A stretch of DNA of 64,000 nt, taken from NCBI GenBank assembly GCA_905178155.1, contig CAJINV010000013.1, positions 3,250,823 to 3,314,822 on the forward strand, in the 5' to 3' direction. The position numbers were made by a program, and so were the translations under genes. This document shows, piece after piece, positions 1-64,000 of this stretch. The first letter of the stretch is position 1. Each line of letters starts with the position of its first letter. The stretch is from Amoebophrya sp. A120. Lineage: Eukaryota > Protista > Dinoflagellata. The notes beneath the pieces were generated by a model. It did no database searches, was not told where the DNA came from, and was given only the letters and a program-made list of their open reading frames with translations.

Positions 1-1
1 A

Positions 2-655
2 TTGACCCCGTACGAATCCCACCTCTTCGCCGAGAGCTACCGGCTGACGGGGAATGCTACCGTGGCGACCTTCCTCGACAAGTGCGGGTTGTTCGAGGTT
101 TTCGAAACCCTGGACGACAACCGCGACGGCGTGTTGCAGTGTGACGAGTGCGCTTGCGAGGCGATGGACAGGAATGCGGATAATACGACGGACATCGGGG
201 AATTTTACCACTTTTGTGTGCAGGAAGAGGAGATTTCGAACATGAGAAGCTGCGACGACGATGATGACGTCGAGGAGCTCGGGCTCCTCCTGGACAATCA
301 AGCTACTAACCACATCGGGACCCGGGAGCAACAAGACGCGGGAGAAACCGTTTCCGCGTTTCTGGAACCTCCGCAATATCGAGACGACGATTCCTTTTAT
401 ACCGCAGCAAGCGACGAGAGCGATGTCAGTTTCAACGACAACTACGCCGAAGATGTGCCAATGCTTGATCATCTTCACGGGGATCGATCCGCGCCGACAT
501 TCGGAGGGCACGAACAGGGTCGTGTAAATTCCAAAACAAGGGCAAAGAGGGGTCCAGGGAGACGAGAAGGAGTGGAGCCGGGCGGAGCCTGTTCAGACGA
601 TGCTTCTCCTCCTGTTGGTCGCCCCGCAGCAGGGAAGCGAAAGGGAAATGGGTAA
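2..655 (+). CDS. 3' part of an EF-hand-containing protein (5' end outside window)
   Basis: ORF open from the window edge; EF-hand-like loops DDNRDGVLQCDE and DRNADNTTDIGE; acidic low-complexity tail; stop at 655. Confidence 0.6.
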   Translation: MTPYESHLFAESYRLTGNATVATFLDKCGLFEVFETLDDNRDGVLQCDECACEAMDRNADNTTDIGEFYHFCVQEEEISNMRSCDDDDDVEELGLLLDNQATNHIGTREQQDAGETVSAFLEPPQYRDDDSFYTAASDESDVSFNDNYAEDVPMLDHLHGDRSAPTFGGHEQGRVNSKTRAKRGPGRREGVEPGGACSDDASPPVGRPAAGKRKGNG

Positions 656-2041
656 AGACGGTATTCCGGACTTTGTTGTCGTACGATTGCCAAGAAAATT
701 TGTATAAAATGAAAAAAGCTTCTGGATGGTGTTCGTCTCACTTCATCAAAAAGCTCCGCATTCATTTTAGCTGAGCCGCTGCTCTTCACTTCCTCTTGCT
801 GCTTGTACTTTCTCGTTCGCACGTTAGATCTTTCACTACTTACTTCAGTTGATGACGAACTTGACCTCGCAAACCCGGAGGAGCCAAGGTCAGGGACGCC
901 AAGGTCACGGTCGCGAGAGCAAACGATGCCCCCTTATAGCGGAAGAAGTTGGGATCACGCGTTTCCGGGCGTTGGCCGGGGTGCGAGAGGGGTGAGACCT
1001 ATCTCAACAAAGCACTGTCAGACTATGACTAGCTTCATGCTTCATGTTCGCACAGAAAATATATCCTTTCCCAGTACGGCTACGGGTGCGAGGGCGGCTG
1101 CGAACATCAGGAGTATTGTAAGCATATTGCATGGCATTCCTGTTGGAGGGAAGCGGACTAGCTGCCTTTGATGCGTATCATCACGATGAAGCATGAGCTC
1201 GGCAGGATTCCGCAATGCTTGCGAAGCGTTTTTAGCATACTTTTCTCTTCGGATAATGCAATGCTGCAAAAGATCAAATATTATACGTGTTTTGCTTGTA
1301 GATTTGCACGTACAGCAGTCACTCGCACGCCTAAAGAAGCGAGCACGCATATTGGTTTTAGGTTTGGCCCTAAGATAGGAAGACAGTGGTTTGATCATCG
1401 ATACAGTGCGAGGGGAGCAGACCACGGCGACGAGGAGACAGTCGCTTTGTTTCTGCCATGCAGCCACAACAAGTCATAGACCCGGCCGATGTACACCTGT
1501 CGATGGATGGATTTCCAGCGCCGTAGTTGCGTCATGATGACACAAATCAAAAGCAAAACAAAGAACACAACGAACCCGAGCTGCATCTCCGTATGTGGGC
1601 TTGACTTTCAAGAACAAGATCTTCCGCTGCGTGAGCTTGTTCACAAGCGTACAGAATTCACATCAGCAGTGGCAGCATGTGATTTTGATCGAATTGAGAC
1701 TCAGGTCAGCATAACTTCTTCCGATGAGAGAGAGGATGCCTTGCAACACGTGATTCCGTATTAGTGTGTCAGGGTGAGTAGTGCTTCGTTCTACCTGCCT
1801 CACGTTGATGGGCAGTGTTGTGTTTGTTCAGTGGAAAACAGTGACTTACATTTCGTCTGTAGTGCGCTCCTAGAAGTTCAATTGGGTTCAAGCCCAAGGA
1901 TAAGGATTACTTTTACCCAGCGGCTGCTTGTTCATCCATCTTCGGTCAATAGCCCCTTCTGTTTTCCGACCCGAATCCCCTCCCAGTTTCACGCGGTCGC
2001 AATATAAAGAGCCAACAAAATACCTTTCCACCTCGTCCACC

Positions 2042-4093
2042 ATGATCGAAATCAACGGTTCCTCGAAGAGCGTGATGGAGAACCTGGTCCGCAGCCAGGC
2101 CCAGAACACGCTCCTGCTTCAGAAAAAATCCGCCTACTCGGTGCGGATCTCGAGGTTTGCGGTCATTCTCGGCGAAGTCGTCCGGTGCTTTATCCGTCGG
2201 AAATACTGGAAATTGCTCTTCGACCACCTGTCTTCCTCCTCGTTGAGAAGAACCGCCGCGGCGGAAAGACAAAGCAGAGAGGAGGAACAGCGAATAGTGG
2301 AACGAGGAGGGGGTGCGGGAGCGGGCGGAGTAGATCTAGAGGGAGGTCGTCGTGGCTTTCCTGCCAGAGGCGCCGCACCGCCGGGGCAAACACTGCGAAA
2401 TGGTGATTTTTATTTCCCCGAGCGCCGCACTGAAGTAGATGTAGATCTAGATGAAGAGCAACATTTTCATCGAAGCAACCACCCAGCACAGGTTCTCTCG
2501 TCTTCTGTGTCACCGGACGATGTGGACCGACGGCATCAACATCCTGCGAGCGCGAGCAAAGAAAGCTGGGACTTTCGCACTCAACTAGGACATTACAATC
2601 ACCGAGAGAGCAGCGCAGCTTTCGCAACGTCAGCTACCAGGAGTGGGCACCAATATCCATATCCGCAGGGAATCGAAGTTCGTGGGCCTGCCCCACAAGT
2701 AGAGGTGCCCTCTGCAAGCTCGTCGTCAAATAGACCAAATCAACCATTCTCAGCCACCATAGCAGGACCTAGTTTCACCTCAAGTTCGCACACCCAAGAC
2801 CCACTTCGTGTGGCTGCAGAGCGCGAGGACCACCTGAGCAGTAGGCTTCATCACCGGGGCCACAATAACGGCTTGTATGGTCCAGGTCCGGGTTCTCTAC
2901 CGAACCATGACAACCAGCAACACGGTGCGAGTTTTTCTACCAGACCCGCTGTTGGACCACCCTCGCGTGTTCTCAGCGTCCACCACTCCGCCCCTGCTGT
3001 GCACGAACTCTCAGACACCTTTTCTCGACCGAAGATCGTCTCGCAGTTGCGGTCGCACGTGTCCATGAGTGAAGCAATGCCTACTTCCGCCTCTGCTTCC
3101 TTGAAGCTTTCTGCTGGCGTCGACCAATCTAATCACCCGCTCTGCTTGTCGTCAAAGTCGACCGCACTTGGGAGCATCAGTGCAGCAGGGTCAGGAACGG
3201 GAAAATCCGCGCATAAGTGGGATGTCAGCGAGAAGCCCCACCTACCTTCAAGTACAACGTACGGGCAAAATGTGGACGGAGAAGAAAATACGGGCCGAAC
3301 TTTTATGGCAGCAATAAGTTCTTTCTCTTCTTCTAATATGGCTGCAGGGGGGTCTGGATTTGGGAGAAGTACCAACGGCCGGTCGCACATGCTGTCGAAG
3401 CCAACTGGTGTCTCGGCCTCCGCCTCGAAGGAATATTTGCAGGTATATTTGAATGAGGATTATTATTTCTAAGTATTTGATATATGTCTATAATCGATTT
3501 GGACTTGATTCAAAAGTATAGAATCGTGATTGTCCATCTAGTTCTAGATCTGGCGAGAAACTTACACTAGAGAAGATGATATGACAAAGGACTGCTCATT
3601 ACAGCCTTCAAACCATGTTCACCGCTCCGCCCTGCGCCGCATCCAGTCCGAGTTAGTGGAATCCACTGCAACTGCGAGTAAGTCATCTACTACCTTCACG
3701 TCGAGTAAAAAATACGCTGGCAGTGCCTTCATGACACCTGCGCCCACTGTACCCTCCACTGCAAACAATCGTCGCCCAGGGGCATTTTCGTCAGATGCCA
3801 TTTATGGAGGACAGAAAAACTTCACTGCGTCTATCTTCTCTACCCCTTCTGCAGGAGCTGCTAGTACAGGCGGCACTGGAAGTTGCAGTAGCGCTTCTGC
3901 CTCGGCAAGTGGAAACAAGTTGAAGCCGCACCGTACTAAGTCGGACTTCTACTCATGTACCACAGCGCGGACAAATCGCGATGTTGCGCCGGGAGGTAAG
4001 AATAGTAGCACAACGATGTCCGCCTTTCGGGGGACGAGTAGCGGACACACATCAACGAGGACCCAGCAGTTTTCCCGCCTCGGACCTTGGTAG
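2042..4093 (+). CDS. Hypothetical Ser-rich, largely disordered protein (at least 2 exons)
   Basis: ORFs 1928-3472 and 3581-4093 join in frame through a GT-AG intron 3443-3547 (YLQ|IWRETY). The start is uncertain; first ATG at 2042. Confidence 0.55.
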
Positions 4094-6031
4094 CGGTAAA
4101 TTCGCGCATACGAGGTTTTCTTTTCATACTAACTGCTCACCCACCACTTCTTTTCTAAAAAGCCATCTATACCAACAAGATCGTCTTGTCACCGCCAGAA
4201 GTAGAAGGCCTGCTACTGGCACGTATGAAATGCAACGACCTGCCGTCCAACGTACAACTAAATTTACTGCACCACATACCAATACCAAATGAAACGCTTC
4301 TCACGACTTGCCACCACGCTTCTTCTACCAAAAATGAAAATTACCATCCGTTTTGCAGAAGACACGCCACGAACCGACCGTGCATTACATACAGTTTTGC
4401 GTTTCCGCGATAGTAGCAGAGTTGTCTTCCCACACATCAGCTACTGCTGCGTCAGTTGTCTTGCTTTATCCCGCACCTGGATATCGGAGTACTTGACAAA
4501 CTGCAACAGCATTTTCGCAAAATTTTGAAAAGGTGTAGACTGCAAACGCACCAGCAGACACGTCTGCATGATTTTGACGAACATCTCAACATCCTCATGT
4601 GACCACGACGACTCTCTCCGCAATCTTTCTCTCTGTGACTAAAAGAATACTTGTACTTCTTTCACCCTTAGCCTACACTTGATCGATATACATTTAATTG
4701 CCCTCGAGATTACAGCATCGCTGCTATCTCATGGACATGGCGCGACGAGGGTATCGATGCAAGTGCCATATTGTAGTGGTCGCTCATCATGCTCCATCTA
4801 GATTAAAGGGCGAATAGCAATGGAGCTGCAGAACAGTCGCAGCATCACAAGTGAAGCGCATCCTTGTGGTTTGCTATCATTAGGCGTGAAAGATTTTTTC
4901 AAAACTGGTTTGTGTACCCTCAGCCCCAGCACGCCACATCGGCGTCGTCGGCAGCACGACTTAATTCTGGTCAACACTAGAATCGAGCAATGCAACGCAG
5001 CACGACTTTCCTCCTCGCTGCAGTCTGTGCTTTCAACAGCTGTTCATGTGGACGCCTTTGACCAAAGAACGAGCTCTACTTGGAAGCTCGTTCCACAATT
5101 ACACGACTAGAAAATCTGGATCAGGATGAAAATCTAAACAGCCCGTCGATCAGATTGTGCATCATCACGCCTTCCTCTAAGCTCGTTTCCCGTGCTATAA
5201 TTTCACCTGGGACCACGAGGGAGATCGCATAAAATTCTGGTGAGCTTCTAGTAGCAGTGACAGGAAAAACACGACGACCCTGACCCTCGGATCTTCATTG
5301 TTTTCATCTGCTCGATGATTATTGTGGATCCAAAAATGAAAATCGAAATTCGCAAGCACAAAATTCAAGGATCAGCGAAGGAATGTAGTGATGAAAGAAA
5401 GACAGAGCTGCTGAGGTATAAAAAATGGATCTGAAAGATGAAGCAACAATTTGAGTTCGATAGCCTGCAGCTTTGAACTTCTTTGAAGGAACTTTTGTGA
5501 GGACAAAACTTCTTTTGATCATCTTCTCTGCAACAAAAACCCTTCAGGCCTGTCCGAGGTGGTTTTTTAGACGGCTAGCAACGCAACAAGGGTCTACAAC
5601 AAAGTTTTAGTTTTTTTAATGTAGAGCATCAACCACAACAATTTGCATCAAGTGAAATTTAGATAAACGAGACCCGCTACAACTATCGATCGTTTTTGTT
5701 CATGAACTTTGAGGCCATTGTCTAGATTTTTGTGATGAAAAGCGTACGGGTTTAAGTTTGACGAACGTTTTAGATCCAGTGTTGCCGAAATTCTAAAGTT
5801 CGTTGAAACTTCTTCTAGCAACGACCCGCAAATAAAGCAAGTACAGCTGCCAACCCGCACGCAAAATGTCCTTTATTTCATCAACAAACATCATTATATC
5901 GGCCACATCAATTTGTCCTTGAGTCTGACCCTGTTACTTACGCGACCTCGAAGACTTGTGCTGCAGTGTCCTGTCTTGTTTGCTAGAAAAACATACCATA
6001 TCAAAAGGACAAGACGGCGACCAGCAGCATC

Positions 6032-9000
6032 ATGAGTGCGCGATCGAAGAGTTGCATGTCGGGCCCGAGTGTGGCCATTTTGGTCGCTACGTCCGTCTTG
6101 GTGGGATTGGCGGCAATCTTCTTCACCGTGCCAAGGGCCGAACATCATCCAGGTATACAACAAATTGTAAAAGGTCGCTGCTTGCCGCGTAATTCCGATG
6201 AGTTATAAAATTTATGACTTTCTTCTTCTTGTGCGTTATTTCATCCGTTTTTCTTTTTCCTCATGCGCTTGTTGAGCAAGCGCGTGTCTTTCTAATTTCG
6301 AGCAAAAACAAGAAATTCAAATTCGATTTATCTCCAAAAGTAAATCACCAAAACAGTGTACCAGCACGGCCCGGACCCGGAGGAGGAGCAAGATGCCTTC
6401 AACCAGATCCGAGATCCGACCGGCGAGGTAATTTCCTTGAAGAACCTCGCGGCTCCGGTGGACGAGGACGAGGTGTCTCGATTGACACTCGTATTAAATC
6501 CCAAATACGTCTCTACGCTGCCAAATCTGCGGGGCGTCGCCGCGCGGATATTACTCACCTTTTTGCACTGCGAGGCAGATGGTGCTGACAATGATGGTCA
6601 AGAGCAGCAGTGCAATAATATGCAGTCGCCCGTCGATGGGGTCGTGCAGCAAAATGCGGCGGCCGCAAGTCCTACTTCCGGTCATCAACACCCACATGGG
6701 TCTTCGCATCACCACCCGACCTCGGCGGTCGTATTAGCACCAGCAGGAGGACAGGGACACCAGCACAACCATCACCACGGACCTGGTGCACCAGCCCCAC
6801 CTCGTAACCACGGGCACAATCATCAAACGGCCGGGGGTGCCCCACCTGCGGCAAATACTACATGTTGCCACGGCCACACTACTGGTCCGCCGAAATTTTC
6901 CCCGGAGTCGCAGACGCAGGCGTTCCAGCAAAATTTACTATGGGCGCTGCGGGACAGCATTTACTCCACGCGGATCACCACCCTCACGTGGGATGTGATG
7001 GTAACCTTTTACACGGAAACGCTCGAAGACATGACGAAAACCACGACGACCACCGACTCGGACGGTGTCGAAATCTCGGATATCGAGTTGACCGAAGAGG
7101 CGAAGAACACGTGGCTCAGCGAGGAGGAGGTGCACAGCAAGTCCGTCGAGGCCTGCAAGCTGCTGATCGCGCGCCGCAAGTCGTGGGTGGTGTTTTTCGT
7201 GTACGACTTGTACCTGATGGGCGTCAGTCTGAAGACGCCGAGCAAGAAGGAAACTGTGCGGAACCCGGAAACCGGCGTGGACGAAGAGGTGGAAGTGGAA
7301 ATTTCCCTGAATGAGTACAAGAAATTGAAGGAAAGCGAGTGGAAAACGTGGAACACCGAAAAGCCGTGGAGAAGTGCGCCTGCCGGCGCGGCCATGGTGT
7401 TGAACCAGGCGATGGCAGCTCCTGCAGAAGATGACGATTCTCTTGCTCCTGTCGCAGCCGCGACAGCCACTGCAGTGCAACCAGCCACCTTTGGCGCCGA
7501 GGGATCTGATCCCTCTGCCGGAAGCAGTGCCAGTAGACCTGCTGGCGCGACTGGTAGCAGCGGACCAGCTTCTGCGGACCCTGTGCTCGGCGGAGGAGCA
7601 GCGGGAGGTGCAATAGGTGCACCTGCTGCACCGCCAGTTCCGACGCCTGGAGCAGGAGGAGATGATTTATCTGCAGCAGCTGTTCCGCCTCCGCCGCCAC
7701 CTCCAGCCGGGACATCTACTCCGCGTTCTCGCACGTCCCGTGGTGGTCGTTCCCGCGCGTCCTCTCCGTCTCGCGGTAGTCCATCAGGCGACAGCCCAAG
7801 CAACGATGGTTCCGACGGCGAGCGTGCGGGAGCAGCACCAGGAGCAAGTGGCTCGGGGTCTCCGCGTCTTGCCCCTTTTGCAAACGACGCGGGGCAGCTG
7901 CGGCAGCGGAGGCCAACACCAACACAAACAGGTGGTAGCAATTTCGCGCCGCCCGGCCCCGGTACAACAGGTGGGTGGCAAACGACCTGCTGCGGTGGAT
8001 CTTGCGGACCGTCTGCTTGCCGGGTGATTGCAGGGACGCAAGATCCTCTACCTCGTCAACAGACGTGTACATTTATTAGTCGGAGTTATAATTGGGGCAA
8101 CGCATCCGTACCAGTAAACTACACGGCACCGCATCCCGAAGGCGTTTGCAGGGCTGGGTGCCCGCACAATCATGGCTCCCCTAGAGGACAAGCAGGAGGA
8201 CTTGAGGAGGTCTGTCAACCCGCGCGGGCTGCAGCAAGTTTTTTGGCTTCTGGCACTGGCAGCAGCGCGGCTGGCCAACAACATCAAGCATCGCAGTTAC
8301 CATTGCTGAATGCGGGGACAAACAATGGGCAGCAGCAAGTAGTACAGGGTGCCGAACCAGAAGGAGAACCGGCGCCGCAACAAGGACCAGCACAGATAAA
8401 CGTGACCGCATCTCCCGGGGCGGCGTCGTCCTGCGGTGGTTGTCCCAGTTGCGCAAACAGCACTTTCCCGCTGACGCCAAGCACCACCGCTGCAGGTGGA
8501 TCTCTTTCAGCAAACTCCACTCCAAGCTCCCCGGGGAGCGCTGTGGGACCGATTCCCGCCAGCATCGTTGCAGGGGGCGGTGGCTGCGGTAGTGGGACAT
8601 GCGGGCACAATCACGGCGTTGTACCTCCCGCCCAACACCAGCAGCAAGCACCCGCCTCATCTTCAGGCGCGGCATCACCACCACCGCCAGCCGCATCTCC
8701 CGCAGCTGCACCTTCTTCAGGCGGTAGTTGCCCGCACCATCACGGCGGGGGTTGCTGCCCAGGGTATGGGCATCCGACCCCGGCGGCCGGATCTACAGCT
8801 TCAGGTCCTGTTGCTTCATCTCCGGTTGTAACTACTCCAGCCGCATCTCCCGCAGCTGCACCTTCTTCAGGCGGTAGTTGCCCGCACCATCACGGCGGGG
8901 GTTGCTGCCCAGGGTATGGGCATCCGACCCCGGCGGCCGGATCTACAGCTTCAGGTCCTGTTGCTTCATCTCCGGTTGTAACTACTCCAGCCGCATCTCC

Positions 9001-11637
9001 CGCAGCTGCACCTTCTTCAGGCGGTAGTTGCCCGCACCATCACGGCGGGGGTTGCTGCCCAGGGTATGGGCATCCGACCCCGGCGGCCGGATCTACAGCT
9101 TCAGGTCCTGTTGCTTCATCTCCGGTTGTAACTACTCCAGCCGCATCTACCGCAGCTGCACCTTCTGGCGGTTGCCCGCACCAGCATTCCGGGGGTTGCT
9201 GCCCGGGGCATCCGCATCAGACACCGGCAGCAGCAGCCACACCTGCCGCAGGAACAACGACGCCAGTTACTGCATCTCCTGCTGCACCATCTTCGGGTGG
9301 TTGTCCGCATGGCGGCTCCTGTTGCCATCATTCGCATTCCCCCGCCGCCGCACCGGCGGCCGCGCCAGCAGCGGGGACAGGCGGCGCGTGCCCGCACGGC
9401 GGAGCGTGTGGTGGCCACCATCACGGGCCAGCAACTACCCCCGCCGCAGGAGCAGGCGGTGCGTGCCCGCACGGCGGAGCGTGTGGCGGCCATACTCCCG
9501 CCACGGGAGCAGGCGGTGCGTGCCCGCACGGCGGAGCGTGTGGCGGCCACCATCACCACCCGCACACCGGAATGAACAACGCGCCACTTCAAATCGCTCC
9601 CCCAAAGGCCTTTGCCAGAGGATCAATCGGCGGCCCGAGAGCTGGACTCGTCAGAAATAATGGCCCACAACTGGTGCCTGCGCTGCAGAACATCATGAAC
9701 TCAATTCAGCCCCAGCAGCCCCAGAATATTAACCGCCATGGTCCTCAACATCATGCGCACAATCACGGCAACCACAATCCACCACAACTACCAGCAGGCC
9801 TCTCCTGGAACGCCGAGCCGGAACCGCACAACACCTTGAGTTTTGTGGACACGCGGATTCCCGTGACGATTCTGACCGGGCCCTTGGGCGCGGGCAAGAC
9901 CACCATTCTGAAGAACACGATCTTGAAGGGCGGCATGGGCCCGATCTTCGTTTTGGAAAACGACGTGGGTGCGGGGAACATCGACGCGGATCTCCTCGGA
10001 CAGAACGCCGGGTGGCAGGTGAAGGGCGTCGCCGGCGGGTGTGCGTGCTGCACCAAGTCGGGCGATTTGAAGCAGGCTTTGCACAGTTTGCTGGAGTCGG
10101 AAAACCAGAACTTCGTCGCCGTCGTCATCGAATTGAGCGGCGTCGCGGACCCGAAACCGATCATGGACTTGTTCGAGGAAGACTCCTTGCTCAGTTTAAG
10201 GTACTGTAGTATGGATTTAGCCGAAAATTTAGAGTCACATCCATCTTTACTCTAGAGGCACGGTCTATGTAGATGAAGTCTTGCGCTTTGCACATGCACC
10301 AACAAATTTGCAGAAAAAACTTTGCACTCCTACAGGAATTTTGATAAACATTGGAGTAGATTCGGTTCTTGAAGCTCCGATCTGAATAAAGATAAACTTA
10401 AGAAGGGCAACTCATGTACTTACTTTCTCAGGTTGAAGTTGGACGCGGTGCTTTGTGTCGCGGACTCCCGCGTGCTTCTCGAGCAGATTAAGGGCAAAAA
10501 GACGGTTAGAAAGAACGAGCTGTCCGTTGTCGCGCAAAGCCTTCTCAACGACGAGGCGCCGGAATTGTGGGAGGACGGACTCGACGCCACGGGCGAGAAC
10601 CAGATCAAGCACGCCAACCGGTTGTTTTTGAACAAATTGGGGGAATACGCGGGGGTGGGGAAGATGGAAGAGGAGGACTTGAAGACGCTGAGAAAACACT
10701 TGCAAGACACGCTGAAAAAACCCGCGGAAAGTCTCATGGAAATCCACAACAGCAAGGCGCTCGTGCCGCTGAATCAGGTATTATACATAGTTAGAGGATA
10801 GCACTCAACCAAATTTGTCTTTTTTGCAGCATTTCAAAAAGGAAAAATCATAGTTTGAATCTACGTGGAGGAGAATCTTCAAAGTAGAGAATCGGAACTT
10901 CCACTTTCAAATTTTCAACACAGATCCTCGACACCGACCTGTACGGGATTGAAAAGTGGCAGAAAGCTCTCCAGGCGTCCATCGCGCGCCCGCCCTGCGG
11001 CAACGGCAATTGCCCGCACAGTAATATCAACGCGAACAACGGAGCGGCAGCAGGAGGTGGTGGTGGGTGCTGCGGAAACCACAACCACGGACACCACCAC
11101 CACTCCCACGGAGGTGGTGGAGGTGGCGGTGGCTGCTGTGGCGGTCACGATCATGATGATGATGATGATGATGATCACAGCCACACAACGCACGGGGGAC
11201 ATAACCACCACCACCACCATCACCACCACCCTGGTGGCCATCATCACCACCACCACGGTGACATGGCGCACAAGCACCCGGCCCTGACGGTCGTCCCAGT
11301 CACCATCCCGCTCGCCGACGCCGAGAATCAATTGCCCTTAGTGGAGAAATTCGAGAAATTAGAGCAGTTTATCCAAAACGAGAAGTCCGTGCTGAAAGAG
11401 CTCGGGCGCCACGGTTTGCTGCAGCGAATGAAGGGGTTTGTGCGCACAAGGGATAACAAACTGTATTTGATTCAGGGGCGACGGGAGAACTACGAAATCA
11501 CCGAATACGACATGAAAAAGCTGCCAAAAAGGCAGGACGGCTCGGAGATTGACGCGGTGAAGTTGGTCTTTATCGGGAAATACCTGGACAAACAAAGAAT
11601 CCAAGAATGGGTGGAGAGAGAATGGACGAAAATGTAG
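6032..11637 (+). CDS. CobW/COG0523 (ZNG1-like) G3E P-loop GTPase metallochaperone with N-terminal hydrophobic segment and a very long His/Cys-rich extension (~1,674 aa)
   Basis: Exons 6032-6152, 6357-10200, 10432-10777, 10924-11637 with three in-frame GT-AG introns. Motifs IPVTILTGPLGAGKTT (Walker A), VLEND, GGCACC (CxCC), VVIELSGVADP, LFLNK, a poly-His linker and a CobW_C-like end (LQRMKGFV...LVFIGK). Confidence 0.85.
8687..9148 (+). repeat. Coding tandem repeat, 150 bp (50 aa) x3 identical copies plus a partial
   Basis: Sequence at 8701, 8851 and 9001 is identical. Unit PAASPAAAPSSGGSCPHHHGGGCCPGYGHPTPAAGSTASGPVASSPVVTT. Followed by degenerate copies and GGACPHGGACGGH x3 to ~9560. Confidence 0.95.
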
Positions 11638-14600
11638 GAGTTCTCGCACATGGACAAATCTTGGGTCGAGGGGGAAGAAGAAATCCTTGCACATATTAAA
11701 GCAGTATTTTTTTAAGCGGCGATCGAAGCTAATTACATCCGTAAACAAAATTAAAGGCGACCCTGATTGAGTATCTGAGATAAGCCTTTGCTTTTGGTTT
11801 CTCCTGTATAGTTCTATACAGGGGGCACCGAAGACAACCAAATTAGCTTCGCCTCTCACCGAGCGACTGCTATACAAGAAAAGTGCAGCGACGAAAAATG
11901 TCCAAACAAGAACTGAACTGACGGAAGATTTTGGAAGCTTTTTTTTCGGCTCGAAAGGCATCCACCCATTTTTCGTCTCGAAACGAATAAGTACGAAACT
12001 GCCAGGACATTATAAACACGACGACGCCCAGCATTATAGCGACCCACCTTTGTAGGTGAAATGGACCAATGAGTCACCTTTGCAAGCACTAGCTCTTGCT
12101 CTACAGCTTGCAATGCAGCTACATATCTACTTACTTTCTCTTTCTGAGACTACAGACAAAACCCATGAAAAATAGCTACTTCTCTGTCATGGTGTTTACA
12201 TTCTGCTGCTTATTTTTTTTTCGATTATGCTACTTCTGATTTTGCTTGCTACTTTATTTTACTATCGAATATGCTACTGAAAATCAATGAAATACGTATG
12301 GAGACACGGAGCTCCTCATGCGAAAATGCGTTAGGTCGTGAATTCCGTATTCGACGACTTATCTGAAGATGAGGCAGGTTGAGACTTGAGAACGTTTTTG
12401 CACGCTATTCAACACCCCGCGGGGTCTGCGCTCTCAGTCTCTCAAATTATTTTTTTTCGAGTGGTAGTAACTGTGAGTGGTTCAGAAGTATTTGCTTCCG
12501 ACTTACCTTCTGCTGTATTGATCTTTTCGTAAAATTCATACTGGCAGGAGGTGATGTTGAAAGCATATACTTACAATGCGCTAGTATTATATTGGTGATG
12601 CTGATGACGTAGTTATTATTGACAAAACTAACGGTAACGTGGAGAGAAAGATAAAGAAGGAGTCGGCGATCCTTCTGTTCTGTCATTGAGTGGCCCATGC
12701 TGTCTGTATATTTACTACCCTTTTTCCTTGAAATAACGCTACCAATGCCTCAGTTCTATGACATTTACCAACCGGTGTAAATGTTCTTTTTCTTGAAGAA
12801 GTCCTAGCCGCACACAGATGCGAAACGGAGCTTTTTGGACGATGTCCGCGCGATCCTGACAACATCGAGTTTAAAGGCTTGAGAAAAAAAGCCTGGTCGA
12901 GGCAGAAGTACTAGTAGGGAACTCTGGACAGGTCCGCCATTGCCTTGCACCAGTGCAAACTGCGCTCTATGAGACCACGACAGAATATGAACATTTTCAA
13001 GACTTGCCAGAGACAGCCGAGATGAGATAGAGATAACATTGATGGAGAGAGAGAAGAACACATAGAGATTCCGGACGATACACTGCACATATTTGAGAAA
13101 AACCAGAATAATGGAGAGAGAAGAAATGAATACAGACATATGCACCAAGATGCACGAAACTGGATGAGCGAGCCGAACCAAGATTAACGAAGCGCGACAC
13201 AACTCAGCGGAGAGACACCAGACACGCAACCCAGAGACAGCACAACTGAGCAGGAGGAAGCTGTCAGCTTTTTCACGATGGTGAGGACCATGATGATCCT
13301 GCGTATGGGAAACTTCTTCCCTGATCGACGCGGGCCTTCCAATATCGTCCGAAAATTATAGGACTTGTGCTAAGAACGCAGTTACGAAATACAAGGTAAC
13401 TATGCTGCTTTAGTGTACAAACACAATTTTTATGTAGGACAAGTATGTAGTTGGACGCACAACAACGCTGGTTTACCTGTTTTATCGCTCCTCTCAGTAG
13501 AGCGACGGAACGACCAAGGAGGAAGTAAAGTGTAAGATGCTTTCATATTCTTCGAATGAATTTTGAAGACATGTGGTGTTTCTGTTTTCCATACTTGAAC
13601 TTGACGTCGACTTTTGACGACATTTCTATGCCGGAGTATGATTAGGTGCATGTGGATGTTGTGGGGGGTGCGCCTGGAGCTTTTGGCTTCAATCCACCAA
13701 TCAGCACACTAGAAAATCTTAGCTGTCGAGCTTAGTCCCACCTGATATGCGTATGTAGTAAGCCGTACAGCATGTTTCCGCTTCCCTCCAAAGAAAACCG
13801 ACGACTCTGAACTAATCGAACCCATTTATCATTATCGCGGACGTCGAATCATGACCGACACTGCAACGATGACAAGCTTTTCTGCCAAAGTAACAATACG
13901 CTTACGCATATTACGCATTAGAAGATGCTGCTCCAAAGAAATGCACGACTAGCCACTTGCTTCTTTTGATCCTGTTGCCGTCTTCCTGTACTAGTTGTAC
14001 TTCTGGTCTGCATGTAAACAATTTGTTAAATTATTTGTGATCTTACTTCTGATCATATTTACCCGCTAGCGAAAAGCAAAGGCACCGCACGCACAGCTGT
14101 TCGTCGAGAAACTAGTTCGACAGATCATTGTTCATCTTTTCAGCCGCGCAACTATTACACATAGGACCACATCAAGGAAAGAGACAACGAACTGCATGGA
14201 GCCGGAAGCTAAAGTCGATTGTATGAAACGAAAAGGCCACACACCTGCTCCCACGAGAACTGCGGCGTCTCGCTTGATGACTGACTGCCCTCGCATAGCT
14301 CAGCAACGCTACCTGTGTCTTGTTCGCAGCGCTACCGCTAGTACAAGTTCTCGGTCCATCTTTATCTCGTTCGAATCCAATGACTCGTTAACTGTCCTCG
14401 CACTAGCTCGGCTTCGAAAGGTTGTTCTTTACTTTGAATTTTTGAAGACTTTCGTTGTTACTTGTTAGCTGAGGTACGTATGGAATAAGGTGCATCTTCA
14501 ACGAACGCTGTCTATCAGGGATGGTTCGGAAAAGAATAGAAAAAGAGGGTCGCTCCTTCGTCTAAAAACTCGTAGACTAGTTGGATCGTTGCCCGATATT

Positions 14601-15704
14601 AGCATTCGAGAGAGAGACATTGACACCGGTTCGTCTGTACCTGCTGAGCAGAGCGAGGGAACTAGTTGCTTCAACGAGGATGAGAGGAAAGAGTCGAGAG
14701 TTAGGAAGCGACGAGTATGTCGATGCCAATATCGTTTACTTCCCGGGACTGCTACTGTTAGATTCCTGCTGAGCAACATCGCTCAGGATGTGCAAACTTT
14801 GGATCGTCATTTTCGTTCGCGATACAACGTTATCTACCTTCGCAGGACTCCATTGCACTGAATGCATGCTATCTGTATGACGAGAATGAGCTATCATAAC
14901 AAGCACCAGTTTCGCTTTCGGTGCCTAGTGTTGCTGTTGCACTTTCGAAATACCGCGATTTTCAGTTCCAGGACGACTCATATCTTCTCTGGCATTAGTC
15001 ATCCTTAGTGTTGAGCTTTATTTATTCGGGCGCTGTTTTTTTCAAGAGACTAAAGATTAATTTTGATGTTACCGTTATTTTGGTCGTCGCGCAATTTGTT
15101 ATTTCATTCCAGTTCTTCATCGGTCGTAGCGATATTCACATTTGGAGAGCATCGATCGCTCGACGGTGCCTCGCCGCACATCGTTCTTATGTCCGGTGAA
15201 GGGTCGTGCACGGCTTCTCCCCGCGTGGATCTTCTTCAGTGAGACCTGCTCTTCGTACACTAAGTGTGAAATTACCGCCGGCCGCTTTCCAAGAGGGGCA
15301 GTTCCTGCCGAACAAGAAAAACGAAAACCTGGCAGAGAAGAGCTGGCTTTCGGATGCAGTGGAACATGCTAAGCATTGAGAAGTAGAGCAGCTTCCTGGC
15401 CGCGCCACGGACACAGCGTGGTTGTGCAAATTGATCATGTCAACACGCTGCGGAAGAACGGTTTTTTTTGAAACCCAACTTCTCTGATGAGAGAGACGAA
15501 ACCGAGGAACACGAACATGGACCCAACTTCTACCGTGCTTGACGATGCAAGGCTTCAACATCTTCCGCAAAGAAAGCTTGACAATATCGCTAAGTGGCGA
15601 GGACCAGTCCTGCGATACATCACCCGGTGAAAATAGAACACCCCGAAGAAATCAAGAAAGCTGGAACAACTACCACAGCATCTTCAGCAAGAAATATTAG
15701 CGCC

Positions 15705-18700
15705 ATGAAGGCCATCGAGCCTGATCCACCCGGCAGCATGCAGCTAGCCACACTACAACCAGGCTCGCAGCCTGGTGTAGTCCAGGGTGTGGTGGCCAAG
15801 CCGAAAAAATCCAAGCTCGCGACTTTGCAGAGCGCCACGTCGATCAAAGAGATAACCGACCTGATTATGGTACCGGAATGCGGACCGCAAGAGATAGCGC
15901 TGCTGAAGGTGGTGTGCTTCGGGCTGATACTGTACCTCGCCTGTCTGATCCCGGTCATCATCATGTCCTGCGTGACCACGAAGACCTGCGACGTGGGGGA
16001 CGTGCTGGGCCCGACGGATTACTGCAAAGAGTATGGGCCGGGGGAGAACCCCATACTCACCGGCGGGGACATCTGCACCGTTGTTTGCGGTAAAATAAGT
16101 AGGAAACTTTGATGAAGATAGAGATACTGATAGGTTGAGCAGTGATCTACTTAAACTTCAATTTTGATTTTACATTGCAATATTATGCAGTCGATGTTTA
16201 TTGTTATTGAGACGTTCTGTTTTTTTTCACTCAGATAAAAAACGAAAACCCAACAAAAGAAATAGAATCTTGTAATTGTTCCAACGCACCATGACTACAG
16301 GCGGCAAGGAGGCAAATCGGCGGTACTACGAGCCGGTGCTCGAGTGCAGCGACGGCAACCTGGAGGACGCCGACACGGGCACGGCGGTGGCTTCCGTGTG
16401 TGCGATGCTGCCGCTTTCGCTGACGGAACTGTCGGAGGACGAGGCGATGGCAGCGTTTGCGGAGGCAAACAAGCCGGGGAACGTGCTTTTGACCGGGAAG
16501 TGCGTGGGCGCCACCGAACGGGAGATCCCCAACATTAACGCCGTATGGGATTCTCAAACGTTACATTCTCAACTGTTACATGATTTGTCATGCAAAACTA
16601 CCATCGTAATCCATTAACGCTGGACCGCACGGCCCAGAAATGATTTCAAAACAATTTCAAACTACTTTCAAACTGTGGGGCTTTTCAAAAATCAAAGCTC
16701 CAATGGCGCGGCCTGCGTGCTAGAAGGCGCTGCGGTTTGGTCTTGATGTTTCGGCGCATTTGCTTCTTTTTCGCCCAGTTCAGACCGCTGCGGGCTGAAT
16801 CCAGCGGAGGAGCTAGTGCGCCACTGTGTGCGTTGGGTCGCGCCGAAGTGCGTGGCAATATACTTGGGCCGAAATACGGCTCTCGTCGTTGGCCAACTCT
16901 ACATTGCCCGCGGGTCGTAACTCCGATCCGAACGGCCACAGGATAGACTCGCAGCGTCCATGTGACGCTGGGTTTCTCGGCTTCGTTAGGTGGGCGCCTG
17001 CGAGCACCGCAGTCTGTTGCATGGGTTCCTCCCCTGCCCCTTTTTTCGTCGCAAGGCAAGCCAAAAAGCGCCCTGCGACCGTCAGAAGCAGACGTTGCGC
17101 CCGGAGGGCAGCATCGCCGAGGGAAGCAAGCGCGGCGGGCTTCGGGATGGGCTCTGAAGAACCAGCGCGCGGGCGACTTGCCGGGGAAAATTCCTCGTCT
17201 TGGTGTTGCAGTGGTCCGCGCGCCTGCTCGTAGGTCGCGAGGCTACCTGAGACGGACGGGAAGAGGACGCAGACGGGGCCGCGGCGGGGATAGTCTCCCT
17301 CGCGGCTCTGCGCTACGTAGTCAACGTCGCGCCGTGAAGGCGAAGGGCCGCCTGGAGCATGCGGCATCCTTCCTGCAGCGCGTGGCCGCTCTTCGGAGCA
17401 AATTTGCGACGCCCGACAGGACAAGGAGGAAAGCCGGAGGGGGTGGGCCCCTGGTTCAGTAAACTCCATCGGGCGGCGACACCCGCTGGGCAAAGAAAGA
17501 AAAATAGGGCTTGGGCACATTCCAAATAATATCATCAAGGCATTTCAAAACGCCATCAGAATTCTGTCAGAATTCCGTTCCCCGATGGGTAGCTTGGTTC
17601 TGACGGAATTCTGACGGAATCTGACGGAATTCTGACGGCATTTTGAATATCGTCTTGATGACGTTTTGAAATTGGCCAAAATGCTTGATGACGTTTTGAA
17701 ATTGCGCAGGAGGCTTGATGGGATTTTGAAAGCGAGCGAGATGGCCGATGGCGTTTTGAAATCAGCGAAGGGCATTGATGGGCTTCGGAATTTCCGAAGG
17801 GCAGCCGTCGGCAATTCGGTGGGGCCTCGCGTACCGGTGTGCGAAGCGGTCCATCGGGCAGGGGCGTGCAGCTCTTCGCCCGTGTCGATGCCGATTGCCG
17901 CGAAGCCCCGCAGCCCACTGATTGCCAACGAGCCGCGCCGCCGGGCCCTTGGCGCAGGCACTACCTGCCGGCGCCGGTATTCTTGGGAGAGGTGCCGCGC
18001 CTGCCCGATTCGTATCGCCCGTGCCGATCGGGGGTGGGCGTGGGCGCCCCGTGTCTTGCTGCCCATGGCGCAGTGTCTATGCCTGTATGGGGTTGCCAAA
18101 CCGGGGCGGCAGCCAGGCGCCCGGCGCCCATTATTTGATTGTGGCGCCCCTGCGTGCGGCAGGTTTGCTCCGCCAGTGTAAATCGCTCGGGCCCATCGCG
18201 TACTGTCACATGTTGCAAAGGCCGGCGCCGCTCCGGGTGTGGGGCTCCGTGTGGAAAGGCCACACCAGACGCGCGGGCCCCGACATTCATGGCCGCGGGC
18301 GGCCCGTCGTTAGGCCCGCCAGCTCTTTGGCGGGCTTTTGGCATTCCCGTTGCAGTCAAGTTTGTGGGGCTGTATGCAATGAAAAATCGCACACCGCGGA
18401 GGCCCGCGGGGTTGCCACAGCATGAAAATGCTGGAATTTTGAAATTGCTTTGAAATTGGTTTGAATTAGAATTACAGCCCGCGCAGTCTAGAGTTAAAAT
18501 CCACAAGATCAAGCTGCTTCGCATGACAAATTTGCGAAGGGCTAAAGAGCACCTAAATCTGCGCGGGATTTGTAATGCAATTTCTGCAATTTTCCCCCTT
18601 TCACTGTTGCGGTTCTTGCATTACAAATTCATGTAACAATTGAGAATGTAACGTTTGAGAACGCCATACGCCGCCCAACCGTGTTTGGAGGGCAAGTTCA

Positions 18701-21700
18701 TTTCCCCAGTATCAAATGTAAAAATGTCTGGGTCTGGAAGAATGCGAGATTTATCATGCACGTTTTGCATGAGCCATGATGTCTGTGATGCATACCCTAG
18801 CAATACAGATTTTTTGCAGGCTTCTTGATGCCTATTCCGCATGACAAATGCCTTCTCAGCGTAGGAATGCAAAAATGTCTAGGTCTGGAAAGTTGTGATG
18901 CTGGGTGGCGTATCACGAAGAGGCCACAGGTGCTGGCTCAGCATGACAATTTTCTGAGCTTCTAGGTGTTGCCTATTCTGCATGACAAACTGCGTTTCTG
19001 CATCGCGCTGTGTTCAGATTAGCTTTTAGCTTGCTGCTTTAGATCACCTTCCGTTTTCTCTTTTTTCATCGACACAGATGCAGGTTGAAGATCGATTTGT
19101 ATGACGGCAGGAGCTTCAAGTAGAAGATCACTAGGGTTTACTCATCGGGGAGATAACCTCGTACAAAATCGGCACCCTTTTTTTTACTTTCTTTTACCAC
19201 TTTCCTAGCGCTATAAGCTCCTGCCGGGGTCTGGTCGAGAAGGCAGACCGAGATCAGCGGATCCGTTTCTTTTTGTTCCTCCAGTGTGGAGCGGCAGCAC
19301 CATCGTGGTGCTTTTTTTCCCCGCGACGCGATCGCTGGATCCTAGTAGCGCTAGACCCCTTTTCGCAGGCGCTCCTAAAGTGAGCCTTTTGCCGGTGCTG
19401 GCGCACTAAAAAAGAACCTCGAGACGGGGAAAAGCAGAAGCACGAAAGAGAAGACGGAGGCGGGGCACAGAAGAAAAGGGGAGTGGGGCATTAGGGAAAA
19501 AGAAGAGAAAAAAAGACGAGCGGGGGGGAAGGACTAAAGAACAAAAAAAAGAGCTGCAACTGTCTGGGAGTTTGCATGTCGAAGTCGTTCGGACTAGGTT
19601 TATTACCAAAGTGGCGCCAGGGATGCTAATTTAAAGACTGCGCTAAGGCAGCGCCCCCCTTCCCCAAGGGGTCCCCCCGGGGCGGGCGCGGTGGCGGCTC
19701 TGCAAGCGCGGAGCTCCGCGGGCCGATTCTCTGAAAACGCATACAAAAGGGTGCGGGAAGCAGATCGGTAAGAAGTGTTTGAAAGGGGCACGCCGTTGGG
19801 TCGTCCGCCATCGTGATAGGATCGCCGTGTCTGATCATTGGACCCCCTGTATATTTTTTAGCGCGCAACCGGTCACAGAAGTAAGTCTTTGAGCAAGTTT
19901 GTAAGACTAACCCATCAAGGCAATACTGGAGCTCCACCTTGCTCGCGGGCTTGGATGGTAAGGCAGGTCAGCCACACATAGCGCCCACTGGTTGTAGCCA
20001 TGCGTAAGCAATCGATAGCGGTTTTGCAGGTGCAGCCGGGTGGTAGTTAGGAAGTGGGCCGCGTCTCCACCTAGGGGTATCGGCAGAGGCTAAATCTGTT
20101 CTAACGCCCAGGTATTGGCAGAGGCTAAATCTGTTCCAACGCCCACCCGCCAGGAGTTAAATGGTACTACTACTACTACTACCAGCGTAGCAAAAATTGC
20201 ATTCCCTACTTTGGTACTCATGCAATACAGATTTTTTTGGAATCCAAATGCAGCATCACAAGTTCCATTCTTCCAGACCCAGACATTTTTACATTTGATA
20301 CCCGGGGAAAAAGTGCAACGTGAACTGCAAGTCGGGGTACTTTCCCACCGTGGAATCGCAGGAGTGCCGCCGCCCGGAAATGCTGCTACAGCCGGTGCAC
20401 ACCACCATCCAGTGCCTCGTCCAGTCGGAGCTCAACGCCTGGCGCGCGGAGATGCGCGCCCGCCCCTGCTTCCGCGACCAGCACTGCAACGGGAAGGGCG
20501 TGGCCATCCGGAACCAGGTGACTCTGGAGTGCAACTGCGCCTGCGAGCCGCCCTTCGTGGGGCTGACCTGCGAACACGAGGTGCGGGAGTGCCTGCTGCC
20601 CGAGATCGAGAACGCGGGCAAGCCGCCCTGCCAGGAGGGCTGGACCACCTACGTCCGCGGGCCCACCTGCACCGTCGTGTGCGCGCAGGACTACTTTCCC
20701 GCCATCCCGGTGCTGCGGTGCACGGGGTCCAACCTGGTCCCGGCCACCGGCGAGTGCCGCGGGGGCCCCATGCCCCCGACGGTCTGCGTCGTGGCCACCT
20801 TGTCGCTCTCCGGCCTGTACGTGTTCTTCGTCGTGGTCGTGTACGGCCTGTACTTTTGGCGCAACTGGCGCGTGAAGCGGGACCTGACCAAGATTTACGC
20901 CGGCGACCCGAAGTGCACCATGGTCGCGGAGGAAAACCACTTTTCCGGGGGGCAGACCAACGTGCTGAAGCCGTCGCAGACCGCGAAGCAGTACCAAAAG
21001 TCGAAGCGGGAACGGATGCCCATCCACCGGACCAACGAGTTTGGGGAAGTGGAGGTGGGCGGCGCGGAGAAGCTGGACTACGGCTCCAAGTCGGAGGAGC
21101 AGACGCGGCGGGAACTGCACAAGTTGTCCGAGTTGGCGGACTTGTCCCGGCAGAACGCGCTGCAGAAGGACATTCCGTTGGTGGAATCCGCCTACATGTC
21201 GGCGTACGAGGGCTTTCTGGTGGAGGAGAACTACGAATCCGCAAGTAAGCTGGTGCGGGAGGGGTACCTTTTAGAAGCTATACATTGCAAAAATGTCCGT
21301 GTCTGGAAGGTTGCTCCTGAGGTTTGTGATGCTGTGTCTGCTTGACACGGAAGGTGTGCCATGCAAGGCCTAGCATCACAGGTTTTGAGACGGTTTCCCA
21401 ATGCTAAATCCGCATGACAAAAACCTTCGTTCGGCGACAGGAAAAGGAGCGCCTTTTGCTGTCTAAGCATGACAGATTTTTGTGTGATCCAAGTATGCAG
21501 CACAAGTTCGCATCCTTCCAGACCCAGACATTTTTGCATTTGATAGAAGCAGAGTTAGACCAACTGGAAGAGGAGCGTCTCGTGGACGACGTCTTGCGGG
21601 AGAAAGAAAAACAAGCAGCGTTGGAGTTTGACGCGAGGAATCCGGTGTTCCAGGTGGAAGACCACGAAGACCCCGACACGCTGCTCCTCATGGCACCGAC

Positions 21701-23672
21701 GGACCAAAGGTAAGCACGACTTTAAAACAAAGTCGCACTTCGTTCATCGACGTGTCGCGGGCTAGGAGTTGGTTAGACGTGAAAATGGCATGGCTGAATG
21801 AAAAAGCATTGCGTCGTGATAAGTAGATTGCCAACCAGCATTCCTAAACAGTGAACACCATTCGCAAGTTTTCGCGAAAATAAAAAGGTGCAAAAATCAG
21901 CATACGCTGAATAAGGTAAGGACGAAAAAAAAAAAACTGGCTGCTAAAATAATTTCAGGTACGCCGTCGACCATTCCGGGCTCCCGATTCGCGACCCACT
22001 GACTGGTGGCACCGATCTCCGATACCAGGCGCCGCTCGTGGAGAACGCCGAGGTCCCGTCGCTCGCGGAGCAGGCGGACTGGGTAAACGAGTTCAACAAG
22101 TGCGACAACGAGACGAAATCCACAAAGCTGCAGAAGGAGGCCGTGCTAGAAATATTAGAGCGCTACGAGAACGGGAAGTGCGACTTTCTATCGATCCCGC
22201 AATTGGAGGCCGCGAAGGACGTGTTGGAGCGGGCGAAAGCGATCGCCGACGCGGTGGACTGCTGGCCGCTGAACAAACGATGCCGAGGGATGATGAAACG
22301 CGTCGCGGAGCTGAAACAAGTGCAGCAGGAGCAGCTAGACGAGAAGGTCGACCTGTTGATGCGCTCCGTCGCGTCAAAGAACCCGGAACAAATCGAAGCA
22401 GCCATCGAGGAAACTATGTTTCTGAAGGAGCAGTACCCAGTATCCGGGGTGAATTCTTGTTGCGAAGCCGAACTGGTCAAGTTGCCAAACTTGTCGCGCG
22501 GATGAGATTATAAATGCATCTGTTCCATGAAAACATTTTTCTCATTGACAAGCACAATGAGAATGACCACAAGTTTGCAAGCTGCGCCGAGGCGGCCGGC
22601 ACAAGTTTTCATTGCATATCCTGCGCTAATTGGACGATGGCACATGGTCGCGCAAGAAGTGGTTACCGACGTGATAAGGGTACTGCAGTAGCTGTTTTCA
22701 TATATGATTTCTGAGAAAATAAAGCACCCGTGATGCCATGCTAATGCATGGCGCAAAAATCGATATCGCTCATGATCGATCAGGTGAGTAGACGTAGAGA
22801 CTACGTACTTCGACGTCCAAGGAAGCGGTAGTACCGTTGTACTAGAAGTTCCACAAAAATTCCACATGTCTTAAAACAACTTACTTCTGCAGAAAGCGGC
22901 AAAGAAGAAGTCCCAGGAAGAGAAAGAGGTGAAGAAGATGATGGGGCTCATTGCGGATTACGACATTGGTCCGAAGGAGATCGTCCAGGCCGTCAAAGAG
23001 AAAGACGTTCCCAAGCTTCGCGCCGGTTTGAACGTTATGCATATGGAAGAGTCTGTCACTTGTACTTATTGCCTCTTGAACTTTGACAACAAAGAAGTCA
23101 AGTGAGGATCCGCGCACCACAAGTTGAAAATATAATGTCACCTACTTCATTTTTCACCATATTAGAATTTGCATTTTTATTCGTCTTCTTGTTCTTCATC
23201 TTCTTCTTCCACGCAAGAGGTACATACTAGTAGCAGACTTTTGCACATTTTCATACTGGCCTTCGTCTCGCCAAACACGCGGGATCCGGACACGGGGATG
23301 ACATTGCTCCACCTAGCTGCGATTAACTTCGATCAGCAGGTTTTTCTCCTCTTAATCAAGAAGAAGGCGGACGTGAACCTGTTGACGTCCCCGGACTGCC
23401 ACGACGTGTGGGACCTGGCCAGCAGCTACGTGCGCGGGTTCATGAAGCACAAACTGAAGCTGAAGGTGCCCACCGACCGGGTTTTCCTAGAGGACGACGA
23501 GGCCACGGTGAACTCCATGCTGATGTCTGCGGGGAGAAGTAGTGGCGGAGCAGCCGAGAGCAGCAGCAAGTCGCCGAGAAGGGGCGGTGGAGCATCCTCT
23601 TCATCTGCAGCAAAGTCTACCTCATCCCCCACAAACGCAGGAGCCGGAAACAAGGGCAGCGCGGCAAAGTAG
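15705..23672 (+). CDS. Receptor-like membrane protein: TM, Cys-rich/EGF-like ectodomain, TM, helical region, ankyrin repeats (~943 aa)
   Basis: Exons 15705-16089, 16301-16542, 18673-18708, 20305-21277, 21550-21709, 21959-22439, 22893-23034, 23260-23672 total 2832 nt in one frame. TM1 VVCFGLILYLACLIPVIIM; EGF-like CFRDQHCNGKG...CNCACEPPFVGLTCE; TM2 LSLSGLYVFFVVVVYGLYFW; ankyrin DTGMTLLHLAA...LLIKKKADVN. Start uncertain. Confidence 0.75.
16618..18493. mobile_element. Non-autonomous piggyBac-like element (TTAA target duplication) nested in an introner
   Basis: TTAA at 16614-16617 and 18494-18497. Imperfect TIR CGCTGGACCGCACGGCCC vs CTCTAGACTGCGCGGGCT (12/18), then a shared subterminal ttcaaa(a/c)caatttcaaa. 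GC-rich body with no recognisable transposase. Confidence 0.75.
17530..17795. repeat. Internal repeat array of the piggyBac-like element
   Basis: ctgacggaat(t) x3-4 (~17599-17640), ~30-bp units gatg..gttttgaaa (~17640-17795), and an inverted copy of both motifs at ~17532-17580. Confidence 0.75.
18710..20300. mobile_element. IR introner (TATCAAATG...CATTTGATA), flanks CCCAG/CCCGG, carrying a nested insertion
   Basis: Perfect ~35-bp TIR tatcaaatgtaaaaatgtctgggtctggaagaatg. Removing element + 5 nt gives FISPGKKCNVNC. Host size without the insert is 265 bp versus 267 bp for the sibling at 21279. Confidence 0.92.
18865..20182 (+). mobile_element. Retroposon-like (non-LTR/SINE-like) insertion with (TAC)6 tail and 8-bp TSD CAGCGTAG
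   Basis: CAGCGTAG at 18857-18864 and 20183-20190; (TAC)6 at 20165-20182; 35-bp tandem duplication at 20076-20145; no long ORF; no TIR. Confidence 0.65.
21279..21545. mobile_element. IR introner, 267 bp, perfect 5-bp DR GAAGC
   Basis: TIR ...tgcaaaaatgtccgtgtctggaagg / ccttccagacccagacatttttgcatttgata. Removal gives YLLEAELDQLEEE. Same family as 18710-20300. Confidence 0.92.
23036..23255. mobile_element. Degenerate IR introner (TATG...CATA)
   Basis: Degenerate ~40-bp IR; DR decayed (AACGT/CTGGC). Removing element + 5 nt restores the ankyrin frame (AGLNAFVSPNTRD). Confidence 0.7.
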
Positions 23673-24738
23673 AAGTTGTACTAGAGATAAACGCCTCGTC
23701 GACCAGACTGACAGCACGACCACCTGCTCAATCTCCACTCCTGCAATGGCGGATATTAACCAGTTCTTGTGAGTAGACTGAGGGGGCGTGGTCGCAAGAA
23801 CTGCGTCTTCATGCGAATGCGGCTGATCGTCCAGGGGCAGGGCCACCAGGGGACGACGGGAGCTGGAAATGTGTGGCTTTGTGGAGCAGGTCGTTGCGGA
23901 GAGTAGAAAAGGGCGCTTGGCGCGGTGGAAGACTTGGTGCGGATCAAGAACTTGTTTCCCGGCCCGCGGTCGTCTTGCACTAATCTATGCGATCCTCACA
24001 AACTGTAAGATGAACTTCCGCCCGTGCATCGGTCTGTGTGTTTGCGATCCACAAGATTCGCAGAAAATCTCGGCGCAAGCTGCAGTGCTACTTACTCTGC
24101 ATGCTCTGCACTTCACGAATAAAAGAATACAGAGATGAATGACATCAAAATAGCAAAACGTCGGAGGGACCACGAGTAAAAAGGTCGCGACGTGCCTCTC
24201 CGCAGCCTCTTGCTTTGTCTAGAGAGCTCGCGGCAGTCGCGATCTGCTCAGCAACATGAAACATTTTGTGAAACTTAGTGCACATATACTTCGGCATCGC
24301 TATCGGTTCTTCTTCTTTGGAAGAGTCAAGTCAGCGAAAAAGCGTCGGATTGGACCTTTGCGGCTCTTCTATGATCACGCGATCTTCGGTATTATATACG
24401 ATGTCTACCTCCACGCTCGGTTTTTGGCAGATGATGTTGATGTTCCTTGTTCGGTAAAATGGTTTCGGTGCTACCGTTATTTCTGTATATCTGTTTCTGT
24501 TGAGGATGAGGTAAGCACAATCATGTAGTCGCTGCTCCTCCCAGTACTTCTACTGTTATTTAAGTTTCACGACGATTTTTTTTGTCTGCCGTGCCGCGAC
24601 ATCAAATCGGACAGGACGCAAACAGAAAGAGAGGACCTTCCTCGTCGATAAGAAACATATGCACAAAAGTTTTTTTTGACGGCCAAAGCATCAAACCCAC
24701 ATTAGTAAGCAGCGCCGTGTTAGCCGCAGCAGCGATAA

Positions 24739-26308
24739 ATGCCGGGCCGCGCAGTATCCTCGACTCTGTTGCCGCCTCGGAAGCCGTTCCGCCTATGGAC
24801 GTCGACCGGGGTAGTTGCTTTTTACGCACTCCTGATCGCCAATAGTGCCGATGGTTTGAGCCGCTTACACCGGAGACCGAGCACTTCTAGTAAAAAAGAA
24901 CAAGGGGACGACGCAGATGAAGCGGCTGGCACAAGAACTTCAACTGCAGTCGCCGGCGTAGTTGAAGGTAGCTGCGAGCCAAACAGCGCTGGGGATGCTG
25001 CACCTTTATCTGCAGATGATGACACTGGAGGAGAGCGCCATCAGGTGAGGCCCGCTACTTGTGATGGAGAAGTAAGATCGAAATATCGGCAAGTGGAAAT
25101 TGGGCACCAACACCAGCAGTCAGATCAAGCAGGTGGTCCCAACCAACGTGAACGGGCGTTGCGACACTGCAAGAACCTCGGGTCAAACTTGGCGCAGATG
25201 CTTCAGAAGGAAATCAATCATCCGAGTTCTACTTGGCAGCAAGCGGCGCGAGGAAAGAGGAACAACGACGCGGTCACTGCTGCTGTATGGAACGGAAAAC
25301 TGCTAGTCTGTGCGAGCAGAGGAACAAATTGTAGACAGACAGGCACCACCGCTTGTCATGCATAAAGTATGCCGTGCCTCTAGTGCCTACGATTCATTAT
25401 AGATGGCCTTGCACAGGGACCAACAGCAACACCAAGCTGCTCCTCAAGATTGCATGACAGGAACAATGAAGATGAACGAGAGCGACGCACATAGATCTTC
25501 ATGATTTGTCCAACTAAAAAAAAAGCTACAACAACTCGCTCGCAGCACAGATACCATTATTTCCACTTGATACAATCTAGTCTCCGCCGCGCAGTCCTTC
25601 ATTCGAACTTGCGGACCAAACGCTGGCTCCACCATCTCGGTCGTAATCCGCGATGTTCCTGTTAAACAAATGCCAGACCCCCGACATCCCCACAAGTTTT
25701 CCACGAAGCACCTCTACTCCTTCACTTTCACCGTCCTCGGCTACGCGGTATACCGGGAAAGCCGAGCGGTGGTGAGCACGCTGCTGAGCGCGGCGGGGAA
25801 CTCCCGGCTGCCGATCGACCTGACGGGTGTGGTAGAAACACTTGACGTTCTTGATCGGAGCGCCACGGGGATTGGTGGCGGTGGAGATGATAACGATGGT
25901 CTATCATCTCCTGTGCCGTCGGCTTCCCCTACTTCCCTTCGAGGCAAAACGGTGGAAAGGATGAGGATTCGGAATTACTACGCACAGGTGGTGCTCTTCG
26001 TGTGGCACACGCTGCGGAAGGAAGTAAGCTACAAGACTGCGCCGGTTACACCTACATCTTCCCGTTTGGGTGGAAAAGTACAAGAGAATCGAATCAACTT
26101 CGTCCAGCAAGTGGTGTATTTCGATGTTCAGACCTACCACAATGGACGGTCCGTGCTTGTAAGCGGGACACAAGTCCACAAAGTCCCCCTTGACCTCCTG
26201 TATCAAAATCGTGGCGAGGACGAGGTGGCCGAGCCCTCAAGCAGAAAGACGAACACGATTGCCGGTCGTCGTGGTCCTGCTATAAGCGGGCGAGCGGCCG
26301 ACTTGTGA
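24739..26308 (+). CDS. Hypothetical protein with signal-peptide-like N-terminus (2 exons)
   Basis: ORF 24739 (GVVAFYALLIANSADG) joins ORF 25670 in frame through non-canonical intron ~25285-25576 (AVTAA|LVSAAQSF). Confidence 0.55.
25286..25572. mobile_element. Degenerate IR introner (TAT...ATA)
   Basis: Weak IR (tat...ggaaa...tctgtgc...gagc at both ends); removal of element + 5 nt is in frame. Confidence 0.55.
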
Positions 26309-27446
26309 ACGAGGGGAGCTACGAAAAAGCATTAATCATCGCATTGACTCCTTTTGAAGACGCAACTTCTGGAGCACCAATTATGACGACCATGCAGTGA
26401 ATGAAATACTGATGAAGCCAAATGGGCTTATTTCCGCTTTTGCTTTCCACTTGCTGTTTGAGCAAAACTTACAGTGCATTCATCTCTTCTGTATCTGTTT
26501 TGATGTCCATGCATGCATGCACGTTCTTCGATCCTGTGATGGATCGTCATCGTTCGAGTTACGGCATTTCTATTTTTCCTTCATGCTACTCAAACACAAG
26601 TTTTATTTACATACAGTAGGAATCTCTCAATAATCAATGAGTTCGTGCATTGATTGCAATAATTGTATCTATTACCCACGTGTTTAATCGCCGTGGTAAA
26701 AAATGCATATGGTTATGCTTTGTCACATCACAACATATTGAAGTTAGGTTTTAGTTGGGCGTGAAGTAGTCTGATCACACATTCATCGAATCAGACTCTG
26801 GGGTGCGAACTACACAGCGGCAAGAAAATGATATTCCGAGAAAAGCCAATATCTTTTCGACATGCTTTGTCTATCATAGATCAACGGATGTTGACAACGA
26901 TGCAGTCGTGAAAAAGATGGAAGAGCCCTGATGCCGGATGCAGTGCGAAAGTACTGCTTCACGAAACCTATGATTTTCGGTTTCTCTCCGTTGTCGCCCA
27001 TTTTTCCTTCGTCGACAAATGGAAATGAATACCTGTGTTTTAGTTTTTGTGAATTATGATCAGCAACTTTACGACGTTCTTAGTGCGACGAAAGCTGCTA
27101 GTCCGCAAGACGTGGCTTCTCCTACTTCAAATTTTTTGATTAAGTACTCCTTTTCATCGGTCAGTAACTTCTGGTATGCCTGCGGTCCCCGTCGGTTGTA
27201 GTGTAAGAGTGTGCTGCTCTAGGTTCTATTGTTGATTCGTGTTTCCGTAGTTGAGTGTGAGAACTTGCAAACCAAGTTCTCTTTCGTGAAAGTCATTTGT
27301 TTCCTGTGGCGGACGACAGCACAAGGACATCAGGGATCATAGGTACATACATACTGGGCCGCAAGTAACGTAAACGCTGTCTCCTGACCCTGAGAAAATA
27401 AATATCAATGACCCAACCGTAAACCGAACCAACGTAAGACTCAATT

Positions 27447-30400
27447 ATGGCCATCTGTGATGGCAGCGAGATCGCCTTGTCGGCCAATGCCCTCAGCCCT
27501 GCCGGAACCCGGTGGCGTCGTTTTTTTTCCGCGCTGCGGTTGTGGGCGTGGTACCCTCGACACGGCGAGCTGGAGCTGCGTAGGGAAGATTTAGTGCAGC
27601 CAGCGCTGGAGCATGTGGAGCATGCGAGCTCCTTTTCCAGTGCAACAGCCGTTGTGGATCATAAAAGACCTGCGAGGAATTCTGCAGAAGCAGGAGAACC
27701 TGAACCGCCCAACACGACCTCCTGCCCTCTGGGAACCTTCGCGAGCCAGCTGTTTCTCGCTGCGGTCTCTAACGCGAACGATCCGAGTGTCACTGACTTT
27801 TTGACGGATCCAAACTCCTTCTTCCTGGCGTGGCAGGCAGTGGAAGCGCAGCAGCAGCATGGAGATCCGGGGCAGGCTACAAGTGCTGCACAAGTTCTTG
27901 TACTGGAAGGTGTCAAAGCTGCCGATAGCAGTAAGGAACGACCTGGGAGGCATGCTAAAAATGAAGGAGCTTCTACCACTTCAGAATCCCCACCTTCGTC
28001 CTCCTCCCCGTCATCTCTCGTCGACACCCTGCTGACCCGATTTCCGGAAGACAAAAGCCTTATCCCGTGGGCGCCACTCTTCCGAGCGTTGGCAGCGCCG
28101 ATAGTCGACATACTGGAGCTGCGCGATCATGACGCTGCTAGTAGTGCTCCTGATTCAGCATTTGATGAACAGCTACAGCAGACAACGCTCGCGACCGCGA
28201 TTTTCTCCGGGTACCTGTGCCCAGAGGTAGAATATATACCCAACGATATACCCAAACCTGCGTATTTAGATTTGGTCGGTTTATTGAAAATTCCTCGATA
28301 AGTATTGAATCGTCACTCTTATCTATCCCACGAAAAAAGTGTATACAGTTACACACTTGTAGTGAATTTAGCAATGCAAATTTCTCTGCACGAGAGAGAA
28401 AACCTGCAATGCAGAAATCCTACAGGAAAATACATACGAAATTAGGCTCCTATGTATATCCGGCATGACAGAGCTTGTCTGTCTTGCTTGGCCTGCAACG
28501 CAATGTGTAATTGTGCAACTTTTTTTGTGCGATATTATCCAACTCGTCGGCCCTGCTGGTAAAACGACTCAAAAACAGCAGAGCGGAGTGGTGGAATTTG
28601 CATGCTTCTTCGTCTTTGAAGGAGTTGATAAAGACGAAAGCTTCCGCATTGAAGCGTCCCGAGGTCGCGCGCGCCTTTTCAGCTAGACGGCAACGACGGA
28701 GAACATGATGAAAACGCCGTGGCTGTTCCGAACAGCCACAGGCTTTTCGTCGCGAATGTTGTCCGTTTCTGGCAACGGCCGAACCTCCTCGGCCGCTGCC
28801 AGAAACGTGAAAAAGCGCGCTGAGAAAATTAAATTTAGCAGGTTGGGTGTTTTGACCCAACCTGCACAAACCTGCGGCGCAGGTTGGGTCAAAACACCCA
28901 ACATCCTAAATTTAATTTTCTCGGCGCGCTTTTTCACAAAATAAAATTTTCGCAACATGTTGTCCCTCAGCTGAAAATCGCAAAAAAAATCAGAATGCCC
29001 CCAAAACAAATTAACCTCCGCGCCGCGGTTCCGCCTTCGGGCCCCGCTTCTTCTTGGCCCGGGTGCCTTAGGGGTAGGCCCCCCACGTCATATTCCGACT
29101 GCCCGCGCGCTATGGTGTGTGTGTGGAGGCTGCTTGGGTTTTTCTGTGTTGTTTCACCAGGCCAGAGATGGCTACTTGATTTCATTTTTGGAACCCTTCC
29201 GGTGTTGATTGTTTTCATTTTTCGGATTAGAAATTGTCTTCCGACTTTGATTGAGACACGCAGGGAACTGATAGCTCAGCGAATGGTTGTGCCCTGGCGG
29301 TCGTGTCAGCGATGCGAGAAACTTCGTTGGCACTGAGGTGGGGAGGGGATTTGGAGGGTGTGGCGTATGTTCATATAGGTGGCGTTTCATATCAATATCT
29401 ATTGAGGATTTTTCAATATTTCGAGCAAATGCAAATACGCATGTTTGGCGAATAGTGGATCCATAGCTCGCTTCCGCAATCTTCTCCGGGTACCTGTGTC
29501 CAGAGGTAGAACTGGCAGCTCTAGGTGGTGAAATAAGCCAGCAGGAACGAGCTGAATTACAGAATTCGCATCACCATCACGTGCCAGCAAATAGAAGATA
29601 CGGTGCCGGTGGCGCAGAGGAGTCGGAGTCCGTGACTGAACTCTTCGGGAACGCTGACTACGCGTCACGCGGAGCGAAATTGTGTGCGAGAGCAAAGGCA
29701 ATCGCAAATGATGTGCAGGACGATGAAATTGGTGACGTCGGCCGCTCCAACGTAGTACCGGAACAAAAGACAGCGACTGACGCGAAAACGCAGCCTGTAG
29801 CTTCCCCATCAGTTGCCGCCCCGTCGGCGCAAACGCTTCTGCTCGACTGGATGGAACAGATCGGGGATGTTAGGAATCTTGTCTCGCGCTCTGCAGCCTT
29901 TTCAACAGGGAATGAAAGAAATGATGCAGCGCACGAAGAACAAAGGCACAGAACTCGACCAACAGGTGCAGGTCAACCTGTGCTCCCAGCTGCAAGTAGC
30001 TTGCAAAATACGCCGTATTGCTACGCAGCGTCGGACTTTCTCGTCGATCACGAGAAGAAGTCATCTTTGTCCGGTTCTACACCAACTCGGGACCGGCACT
30101 CGGAAGCAGTAGAAGTTTCCGACAATGAATCACCTGACGAAGGCTCATTTGCGTTTGAATTTTCCGAGACAATGCGACAACGGTGGTCGGCAGGCGTGGC
30201 GACTCGACGAGAGGAACGGGACAAAGAAGCGGAAGGTGGTGGCAAAGCTACCACGACCCCGCTCATTCCGCAGGGCCCCGCGGTAGACAGCGGAGTGCTG
30301 CCCTGCGAGGCGCAATTTTTTCTGGAGAGTGTCCGGGACCAAAACTGCAACGTCATAGTCGAAACGGGCATTTTCCAGGGCAGCAGCACCGAGTACTGGT

Positions 30401-31062
30401 GTCAATATTTTGAAGGAGCAGGGGAAAATCCTCAACGTGGCCGTGTCTTCGCTATCGATCGGGCGTTGCCGGCAGGTCGGACACCCGACAGTTACTGCAC
30501 GAAAGTGGTGGAGGACGATGGAGCAAGAAGTGCATCAAGTAGAGAAACTACGCAAACTGCTCATATTCACCAAATCCAATCCCAGCCCAACTTGCTGCGG
30601 ATCTTTGAGGGTGACGCCTTCGATCTGGTTCCCATGCTGCTCGCGCAACTGCAGCAACAGAACCGACAAGTTTTTGGAATGGACGAGGAAGTTGGAGATC
30701 ATGGCGATCGACGTGAAAAATCTGTTCAAAATATACAAGAGCATCCACTGCAGAACCGCGTCTGTCTCTTTCTCGACGGGCCCAAGGGCGCGGTGGCGGT
30801 GCGGTGGGCCGAGGAACTGTTTGTCAGGTTTGCGAACCTGATAAAAATCATCGGCTTTCACGACATGCACGCCGAGGTGAAGACGGAGAACTACTTTGTG
30901 GAGGAAGCACGCATGAGAGAAATCCTGTCAGATGATTCTCCTCCGCCAGCGAGGACTGGAACGAAAGACATAACCACTTCGGAGTCACCTTCACCTACTT
31001 CCACTTCTGCATCATCTCCGCCACAGCCGCACAAGAACCTAGCACGTCTCCGATTGCTATGA
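27447..31062 (+). CDS. Protein with a C-terminal class I SAM-dependent methyltransferase-like domain
   Basis: ORFs 27447 and 29581 join in frame across the 28.2-29.5 kb intron. Motifs VIVETGIFQGSST, RVFAID, IFEGDA, CLFLDGPKG, IGFHD. Both ends uncertain; a last exon (~31397-31483, GPGNHVVGIMYPAEK*) is possible. Confidence 0.6.
28233..29465. mobile_element. 1,233-bp TAT...ATA element with ~75-bp imperfect TIR, flanked by a 46-bp direct repeat of exon sequence
   Basis: TIR core ccaaacctgcgtattt...tattgaaaattcctcgataagtattga matches the reverse complement of ~29392-29465. Direct repeats at 28187-28232 and 29466-29511 (41/46 identical). Confidence 0.85.
28807..28937. repeat. Long palindrome, 59-bp arms (3 mismatches), 13-nt loop
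   Basis: 28807-28865 is the reverse complement of 28879-28937; the left arm contains a sub-hairpin gcaggttgggt-gttttg-acccaacctgc. Confidence 0.92.
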
Positions 31063-32606
31063 GGCAGAGAGCAACTCTTCTGAGGTACGTAGGTTTTTTT
31101 TTTCGGTTGATGCCATGCCTCGATTGGGAGCTGCTAGTATGTCAATGTCAATCCCCTGGGAAAAATCCTTCATGGCGTCGGCGGCACATGAAGAGTGTGT
31201 GATGGGTCGACCTCGACTTTTATTGCATGAGCAGAAAAAACAGCTCTTTCTTGTATACCGAGGGATCTTCGCGGAGCAGCTTCTTCCAAGTCAATATATT
31301 CTCAACGGTCGTGTACAACTAGGAATTCTAGTGCAAGAAAGTCAGTCACATTCTCACGTGTCACAAGAAAGGGTGTCTCTGCGTCTACTTCCATAGTCCG
31401 AGAAGAGTCGACATCCGACGAGATTTACAGAAGACGGTCCTGGCAACCACGTTGTGGGTATTATGTACCCAGCGGAGAAGTAGTCGGATGAGCATGAAGC
31501 TGCAAGAACTACAAGACGAGAAGTTTTTTTATCAGCAGGAGATCACGACGTAGTGTATTTTAATATAGGTTCCTGTCATAGATTTCGCACAATTTCAACT
31601 TGTTGTACGAATCGCGGGATCTTTCTACGTTCGCACGATGAACAAACATCAGAAACGCATAAACTGTTAGTTCTTGTTATCCAGCCGTCAAGAAGTATGC
31701 ACTTCTCGCAGGTCTTGTTGTGATTCTTGACATGATGATGACAAGATGAACTGGTGCTAGATCATCCGAAAACACACGAGTATGTTCTTTCGCGCGATAC
31801 GAAACATCAAAGAGAAAGACTAACACACGGAAAACGAAAAACGACACGAAACTATAACAGAGAGCAACAGGAGCCGCATTGCATTGACGTGCGTTTTTTT
31901 TTCCTTCATCTCAACAGCGACCTGAGGAGAGGAAAGAGAACAAGAGCAAGAGAGTAAGTAGACATAGTTTCAGTAGAATCGCCATTACATGAAAAGTGCT
32001 ACTGTGCAGGGAGTTGCACAACGATAGCTGCCCGACAGAGGGCATGACTGTCAGAGACCTTTAGGTGCTAGTGTGATCACATGTGATTGAAGTTTTGTTT
32101 TTCTGGTCCTGCCAAATAATTGGACGAGGCAGGGACGGCGATATCGACGTGATTTAGCTTGACTTTATACAGTGCCACACACTGCATTCCTTTGAATGCT
32201 TTTATTCCAGATCCCTCAGAAAAATTTGCTTAAGCGCACCTATTGCGTCCGTTTATCAATTCAATTACTTACTCCCGCTATTTTTATTGTCGAAAAGGAC
32301 AGCGAGTACTTCTTGCTATTTGTATTTGATGCAGCAGCCACTTTTATTTCAGTGTATGATATTAAAAAAGTTGAAAAGAAGTGAACACCGAGACGGCAAT
32401 AAAGCTGAAAAGCGATCTTTACGGTGCCTTTTCCTACGGGATGCACTAGTAGACCGTGCATCATCAGAGAAGCACGGGAAAGAAATTTCACTTTGATGTA
32501 GTTCCAATTTGTGTAGTTTGTTGCTTGAGGTAGTTGAGCTTGAAGCTTGTATCGGGGCTGCTTCAACATCTCCTTGTGAAGTTTAGTGCAGGACAAGGCT
32601 GCAAAA

Positions 32607-34573
32607 ATGGTTGGTTGTTGCGGGGCCACGTCGCCAAGCAAGCTGAGGATGGATGGGGAAGGCGAAGCGGCAAAGACCCCGACCACACCGGATGAGAAGA
32701 AGAAACAGGACGACGACAAAAAAGGCGTGACCTTCGACAAGGACGTAGTGTACCGGGACTCTGCCGCACCCCCACTGCAAGCCGGGATGTCCTCCCCAGA
32801 TCGGGGAAGATACAGCCAGACACGGCCAAAAGCGATACCTCAGTTCGAGACCGGGCCGGCACCAAGGCCAGCCGACGAAGTGCTGAACAACGACGAAACG
32901 GCCATCATAGTAGTGGACTTTCAGCACGATTTCATGGGTATCCACATGGCAAAAGAGTCGCATGAAGATATTACGCACCACTGCGATAGCAGTACTGTGC
33001 TTGAAGTCGAGACGTTCTTCTTGCTTCTTTGTCGACATTATAGACGCATCATTTAACGACACATGAAACAAAAATTTGTATTTTCAAGTTGTAGCTTTTA
33101 ATTTCGCTTTATGCGGTTGCGGTGCGTCGATATTATTCCCGATTCTTTTGCAGCGGATAAGTAAAGGGGGCAATCTAGCCGTCAGCGGCGCGGATTATGG
33201 AAAATACAAGGATGACGTCGTCGCCTTTGTTGAGAAATGCAGGGGGAAGGGAAGGTAGATTTCTCTAGTATTAGCCGATTCGAGACTGCCTTCGATTCTA
33301 CTTCTCTTGTTTACGTGTATTGAAACAAGTGTGTGGCAGCGTCTTTGTGTTTTCTGCAACAAAAAAGCTGCTGCCTTTGTTGTTGACGCTCTGCTTACGT
33401 GTCAAAATTACATCTTCATCAGGGTCATCGTGTGGTCCCAAGACTGGCACCCAGAAGATCATCAGAGCTTCGCAAAAAATCACGACGGCGGGGTGCCATT
33501 TACGTACGAAAAGAAAAAAGAATGTTGCGATGTGGAGAAGTGCTAGGACCTTTCATGGACGCGTGCGATGATGAAACGCAGCGCAAATTTTAGTCGAGCC
33601 CCAAGACCTGCTGTCAATGCAAACAGCGTCCTCATAAAAAGTAGGATTTTTTTTATTGCAGTTGCAGACATGCGATTGCGAAGGAAATTTTGCATTCATT
33701 CCTGAGCTGCTGGCGCCCCCGCCTCCTCTCTTCCTGCAGTTGTCGTGGTGGTGGCCCGTCAAAAATCGCAAAGACTTTTTTCCTTTCCATGCCGCTCAAA
33801 AAAAGCTTTCGAGACCTAAGGAATCGGGCGAAATAATCGACACGGACCAGGTATAGCAGACGATAAAAATGGAAATTTGTTGGGCCGAAATCGATGCTGA
33901 ATGTTCTGTAGTCGATCATGGGTGTAGTGGAATGGTCTAGTACTTCGTTTATTATGTTATACATTCACATACACATTATAGTGGGTTTGGCTTATTGATG
34001 TGTGACGTTCACAATCACAGACTCTTTGGCCGGTGCATTGCGTCCAAGGCTCCAAGGGCGCGGAGTTCGTCACCGAGGTAAGAGAGGGAGAATTCGTCCA
34101 GCAAAAGGGTACCATGCCTCCCTGGGATAGTTACTCGGCTTTCATGGATGACGGGGGACATCCGACGGGCCTCGCTGACCATCTGAAGAATAAGGTACTC
34201 AAAAACTAAAACAGTTTCTTTTTCCTGAAAGATGCATGATGCTTTTCATGCTCTTCCTTTTTCATGCATCCCTGTATCCCGATCCGCTTCAACATCCTCC
34301 GGACGATTATGATTGATGAAGCGAATGAAGTAAAAGTGGAGAAAAGTTCGAAAGAACATCACCCAACAGGGCATAAAAGCAACGGTGTGTTTCGGGTTGG
34401 CGCTGGATTTCTGTGTGTATTTTACGGCCAAAGATTCCTGCCAGTCCGGATTTTCCACGTACTGGATACCGGAGCTCTGCCGTGGCATCGACCCCGAATT
34501 TGAGAACTCGAAGTACGATACCGCAGGGTGTTACACCATCACCCTACCGGAGGCCAACAAGGCACTGGAATAG
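32607..34573 (+). CDS. pncA: Nicotinamidase/pyrazinamidase (isochorismatase-like family)
   Basis: AIIVVDFQHDFM|EGGNLAV, SQDWHPEDHQSF, LWPVHCVQGSKGA, KG...DSYSAF, GLALDFCV (catalytic Asp/Lys/Cys present). GT-AG introns 33255-33422, 33851-34020, 34195-34368; non-canonical intron ~32938-33163; the junction near 33540-33665 is unresolved. Confidence 0.9.
32939..33159. mobile_element. Degenerate IR introner (TATCC...GGATA)
   Basis: IR tatcc..gcaaaagagtcg vs tatcc..gcaaaagaatcg; removing element + 5 nt rebuilds the conserved DFxxGGxLAV motif. Confidence 0.8.
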
Positions 34574-36757
34574 TATAGAGAAGGTGCTGGTGGTGGGGGG
34601 ACTTCCTGTAGTTTCTCTATGATGAAGATTTTTACCCCTCGATGTAGCAACTTCTCGGCCGCGGCCGTGCTATCTCAGGCCCGGAGAACAACTGGCACGT
34701 GCTGCGAAGTAGATGTCTAAGCTACTTATTGTGCACAATAAATATTTATTAGTTTCAATATAAATCAAAATCATCCTTTTAGTTTTATGGCAGCCAGCGA
34801 GATGAAGATCTCACGTGGATGAATAATCTTCTACCAGCCATTGCATAGAAGAGCTAGAGCGGCTTGTCGCCGTCTTATGTAGTTTGTCCATAATAAGGCT
34901 TTGCCGTGCTGGTATATTACTCCACCTAGGTGTGACCTAGAAGAGCTGCAGAAGAAGCACAAGAAGAATCAATGCATGTTGCTCCTGCTACTCGAACATG
35001 TTGCACAGGTTATTCGTTCTTGCAAGCGATTCAGCCGAGATCAAATCAAGATTTATATATTTGGAAAAGTGCTGTTGACTAATGTACTACACCCTTGAAG
35101 AGGTTTGCACAGCTCTGCACAGCAGTAAACACAACCTTAACCTCCAGACGAGAATCTTGAGCCGAAACGTGCTTCTGTTTTGTTGCCCTGCGTTAATAGT
35201 ACATAGGAGTTTTTACCCGCCCTGCTGGCAGCGATTTTCTTGTGACGACCTGCAAAATCTAAACGTCCGCACGAGCTACAAAGTGATCTCCTTTGTTATC
35301 ATCTTCAAGCATGAAAAACGTAAAGGAGAAGAACAGATGACGGGAAAGTACTCTACTAACTAGTCCTCGGAGAAGATAGACTTTGTCTCACGCACGGCAG
35401 AACGCGCGTTGCGACAAACGCTCCCATGGATACACGACCTCCACCTTCGCGACATACAGATTGAGATTGCCTCCTCTACAGTAATCAAAAGCCCCGCCCC
35501 CACCAGCAACACTTCATCGGCTAGCGAATGGGAATGCTATGTATCCCTCCAAATTTACGTATTGATATGTGATACTGATGAAATTGTGCGACGTGGTGAT
35601 GAAAGTGAGAACTCGGTGGCACGTCCAGAATATTTACATGAAAATGATATTAGCGATAACCAGTTGTTGATAACGAAATATCGAAATATTCGTTTCCTCA
35701 TTCTTGCACAGGCACATCGACATCTTCATCATATTTTTCGTCATCTTCCCTTACCCTTGCCCTTATGCCACTACCCGTCCCTGTTGCCGCCCCACGACAC
35801 TTGAAGAAAGAAACTGTACACCTCTATTGCCTACTAGAATTGCGATTGCCTGATCACCTGGAAGATGTCTAAATGTTCATGTATCACACACATTGTGAAA
35901 AGAGACGTGAAAAGAGACGACCTTGCTGTTCTCATGATTCATCATTCCATCACAACTTGATGTGGTGGCAAGTACAAAAAAGTGAACGTATCGTCGTGTT
36001 TGTGATGCGCATTTTTCGCGATCACGTGGGTCATTGATTTATCCCATGCTGAAGTTCAATTATGTTCTTGATTGGTTGGGGTGTATTATGCTCATGTCGT
36101 CGTCTACTTGCCCGTCGCTCAAAGAAACGATACTTCGCAACGAAATAGGTATTTCGTAGGTCTTCACGACAAGTAGGTCATCGTCTAAAAGCACTTCGTT
36201 GGAATTTCGCTTTTGAAGATCGATGTCACCATCGTCTTGGTCTTCTCCCACTTTCTGCTCAAATCGTGAGATCTATTGATCTCGTTTCAGTACTTATCCG
36301 AACATCGTCAGCGGCAACTTTCGTGGACCATTTATTTTTCGGGCACAACAGACGAAGGTCGAAAAAATCGTCGGTAATTTTGGCTCTGCTGCACTTAAGT
36401 AAAACTAAAAAGACTTCCTCGTCTTGTTCGTCGGCCTCACTTGCCAGCTGCAAGATCGTGGACTCTTGTGAATTTTGCACTCGCGTTTTTTGTTTAAAGT
36501 CCGACCCTCATCATGCTGTGGTTTTCTACAACCGCCTCCTTTTTACATATCTTGTCGTTGTCGCACAGTTGTACCAAGGATTGTTTTTTTTTCTCAAAGG
36601 GATCTGCGATTATGATGTATCATGGACAATAATTAACAAATGTTGGCTTATCCTTATCATCTAGAAGAATAAGCCGTCCGTAGGTCGCAAATCACACACG
36701 ACATACAATCCCTTTTGATTCTTTCACGGTTGACAGGAACTACACGACTTAAGAAAA

Positions 36758-39700
36758 ATGATATTCAATCGGCACGGGTCGCCGCACTATTCGCCGCGGT
36801 CGACGGCCCGGTCGAGCGTAAAGTCCGATCAGGAGGAGGTGGAGCCAGACCGGATGAAGCCTCTGTACTCCCCCAGCCCAAAAACCAGCAAGACCGAGCT
36901 CTGTGCGCGGATTGACGAACTACAGACGGAAAACGACAAGCTGCGAGAAATGCTCCACAGCTGGCGGGAATGGTAGATAGAACAGAACCAGAAGTAAAAT
37001 GAATTACTATTACACTCACGTCTCAGCATCAAGCTGCGGCGACATAATTTCATACCGTGCATAAATGTATTCTATTCGCTCTCATAGTAGACACAAGCTA
37101 AGCAGCGCCCAATTATATGCATCTACTTCACTCTGATCACAGGTCAATCTGTTGAAGTCTTGTTCTGAGCAGCATAGAAAGTGACCAGGTGAAACAAGAA
37201 AACTTCTATACATCTCGTCTATTCACTGATATTAAGGTACGAGAAGCACTACAAGGCTCACGTTTTGTACCTGGACGATAAAATCAAAACGCTGTCCAAC
37301 CCGGAGCGACTGGATAAGGCCGAGATCTCGCCCATCAAACGGGCCCCGAGCCCGCCGGCCGCGCCCCCACTCCCGCTATTGTCGGACGATCTGGAGGCCA
37401 GACGGGAGATGGAGAAGTACTACGCGGAGAGAAAGCGCGAAATATTGAGAGGAAAAATCCCCCCTCCCCATATCGAAAAGGTACGTTTTCGAAAATTTGC
37501 GTTGCTGATTTGAGGCCACAAATCACATCTGTCTTGCAAGAACACAAGGGCAGAAGCTTCCGCCCCATTATGGAAGCGATTTGTCATGCTGTTGGGCCTA
37601 GTAAAGGGGAGCCGTTTGCCATGCTGAGCAACTAGACCCATACGCCCCTGCTTAGCCTGGGGATCTGGCCGCAGTGCCTTCCTGCAATACAAAGCTGATT
37701 TGTGTACACAAATCCAGCATCAGAAATTGCGTTCTGATATGGGGAGGGGGGAGCTTTCCTTGCAATAAGAAAAGTACTACAACGACACCACCATGAAGGG
37801 GTCGCGCCGCGAGAAGCAGTTTGAGGAGTTTCTGCAGCGGCAGACCACGTCCGCCTACCGAAGTGCGCGGGAGGCGGCGTTAGAAAACCGCAAGCATGTG
37901 GACGCGATGAACCCGAACAACACCGCGGGATTGGGCCAGCAGGGCAAGCAGTTCCGGAAGAATTTGATCCGACGATATGGGTCCATCCGAAAGGGCTGGA
38001 ACGAGGCCCTGGACCCGCTGGGCCAGGGAAAGCTGGGGTTCACCGAATTTTGTTCCGCCGTGCGGACCATGGGATTTGACAGCAACATGAAGGCACTGTG
38101 GGAGGAGCTGTGCGCCGCGGCCGCCACGGTCAAGTCGCAGGCCATGCACAACCAGACCCAGAACGGGTTCGGGAACATGAGTCAGCCGCCGAAGGTGACC
38201 GCAAACCAAATCCACCACGTCGGGCTGTCCGAAGTGGACCCGAAGGGCGCGAAGGCAACGAAGGACCTAAAGTTTTTTATGATCGACACCTATGGAAGCA
38301 TTTTGCTAAGCACTGCAAAAGCATCTACTTCACACGACGGCGACGGGTCTAAATTGCATTATATAAATTTTTTGGAAGTACAAAAACAAAAAGGAAAAAT
38401 TTGAATATTATGCTGGAAAAGACACTTGATAGTAACTGAATTTGAGTACTTCATGCTATCGCTATGCAATTGGCTTTGGCATGAAACGATAACGACTACG
38501 ATAGTGCTTTTGCACAGCATATCAGCGGGCCTGGAATCAGTTCGTGGACCCGCACAACACGGACAAGGTCAAGATAAACGACTTCGTAGCCGCCGTCACC
38601 AGCTTTAGCGCGTTTCCGGAGCAGGAAGCGAAGAAAGTGTGGTCGCACGTAAACACCAACGGCTTGGAAGAACTCGGGGCAAGTAGCGGCTACATCACGC
38701 TGAAGGACTTCTGCGAGGAGTCTGCCATCGCAAAAGCAAAGGGCTTGCAGGACTCTTTCGCGACCATTGAGACGCCGAAGAAGGGACGGCCATTGGGCGG
38801 CAGTGTCAGTCCGGCCATGTCCCCGATGCGCATGACCGGCGGATCCAGTGTGTTAGGCGGCGGGGGCGGAAGTACTTCTAGTTTTTGCTGTTTCATCGAC
38901 TCACTTCACCTGTTCACATGGCATGTGGTTTTCAATTTCATCTTGCACAACTCACATCACAATAACACCACCTACAGGCACGACGCGTGGTAGTGGTGGA
39001 TTTTTTCAATCGTCACCCTCAAAGTCTGGTATGCAGTCTTATCCGGGAAACCGAACTATCTCTCTCCACCATGCGCTCACAATATTTGTCGGGCTGTTCG
39101 AACTCGTCTGGGACGAGGCGATTTGTTGTCATGCTTCGTGAGGAGACAATATGTAATGTTGATAGTACGCAATTTTGAAACCCATCGTCGGCTACTTTAT
39201 TCTTGTCCACCGATTTCCTTGTCGTGCAGCATCGTGACAAATATTAGAGCACCAATTGAAAATCCCATATGCCACCCCAAACCTTGACGCAGTCCTCCTG
39301 GCCGACTTTGGTCCCACCCCCCTTGCCCGACAGCACGCAAACCGACTACGCACACCTTCCCGACCCGAACTACAACCCGTGCAAGGTGACCCAGTCGTTC
39401 CTCGGGACGTTGCGGCGCAAATACAAATCCGTCCGCGACGCCTGGTACAAGGCATTAGACCCGAAGTATCAGAAGGAAAAATCCCCCCTCCCCAGATCGA
39501 AACGAAATTTCTGATGCTGGATTTGCGTACACAAATCAGATTTGTCTTGCAGTAGAGGACTGCAGGCCCATATGTATCGTGCCGGAGTTGAAAGGTTTTG
39601 GCCTGGGCACTTAGCATGAGGAACGTCTATGCTGTACTAGGCCCAACAGCATTTGCATTACATAATGGGGCGGAGCGTGTGGTGTTGCTTTCTTAATTCT

Positions 39701-42008
39701 TACATCACAGATGCGATTTGTGGTCAAAAATCAGCATGACAGCGTGCCTTATCGAGAGGGGAAGGGGGAATTTTTCCGTACCATACGAAGGGGAAGAACA
39801 TGCTCACCTTTGACGAATTCAACGAGAACTGTAAAACGCGGCTTCGGTACTACGGAAACGTGGACCGGGTGTTCAAAACGTTGGATTACCAAAATTCCGG
39901 CATGGTGTCCATGTCGGACCTGAACCCGCGGGCGCACGAGTGCCTGCGCGACATCCAGTTCCAGCTCGTCCAGCGATTCGGGAACATCTTGGACGCCTTT
40001 CACCCCTTCCACATCGGCACCAGCAACGAGTTGGATTTGGAGTCCTTTGCGCGGATGCTGCAGCCCTTTCAGTTCAAAGATTTTGACGTGAAGAACGTGT
40101 TCGAATGGATGGACTTGCTGGACAAGAAGCGCATTCGGGGACAGGCCGTGGAATTCGCAAAAGTCGGGGCACCCAGCAAACTCACCCGGTACGCCCGGCA
40201 CAGCGCAGAAAGGAATCAGGATGACGTATGTTCTTGCTGGGATGATCTTTTGTCTTAGTTTCATGTCGTTGGTTCTCTACAAGCAAGTGCGAATGCAGAC
40301 CCCACAATTTTTTTTCGCTTCGATAGGAATCAATCAATTATTCAGTGGGCAGATTAGATTGCTGCAACACGTCGTGAACATGCGTGACACGACGCTTAGC
40401 AATACCCATCATGATCAACGTATTATTTCATGCCAGGTCCACATGAGGTGGTCGACCGAGCAGGACTTTCCGCCGCCGGGGGAAAACCCCGTAAACGAGG
40501 AAACCGGTGAGCCGCTCCACGATCCTTCCCTCTTGAAGGTGACGCTGAAAGATCCTCTGTCACCCTCGGACGCGGAGCGTCTTGCGAGCGACGACTTTCA
40601 ACAGCAGGACACGTCTGTGCCGGAACCGCAGCTGATCACAAAGCGCCGCGGGGCTGCCTCGCCACCCAACGGCTCACCCCGGCCGGCGAGCGGCGGGTCC
40701 GGGGCGGGAGCACAATCGGACAAAAAATCCACCGGTTCGACGCAAGGAGAGGGAGCTGCCAGTAAGAAGAACGGTGGTAGTGCGAAATCCTCGCCGAAGT
40801 CAAAATCTGCCTCGCCCAAATCCTCGCCGAAGAGCTCGCCCAAGGGTTCGCCCGCGGAGCCGAGGTCCGGGGCCACCAGTCCCGCGCGACCAGCGAGCTC
40901 GGCGTCGCAGCACAGACCAACAGCGGATCAGAACGGGGAAAGAATGCCGACGCCACCGACTGGCGAGGTGGGCTAACATAAATTTAAATATGATGGATGA
41001 CTCAGCTTTGTATATTGTTTCTTTGGATTTTAACGCATTCTAGCTGAACAATTAAGTAGTAGCAGACTTGTTTAGTTTCAACACTTTCAGCTTCCCGATC
41101 GGGGATGGTATGGCATGATTTTTCATCCCCTAACCTCCCTCCATCAGGTCGTAGCCGCGGGGGAAATGAACAGCGGCGATGTAGTCGCGCCAGGGAGTGA
41201 AGACACCGGCGCCCCATCCGGTAGCGAGCCCGGCGTAATTGTGGTACCGGCCCACAAAAAGGTGGAATTCGGCAAGAAGCCCTACCCACCGACCTACACG
41301 CCGGAATGCATCAGCTTGCTCACGTTGTGCACCGAGAGGTACGGCAGCTTGAAGGCAGCTTGGGCGGAGGTAAGTATAATGTTTATGACTATACTAAATT
41401 CCTGACACTGAGACTGACGTGCATCTGTGGATCTGCAGCGAAATTCGCCCGTCAAGCCACGACGATGATAATCATACGATGTTGCTTGATCTATTAGTTC
41501 TGGTTTTTCCTAATTTTGGGAAGATATTGGTTGCAACAGCACAGTATCATCGTATCTTGATCAGGCCTTGGCTCCGAACGGCGAGCACGAGATCGACTTT
41601 GTGCAGTTTTGCCGGGGTATGCGGAAGCTGGAATACGAGGGGAACTTGAAGAACACGTGGGACTCGATGGGGCAGGCGGAGCACAACATGGCGATGCAGA
41701 TCACGGACCTGAACCCGGAGATTGAGGCCCTGTTTCAGCAGTGGAAGCAGCCGCGGATGCACAAGTTGGTGGACGGCAACGTCACGTTCGAGAACGCGTG
41801 GCGCGACCACATGGGCAGCGAGCACGCGGTCGGTATCTCCTGCTATGACATGATCCAGTGGCTCACGGAGGACAACATGATGACCCCGACGGAAGCGGAA
41901 ACCGTATGCGAGTGGTTGGACTCCAAGGGCGATTTGTCGACGCGGAACTACCTTACCGTCGCGGAATTGGACGCTGGGCTCGGGCGAAAGCTCATTCTCC
42001 CACAGTAA
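36758..42008 (+). CDS. Large multi-EF-hand-like repeat protein (~1,060 aa, 10 exons)
   Basis: Repeated units such as RRYGSIRKGWNEALDPLGQGKLGFTEFC, RKYKSVRDAWYKALDPKGKNMLTFDEF, LDYQNSGMVSMSDL. GT-AG introns 36973-37236, 38872-38977, 40226-40436, 40968-41147, 41370-41564; four non-canonical introns; spliced length divisible by 3. Confidence 0.8.
37443..37767. mobile_element. IR introner, 325 bp, flanks CGAAA/AGAAA
   Basis: 32-bp TIR tattgagaggaaaaatcccccctccccatatc (4 mismatches); removal gives RKREKYYNDTTMKG. Confidence 0.9.
38307..38521. mobile_element. Degenerate IR introner
   Basis: IR taagcactgcaaaagca vs tatgctgtgcaaaagca; removing element + 5 nt gives YGSILRAWNQF, matching the spacing of the other repeats in this protein. 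Confidence 0.7.
39467..39785. mobile_element. IR introner, 319 bp, perfect DR CGAAG; inverted relative of 37443-37767
   Basis: TIR ggaaaaatcccccctcccc; internal blocks are reverse complements of those in 37443-37767; removal gives LDPKGKNMLTFDEF. Confidence 0.92.
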
Positions 42009-43511
42009 CAAGCAGGTGAAGTACTAAGAATAAAGAATCTTGTTTCTGAAAGATCATCGGTTTATAAGTGTCTGTGAAAACCGATCTCGAACGTGAAGTA
42101 CACGCAAAGTTTATAGTTTATGTCGCTCTTCTAGAAGTTAACATTCTATCAGAAACTACTATACTAGCTTAGATGTAGCACGAATCAAAAAGTTTTTATA
42201 ATGACCACTACATGATTCTTGGTGCTGGCATCACAAGAACATGGATTCAACGCTCACGCAGTGGAAATCGAAATGCAATTCAAATTGTCTTTCGAATCTT
42301 TTTTCTGAATTACTCCAGCTGCTCTAGCAAGATGTTTTCTTTTTTGTCATTGTCGTTTCAGCACCCAGTTGTTATTCTCTATCGGAAAAAGTTTAAGTTT
42401 GGTCGAACTCGATTTGCGAATGTACAAAGTATGCGTTGCAGTTTGTTTAACACCGAATAGACTACTAGACGTGCTGCTCTTGGGTTGTATCTCTGATGTA
42501 TAAAAATCGTTTTGAATCATGCAACATAGACTGAGTCATGATTTTTCCTCAAAACTGTACATTATGAAGGTTTCTTTTGTGATTTTGGAAGAAGAAAATA
42601 TAAAAACGAAGAGGAGACTCCGTCGAGCAAATAGCGCGAGCGAAGGCGTTTGTTCGACTGCTGCAAATAATCGGCTCTGTCGATTGGCTAGCGTGGCTGT
42701 GCCGACACTGAATATAAGGGAATCTTCGTGTTTCTAGCGCTCGCCCAAACTGCCGTCAGGTGAAAGTTATCATGATGGGCACTCAGCCGCAGCCAGAGCG
42801 GCCACGACCTTCATTTTGCCACGTAGTTGTACGTAGTAGTTTCGTGACTTGTCGTGCGTAGCCGCGGCTCAGCGATGCAAATTGCCTCATTGTCATTGTT
42901 AGCATTGCTGGACTTGCCGTGCGTGACCGTGTCAGTGTCTACCGAATACCGCCGCCGCCGGGACTCAGGCTGCCGCCGTGATGGAAAAGTTGGCGCTTCG
43001 CACGTGTCCACTGAACGGGGAGATGATGACAAGTTCTCAGGCATTCCTGCGCGTCGCGGGCGAGGGGATGAAAGAGGCGTCGAATGCTCCTGGCAGCTGG
43101 GACAGCGACCACGCGGCGATCGGAGGAGGTTCGACATATGATGTGGCATCCCGACCTCAGCAGGAAACTCTGGGAGGGAGCTATGATGCAGCGGAATCTC
43201 CTCTACTTGCCGCTCCAGTGCCGTTCGCTTCGGCTGCAGTGGGCGCCACGACACGCACCAGCGACGCGGAAAATTGCAACTGCGTCGAGATTATGCATTG
43301 CAAAAGTGATCATGAATGTCCGGAGGCCAATAAAATCGCGTATGATGAAAATAAATTGCACGGACATTCCACTTCTTGATTAGAATTCGAAAGTTGACAA
43401 GTAGTACGTAAAAAAATACACTTACAGCGGTAAAAAAGTTTGCGTATGATGAAATCTAAAAGCAAGGAATTCTCCTACACGGAACTGATCCATCTTTTGC
43501 ACCGGATACAC

Positions 43512-44510
43512 ATGAACGAGGGCAGCGACTGTGTGGAGCTATCCGCGATTTGGGAACAAAACGACTGTTGTGACCATATGAGCGACGCAAGCGATAAATC
43601 GGCGGCCGAACAAAATGCTGAAGATGCTGAGGAGGCCAAACGCATGGCTGATCTGTGCTCCAAGCTAGAGGCCCAGGGGCACAAAATCACGGAGCGGAAC
43701 CGAGTCGAAGCAGGCGAGGAGTCGATCTACACCTGCGATTTGCGGGAACTGCACGAGTGTCCGAAGAGCCGTAGTCGTGGGGGGTATAGCAGGCGCCGCA
43801 TGCATGCGTGCACCCTCTTCAGCCGGCGCCGGTTCTACAGTTCGGCGGCCGTCTTCGCAGGAACGAACTACCAGCTAGCTGCCACCGCGACAAGCAGCCG
43901 GCGGCGAACAGCGGCAGCTGCAGCTTTCTCCAGCTTGGCCGGGCAGTCTCTTGCCCCAACAGATCCAAGTAGAGAACGAGAGGCGCGGTCCCGTGCCCGT
44001 TCCGCGGCGCAGGCACCAGGGCCGGCACCGGCAGCTGCGAGAAGGCGGGCGACAACTGCGGCACCGACGACACCGGCACCGGCAGCTGCGAGAAGGCGGG
44101 CGACAACTACTCCGGCACCGGCACCGACAACTCCGGCGCCGACACCTGCGAGAATGCGAGAGACAACTCCGGCGCCGGCACCTGCGAGAAGGCGGGCGAC
44201 AACTCCGGCGCCGACAACTGCGGCACCGACAACTCCGGCATCGACAACTCCGGTGCCGGCACCGACAACTCCGGCGGCGACAACTGCGGCACCGACAACT
44301 CCGGCAGCGACAACTCCGGCGCCGGCACCGACTACAACTCCGGCGCCGGCACCTGCGACAACTCCGGCACCGGCAACTCCGGCAGCGACAACTTCGGCAC
44401 CCGACAATCGGCGTCGGATCGATTTTTGGCGCAGGCGAGAATCTGACACACGAAGACGATCATCTTCACGGAGACGGAGACTTCTTCCCGGAGGCCGCCG
44501 CACCCGCTAG
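43512..44510 (+). CDS. Cys-containing, mucin-like Thr/Ala/Pro-repeat protein with RRR motifs (3' exon; upstream exons probably in 42.9-43.4 kb)
   Basis: ORF 43440-44510 with several Cys, repeated RRR and PTTPA-type repeats; the 5' structure could not be resolved. Confidence 0.5.
   Translation: MNEGSDCVELSAIWEQNDCCDHMSDASDKSAAEQNAEDAEEAKRMADLCSKLEAQGHKITERNRVEAGEESIYTCDLRELHECPKSRSRGGYSRRRMHACTLFSRRRFYSSAAVFAGTNYQLAATATSSRRRTAAAAAFSSLAGQSLAPTDPSREREARSRARSAAQAPGPAPAAARRRATTAAPTTPAPAAARRRATTTPAPAPTTPAPTPARMRETTPAPAPARRRATTPAPTTAAPTTPASTTPVPAPTTPAATTAAPTTPAATTPAPAPTTTPAPAPATTPAPATPAATTSAPDNRRRIDFWRRRESDTRRRSSSRRRRLLPGGRRTR
44010..44410 (+). repeat. Coding minisatellite, ~15-bp unit cgacaactccggc(a/g)c
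   Basis: Many imperfect copies encoding TTPAP/TTAAP, interspersed with gcgagaaggcgggcg (ARRRA). Confidence 0.9.
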
Positions 44511-44659
44511 AAGAAGAAGCTGCGTCCTGCATGAGTTTTCTCGGAAGAGCATTCTTGACTTGCTGTTCAATAGGGTTCGAATAGCGAATGTACATGCCAC
44601 AACCTCCTGGAGTTCTCACTCTTAAGTGCCTGAACAAGCTATAAATATAATCGGCTTCG

Positions 44660-45075
44660 GTTCGAATCAGATTATCGAAATGAAGTCAGATTATTACAAT
44701 CAGGCTAGTTGTGCAATCAAGTTACTGAATTCAGAATATCACTGAAATCAGGAGTCTGGGTTTGGGTTTGGGGTCTAGGGTTAGGGGTTTCTGGTCGTCG
44801 GCCAGGGCAGCCGCCGCCGGCCGGCCTTACGCCAATCAATGCGCCCCCGCGGCTTGCCCGCTCGTCTGGTTGTGTTCTTTTCCCGTCGTGGTTCTCGTTG
44901 GTCCCGTCGGTCAGCCCCGTGGTCGGCTCGCTGGGCGCGTCACTGATTCCGGCGGACCGCTGGGGCCGCTCGACGTTGGTTCGTTTAGGAACCTGATTGC
45001 ATCTCGTAATCTTATTTCAGTAACCTGATTGCATTTCGTAATCTGATTTCACAATTTGAATTTACACAATCTGAC
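44660..45075. mobile_element. MITE/foldback-like element with modular inverted subterminal repeats and a GC-rich core
   Basis: Left aatcag(a/g)tta-type repeats face right taa(t/c)ctgatt repeats; tgcaatcaagttactgaa (44712) matches the reverse complement of ttcagtaacctgattgca (45016). Exact ends and TSD not determined. Confidence 0.55.
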
Positions 45076-45289
45076 ACGACCAGCGTCCAATATAATCCCA
45101 TATTTTTCCTTTTATTTTTTATTGATTGGTGAATTGCTTTTTCTTTTTCATTTTTACTTTTTCCTAGGGTTCCCCTTCACTTATTCTGCTTCATCCGATT
45201 CTCTGTTGGTCAGATGTGAGTTTTCTCCCGTGTTAAAGGATTTCACTCTCTTGAATTTCTATGAAGGTAGCTCTTGACGGCAGACCGCT

Positions 45290-45342
45290 ATGACCAGATG
45301 GATCTAGTAGCGGTCAGACCGCTACTAGATCCATCTGGTCAT
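45290..45342. repeat. Perfect palindrome, 26-bp arms, 1-nt spacer
   Basis: ATGACCAGATGGATCTAGTAGCGGTC-A-GACCGCTACTAGATCCATCTGGTCAT. Confidence 0.95.
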
Positions 45343-46235
45343 GGTTTCGCTTTTGCATTGAACTTGAGGTGGCTACGCAGATGCACATGAAATTTCAGTA
45401 GTTTTGAAAAGTAGCAAAAGATACAGAAGGAGGTAACCGATCCGATCGACTGCAACGTGGGAAATTCAATTCTGCCTTCCTGTTTATTTTTCGTTGAAAC
45501 CTTAACCTCCCAGCAGGAAGAGTTGCATTACGGGCAAGTAGGCAATGGCCACACTTATCTCATATTCTATCCGTCGTCAGTCACAGTCTCTGTCTGAGTT
45601 CGTTCGCTAATCTTCCTGTTTGTTCTTTGTTCACTCGCGGGCCGTTGCGTTCGGGAGTCATGGTTTCAAAAAGTCGGATCAGAAAAAAATTCTTGTGCTG
45701 ACACGTGGTAACCACGCACTCTTGGTCTTCGATTTTGCAATCGTCTTGCTTTCAGGGCGGCACCGGCTGCGTCGTCAGTATTTGATTTCCACCGTCTGGT
45801 TTCCAGCATCCCATCTGAAGAGTAGTTCTTCGTCTCGTGGGTCTGATTCAATTTGCGTCACGGTGGTCACATATATATCGTCTTCGTGATCCGCCTTCAT
45901 CTCGTGGTCGTATTCGTATACTTAAGGGATTGGGCGCTGTGCTTATTTGTACCTCGCTTGCATGCGCAGTGGGGCTCTACTTTTTATTGGTACGCGATTT
46001 GTCGTGTTGCGGGGCTATTTTCATTTTGATTTTTTGTGGGCCACTACAAATACTACTTCTGCTGGTCCGTACTTACTTTCGTGCATCCGTCGGACTATCT
46101 ATCATAATAGCCTAGCGGATTATCTTCTTGTTCGATAATAGTCGCTTTTTACCTCTCTATTTCTTCACGACTAGTACTCTAGCATGGGACAAGACGCCTT
46201 TTTCTGATGACCAAACCCGAGCAATCCGCTTCACT

Positions 46236-49200
46236 ATGACTTTTCGTCTCATGGCCGCGCGCTTGCAACTTGTTTTCTTTCAAGCCGCATCACTATTATT
46301 CTTATTCTGCAAGAGTACGATCATCCTCCGCGCCAGCACTTTGTTCGCCCCCCCGACGGCTGCGACGCGGACGGAAACGGAACAAATTTTTCACGACCGA
46401 ATCTATCGGGGAGGAAAATTGAGGAACAAAAATGGCTCTGGGTCTTCGTCTTCTGCTGGAAGTCGGAGTCAAATAAAGCACGCCCAACTAGTACACGTCG
46501 ATCCGGCGTTGGTACCATTTCCTTGGTTTCGAAAACTGTCCGTGGCGTTCGGCCAGTGTAGGAACTTCACGCTGATTAACACTCCTACGCTACTGGAAAG
46601 CGTTGTTGATCGGTGGGCGACTTGTCCGGACTACTTGAATTTGGTTGCTCCACGAAACACGACCCCGTCCTACTTTTCGGCCAGTGAGATTATATCAGAA
46701 ATAGACGAGAGCAATAAACATTCCAGACTGCTAAAAGCGGAAACCGGGCAAACACGCACAGGACTGCCAGTTGAAAACACCGTTGTAACTACAGCACTCG
46801 AAAATGACGAGGAAGAGTCTGATGAAGAACGTGAACGAGCGGCCACAGCTGCTGAAGATGTAACCACGGGGACAGAAATAAGAATTTCAGGCAGCGCACA
46901 AGAGCAAGATCAAGAATGGGCCGCTCTGCGCCACCAGTTCTCTCCATTCGGCGTGAGTTTCTTGCGCCTTTACCGCAATACTGTCGAGGTGGACCACGAC
47001 ACCAAAAGTAGGCAGACTGGTGCGGGCGGCAGCAAAAATGCGACACTTCACCGTGTCGATAGTATCAACAAAGGCAGACCGGGCGATGTCCCGGCAGTTG
47101 TGCAGATCGCCGTTCATAGCTGGCCGGAGTTTGAGGTGGTTTTTGTGGAGGTTTCGGACTATGCAAACACGGTCGAAAAGCTCCGGCCCGACCATGTGCT
47201 GCTGGTGGACCAGCAAGATGATGGTAATGAGGCTAAGAATATTGATATCACGAATGTCGGTCGTTCGCCGTCTTTTGCTGTGCCAACAGCTGCCGGCGGT
47301 GGCGGTGGAGTTGTCGCGTCTCCGTCCTCTCTTGGCGTGCTCGATGGACTTGCGGACCTGCTACAGTGTAAACCACGACCACCGAAGTCGAAGATGGGCA
47401 GGAGTGCATCTTCGCCGTCTGCTTCGAGTGAAAACGGTGGAGAAAATGACAGTACAGCTTCAACAGGTCCAGCAGGCGGACGAGGACCAGTACAGTCTCA
47501 GTCGGATTTCCGTCTCACCGATGAGACGGGGCGGTCGTTTGGAAAGGACCTTAAAATTTTGGTATCGCACCGCTCCGAGTTCCAAGAAATACGGATTGTC
47601 GAGACCAGGGTCCTGCTCCAGGCGGCAGAGGACGATGTTTCGGGTGAAGATGATCGGGAGCGCCAAGTATTGCATCAAAGAAGGCAGCACCTCTATGTCG
47701 TCGACAAAAATGTGCTGAAGCAACTGACTTTTTTATCACTGCATGACTTTGGTATCACAGAGGAGCGTGTGAATAGAGGCTAAAAAATAGTATTTTTTCC
47801 GCTTCTGATGGATTTTCTGCAGGAGCATAGGACGCTGAAACTCCTGTCCGTCATGATTTCAATTGGGAACGATGACGAGGAGCTGCGCGTTTGCACTGCA
47901 TACGAATATTTTTATCCTGCAGCTTCAGCAGCTCCATCCTCGTCTGCGAACACTCTTTCCCTACAAACCGAGCGTCGGCTCTACCTGGACCGGTTCCTGC
48001 AATCGAGCACTCGCTGGGAACACTTGTACCACGAGGCTCTGGTCCAGCCCGCGATGCTGACGTTTTATCTGCGGGAGAAGCGGCCCCCAAGGACGGTCCT
48101 GATCTACGGTGGGGGCGAGGGTGCGACCCTGCGGGAAGTGTTGAAGTGGCGAGAAGTGGAGCGAGTGGTCATGATTGACTTGGACCGCGATGTGGTGGAA
48201 ATGAGTAAGAAATACCTACCGAGCATGCACCGCAACGCGTTTGAAGACAGTCGCGCGGAAGTCGTGTTCGCAGACGTTTTTGAGTGGTTGAGGCGGGAAA
48301 AGGTAAATAGTAGCGATTTTCCTCCTACTCAGGACGACAGACGGGGAGGAGCACAAGCACGAGACGGAAACGCGACAGCAGCTGCTGCCGAGCAACATCA
48401 ATCATCATCTGACTCAACATTCGAACTCGTGGTTTATGATCTGGTGGATCCGGACGCCGGTCTTTTCTCCGAACAGATGCTAGCCGAGCTGGTCGACCTG
48501 ACATTCACCAAACACCTGGACCCTGAGCGGGGCATGTTTGCATCGCAAATGGGCGACGCGCCCTCCTGGGAGCAGGTGTTGCGGACCATGGAACGCGACG
48601 AAGAAGGTCGAGGACGCGAAGAGAAGGCTCCACTTCTTCAGGACGAAACTGTTTCTACAACGGCTCCGGGTGATCAAGACAGGATTATGATGAGCAAAGA
48701 AGAACAGCTATTCGAGAACACCTCCACGCCGGCAACCGCTCTTCACCTGGTTCGCGCCTTCGCCAGCCGGGTCGCGCAACACACACAATTTCAGCACTTT
48801 TACGAGCAGTACTCGCCCACATGGAACGTGGGGACCCTGTTTCTGCTCGCGGCGAGAGATGGCAATGTAGCGGAAACGTTTTTCCAACAGGCGGGGGAGG
48901 AAAACGTAGACCGGGCGCTGGCGACGGAAATCTTGGCAGCTGCTCCGCCCGCGAAGCAAGAGAACAAAGTGCAGCCACTCCGGCACTACTGCGGCCGAGT
49001 GCACGCTTTGTATCAGGCGCCTATGGTAGGGCGGGAAGAAAGCTCGTCTTCACTTTCTTTTTGCGGTTTATTGAGGGGAGCGAGAGTATGTAGCAGCACT
49101 TGCATCGAAATATGGTCTTGAAGTGAGCTATCGATCATCTTCAATGTCACTAGAGGTTGCGACTACAGCGAGTGCTTCAAGCGCAGTAGTTGCAGCGATT

Positions 49201-52200
49201 ATGTTGAGGACGTAGCTTCTCTTTCCGTCGCATATCCGACAAGGGCAATGCAGTGGCTTCTCCAAGGGCACCAGAATCACGAAATCAAGGATCTTGATCG
49301 TCCCGGCCGTGCTGCAGTTGGTGCCGCGGCTGAAGCAGCAGCTGTGGGACCAGGCGATCAACCCACGACATGGAAGACCGAAGTAGATGGTGGAGTCGCT
49401 GAACCAGCACCACCTCCAAGGAATCGATCTGACCCCGCCGGTTTTTTTCCGTTCTCTGAGGCGGAAGAGCCGGCGGAGACGGTTGCAATGCGAAACGAGC
49501 GGGTTCTCCTGTTTTCCGTGGACAACAGTCGCTACGAACAGCCTTGGTGGAAGCCTTTATCTTCCGGGGCGAGGCTCGTGGGAGATGCGTGCTGTGCGGC
49601 AGACGATCAATACACCTGCTCCGCCGAAAGGACTCTTCATCATCCTTCTGATGCACAATGTGAGTCCAACCACGACCAGGAGCCTGGTGCCGGCGCCGAA
49701 GACCCGCCTGAGGGCGGAGCTCGCTGTAAGCTGCTTGGAACAAACAACGCGACGAGTGTGCTGCAAGACGAGCCTAGGGACCAGGAGCGGGACGACACCA
49801 GGGTGCAACGGCAGCAAGATGAGGAAGGAGCGTCAGCATTTTCTTCTGAAGTCGACCTGCCGTCCTCAATCTTCACAGGGTCAGAAGATGAGACAGTGAA
49901 GCCTGGATACAACTCCGCCAATAACCATGTTGATCCGCCCAGACCGAGCATGTCGGTGCAGCAGCTCTCCGCGATTTTGTACTTGTTCCCCAGCAGCACC
50001 AAAGAATTTCTTGAGGATGATGTGGTGCAGACCACAAGCGAGCAAAGCCGCCAAGCGCAAACTTCTCGTCCTCCTCGTCCTAGAACCAGCAACGACGTCA
50101 ACCTGCACGCCCGGAATCTCACCGATTTGGCCGATTTTATCGTAGCGCACCAGAACCTTACAGTGTTACAGAAGAAAGTTCTTCAGGTCGAAGAAGATTC
50201 GCTCAACTACTTTGTTGGAGAACAACATCACGATCAACAAGGTGGAATTGGAATTGGTCCGCATCATCACGCGGGGGTTCTTTACATCCTGTCAGAATCG
50301 CACTTGACGCTGCATTTTTACAACGAGGTGAGGCCACGGCCTGCAACGAGCTCGCCCACGTCTACTTCTACATCAGGCGAAAGCACTTCGTCTCGCACTA
50401 CAAGCCGCGTCAGCTCAGCATTAGGACGCACAAGAATCATCCTGGAGCTTACAACGTGCCAGGATTTCGCAACTCTCGACGCGAAAACGTCGGTTTTTCT
50501 GCAGCCGAGCACTTTCATTGCTGACTTGGAAAAAGCCACGGCAAAAATTTTCGATTTGCAAGACGTGTTCGTACGCTGGGGCGTGCAGCTGTGGGGAACG
50601 GTGGGAGTGGAGCAAGATGAGTTCGCTAAAATGAACTTAGAAGTAGGACACGAACAACAAGGCGATCATGCTCCAGCTTCTGCCGGATCGAAAGTTGTAA
50701 CTACGGCGCCACCTCCTATGGGCATTGCGTTGCAGCTGAGCCTAAACCTTGCAGAAGTCAGCGCAGGAGCAGCACTACCAGGGGGAGAACGAGCTGTCTT
50801 CGAAAGCCAGACTACTTCTAGCAACACAACCTACCTCTTCGGTGCGGGTTTTGGTAAATCAGGTTCGTCTTCCTCTTCTTCTTCGCAGTGGGACGGTTTG
50901 CAGACGCAATTGCAAGACACGCTCGGTGGGTTCAAGTATCTGGTCGGAAAGGCGGGTTGTATTGAACATGCGGAACAAGAAACGACCGAAGTGACCTCTT
51001 CGTTCACCGCCCCAACATCTTGCAGCCTGGAAGTGTGGAGTTTCAGTGACGCAGCCGCGCTGGCTGCGCAACTTGATGCGGCAGCAGGAGAAGATGAAGA
51101 AAGTCGTGAACAGGAGCAGGAAAGAACCAGAGGAGATGATCTGAAGACCCCCAGCACTGGCGTCGAAGACGAAGATCCCCTTGCCGCCTCCTACTTTCCA
51201 GAAGACGAGTCAGACGACCTGCCGCAGCACAGCTACCTCAGCCACCGGGTATTTTTCCGTTTCAATACGAGGATTCACGTCCTGAATGCCATTCCGGCGA
51301 TGAAATTAGCCAATTTGGCGCTGAGGTCAATAATTAATGTCGTAGAAGAAGATCATGAAGACGGTGGGGAACAAGAGCAAGGTCCAGAGATTGTAGAAGA
51401 GCTAGACCAGGGGAAACCGAAACTCGTAGTGCCTTCTACTGAAGGAAGCAGTGCTGGACGACGTCACGCCCATGATGTTAACGCGCTGCAGACATCAACT
51501 AGCGCCAGCAGCAAAAACTCTCCGGACGAAGCGAACAAGAAAATCGACATTGTGATCCTCGGGGGCGGGTTGGGCACCGGCTTGCAAGCTGTTCTAGGCT
51601 TCAAAGAGCAGGACGAAGACGGTAGAGTTGCGAAAAAATCGAGAGCTAGTGGCTCTTCCTCCTCATCGTCATCCAGGATCGGGAAAATCACGATTGTTGA
51701 TTCCTCTTCCGATGTGCGAGTGTTGGCCGCTCAACTGTACGGAGAGGAGGTGGTGCATCTTCAAGCAGGAAACCACAATGATTCAAGTGGGACGTCGACC
51801 GGAGTCCTCCATAGCCAACTCATTCCTACCTCGTTTTTCCACGAAGCAGAATTCGTAGCTTACGGAGCAGGACGAGATCTCTTCCAATGGTTGCACACAG
51901 CGCCTCGAAGCCGAAGGATGAATTGGAGTCGGGCAGTAGAGGAGGAAGTTGATTCAAGAAGTGGTCGTGAAGAAGAACATCGACAACTGCAGCAGCATGC
52001 CATTGCTGTGGGTAGAAGTTCATCTCATGCAAGAACTGAGCAAGATCTTGGCTCGCGCAAGTACTACACGACGTTTCTTCTGTGCGAGTATTGCCACGTG
52101 TTTTTGCAACAGCGTGTGGAGAAGGAGTTGCGAACTTTTTCACGACCCTATGGGCAGGCGGGGACCACTCAGCGGCCGCCGTGGTCTTCCGATGTAGTGG

Positions 52201-52853
52201 AAGGGGTTCTCGACCAAATCGCAGGAGATCTAGCCGGATACCACGAGCACATAGTTGGCAGCCCAACGAGCAGCGAAGATGTCGAAACTGAGAGTAATCA
52301 CCATGACGACAACTACAGTCACGGCTCCGCCTCCTCCAAGAAACGGAGCAACATTGTTTTTGCGGCCCAGATGGGCTTCAATCCGGGCGGGTTGAGCAGC
52401 TACGCGACGGGACACGTCACCCCGGGAGAGAGCACAAGGAGAATGGAACTGTTTGGGTACGATGAAGATCATGAAGAATCGAACAAGGCGGGTCGTGTAA
52501 ACAGCGATAATTCACCGCTCCAATTTTTTGAAGATGCCGCGGCAGAAGAAGGAGAAGAAGATATGGGCAAGCCGCACCCGCCATTGGTTGAAAGTCGCGC
52601 GGGAAGTGTTGACCAGGAGCCGATGCGTCAGCAGAAGGAGCAAGTTCTTGAAGAAGACATCAAAACAAAAACTCGCCGGCAAGGTAGTAAATTTTTTTTG
52701 AGCCAGAAAAATCACGACGACCCCTCGGAGTTTCAAGACCTTTTCTTTCTTTCCCTGCGGCGGCATTTCCGGTTTGTGCACGTGTGGCAGGACAATTTCC
52801 GCGAATTTTACGTCATCGCAACCAACATGGAAGGGTTCCAATTGGCGGTATGA
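46236..52853 (+). CDS. Multi-domain AdoMet decarboxylase-like / spermidine synthase (aminopropyltransferase) fusion, tandemly duplicated module (~2,080 aa if one gene)
   Basis: Three same-frame ORFs. HQFSPFGVS...IAVHSWPE (SpeD-like); HRSEFQEIRIVE, LYLDRFLQSS, YHEALVQPAM, VLIYGGGEGATLREVLK, VVMIDLD (SpeE); ILSESHLTLH (SpeD pyruvoyl motif); IVILGGGLG...ITIVD (degenerate SpeE). Proposed introns 47667-47822 (GT-AG) and 49022-49237 (non-canonical). Confidence 0.75.
49022..49234. mobile_element. Degenerate IR intron element (TATG...CATA); frame restored by element + 3 nt
   Basis: IR tatgg...cgggaagaaagctcgtcttca vs tatgcgacggaaagagaagctacgtcctca; removal gives LYQAPTRAMQWLL. Confidence 0.65.
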
Positions 52854-54315
52854 GCAGAGCCGGGGTTGTTGTAGGTTCTCACCTAGTGATCTTCGCAATT
52901 ATGAGATTGAAAGAGTGTAGGATTTTTTTCAATGTTTTTATGAAACACGGTAAGTATCAGCCTGTTGTACAATCGTTTCTCGTCTCGCAGGCAACATTGA
53001 GATAGTTATGTAGCAAAAAGATGACCTCCAGGTGGTCGCACAGACATCCGCAGACAATGTTGCCACCGTTGTCACTAAAACTCAGCGGAGGAATCAGAAT
53101 TTCGATTGCTTTGCAAAATCGCAGCTGCGATAAGAGAAATATGGGACAAGATGGTTTCACCAGTATGAATCAAATGATCGCGCTCGCGTTGTCGTTGACG
53201 CCGGCGTGGTCCAAAAGGTTCTGCACGAGCAGGTTTGCTTTCCGTCTTTTTCGCCCCATCTTATTGAGTCATGTCTAACTACACGGGATGTAGAATGTGA
53301 ATGGGGCCGCAATGTTCTGGATTTACTTATTTGAAGCAGTACGCGCAGGAGAGATGCACGACGATGAGTGCTGTAAGTATTCTAGCTTCCATTGTCTCAA
53401 ACACACAAAAGCTCAAGCTCTTTGGGCGAAAGCAAAAGATGAAGAACGAGAGAAAATATCAAAATGAGAGGCGAGGAGAACTATTACTATTAGAAAGAAG
53501 TCATGTGGCTTTTGCACAGCGAGTGTCAAAGAACAAAGGAAAAAAAGTAATTGCGTCCTCTCATCTCTTTCACACCAAAATAAACCGAGTGCAGGAAAAA
53601 TTATTTAAAGACCACATCATCATCACCTGAGAGCGTGCATATGTACCAAACCAGGCCCCGCAAAGAATCGCAAGTACCACAAGCGAGACAAAGCCACGAA
53701 AAACACGGTCGTTCTTTTACCCTGGTGGTCAAGAAATTGCGGTGCCCTGCTCACCACGAATGAGTTAAGTATCTAAATAAAAGTGTCACATCTCTACTCT
53801 TTTCGTCAAGTATTTAACGGAGGCAAACGGAGTGCGAGTGTAGCCCTAGCACCGAGGCACCGGACAGTTGTCCAGGAAAGGCACTGAGTCAGTGTCAGCC
53901 GAGTGCTCTGTTCTCCCTCCTTCTCATCGTACGTCAGTAGCTTAATGTAAGCAAAATCACAAATAAGCACAAATATCCTGTTTAGACCACCTTCTGTCTC
54001 TCAATCACAAAACATTCTAGCGTCGTGTGATAATAAACGCTACATTTTCCACTCACCTAGATTTTCCCTTATATATACAACACTGTTGAGAAACAGAAGT
54101 GCTGTCAGTCAGCGCCTCGTCTTTCTCTCATATACCTACAAGCAGCTACTTCCAATTAGCTGCGGGAGCAGCACTTCTACCCCTGACAAAAATTATACCC
54201 AAGATCGTACTTACCCCTAATCGAAATTGATCCTTAAGAGGACACACCCGCTTTCTCTCTTTCCACATTTTCCTGAGACGGCCCCTATTACCCTCCCTCT
54301 CCCCGAAACTTCAAG

Positions 54316-57300
54316 ATGTCGGCTGCAGGAGCCTCTACTGCAGCTGCACCCCCGCAGCATGCATACGCTTCCACCCTGACGCAACTGGGCGATCATCAGG
54401 AGAAGTGGTTTTTCTCCCTGAAAAAACTCCAGGACGAGCGCGTAGACACCCTTCCCTACTGCATCCGCATTCTGCTGGAGTCGGCGGTGCGCAACTGCGA
54501 CGGGTTCGAAGTGAAAAAGCAGGACGTGGAGAATATTTTAAACTGGCAGAAAAATGCGGGTCAGGTGGAAGTGCCCTTCAAGCCCGCGCGGGTGGTGCTG
54601 CAGGATTTCACCGGCGTGCCCGCGGTTGTGGACTTTGCAGCGATGCGGGACGCCATGGCACGGTTGGGCGGGGACCCGACGCTGATTAACCCCTTGTGCC
54701 CGGCAGATCTTGTGATCGATCACAGTGTGCAGGTACGATGAAGAAGACTTAGCGTTTTTTTCCAGGTTTGTTCGTTACGGTTTCGGTCGACGTACCCGTT
54801 CATGACAATCTCGTTGGACTACTTTTTCTGCAACACCAATTTAAGTTTTACTTCTTTGTTCCAGGTTGATTTCAGCCGGACCCCAGAAGCGCTGAAGAAA
54901 AACGAAGATTTGGAAATGGAAAGAAACAAAGAGCTATGATATTGATGCAAACTTTGCTGGGAAAGGGAATAAGCCAGCAAAGGCATGGGTTATGGGCAGA
55001 GATAAATGCAACTTGTATACGAGTCACTACTACTAGTAGGTACCAAAATTTTCTTGAACATGATCAAAACCTAAACCCCGATTCTGTATTCCCGCCTCCA
55101 GCCCCAGCAGAGTTTGGCCCTTGCATACCTTCGTTTCCAGTTTCTAAAATGGGGCGCCAAGGCCTTCGACAACATGACGATCGTGCCGCCAGGCAGCGGG
55201 ATTGTACATCAGGTCAACCTCGAATACCTCGCCCGAGTGGTTTTCAACACTGAGGATGAAAGTAAATCTGTGTCATCAACTACACCGGAAAAGAAAAGGC
55301 TGCTCTACCCGGACTCTTTGGTCGGCACGGATTCGCACACCACCATGATCGACGGCTTGGGAATCGCGGGGTGGGGGGTCGGCGGCATCGAGGCGGAGGC
55401 CGTGATGCTGGGGCAGGCGATATCCATGGTGTTACCCGAAGTGATCGGGTTCGAACTCACGAACAGCATGGACAAACTCTGCACAGCGACCGATCTGGTA
55501 CTAGTACTACTCTGAATAATTTTATCATTTTCTCGGCTATTTGTAATTGTAATTCTAATTGTATTTATTCGAGAACCGCGGGCAACATGTACATTCCGTT
55601 CACATGAGATGAAGATGATGAGGCATATTTTTCCATTCCCATTCACCCCGCATTTTTTCGAAAAAGGTTCTCACCTGCACGGCGATGTTGCGGAAGCGTG
55701 GCGTTGTCGGGAAGTTTGTCGAGTTTTTCGGCCCCGGTTGCGCCTCGTTGACCGTCGCGGACCGTGCGACCATCGCGAACATGAGTCCGGAGTACGGGGC
55801 GACGATGGGTTTTTTTCCGACGGACGCGAAGTCCATGGAGTACCTGGTCCAAACCGGGCGGAGCAAGGTATGGCGTTCTCAAGTGTAGTTACATTCTCAA
55901 CTGTTACATGAATTTGTAATGCGAGAACAATAACAGTGAGAGTGGCAATATTGCAGCTTTCGCATCACAGATTTGCCACAGATTATCATGCTGCTTAGCC
56001 GTTCGAAAATTTGTCATGCTAAGCACCTCGATCAAGTGGAACTGGAAACTGATGGCAATTTTGCATGACAAATCCGTGTAACAGTTGAGCACGTAACAGT
56101 TGAGAATGCCATACAATGCGCAGGTCGCGCGGATCGAGAACTACCTTCGGGAAAACGGGTATGGGAGTGTCAGGATTGAAATCGTCAAAGTTGACAGAGT
56201 TTGTGACGCATAAAATGCTAGACGCAAAGGGCCTGTCTTGCAGAGCAGGCAACTGAGGCCGATTATAAGCCTGCTCCGGGTGTGAGATAGACCTGCTAAA
56301 ATAGCATGACAAAAGCAGTCTTCTCTGCTCAAACAGCATGACAAATTGGATTTCCATGCTCCCAAAATTTGTCATGCGCCACTTGCAAACTGGGCTCCAG
56401 CTTGTATCGCTTTTCTGCATTACAGATTGATTATCTCAACTTTGACGATTTCGATCCTGACGCTTCCATAACGGGCTGTTCCGGCTGTACGACAAGGAAT
56501 CAGAGCAGTTGAACGCGAAAATCAAGTACACGGACGTGCTGCACCTGGACCTCTCCACGGTTGTGCCCTGCGTGTCCGGGCCGAAGCGGCCCCACGACTA
56601 CGTGTCTGTAAAAGACATGCCTCGGGACTTCACGAGCTGTCTGACCAACAAGATCGGCTTCAAGGGGTTCGGGTTACCGAAGGAGAAATTGGCGGACACG
56701 GTCAAGTTTACGTACAAAAACCAGGAATTCGAACTGAAACACGGGTCCTGCGTCCTCGCAGCCATCACCTCCTGCACCAACACGAGCAACCCGGGCGTGA
56801 TGCTGGGCGCGGCGCTGCTCGCGCGGAACGCGCTGCGGAAGAACCTCTCCGTGTTGCCGTACATCAAAACCAGTTTGAGTCCGGGCTCTGGGGTGGTGGC
56901 CAGCTACCTGGAGGAATCGGGACTGATCAAAGATTTGGAGAAGCTCGGGTTCTACAAGACCGGGTTCGGGTATGGATGTGTCAGAGTTGAAATCGACAAA
57001 GTTGAAATGATTTGTCATGCATAAAATGCGACACATTGCTGAAGGCGCAAGGGAGGGGGCAGATTCTAGTGCTGAGAAGGGTCAAGAATTGGGCTGCTGA
57101 GTAGCATGACAGGGCGCAGCCATCTTGCCCTAAACAGCATGACAGACTTGCTTCGAGGCCAGGAAAATTTGTCATGCGCCGATTGGAAACTGTGGGTCCA
57201 ACTGGTATAGATTTTATGCATCACAAATTATTTTTTCAACTTTGTTAATTTCAATCCTGACAGTTCCATATCGGGTGCCAGACCTGCATCGGGAACTCGG

Positions 57301-60300
57301 GCGAGTTGGACGACGAAGTGTCCAAAGCGATCACGGAAAAGGACCTGGTGGTCGGTGCGGTTTTGTCCGGCAACAGGAATTTCGAGGGCCGGGTGCACCC
57401 CCTGACGCGGGCGAACTACCTGGCCAGTCCGCCGTTGGTCGTGGCCTACGCACTCGCAGGGAGGATGGACATTGACTTCGAAAAGGAACCGATCAGCGGA
57501 AACGTGTTTCTGAAAGACTTGTGGCCAAATCCGGAGGAGATTCGTAATACTTACAACTTGGTTTTGATTTGATTTGGATTTCATTTTCATTGTCAACAGA
57601 AAACAGTAGAGTGCTGCTTTTAATAGTGCTGGTGTTGTAAAAGAAACAAAGAAGCAAGGCGGAAAACGAAAAATATTACGTTGGGGGGCAGCGGAAGCGG
57701 ATGATGTCATGCAACTTCTACTGAAAGAGAAATAAAGTGTCATCGTGACCGCTGCAAAAGATGAACTTCGGTCTGTGGCATCGTCACGCGAGATCACCTG
57801 ATCACGAATCGTTTGTACTTAAGTGTAACCACGGAAAAAGGAAATTGAAAAACAGTCTTGCAAGATGAACAGATGCTACATCATCCCTTTGAAGGAGGAA
57901 AAGGATCTACGCATCCGTGATATTGGGGGTAGAGCGCGAGGAAGCGTCATGAACGCGACCCGCTTGTTGATGATCGAGCGAAGTAGTTCAAACAATTGAC
58001 AACAGAAGCGACAATGAAAACCAAAATCCATCTTCAGGTGCCTTGGAGCAAGAGTTCGTAACGGCAGAAAAGTTCCTGGATGCCTACTCGCGGGTGACAA
58101 ACGGCTCCGATGGGTATCCAAGCGAAAGTCTGAGGATGTTTCAGCAAGGAGCAAGAAGGTTTTAACTTTTGCATTCGAGACATCGAGGAACGGCATTTAA
58201 ATACGCAAAAGTATTTTAGCTGTGGTGCACTGGTTTTTGTTTTCAACTTCAACTTCTAGAAGGCGGTCACGCACGTCATGAAACCGATGATGACGCAACA
58301 CCGTCGTGAATAACGTCATTACGGATGGGGTTGCAAGTCAATTATCTTTCTTCATTGTTCTGCATGAAGAAGATGTGAAGACATGGTACTGCAGTTACTC
58401 TTAGAATTAGATTCACCATCAATCTTTCGCCCCCATACCGCATGGCAGAAACTGGTTGTGGAGGAAGGCAAGCAATATAACTGGAATGACAAGTCGACCT
58501 ACATCCACAATCCACCGTTCTTCCAGGGCGTCGCACGGGAACCCACGGCCTTGAAAAACGTATTTGCTGACTTGCAAAAATAAATGCTGCGAAGCGCGTT
58601 CCATCGCGTTTCAAGTGCAATAGTATCAGTTTCGCATTTGCACAAGCTACACGCAAAACTGAAGCATTTTGAAATTTATTTTCGTTTGAGCCGACAGCAC
58701 GCGAATCCGCTTTGCCTTTGTTTTTCACGGCATGCGGCTGCGAGATCTTTATCATTGTGGACGGATCTATCTTGAGCTACTACTATACATATTTATGAGT
58801 GTGTGCAAACGAAAACGAAATCACCATCAGGTCAACAACGCCTACTGCCTGTTGAATTGCGGAGACAGTATCACGACAGACCACATTTCACCAGCGGGAA
58901 AAATCGCCAAGAACTCACCGGCGGGAAGATATCTGTATCCGAGCGAAATTTTTACAGCGCCTGCGCCACGAAAGCCCTGGTAATATTTCCGCTCCTGTTC
59001 AAATGTACCGAAAGGAAAGCAGGGCGGGGAACAAGCATAAGCTACTTGTTTTGATGTCACGCACAGTTTTCGGTGGTGCGTAGCAATACTCACGATGGTG
59101 TGATGTGCTTCAGAAGTACGTATGAAACGTTGCGTGAGTAAGGGCGTTATCTATGCCACACAGCAGCACGACGTGAAAGCGCGTCTATTCGAGTGCGCGA
59201 TATTTCGTGTGCGTGACAGCTACAGAATAAATGACGCAGCCCCCCCTTCAAGTAGAGAAATTCCTTTCCAAGGAAGCCTAGAGCGCTCATCATTATTTCG
59301 CGTGCATAATTCGATGCAGCGTAGCATTAAGCCGGAGGACTTTAACTCGTATGGTTCGCGACGAGGGAACGACGAGATTATGGCCCGCGGGACTTTTGCG
59401 AACATCCGCATGATCAACAAGCTGATGAACGGAAAACTGGGTCCGCAGACCGTCCACCACCCGACCAGCAACTATGACCTGCTCAAACGTTACAATCTCA
59501 AACGTTACAGTAGAATCTGGGACTTGTCTTGCATGATGAGCATGACAGACTCGCAGAGCGTTCCACTTTCTGCAATACAAATTTCGCCGGATTATAGTGC
59601 GGTTTGGAGCTCCGAAACCTGTCACGCGCAAGCCTGTGGGAAGAGGCTAGATCATGCGCTCTTGCATCACAGATTTCGATTTCCATATTCTACTGTAACG
59701 TTTGAGATTGTAATACCTGAGCGGGCTATAGCAAAGTGATGGACATTTTCGATTGCGCGATGCTATACAAGCAGGAGAACGACGAGTGCTGCATCCTCGC
59801 CGGGAAGGAGTACGGCTCCGGGTCGAGTCGGGACTGGGCGGCGAAGGGACCGTTTCTGCAGAATGTGCGATTTGTGATCGCCGAGTCCTTCGAGCGCATC
59901 CATAGGTCGAACCTGGTGGGCATGGGCATCCTGCCCCTCCAGTTTATGGAAAACGAGAACGCCGACAAGCTGCAGCTGACCGGCAAGGAACGCTTACGCA
60001 TCGCAAAAGTAGCGCACTAGTACAATGAAAGGCAACAATGCAATTATGCTTCATCTACTGCTCACGAACAAAAATGCAATGTCTCATGCTACAACTAGAT
60101 CACGATCAGTTGGCAAGATAGGTCTGTTGTGCATGTCTCGTCTGACGAGTACAAGTGCGGTACTTTTGCACAGGACAACGGTTTTCCATCGACAACCTGA
60201 AGCAGCAGTGCATCGACGGCGGGGTCAAGGCGAAGGTCGTGGTCAAAGTGAATGACGGCAGAACGTTATCCAAGAAAAAAACGTTGTTAGTGTAAATTTG

Positions 60301-60602
60301 TGATGCGCAAGATGCAACGTGATTGCGTCTGTCATGCTTGGCATGCATCGTAGGGTCCATTAAAGGGCGTTTTCACGTACTATCCGCGCATGACAGGTTT
60401 TTGCTGTCATGCCAGACAAATTTGTAATGCGGTTCCTCCAAGAAAGTTGCACCGACAATGCTTTTTTCTTGGATAAACATTCCACGTGATGGCGAGGCTG
60501 GACACGGAACCGGAACTGGAATACTTCCAACACGGCGGGATTTTGAACTACGTACTGCGGAAACTGGCGAAAAACGCAAACGTGGGGATCAGCAGGATTT
60601 GA
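54316..60602 (+). CDS. acnA: Aconitate hydratase, AcnA/IRP1 type (926 aa, 14 exons)
   Basis: Exons 54316-54732, 54865-54933, 55132-55497, 55667-55867, 56118-56158, 56475-56969, 57275-57543, 58038-58113, 58442-58559, 58831-58934, 59313-59471, 59735-59992, 60181-60265, 60480-60602 total 2781 nt. Motifs [63 protein letters not shown]. 4 GT-AG and 9 non-canonical introns (non-canonical junctions can slide by a few nt). Confidence 0.97.
54935..55127. mobile_element. Degenerate IR introner (aconitase intron 2)
   Basis: TATG...caaactttgctgg vs ccagcagagtttg...CATA; removing element + 5 nt gives conserved [13 protein letters not shown]; no usable GT-AG. Confidence 0.8.
55869..56113. mobile_element. 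IR introner, 245 bp, flanks CAAGG/CAATG (intron 4)
   Basis: TIR tatggcgttctcaa/ttgagaatgccata; aligns along its length to the reverse complement of the 16544-18668 host. Confidence 0.92.
56160..56470. mobile_element. IR introner, 311 bp, perfect DR ACGGG (intron 5)
   Basis: 35-bp TIR with 3 mismatches; removal gives YLRENGLFRLY. Confidence 0.95.
56971..57270. mobile_element. IR introner, 300 bp, perfect DR TCGGG (intron 6); same family and orientation as 56160-56470
   Basis: Splits the Fe-S ligand motif; removal gives [12 protein letters not shown]. Confidence 0.95.
58115..58437. mobile_element. Degenerate IR introner (intron 8)
   Basis: tatccaagcgaaag vs ctttcgcccccata; removing element + 5 nt gives NGSD(G/A)WQKL in the aconitase register. 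Confidence 0.75.
58936..59308. mobile_element. Degenerate IR introner, flanks ATCTG/ATTCG (intron 10)
   Basis: tatccgagcgaaat vs atttcgcgtgcata (11/14); removal gives [22 protein letters not shown]. Confidence 0.8.
59473..59730. mobile_element. IR introner, 258 bp, flanks GCAAC/GCAAA (intron 11)
   Basis: ~44-bp TIR with core ttacaatctcaaacgttacagtagaat; removal gives [12 protein letters not shown]. Confidence 0.92.
59993..60180 (+). other. Non-canonical intron 12 of aconitase (4-bp DR AACG, subterminal 21-bp IR, no TAT...ATA ends)
   Basis: gcaaaagtagcgcactagtac vs gtacaagtgcggtacttttgc; removal gives LTGKERFSID. Confidence 0.8.
60267..60475. mobile_element. IR introner, 209 bp, flanks AACGT/AACAT (intron 13)
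   Basis: ~32-bp TIR beginning tatccaagaaaaaa; removal gives [13 protein letters not shown]. Confidence 0.92.
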
Positions 60603-62209
60603 GAAGCGCACAAATCCTTTACTTCTTGTACGAAAAAGTGCTTTTGTTTCATACTGAACACTGGAAAAAACTTCCGAGAACATCAAGATTTCATTTTCAT
60701 CACCAGCGAGTAGCTGATTTTTTCGCAGCTCCTGCTTTTGCCATTCCGCATGACATGAGCAGCTGTGAGTGCGCGAAATGTTCCGGCAGCCATTGTGATA
60801 AACGGCACGAAACTAGCACACGGTTGCCATGTATTGTGTAGCGAAAGACATCTTGATATTCATATTGTTATTGACCTTTTGTTCAAATATTCTTCTCCTT
60901 TTCGCATACAAGTACAACGCAATTTGTGCTCGAAACAAACGGACAAATGCAGACGCGAGTGTGTGAAGCTGGCTTGCAAAAGCTGCTACACGGCGCTCTG
61001 CCACCTGGTCGAAAGTGCAATGATGTAATGTAGTGGTTTACCCACCAGCACGACCACCGACATGCCTCGAGCTGATGTATGATCACAGAGTTTCTGCTAT
61101 AGCCTGTATTTCTAATATTCTTTACTTGACATGATCTCGACCTCGACGAGGGCGATTGGGATTGCAATGCGTGCGGGTCATATTTCGAGTCCAGACGCAG
61201 AGGCGCACGATAGCGAAAGTTATGTTCCAGGTCCGCCTGGGCCTGCTCTTGAGGAAAGGAATTGAAATTATGATTGGTCCATGTATGATTAAAGAATTTT
61301 CCAGGGAGAAGAAGTTGATGAAGTTGCTGCTATTTGTAATATTGCTTTAGTACATGTACAACATCTATAAGATAAAGATAAAGATCAGGAGTGCTTCGTG
61401 CTTGTCTCTCCACCGCTAGTTGGTTCTTTTTCTTCTATGCTGTAAGATGATCAAGATCAATGTAGTTACTCTATTGCTTGCCCTTTCTTCAACATGTGTG
61501 GTGTTGGATTAGAAGCCAGGCGAAGCCGGCCCCGGCGTTCTTGCTTCTTGAGAAAAAGCTAGCTCGTCACGTTTGTTACGATGTAATTAGCATTTTCCTC
61601 CAGAAGATGCTTGTTATGCTAGCGTGAGTATATCTGCTTCACCTGAGCTGCGACACTTATGGCAATACTATGCGTCAGCGTCAGTGTTGAGGACAGCGTT
61701 GCATTGATTCAGTACAGCTTTTTCATAGGTGCGCGTCAGTGGTCCAAGAGAAAGACACTGGCTTGCTGCTCGTGGGGCGTACGCAGAATTGAAGCTGTGG
61801 CCAAGCAGGCGCAACCGTCAATATCCAGACATAAGTGTAGAATTCTCGTCTTTGGGAACCTACATTGGTTGCGTCTCCAAATTTTCCTTCGCTGTAGAAC
61901 TGTTCTAGTGCGTGGACAGGAACGATCTTAAGTTGCTTGCTTAACTCAATCAGGCACCGACGCCCTGCCAGAAAAGGGCGTGGCACCGCTCTGGTATCCT
62001 TGGGCCAGGCTGCATTGACCTACACACCCGGGGCGCCTCACGCTCACACGCATTCGGCTGTGCTAGGCGGGCTTAGGTATTTTGTATTTGGTCTGTGGCT
62101 AGGCTGTTCCATTGATTGGCTCAGCCGCCCACTCCCTGCCTCAGTTGTACGCACCGGGGCCCCAGTTTTTTTTTTGTTAGGGCGCTGTGCATTACCTACC
62201 CACACACGC

Positions 62210-64000
62210 CGTGCCAATCAAAGTCGGGCCCGGCAGGGCAGCTGTATTTTTCGGCTAAAGCGCACCTGATTAGCCGCCCAAGCCCTGCCAATCAAACAAA
62301 GTCGGGCCCGGGCATTGCAGGGAATGGGTATCATTCGGCTAAAGTGCACCTGATTAGCCGCCCCGGCCCTGTCGATCAAAGTCGGGCCCGGCAGGGCAGC
62401 GGTATTTTTCGGCTAAAGGGCACCTGATTAGCCGCCCCGGCCCTGCCAAAGTCGGGCCCGGCAGGGCAGCTTTATTTTTCGGCGAAAGCGCACCTAATTA
62501 GCCGCCCAAGCCTTGCCAAACAAAGTCGGGGCCGGGCCATGCAAGGCGGTGGCATTTTTCGGCTAAAGTGCACNNNNNNNNNNNNNNNNNNNNNNNNNNN
62601 NNNNNNNNNNNNNNNNNNNNNNNNNNNNNNNNNNNNNNNNNNNNNNNNNNNNNNNNNNNNNNNNNNNNNNNNNNNNNNNNNNNNNNNNNNNNNNNNNNNN
62701 NNNNNNNNNNNNNNNNNNNNNNNNNNNNNNNNNNNNNNNNNNNNNNNNNNNNNNNNNNNNNNNNNNNNNNNNNNNNNNNNNNNNNNNNNNNNNNNNNNNN
62801 NNNNNNNNNNNNNNNNNNNNNNNNNNNNNNNNNNNNNNNNNNNNNNNNNNNNNNNNNNNNNNNNNNNNNNNNNNNNNNNNNNNNNNNNNNNNNNNNNNNN
62901 NNNNNNNNNNNNNNNNNNNNNNNNNNNNNNNNNNNNNNNNNNNNNNNNNNNNNNNNNNNNNNNNNNNNNNNNNNNNNNNNNNNNNNNNNNNNNNNNNNNN
63001 NNNNNNNNNNNNNNNNNNNNNNNNNNNNNNNNNNNNNNNNNNNNNNNNNNNNNNNNNNNNNNNNNNNNNNNNNNNNNNNNNNNNNNNNNNNNNNNNNNNN
63101 NNNNNNNNNNNNNNNNNNNNNNNNNNNNNNNNNNNNNNNNNNNNNNNNNNNNNNNNNNNNNNNNNNNNNNNNNNNNNNNNNNNNNNNNNNNNNNNNNNNN
63201 NNNNNNNNNNNNNNNNNNNNNNNGCATTACCTACCCACACACGCCGTGCCAATCAAAGTCGGGCCCGGCAGGGCAGCTGTATTTTTCGGCTAAAGCGCAC
63301 CTGATTAGCCGCCCAAGCCCTGCCAATCAAACAAAGTCGGGCCCGGGCATTGCAGGGAATGGGTATCATTCGGCTAAAGTGCACCTGATTAGCCGCCCCG
63401 GCCCTGTCGATCAAAGTCGGGCCCGGCAGGGCAGCGGTATTTTTCGGCTAAAGGGCACCTGATTAGCCGCCCCGGCCCTGCCAAAGTCGGGCCCGGCAGG
63501 GCAGCTTTATTTTTCGGCGAAAGCGCACCTAATTAGCCGCCCAAGCCTTGCCAAACAAAGTCGGGGCCGGGCCATGCAAGGCGGTGGCATTTTTCGGCTA
63601 AAGTGCACCCGATTAGCCGCCCAAGCCCTCCCAAACAAAGTCGGGCCCGGGCATTGCAGGGAGTGGGTATCTTCCGGCTAAAGTGCACCTGATTAGCCGC
63701 CCCGGCCCTGTCAATCAAAGTCGGGCCCGGCAGGGTAGCTGTATTTTTCGGCTAGAGTGCACCTGGTTAGCCGCCCAAGCCCTGCCAAACAAAGTCGGGC
63801 CCGGGCCTTGCAGGGAATGGTTATAATTTTTCGGCTAAAGTGCACCCGATTAGCCGCCCCGGCCCTGCCAATAAAAGTCGGGCCCGGCAGGGCAGCTGTA
63901 TTTTTCGGCTAGAGTGCACCTGATTAGCCGCCCAAGCCCTTCCAAACAAAGTCGGGCCCGGGCATTGCAGGGAGTGGGTATTTTTCGGCTAAAGTGCAGC
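62210..64000. repeat. GC-rich tandem satellite, 70-80-bp monomer with two variants; runs off the window
   Basis: aagtcggg recurs at 62221, 62299, 62379, 62449, 62523 and after the gap; each unit contains cggctaa-agtgcacctga-ttagccg or a close variant. Confidence 0.95.
62574..63223. other. Assembly gap (650 N)
   Basis: Run of N. Confidence 1.

Follow-up and report, generated by a model that had tools for sequence, protein, structure and literature searches.

A single removal register, 1 nt before TAT and 4 nt after ATA, for transposon-derived non-canonical introns in a window of the Amoebophrya sp. A120 genome

Introners of Amoebophrya sp. A120 have been described by Farhat et al. 2021 (PMC7789003) as elements with hairpin-forming ends and inverted repeats of 8-20 nt starting with TAT, bordered by direct repeats of 3-5 bp (5 bp in the figure), and present in many families and thousands of copies with RNA-seq-supported non-GT-AG borders. 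Their splice positions were called variable or unknown, the predominant A120 non-canonical types all carried NT at the 5' end (Table S4), and a 2024 review still ascribed significant variability to the intron boundaries. U1 snRNA is reported undetected in strains A25 and A120, and a nearly full spliceosome is reported present. Among other non-canonical introns, those of euglenids leave as circles once the conventional introns have been removed (PMC11282704), and those of Fritillaria borealis are removed by an adapted major spliceosome (Henriet et al. 2019). The elements analyzed here are the same objects in the same genome as the A120 introners of Farhat et al., and both the class and its odd borders are already published, as the original prediction acknowledged for IR/DR introners in Amoebophrya. 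A single register for their removal, 1 nt before the element and 4 nt after it (-1/+4), appears to be unstated in the searchable literature.

The fixed-register pattern of TAT...ATA introns is real in the A120 window, a stretch of 64,000 nucleotides. Removal begins 1 nt upstream of TAT and ends 4 nt downstream of ATA, and this register fits all 16 non-canonical introns that have RNA or annotation support. These lie in three genes, in which non-canonical introns of other types were not encountered. Nine of the 16 junctions are RNA joints in the aconitase gene, read from assembled contigs of runs X3 and X5, and these give transcript support to non-GT-AG borders. The remaining seven come from NCBI Amoebophrya sp. 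A120 proteins P0053 and P0067, each 100% identical to the window, with which local translations were compared; exons were searched singly against databases, and no joined spliced model was used as a query. Only two junctions are unique, 58113>58442 (RNA) and 31056>31400 (P0067), while the others are intervals that contain -1/+4. Offset 0 and beyond are ruled out by intron 59473, in which the RNA interval spans -6 to -1, and offsets -2 and lower are ruled out by introns 55869, 58936, and 54935. Thus, only -1/+4 fits all. Moreover, transcript-relative offsets are equal in the pairs 16544/55869 and 37443/39467, in which the elements lie in opposite orientations, and the register is kept in elements grown to 1.6-2.1 kb by nested inserts (2,125 nt and 1,591 nt; P0053). 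Both unique junctions lie at -1/+4 beside decayed direct repeats, so the register outlasts the repeat, as had been proposed, and the data support the conclusion that direct-repeat homology does not set the cut.

The aconitase gene provides the RNA evidence, and no reads of the raw RNA run X9 aligned to the stretch, probably because that run represents another strain that carries the same species name. All introns described here lie on the plus strand and are named by the first base of the element. The eight aconitase introns of the original prediction are each skipped in the X3 and X5 contigs by exactly the element plus 5 nt. Intron 58115 (58114..58441; element 58115-58437, 323 nt), whose direct repeat has decayed to ATGGG/CCGCA, is joined with zero ambiguity. 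Three introns have an ambiguity of 1, giving an offset of -1 or 0: intron 54935 (54934..55131; element 54935-55127, 193 nt, direct repeat decayed; joint 54933>55132 in both X3 and X5), intron 55869 (55868..56117; element 55869-56113, 245 nt, family A; joint 55867>56118), and intron 58936 (58935..59312; element 58936-59308, 373 nt; joint 58934>59313). Intron 59473 (59472..59734; element 59473-59730, 258 nt, family A), with the direct repeat GCAAC/GCAAA, has the joint 59466>59730 and an ambiguity of 5. Two family C introns have perfect target site duplications (TSDs) and an ambiguity of 6, with -1/+4 inside the interval: intron 56160 (56159..56474; element 56160-56470, 311 nt, TSD ACGGG), in which 316 nt are skipped, and intron 56971 (56970..57274; element 56971-57270, 300 nt, TSD TCGGG), in which 305 nt are skipped. 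Intron 60267 (60266..60479; element 60267-60475, 209 nt), with the direct repeat AACGT/AACAT, is joined 60265>60480 with an ambiguity of 2. Finally, one intron not listed earlier, 59995 (59994..60181; element 59995-60177, 183 nt), reads T/TAC...ACA ACGG/ and is joined 59993>60182 with an ambiguity of 2.

Annotated proteins carry the evidence in two further genes. A search with exon 20305-21276 returned mostly Sushi-domain proteins of other dinoflagellates, and P0002 led on to P0053, which shows removal of the element plus 5 nt for four more introns of the original prediction. P0053 requires an intron of 2,130 nt at 16544 (16543..18672; element 16544-18668, 2,125 nt, family A), a copy with a large nested insert, a perfect TSD CGCCG, and ends homologous to 55869 in inverse orientation; the feasible set includes 16542 joined to 18673. 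It likewise requires 1,596 nt at 18710 (18709..20304; element 18710-20300, 1,591 nt, family B, nested insert), where the direct repeat is CCCAG/CCCGG, the 30-nt terminal inverted repeat matches at 30 of 30 positions, and the feasible set includes 18708 joined to 20305. At 21279 (21278..21549; element 21279-21545, 267 nt, family B, perfect TSD GAAGC) the required length is 272 nt. At 23036 (23035..23259; element 23036-23255, 220 nt, direct repeat decayed to AACGT/CTGGC) it is 225 nt, and P0053 allows only 23033 joined to 23259 or 23034 joined to 23260, that is, an offset of -2 or -1 and nothing else.

Three introns of the same kind that were missing from the original list also lie here, which with 59995-60177 makes four (22441-22618, 31058-31395, and composite 28237-29465). 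Intron 22441 (22440..22622; element 22441-22618, 178 nt) reads G/TAT...ATA TCCT/ and has a mostly decayed inverted repeat. Its P0053 junction, ..EQYP/ALIG.., fits -1/+4 and is weakly informative because feasible offsets span -8 to 0. Intron 31058 (31057..31399; element 31058-31395), which reads C/TAT...ATA GTCC/ and has a decayed direct repeat, has a single feasible junction by P0067, 31056 joined to 31400. The composite intron 28236..29469 (1,234 nt) is flanked by a duplicated exon segment, and P0067 allows 28234 joined to 29469 or 28235 joined to 29470. It fits the rule, read as A/TAC...ATA GCTC/, only with TAC as the 5' triplet; otherwise it can be read as TAT...ATA plus 3 nt.

Five of the 17 introns in the original prediction are without RNA or annotated-protein support; for them, removal of the element plus 5 nt agrees with conserved spacing in three and with open-frame continuity alone in two. 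In the nicotinamidase (isochorismatase-family) gene, intron 32939 (32938..33163; element 32939-33159, 221 nt) under the rule joins ..VDFQHDFM to EGGNLAV.., which we take to be the spacing of PncA-type enzymes. The downstream exon of this gene matches PF00857, and its short exons gave nothing significant against PDB sequences. Intron 38307 (38306..38525; element 38307-38521, 215 nt) joins open frames of 178 and 155 codons in phase, and with its junction YGSIL/RAWNQFVDP the internal repeat YGSIRKGWNEALDP of the gene keeps its spacing. Internal-repeat spacing is also preserved by intron 39467 (39466..39789; element 39467-39785, 319 nt, family D, perfect TSD CGAAG), with the junction ALDPK/GKNMLTFDEF. 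No match was found among fetched proteins for 23.7-27.4 kb and 31.5-46 kb, nor in a database search for exon 25577-26305. Because no protein matches there, two introns are putative and called from frame continuity. One is 25286 (25285..25576; element 25286-25572, 287 nt, direct repeat decayed), where the rule joins open frames of 182 and 243 codons in phase, and the other is 37443 (37442..37771; element 37443-37767, 325 nt, family D), where the frames linked in phase are 83 and 178 codons long and the element shares 69% identity with the oppositely oriented 39467.

The sequence at the intron ends is fixed at few positions. Numbered from the intron borders, all 21 introns have T at +2 and A at +3, and likewise A at both -7 and -5, an invariance far beyond chance, whereas positions -4 to -1 are random. 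Because the last four intron bases look random, the cut is not set by an AG, a conclusion that the data support. AG ends 2 of the 21 introns, and both, 21279 and 38307, are predicted ends of introns in the original list, which had counted one. The 5' triplet is TAT in 18, TAC in 2, and TAA in 1; all 17 originally listed starts are TAT except 38307, which is TAA, and each has an ATA partner. The element and its target duplication do not make a GT-AG pair in these introns. Canonical introns of the same genes start G/TA, with the same T+2 and A+3. Of the 21 introns of the window, 11 begin with G, an enrichment in a small sample. In young genome copies, G occupies duplication position 5 in 20 of 64, so +1 G is not enriched there, and when strand was disregarded, "G5 or C1" was found in 34 of 64 against an expected ~45%, no significant excess of G as the first base of the intron. 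Assigning a coding strand to the 87 genome copies considered below from spanning open reading frames was too noisy to use.

Complementarity between the TAT and ATA ends is present in all 17 listed elements, in accordance with the original prediction. In minimum-energy folds, the TAT:ATA pairing closes the helix in register in 16 of 19 introns. In 22441, 38307, and 59995, it is not predicted, and stems begin at +5 to +10 (at +10/-13 in 59995). Nevertheless, 22441 (protein) and 59995 (RNA) are spliced in register despite the missing predicted terminal pairing, and the register of 38307 rests on internal-repeat spacing. Covariation of the inverted repeats was rejected as evidence for an RNA stem because symmetric transposase binding predicts the same pattern. 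The internal motif TTTGTCATGC / GCATGACAAA, ~41-45 nt from each end, was considered as a required branch site and also rejected. It is present in young copies and absent from eight old introns, and because six of those eight have RNA or protein splicing evidence, it is not required.

The elements are the published A120 introner elements, that is, short non-autonomous TIR DNA transposons with TAT...ATA ends and a 5-bp TSD. They lie within coding exons. As expected of MITEs, they are noncoding, with terminal inverted repeats and a target duplication of constant length, and they measure 180-370 nt, enlarged copies being exceptions with inserts. Open reading frames in the 16.6-18.5 kb and 18.9-20.2 kb inserts have no Pfam match, and no transposase was found in them. 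Because blastn resolved four multi-copy families and 12 singletons, the view that several unrelated families are involved holds. Of 87 copies that three families have elsewhere in the A120 genome, 64 carry a perfect 5-bp target duplication, and homology among the 87 ends at TAT and ATA. The duplication never needs reading as 6 bp. Direct repeats have decayed in old copies, and the perfect 5-bp repeats predicted at 16544, 21279, 39467, 56160, and 56971 are all present. Each of five query families returned 1,154 to 2,486 first-look candidates in the genome, with >2,200 candidate copies for family B (21279), >2,400 for family D (39467), and >1,100 for the 60267 family.

TA-bounded ends and precise removal recall the internal eliminated sequences of ciliates, and the RNA label of X3 and X5 is a guess; the "spliced" contigs could then derive from rearranged DNA. 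The contigs of X3 and X5, however, skip three GT-AG introns of the aconitase gene along with its nine non-canonical ones, and unique intron bins there have zero depth. DNA run X1 has an even depth of ~43x through all introns of this gene, with contigs that span them, and the RNA joints were not found in any X1 contig, though contigs may miss rare forms. Since X1 carries the elements unexcised, the results support removal from the transcript and not from the DNA, and excision from DNA is scarcely credible. It might also be argued that no common ruler exists, that the cut can fall anywhere in the duplication and each old intron keeps its own position under selection, and that agreement at -1/+4 is coincidental. 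Most junctions are indeed ambiguous intervals, and Farhat et al. placed the inverted repeats 1-5 nt from mapped splice sites. Both unique junctions fall at -1/+4, however, and 10 of 10 informative intervals contain it, for which a rough calculation gives a chance of ~1e-5 if cuts were uniform from -5 to 0. Moreover, the published predominant types all have NT at the 5' end. We consider such a coincidence very improbable.

How the register is recognized is a separate matter. We favor, with slightly better than even confidence, published introners removed from RNA at fixed -1/+4 by spliceosomal recognition of N/TA(T) and a measured 3' cut. What leaves the transcript is always the complete element together with the final base of the duplication copy upstream of it and the initial four bases of the copy downstream, and this restores the pre-insertion sequence exactly. 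The spliceosome, reportedly U1-less, may read N/TA(T) as the 5' splice site, and the terminal hairpin would place the 3' end beside it. The 3' cut would be measured 4 nt past ATA rather than read from sequence, because the four bases past ATA are random and AG is absent. A stem that by itself set both cuts, at distances of 1 nt and 4 nt from the end of the helix and with no base read, would likewise explain the helices closed in register in 16 of 19 introns, the irrelevance of internal content (nested elements of 1.6-2.1 kb), function in both orientations, and the random bases at the 3' cut. Such a ruler is unlikely, however, as 22441, 38307, and 59995 lack the predicted terminal pairing and two of them are still in register, T+2 and A+3 never vary, decayed elements included, and correspond to canonical GTA, and in A25 the inverted repeats start TTA and the predominant non-canonical types begin TT (PMC7789003). 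The original proposal that the stem positions the splice sites thus stands for a fixed register set neither by AG nor by repeat homology; the stem as ruler, rather than triplets read as sequence, is only partly supported. Alternatively, a hairpin-recognizing endonuclease and a ligase might free the intron as a circle, as proposed for euglenids. The lack of AG or any conserved 3' signal, a geometry around the stem that resembles the euglenid +4..+6 / -8..-6 with duplication-like repeats, and the reported lack of detectable U1 would suit such a pathway. Canonical 5' sites of these genes, however, carry the same bases at +2 and +3, the window shows an excess of G at +1, and a nearly full spliceosome is reported. 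Moreover, the flanks are direct and not inverted repeats, and thus no exon-side bulge-helix-bulge helix is possible. A non-spliceosomal route therefore seems rather improbable.

With confidence just short of even, we speculate that tens of thousands of A120 introns find the 3' site by measuring 4 nt from the end of the element or from the hairpin, without sequence information at the cut, and have only TA at +2 and +3 as a 5' site, and that published motif variability is the random 5-bp duplication. If so, splice sites in A120 would be selected by measurement, whether in a U1-less spliceosome or by an endonuclease and a ligase acting separately, and any coding-sequence insertion of these transposons would be silent. 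If -1/+4 holds genome-wide, the chaotic splice dinucleotides are target-site sequence, gene prediction in A120 gains a simple deterministic rule, and recognition becomes the concrete question of whether the 3' cut follows ATA or the stem. The register also explains the costless invasion of coding exons by a DNA transposon, because the two offsets sum to the 5-bp duplication of the transposase. By analogy, A25 may have a register of its own.

Fixed offsets give a sharper picture of these introns than the literature, which describes their borders as variable. In contrast to Farhat et al. 2021 (PMC7789003), all testable junctions here share one register, -1/+4, which survives repeat decay and is found also in composites of 1.2-2.1 kb, above the 1,000-bp analysis limit of that paper. 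The nonconventional introns of euglenids (Milanowski, Guminska et al.; PMC11282704) are alike in their non-canonical borders, a terminal stem at fixed positions, duplication-like repeats at the junctions, and a suspected origin from miniature inverted-repeat transposons, but the stem positions differ, being +4..+6 / -8..-6 in euglenids and +2..+4 / -7..-5 in A120. Introners of Micromonas and Aureococcus (Huff et al. 2016) and of Polarella and Symbiodinium (Roy et al. 2023) are alike in that a DNA transposon and one duplication copy are removed, and the insertion is therefore silent in coding sequence. Those introners supply or create canonical GT/AG sites, whereas A120 introns have no AG at the 3' end and take their first base from the duplication. 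Finally, the non-canonical introns of Fritillaria borealis (Henriet et al. 2019) likewise carry inverted repeats and target duplications. They prefer AG-AC and AG-AT dinucleotides and use an exonic TAC as the 3' site, whereas in A120 only +2 to +4 and -7 to -5 are fixed.

Transcript evidence comes from the aconitase gene, identified by Pfam matches to PF00330 and PF00694. The region 54750-60700 (5,951 letters) was compared with four sequencing runs, and the RNA evidence consists of contigs of this one gene region. Runs X3 and X5 were labeled RNA by guess only. In each run, a single contig leaves out 12 intervals, three of which are ordinary GT-AG introns, and unique intron bins have zero depth; thus, both runs behave as cDNA. 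Run X1 behaves as a DNA run: its depth in unique sequence is even at about 43x, and its contigs cross introns (e.g., 57243-59499). The original prediction had called for DNA reads to exclude excision at the DNA level, and the RNA joints are indeed absent from the X1 contigs, which run through the introns. No reads of the raw RNA run X9 aligned to 54750-60700. All eight aconitase introns of the original prediction are skipped in the RNA contigs, each by exactly the element plus 5 nt. Moreover, the RNA contigs skip a ninth, previously unlisted noncanonical intron at 59994-60181, which has degenerate ends (T/TAC...ACA ACGG/) and the same geometry as the other eight. One further canonical intron lies upstream, as placed by a loose contig end.

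How precisely the cuts are fixed was judged by deriving the allowed offsets from each RNA joint and its own ambiguity, where -1/+4 denotes a cut 1 nt before TAT and 4 nt after ATA. The intron at 58115 is joined from 58113 to 58442 with an ambiguity of 0, which is exactly -1/+4, and its direct repeat has decayed to one match in five. An ambiguity of 1 allows offsets of -1 or 0 at 55869, 58936, and 54935, and an ambiguity of 2 allows -1 to +1 at 60267 and 59995. At 59473, an ambiguity of 5 allows -6 to -1; the retained base derives from the downstream copy of the duplication, which rules out offset 0. The annotated A120 protein P0053 allows -2 or -1 at 23036. Finally, the annotated A120 protein P0067 allows a single junction (31056/31400), again exactly -1/+4, for an intron at 31058 that also has a decayed direct repeat and that the first reading of the sequence had not selected. 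Junctions of zero ambiguity number only two (58115 by RNA and 31058 by protein), and both equal -1/+4, the sole offset compatible with all RNA and protein intervals. A rough calculation from the intervals puts the chance of such agreement at about 1e-5 for offsets distributed uniformly over the duplication. The predicted fixed register is compatible with every one of these junctions. Three genes have transcript or annotation support; all 16 of their noncanonical introns belong to this type, seven or eight further introns are GT-AG, and no third kind was seen.

Both proteins, each annotated as an "unnamed protein product," map to the window at 100% identity, P0053 (962 amino acids) to 15705-23669 and P0067 (819 amino acids) to 27447-31480. 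P0053 confirms removal of the element plus 5 nt, with introns of 2,130, 1,596, 272, and 225 nt at 16544, 18710, 21279, and 23036, and it reveals an unlisted intron, G/TAT...ATA TCCT/, at 22440-22622. The 2,125-nt element at 16544 and the 1,591-nt element at 18710 are ordinary members of families A and B that carry nested inserts (16614-18497 and 18857-20190), and they are still precisely removed. Therefore, internal content is irrelevant to removal. Labeling the nested inserts "piggyBac-like" or retroposon is unsupported, as their open reading frames of up to 254 amino acids lack a Pfam match even at E<=1. The P0067 gene contains a composite intron of 1.2 kb (1,234 nt) at 28236-29469 that fits the rule only with TAC taken as its 5' triplet and is otherwise TAT...ATA plus 3 nt. 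Within 28187-29513, about 46 bp of exon sequence is duplicated on either side of the composite, and both copies are retained in P0067, where AIFSGYLCPEVE is present twice. Nested within the intron is a family-type element (28324-28534) with a perfect TTATC duplication. We note that a EukProt protein, P0002 (995 amino acids, about 70% identical, probably from a third Amoebophrya strain), when compared with 15705-31480, combines in one chain the C-terminal half encoded by the P0053 gene and a P0067-like C-terminal domain; in A120, these parts are annotated as separate genes, between which another gene region lies.

Other introns have weaker support, from the reading frame and from protein motifs. 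At 32939 in the nicotinamidase gene, the rule links ..VDFQHDFM with EGGNLAV.., a spacing that is presumably that of PncA-type enzymes. A downstream exon matches PF00857, and searches of PDB sequences with the short nicotinamidase exons, each used as a separate query, gave no significant match. At 38307 and 39467, the spacing of the gene's own internal repeat is kept over both junctions, and the putative introns at 25286 and 37443 are suggested by in-phase joining of long open frames. Elsewhere in the window, 46116-52850 holds three long open frames of 555, 445, and 1,243 codons in the same frame, with one in-frame stop codon between each pair of neighbors (47781-47783 and 49119-49121).

Inspection of the window agreed with the original description of the elements. 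All 17 listed starts are TAT except 38307, which is TAA; the partner ATA of each was located by inverted-repeat complementarity; and the first description of five perfect 5-bp direct repeats proved correct. Likewise, blastn among the elements found several unrelated families, with four multicopy families (16544/55869/59473, 18710/21279, 37443/39467, and 56160/56971) plus singletons. Queries with five families each gave more than 1,100 candidate copies in the assembly. A whole-assembly search for three families was followed by inspection of 87 further copies, whose homology ended exactly at TAT and ATA, with a TAT start in 83 of 87 and an ATA end in 82 of 87. The 5-bp duplication is perfect in 64 of the 87 copies and matches at four of five positions in 19. 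Target duplications, considered in the genome copies and window introns, prefer G at position 4 (33 of 64 perfect copies) and C at position 2 (24 of 64), preferences that suggest a weakly palindromic NCSGN-like target site. In young elements of unrelated families (16544-60475), a subterminal motif, TTTGTCATGC, and its reverse complement lie about 41 to 45 nt from either end; the motif is missing from eight old introns, most of which have demonstrated splicing.

What sets the cuts was considered over 21 introns. Position +2 is T and +3 is A in all 21, +4 is T in 18, -7 and -5 are A in all 21, and -6 is T in 20. G occupies +1 in 11 of the 21, and canonical introns of the same genes start G/TA. 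The final four bases of the introns look random, and the cut is thus independent of AG, as proposed. Independence from repeat homology is likewise shown, as the register is kept at 58115 and 31058, where the repeats have decayed. Same-family pairs in inverse orientation have identical transcript-relative offsets, and because they do, the 1-versus-4 asymmetry is imposed by the machinery and not by the element's internal sequence. The proposal that distance from the terminal stem acts as the ruler fared less simply. The register is fixed, and 16 of 19 minimum-energy folds have the helix closed in register by TAT:ATA. In-register closure is absent, however, from the folds of 22441, 38307, and 59995, and protein or RNA evidence nonetheless places the removal of 22441 and 59995 in the old register. 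Either the helix or the terminal triplets may serve as the ruler. We infer that the 5' side may be read as sequence (N/TA) and that the 3' side may be measured.

We regard the observation as real and well supported. The intron class itself is already known, and removal of an element plus one duplication copy is a general introner principle. The single -1/+4 register genuinely refines this picture and appears to be unpublished; our literature search found no paper stating one. Farhat et al. 2021 (PMC7789003), whose published A120 assembly includes the window, reported that A120 inverted repeats begin TAT and lie 1 to 5 nt away from mapped splice sites and that direct repeats are 3 to 5 nt, with 5 bp in Fig. 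S19. The predominant A120 noncanonical types in their Table S4 are GT-AC, CT-AG, AT-AG, GT-CG, GT-AA, CT-AC, AT-AT, AT-AC, and TT-AG; all nine carry T at +2, as expected from the -1 rule. In A25, the same paper gives TT-NN as the predominant types and inverted repeats that begin TTA. A 2024 review still stated "significant variability in intron boundaries." The closest mechanistic analogue of the A120 introns is the euglenid nonconventional intron, which has a stem pairing +4 to +6 with -8 to -6, duplication-like repeats, and circular products (PMC11282704).
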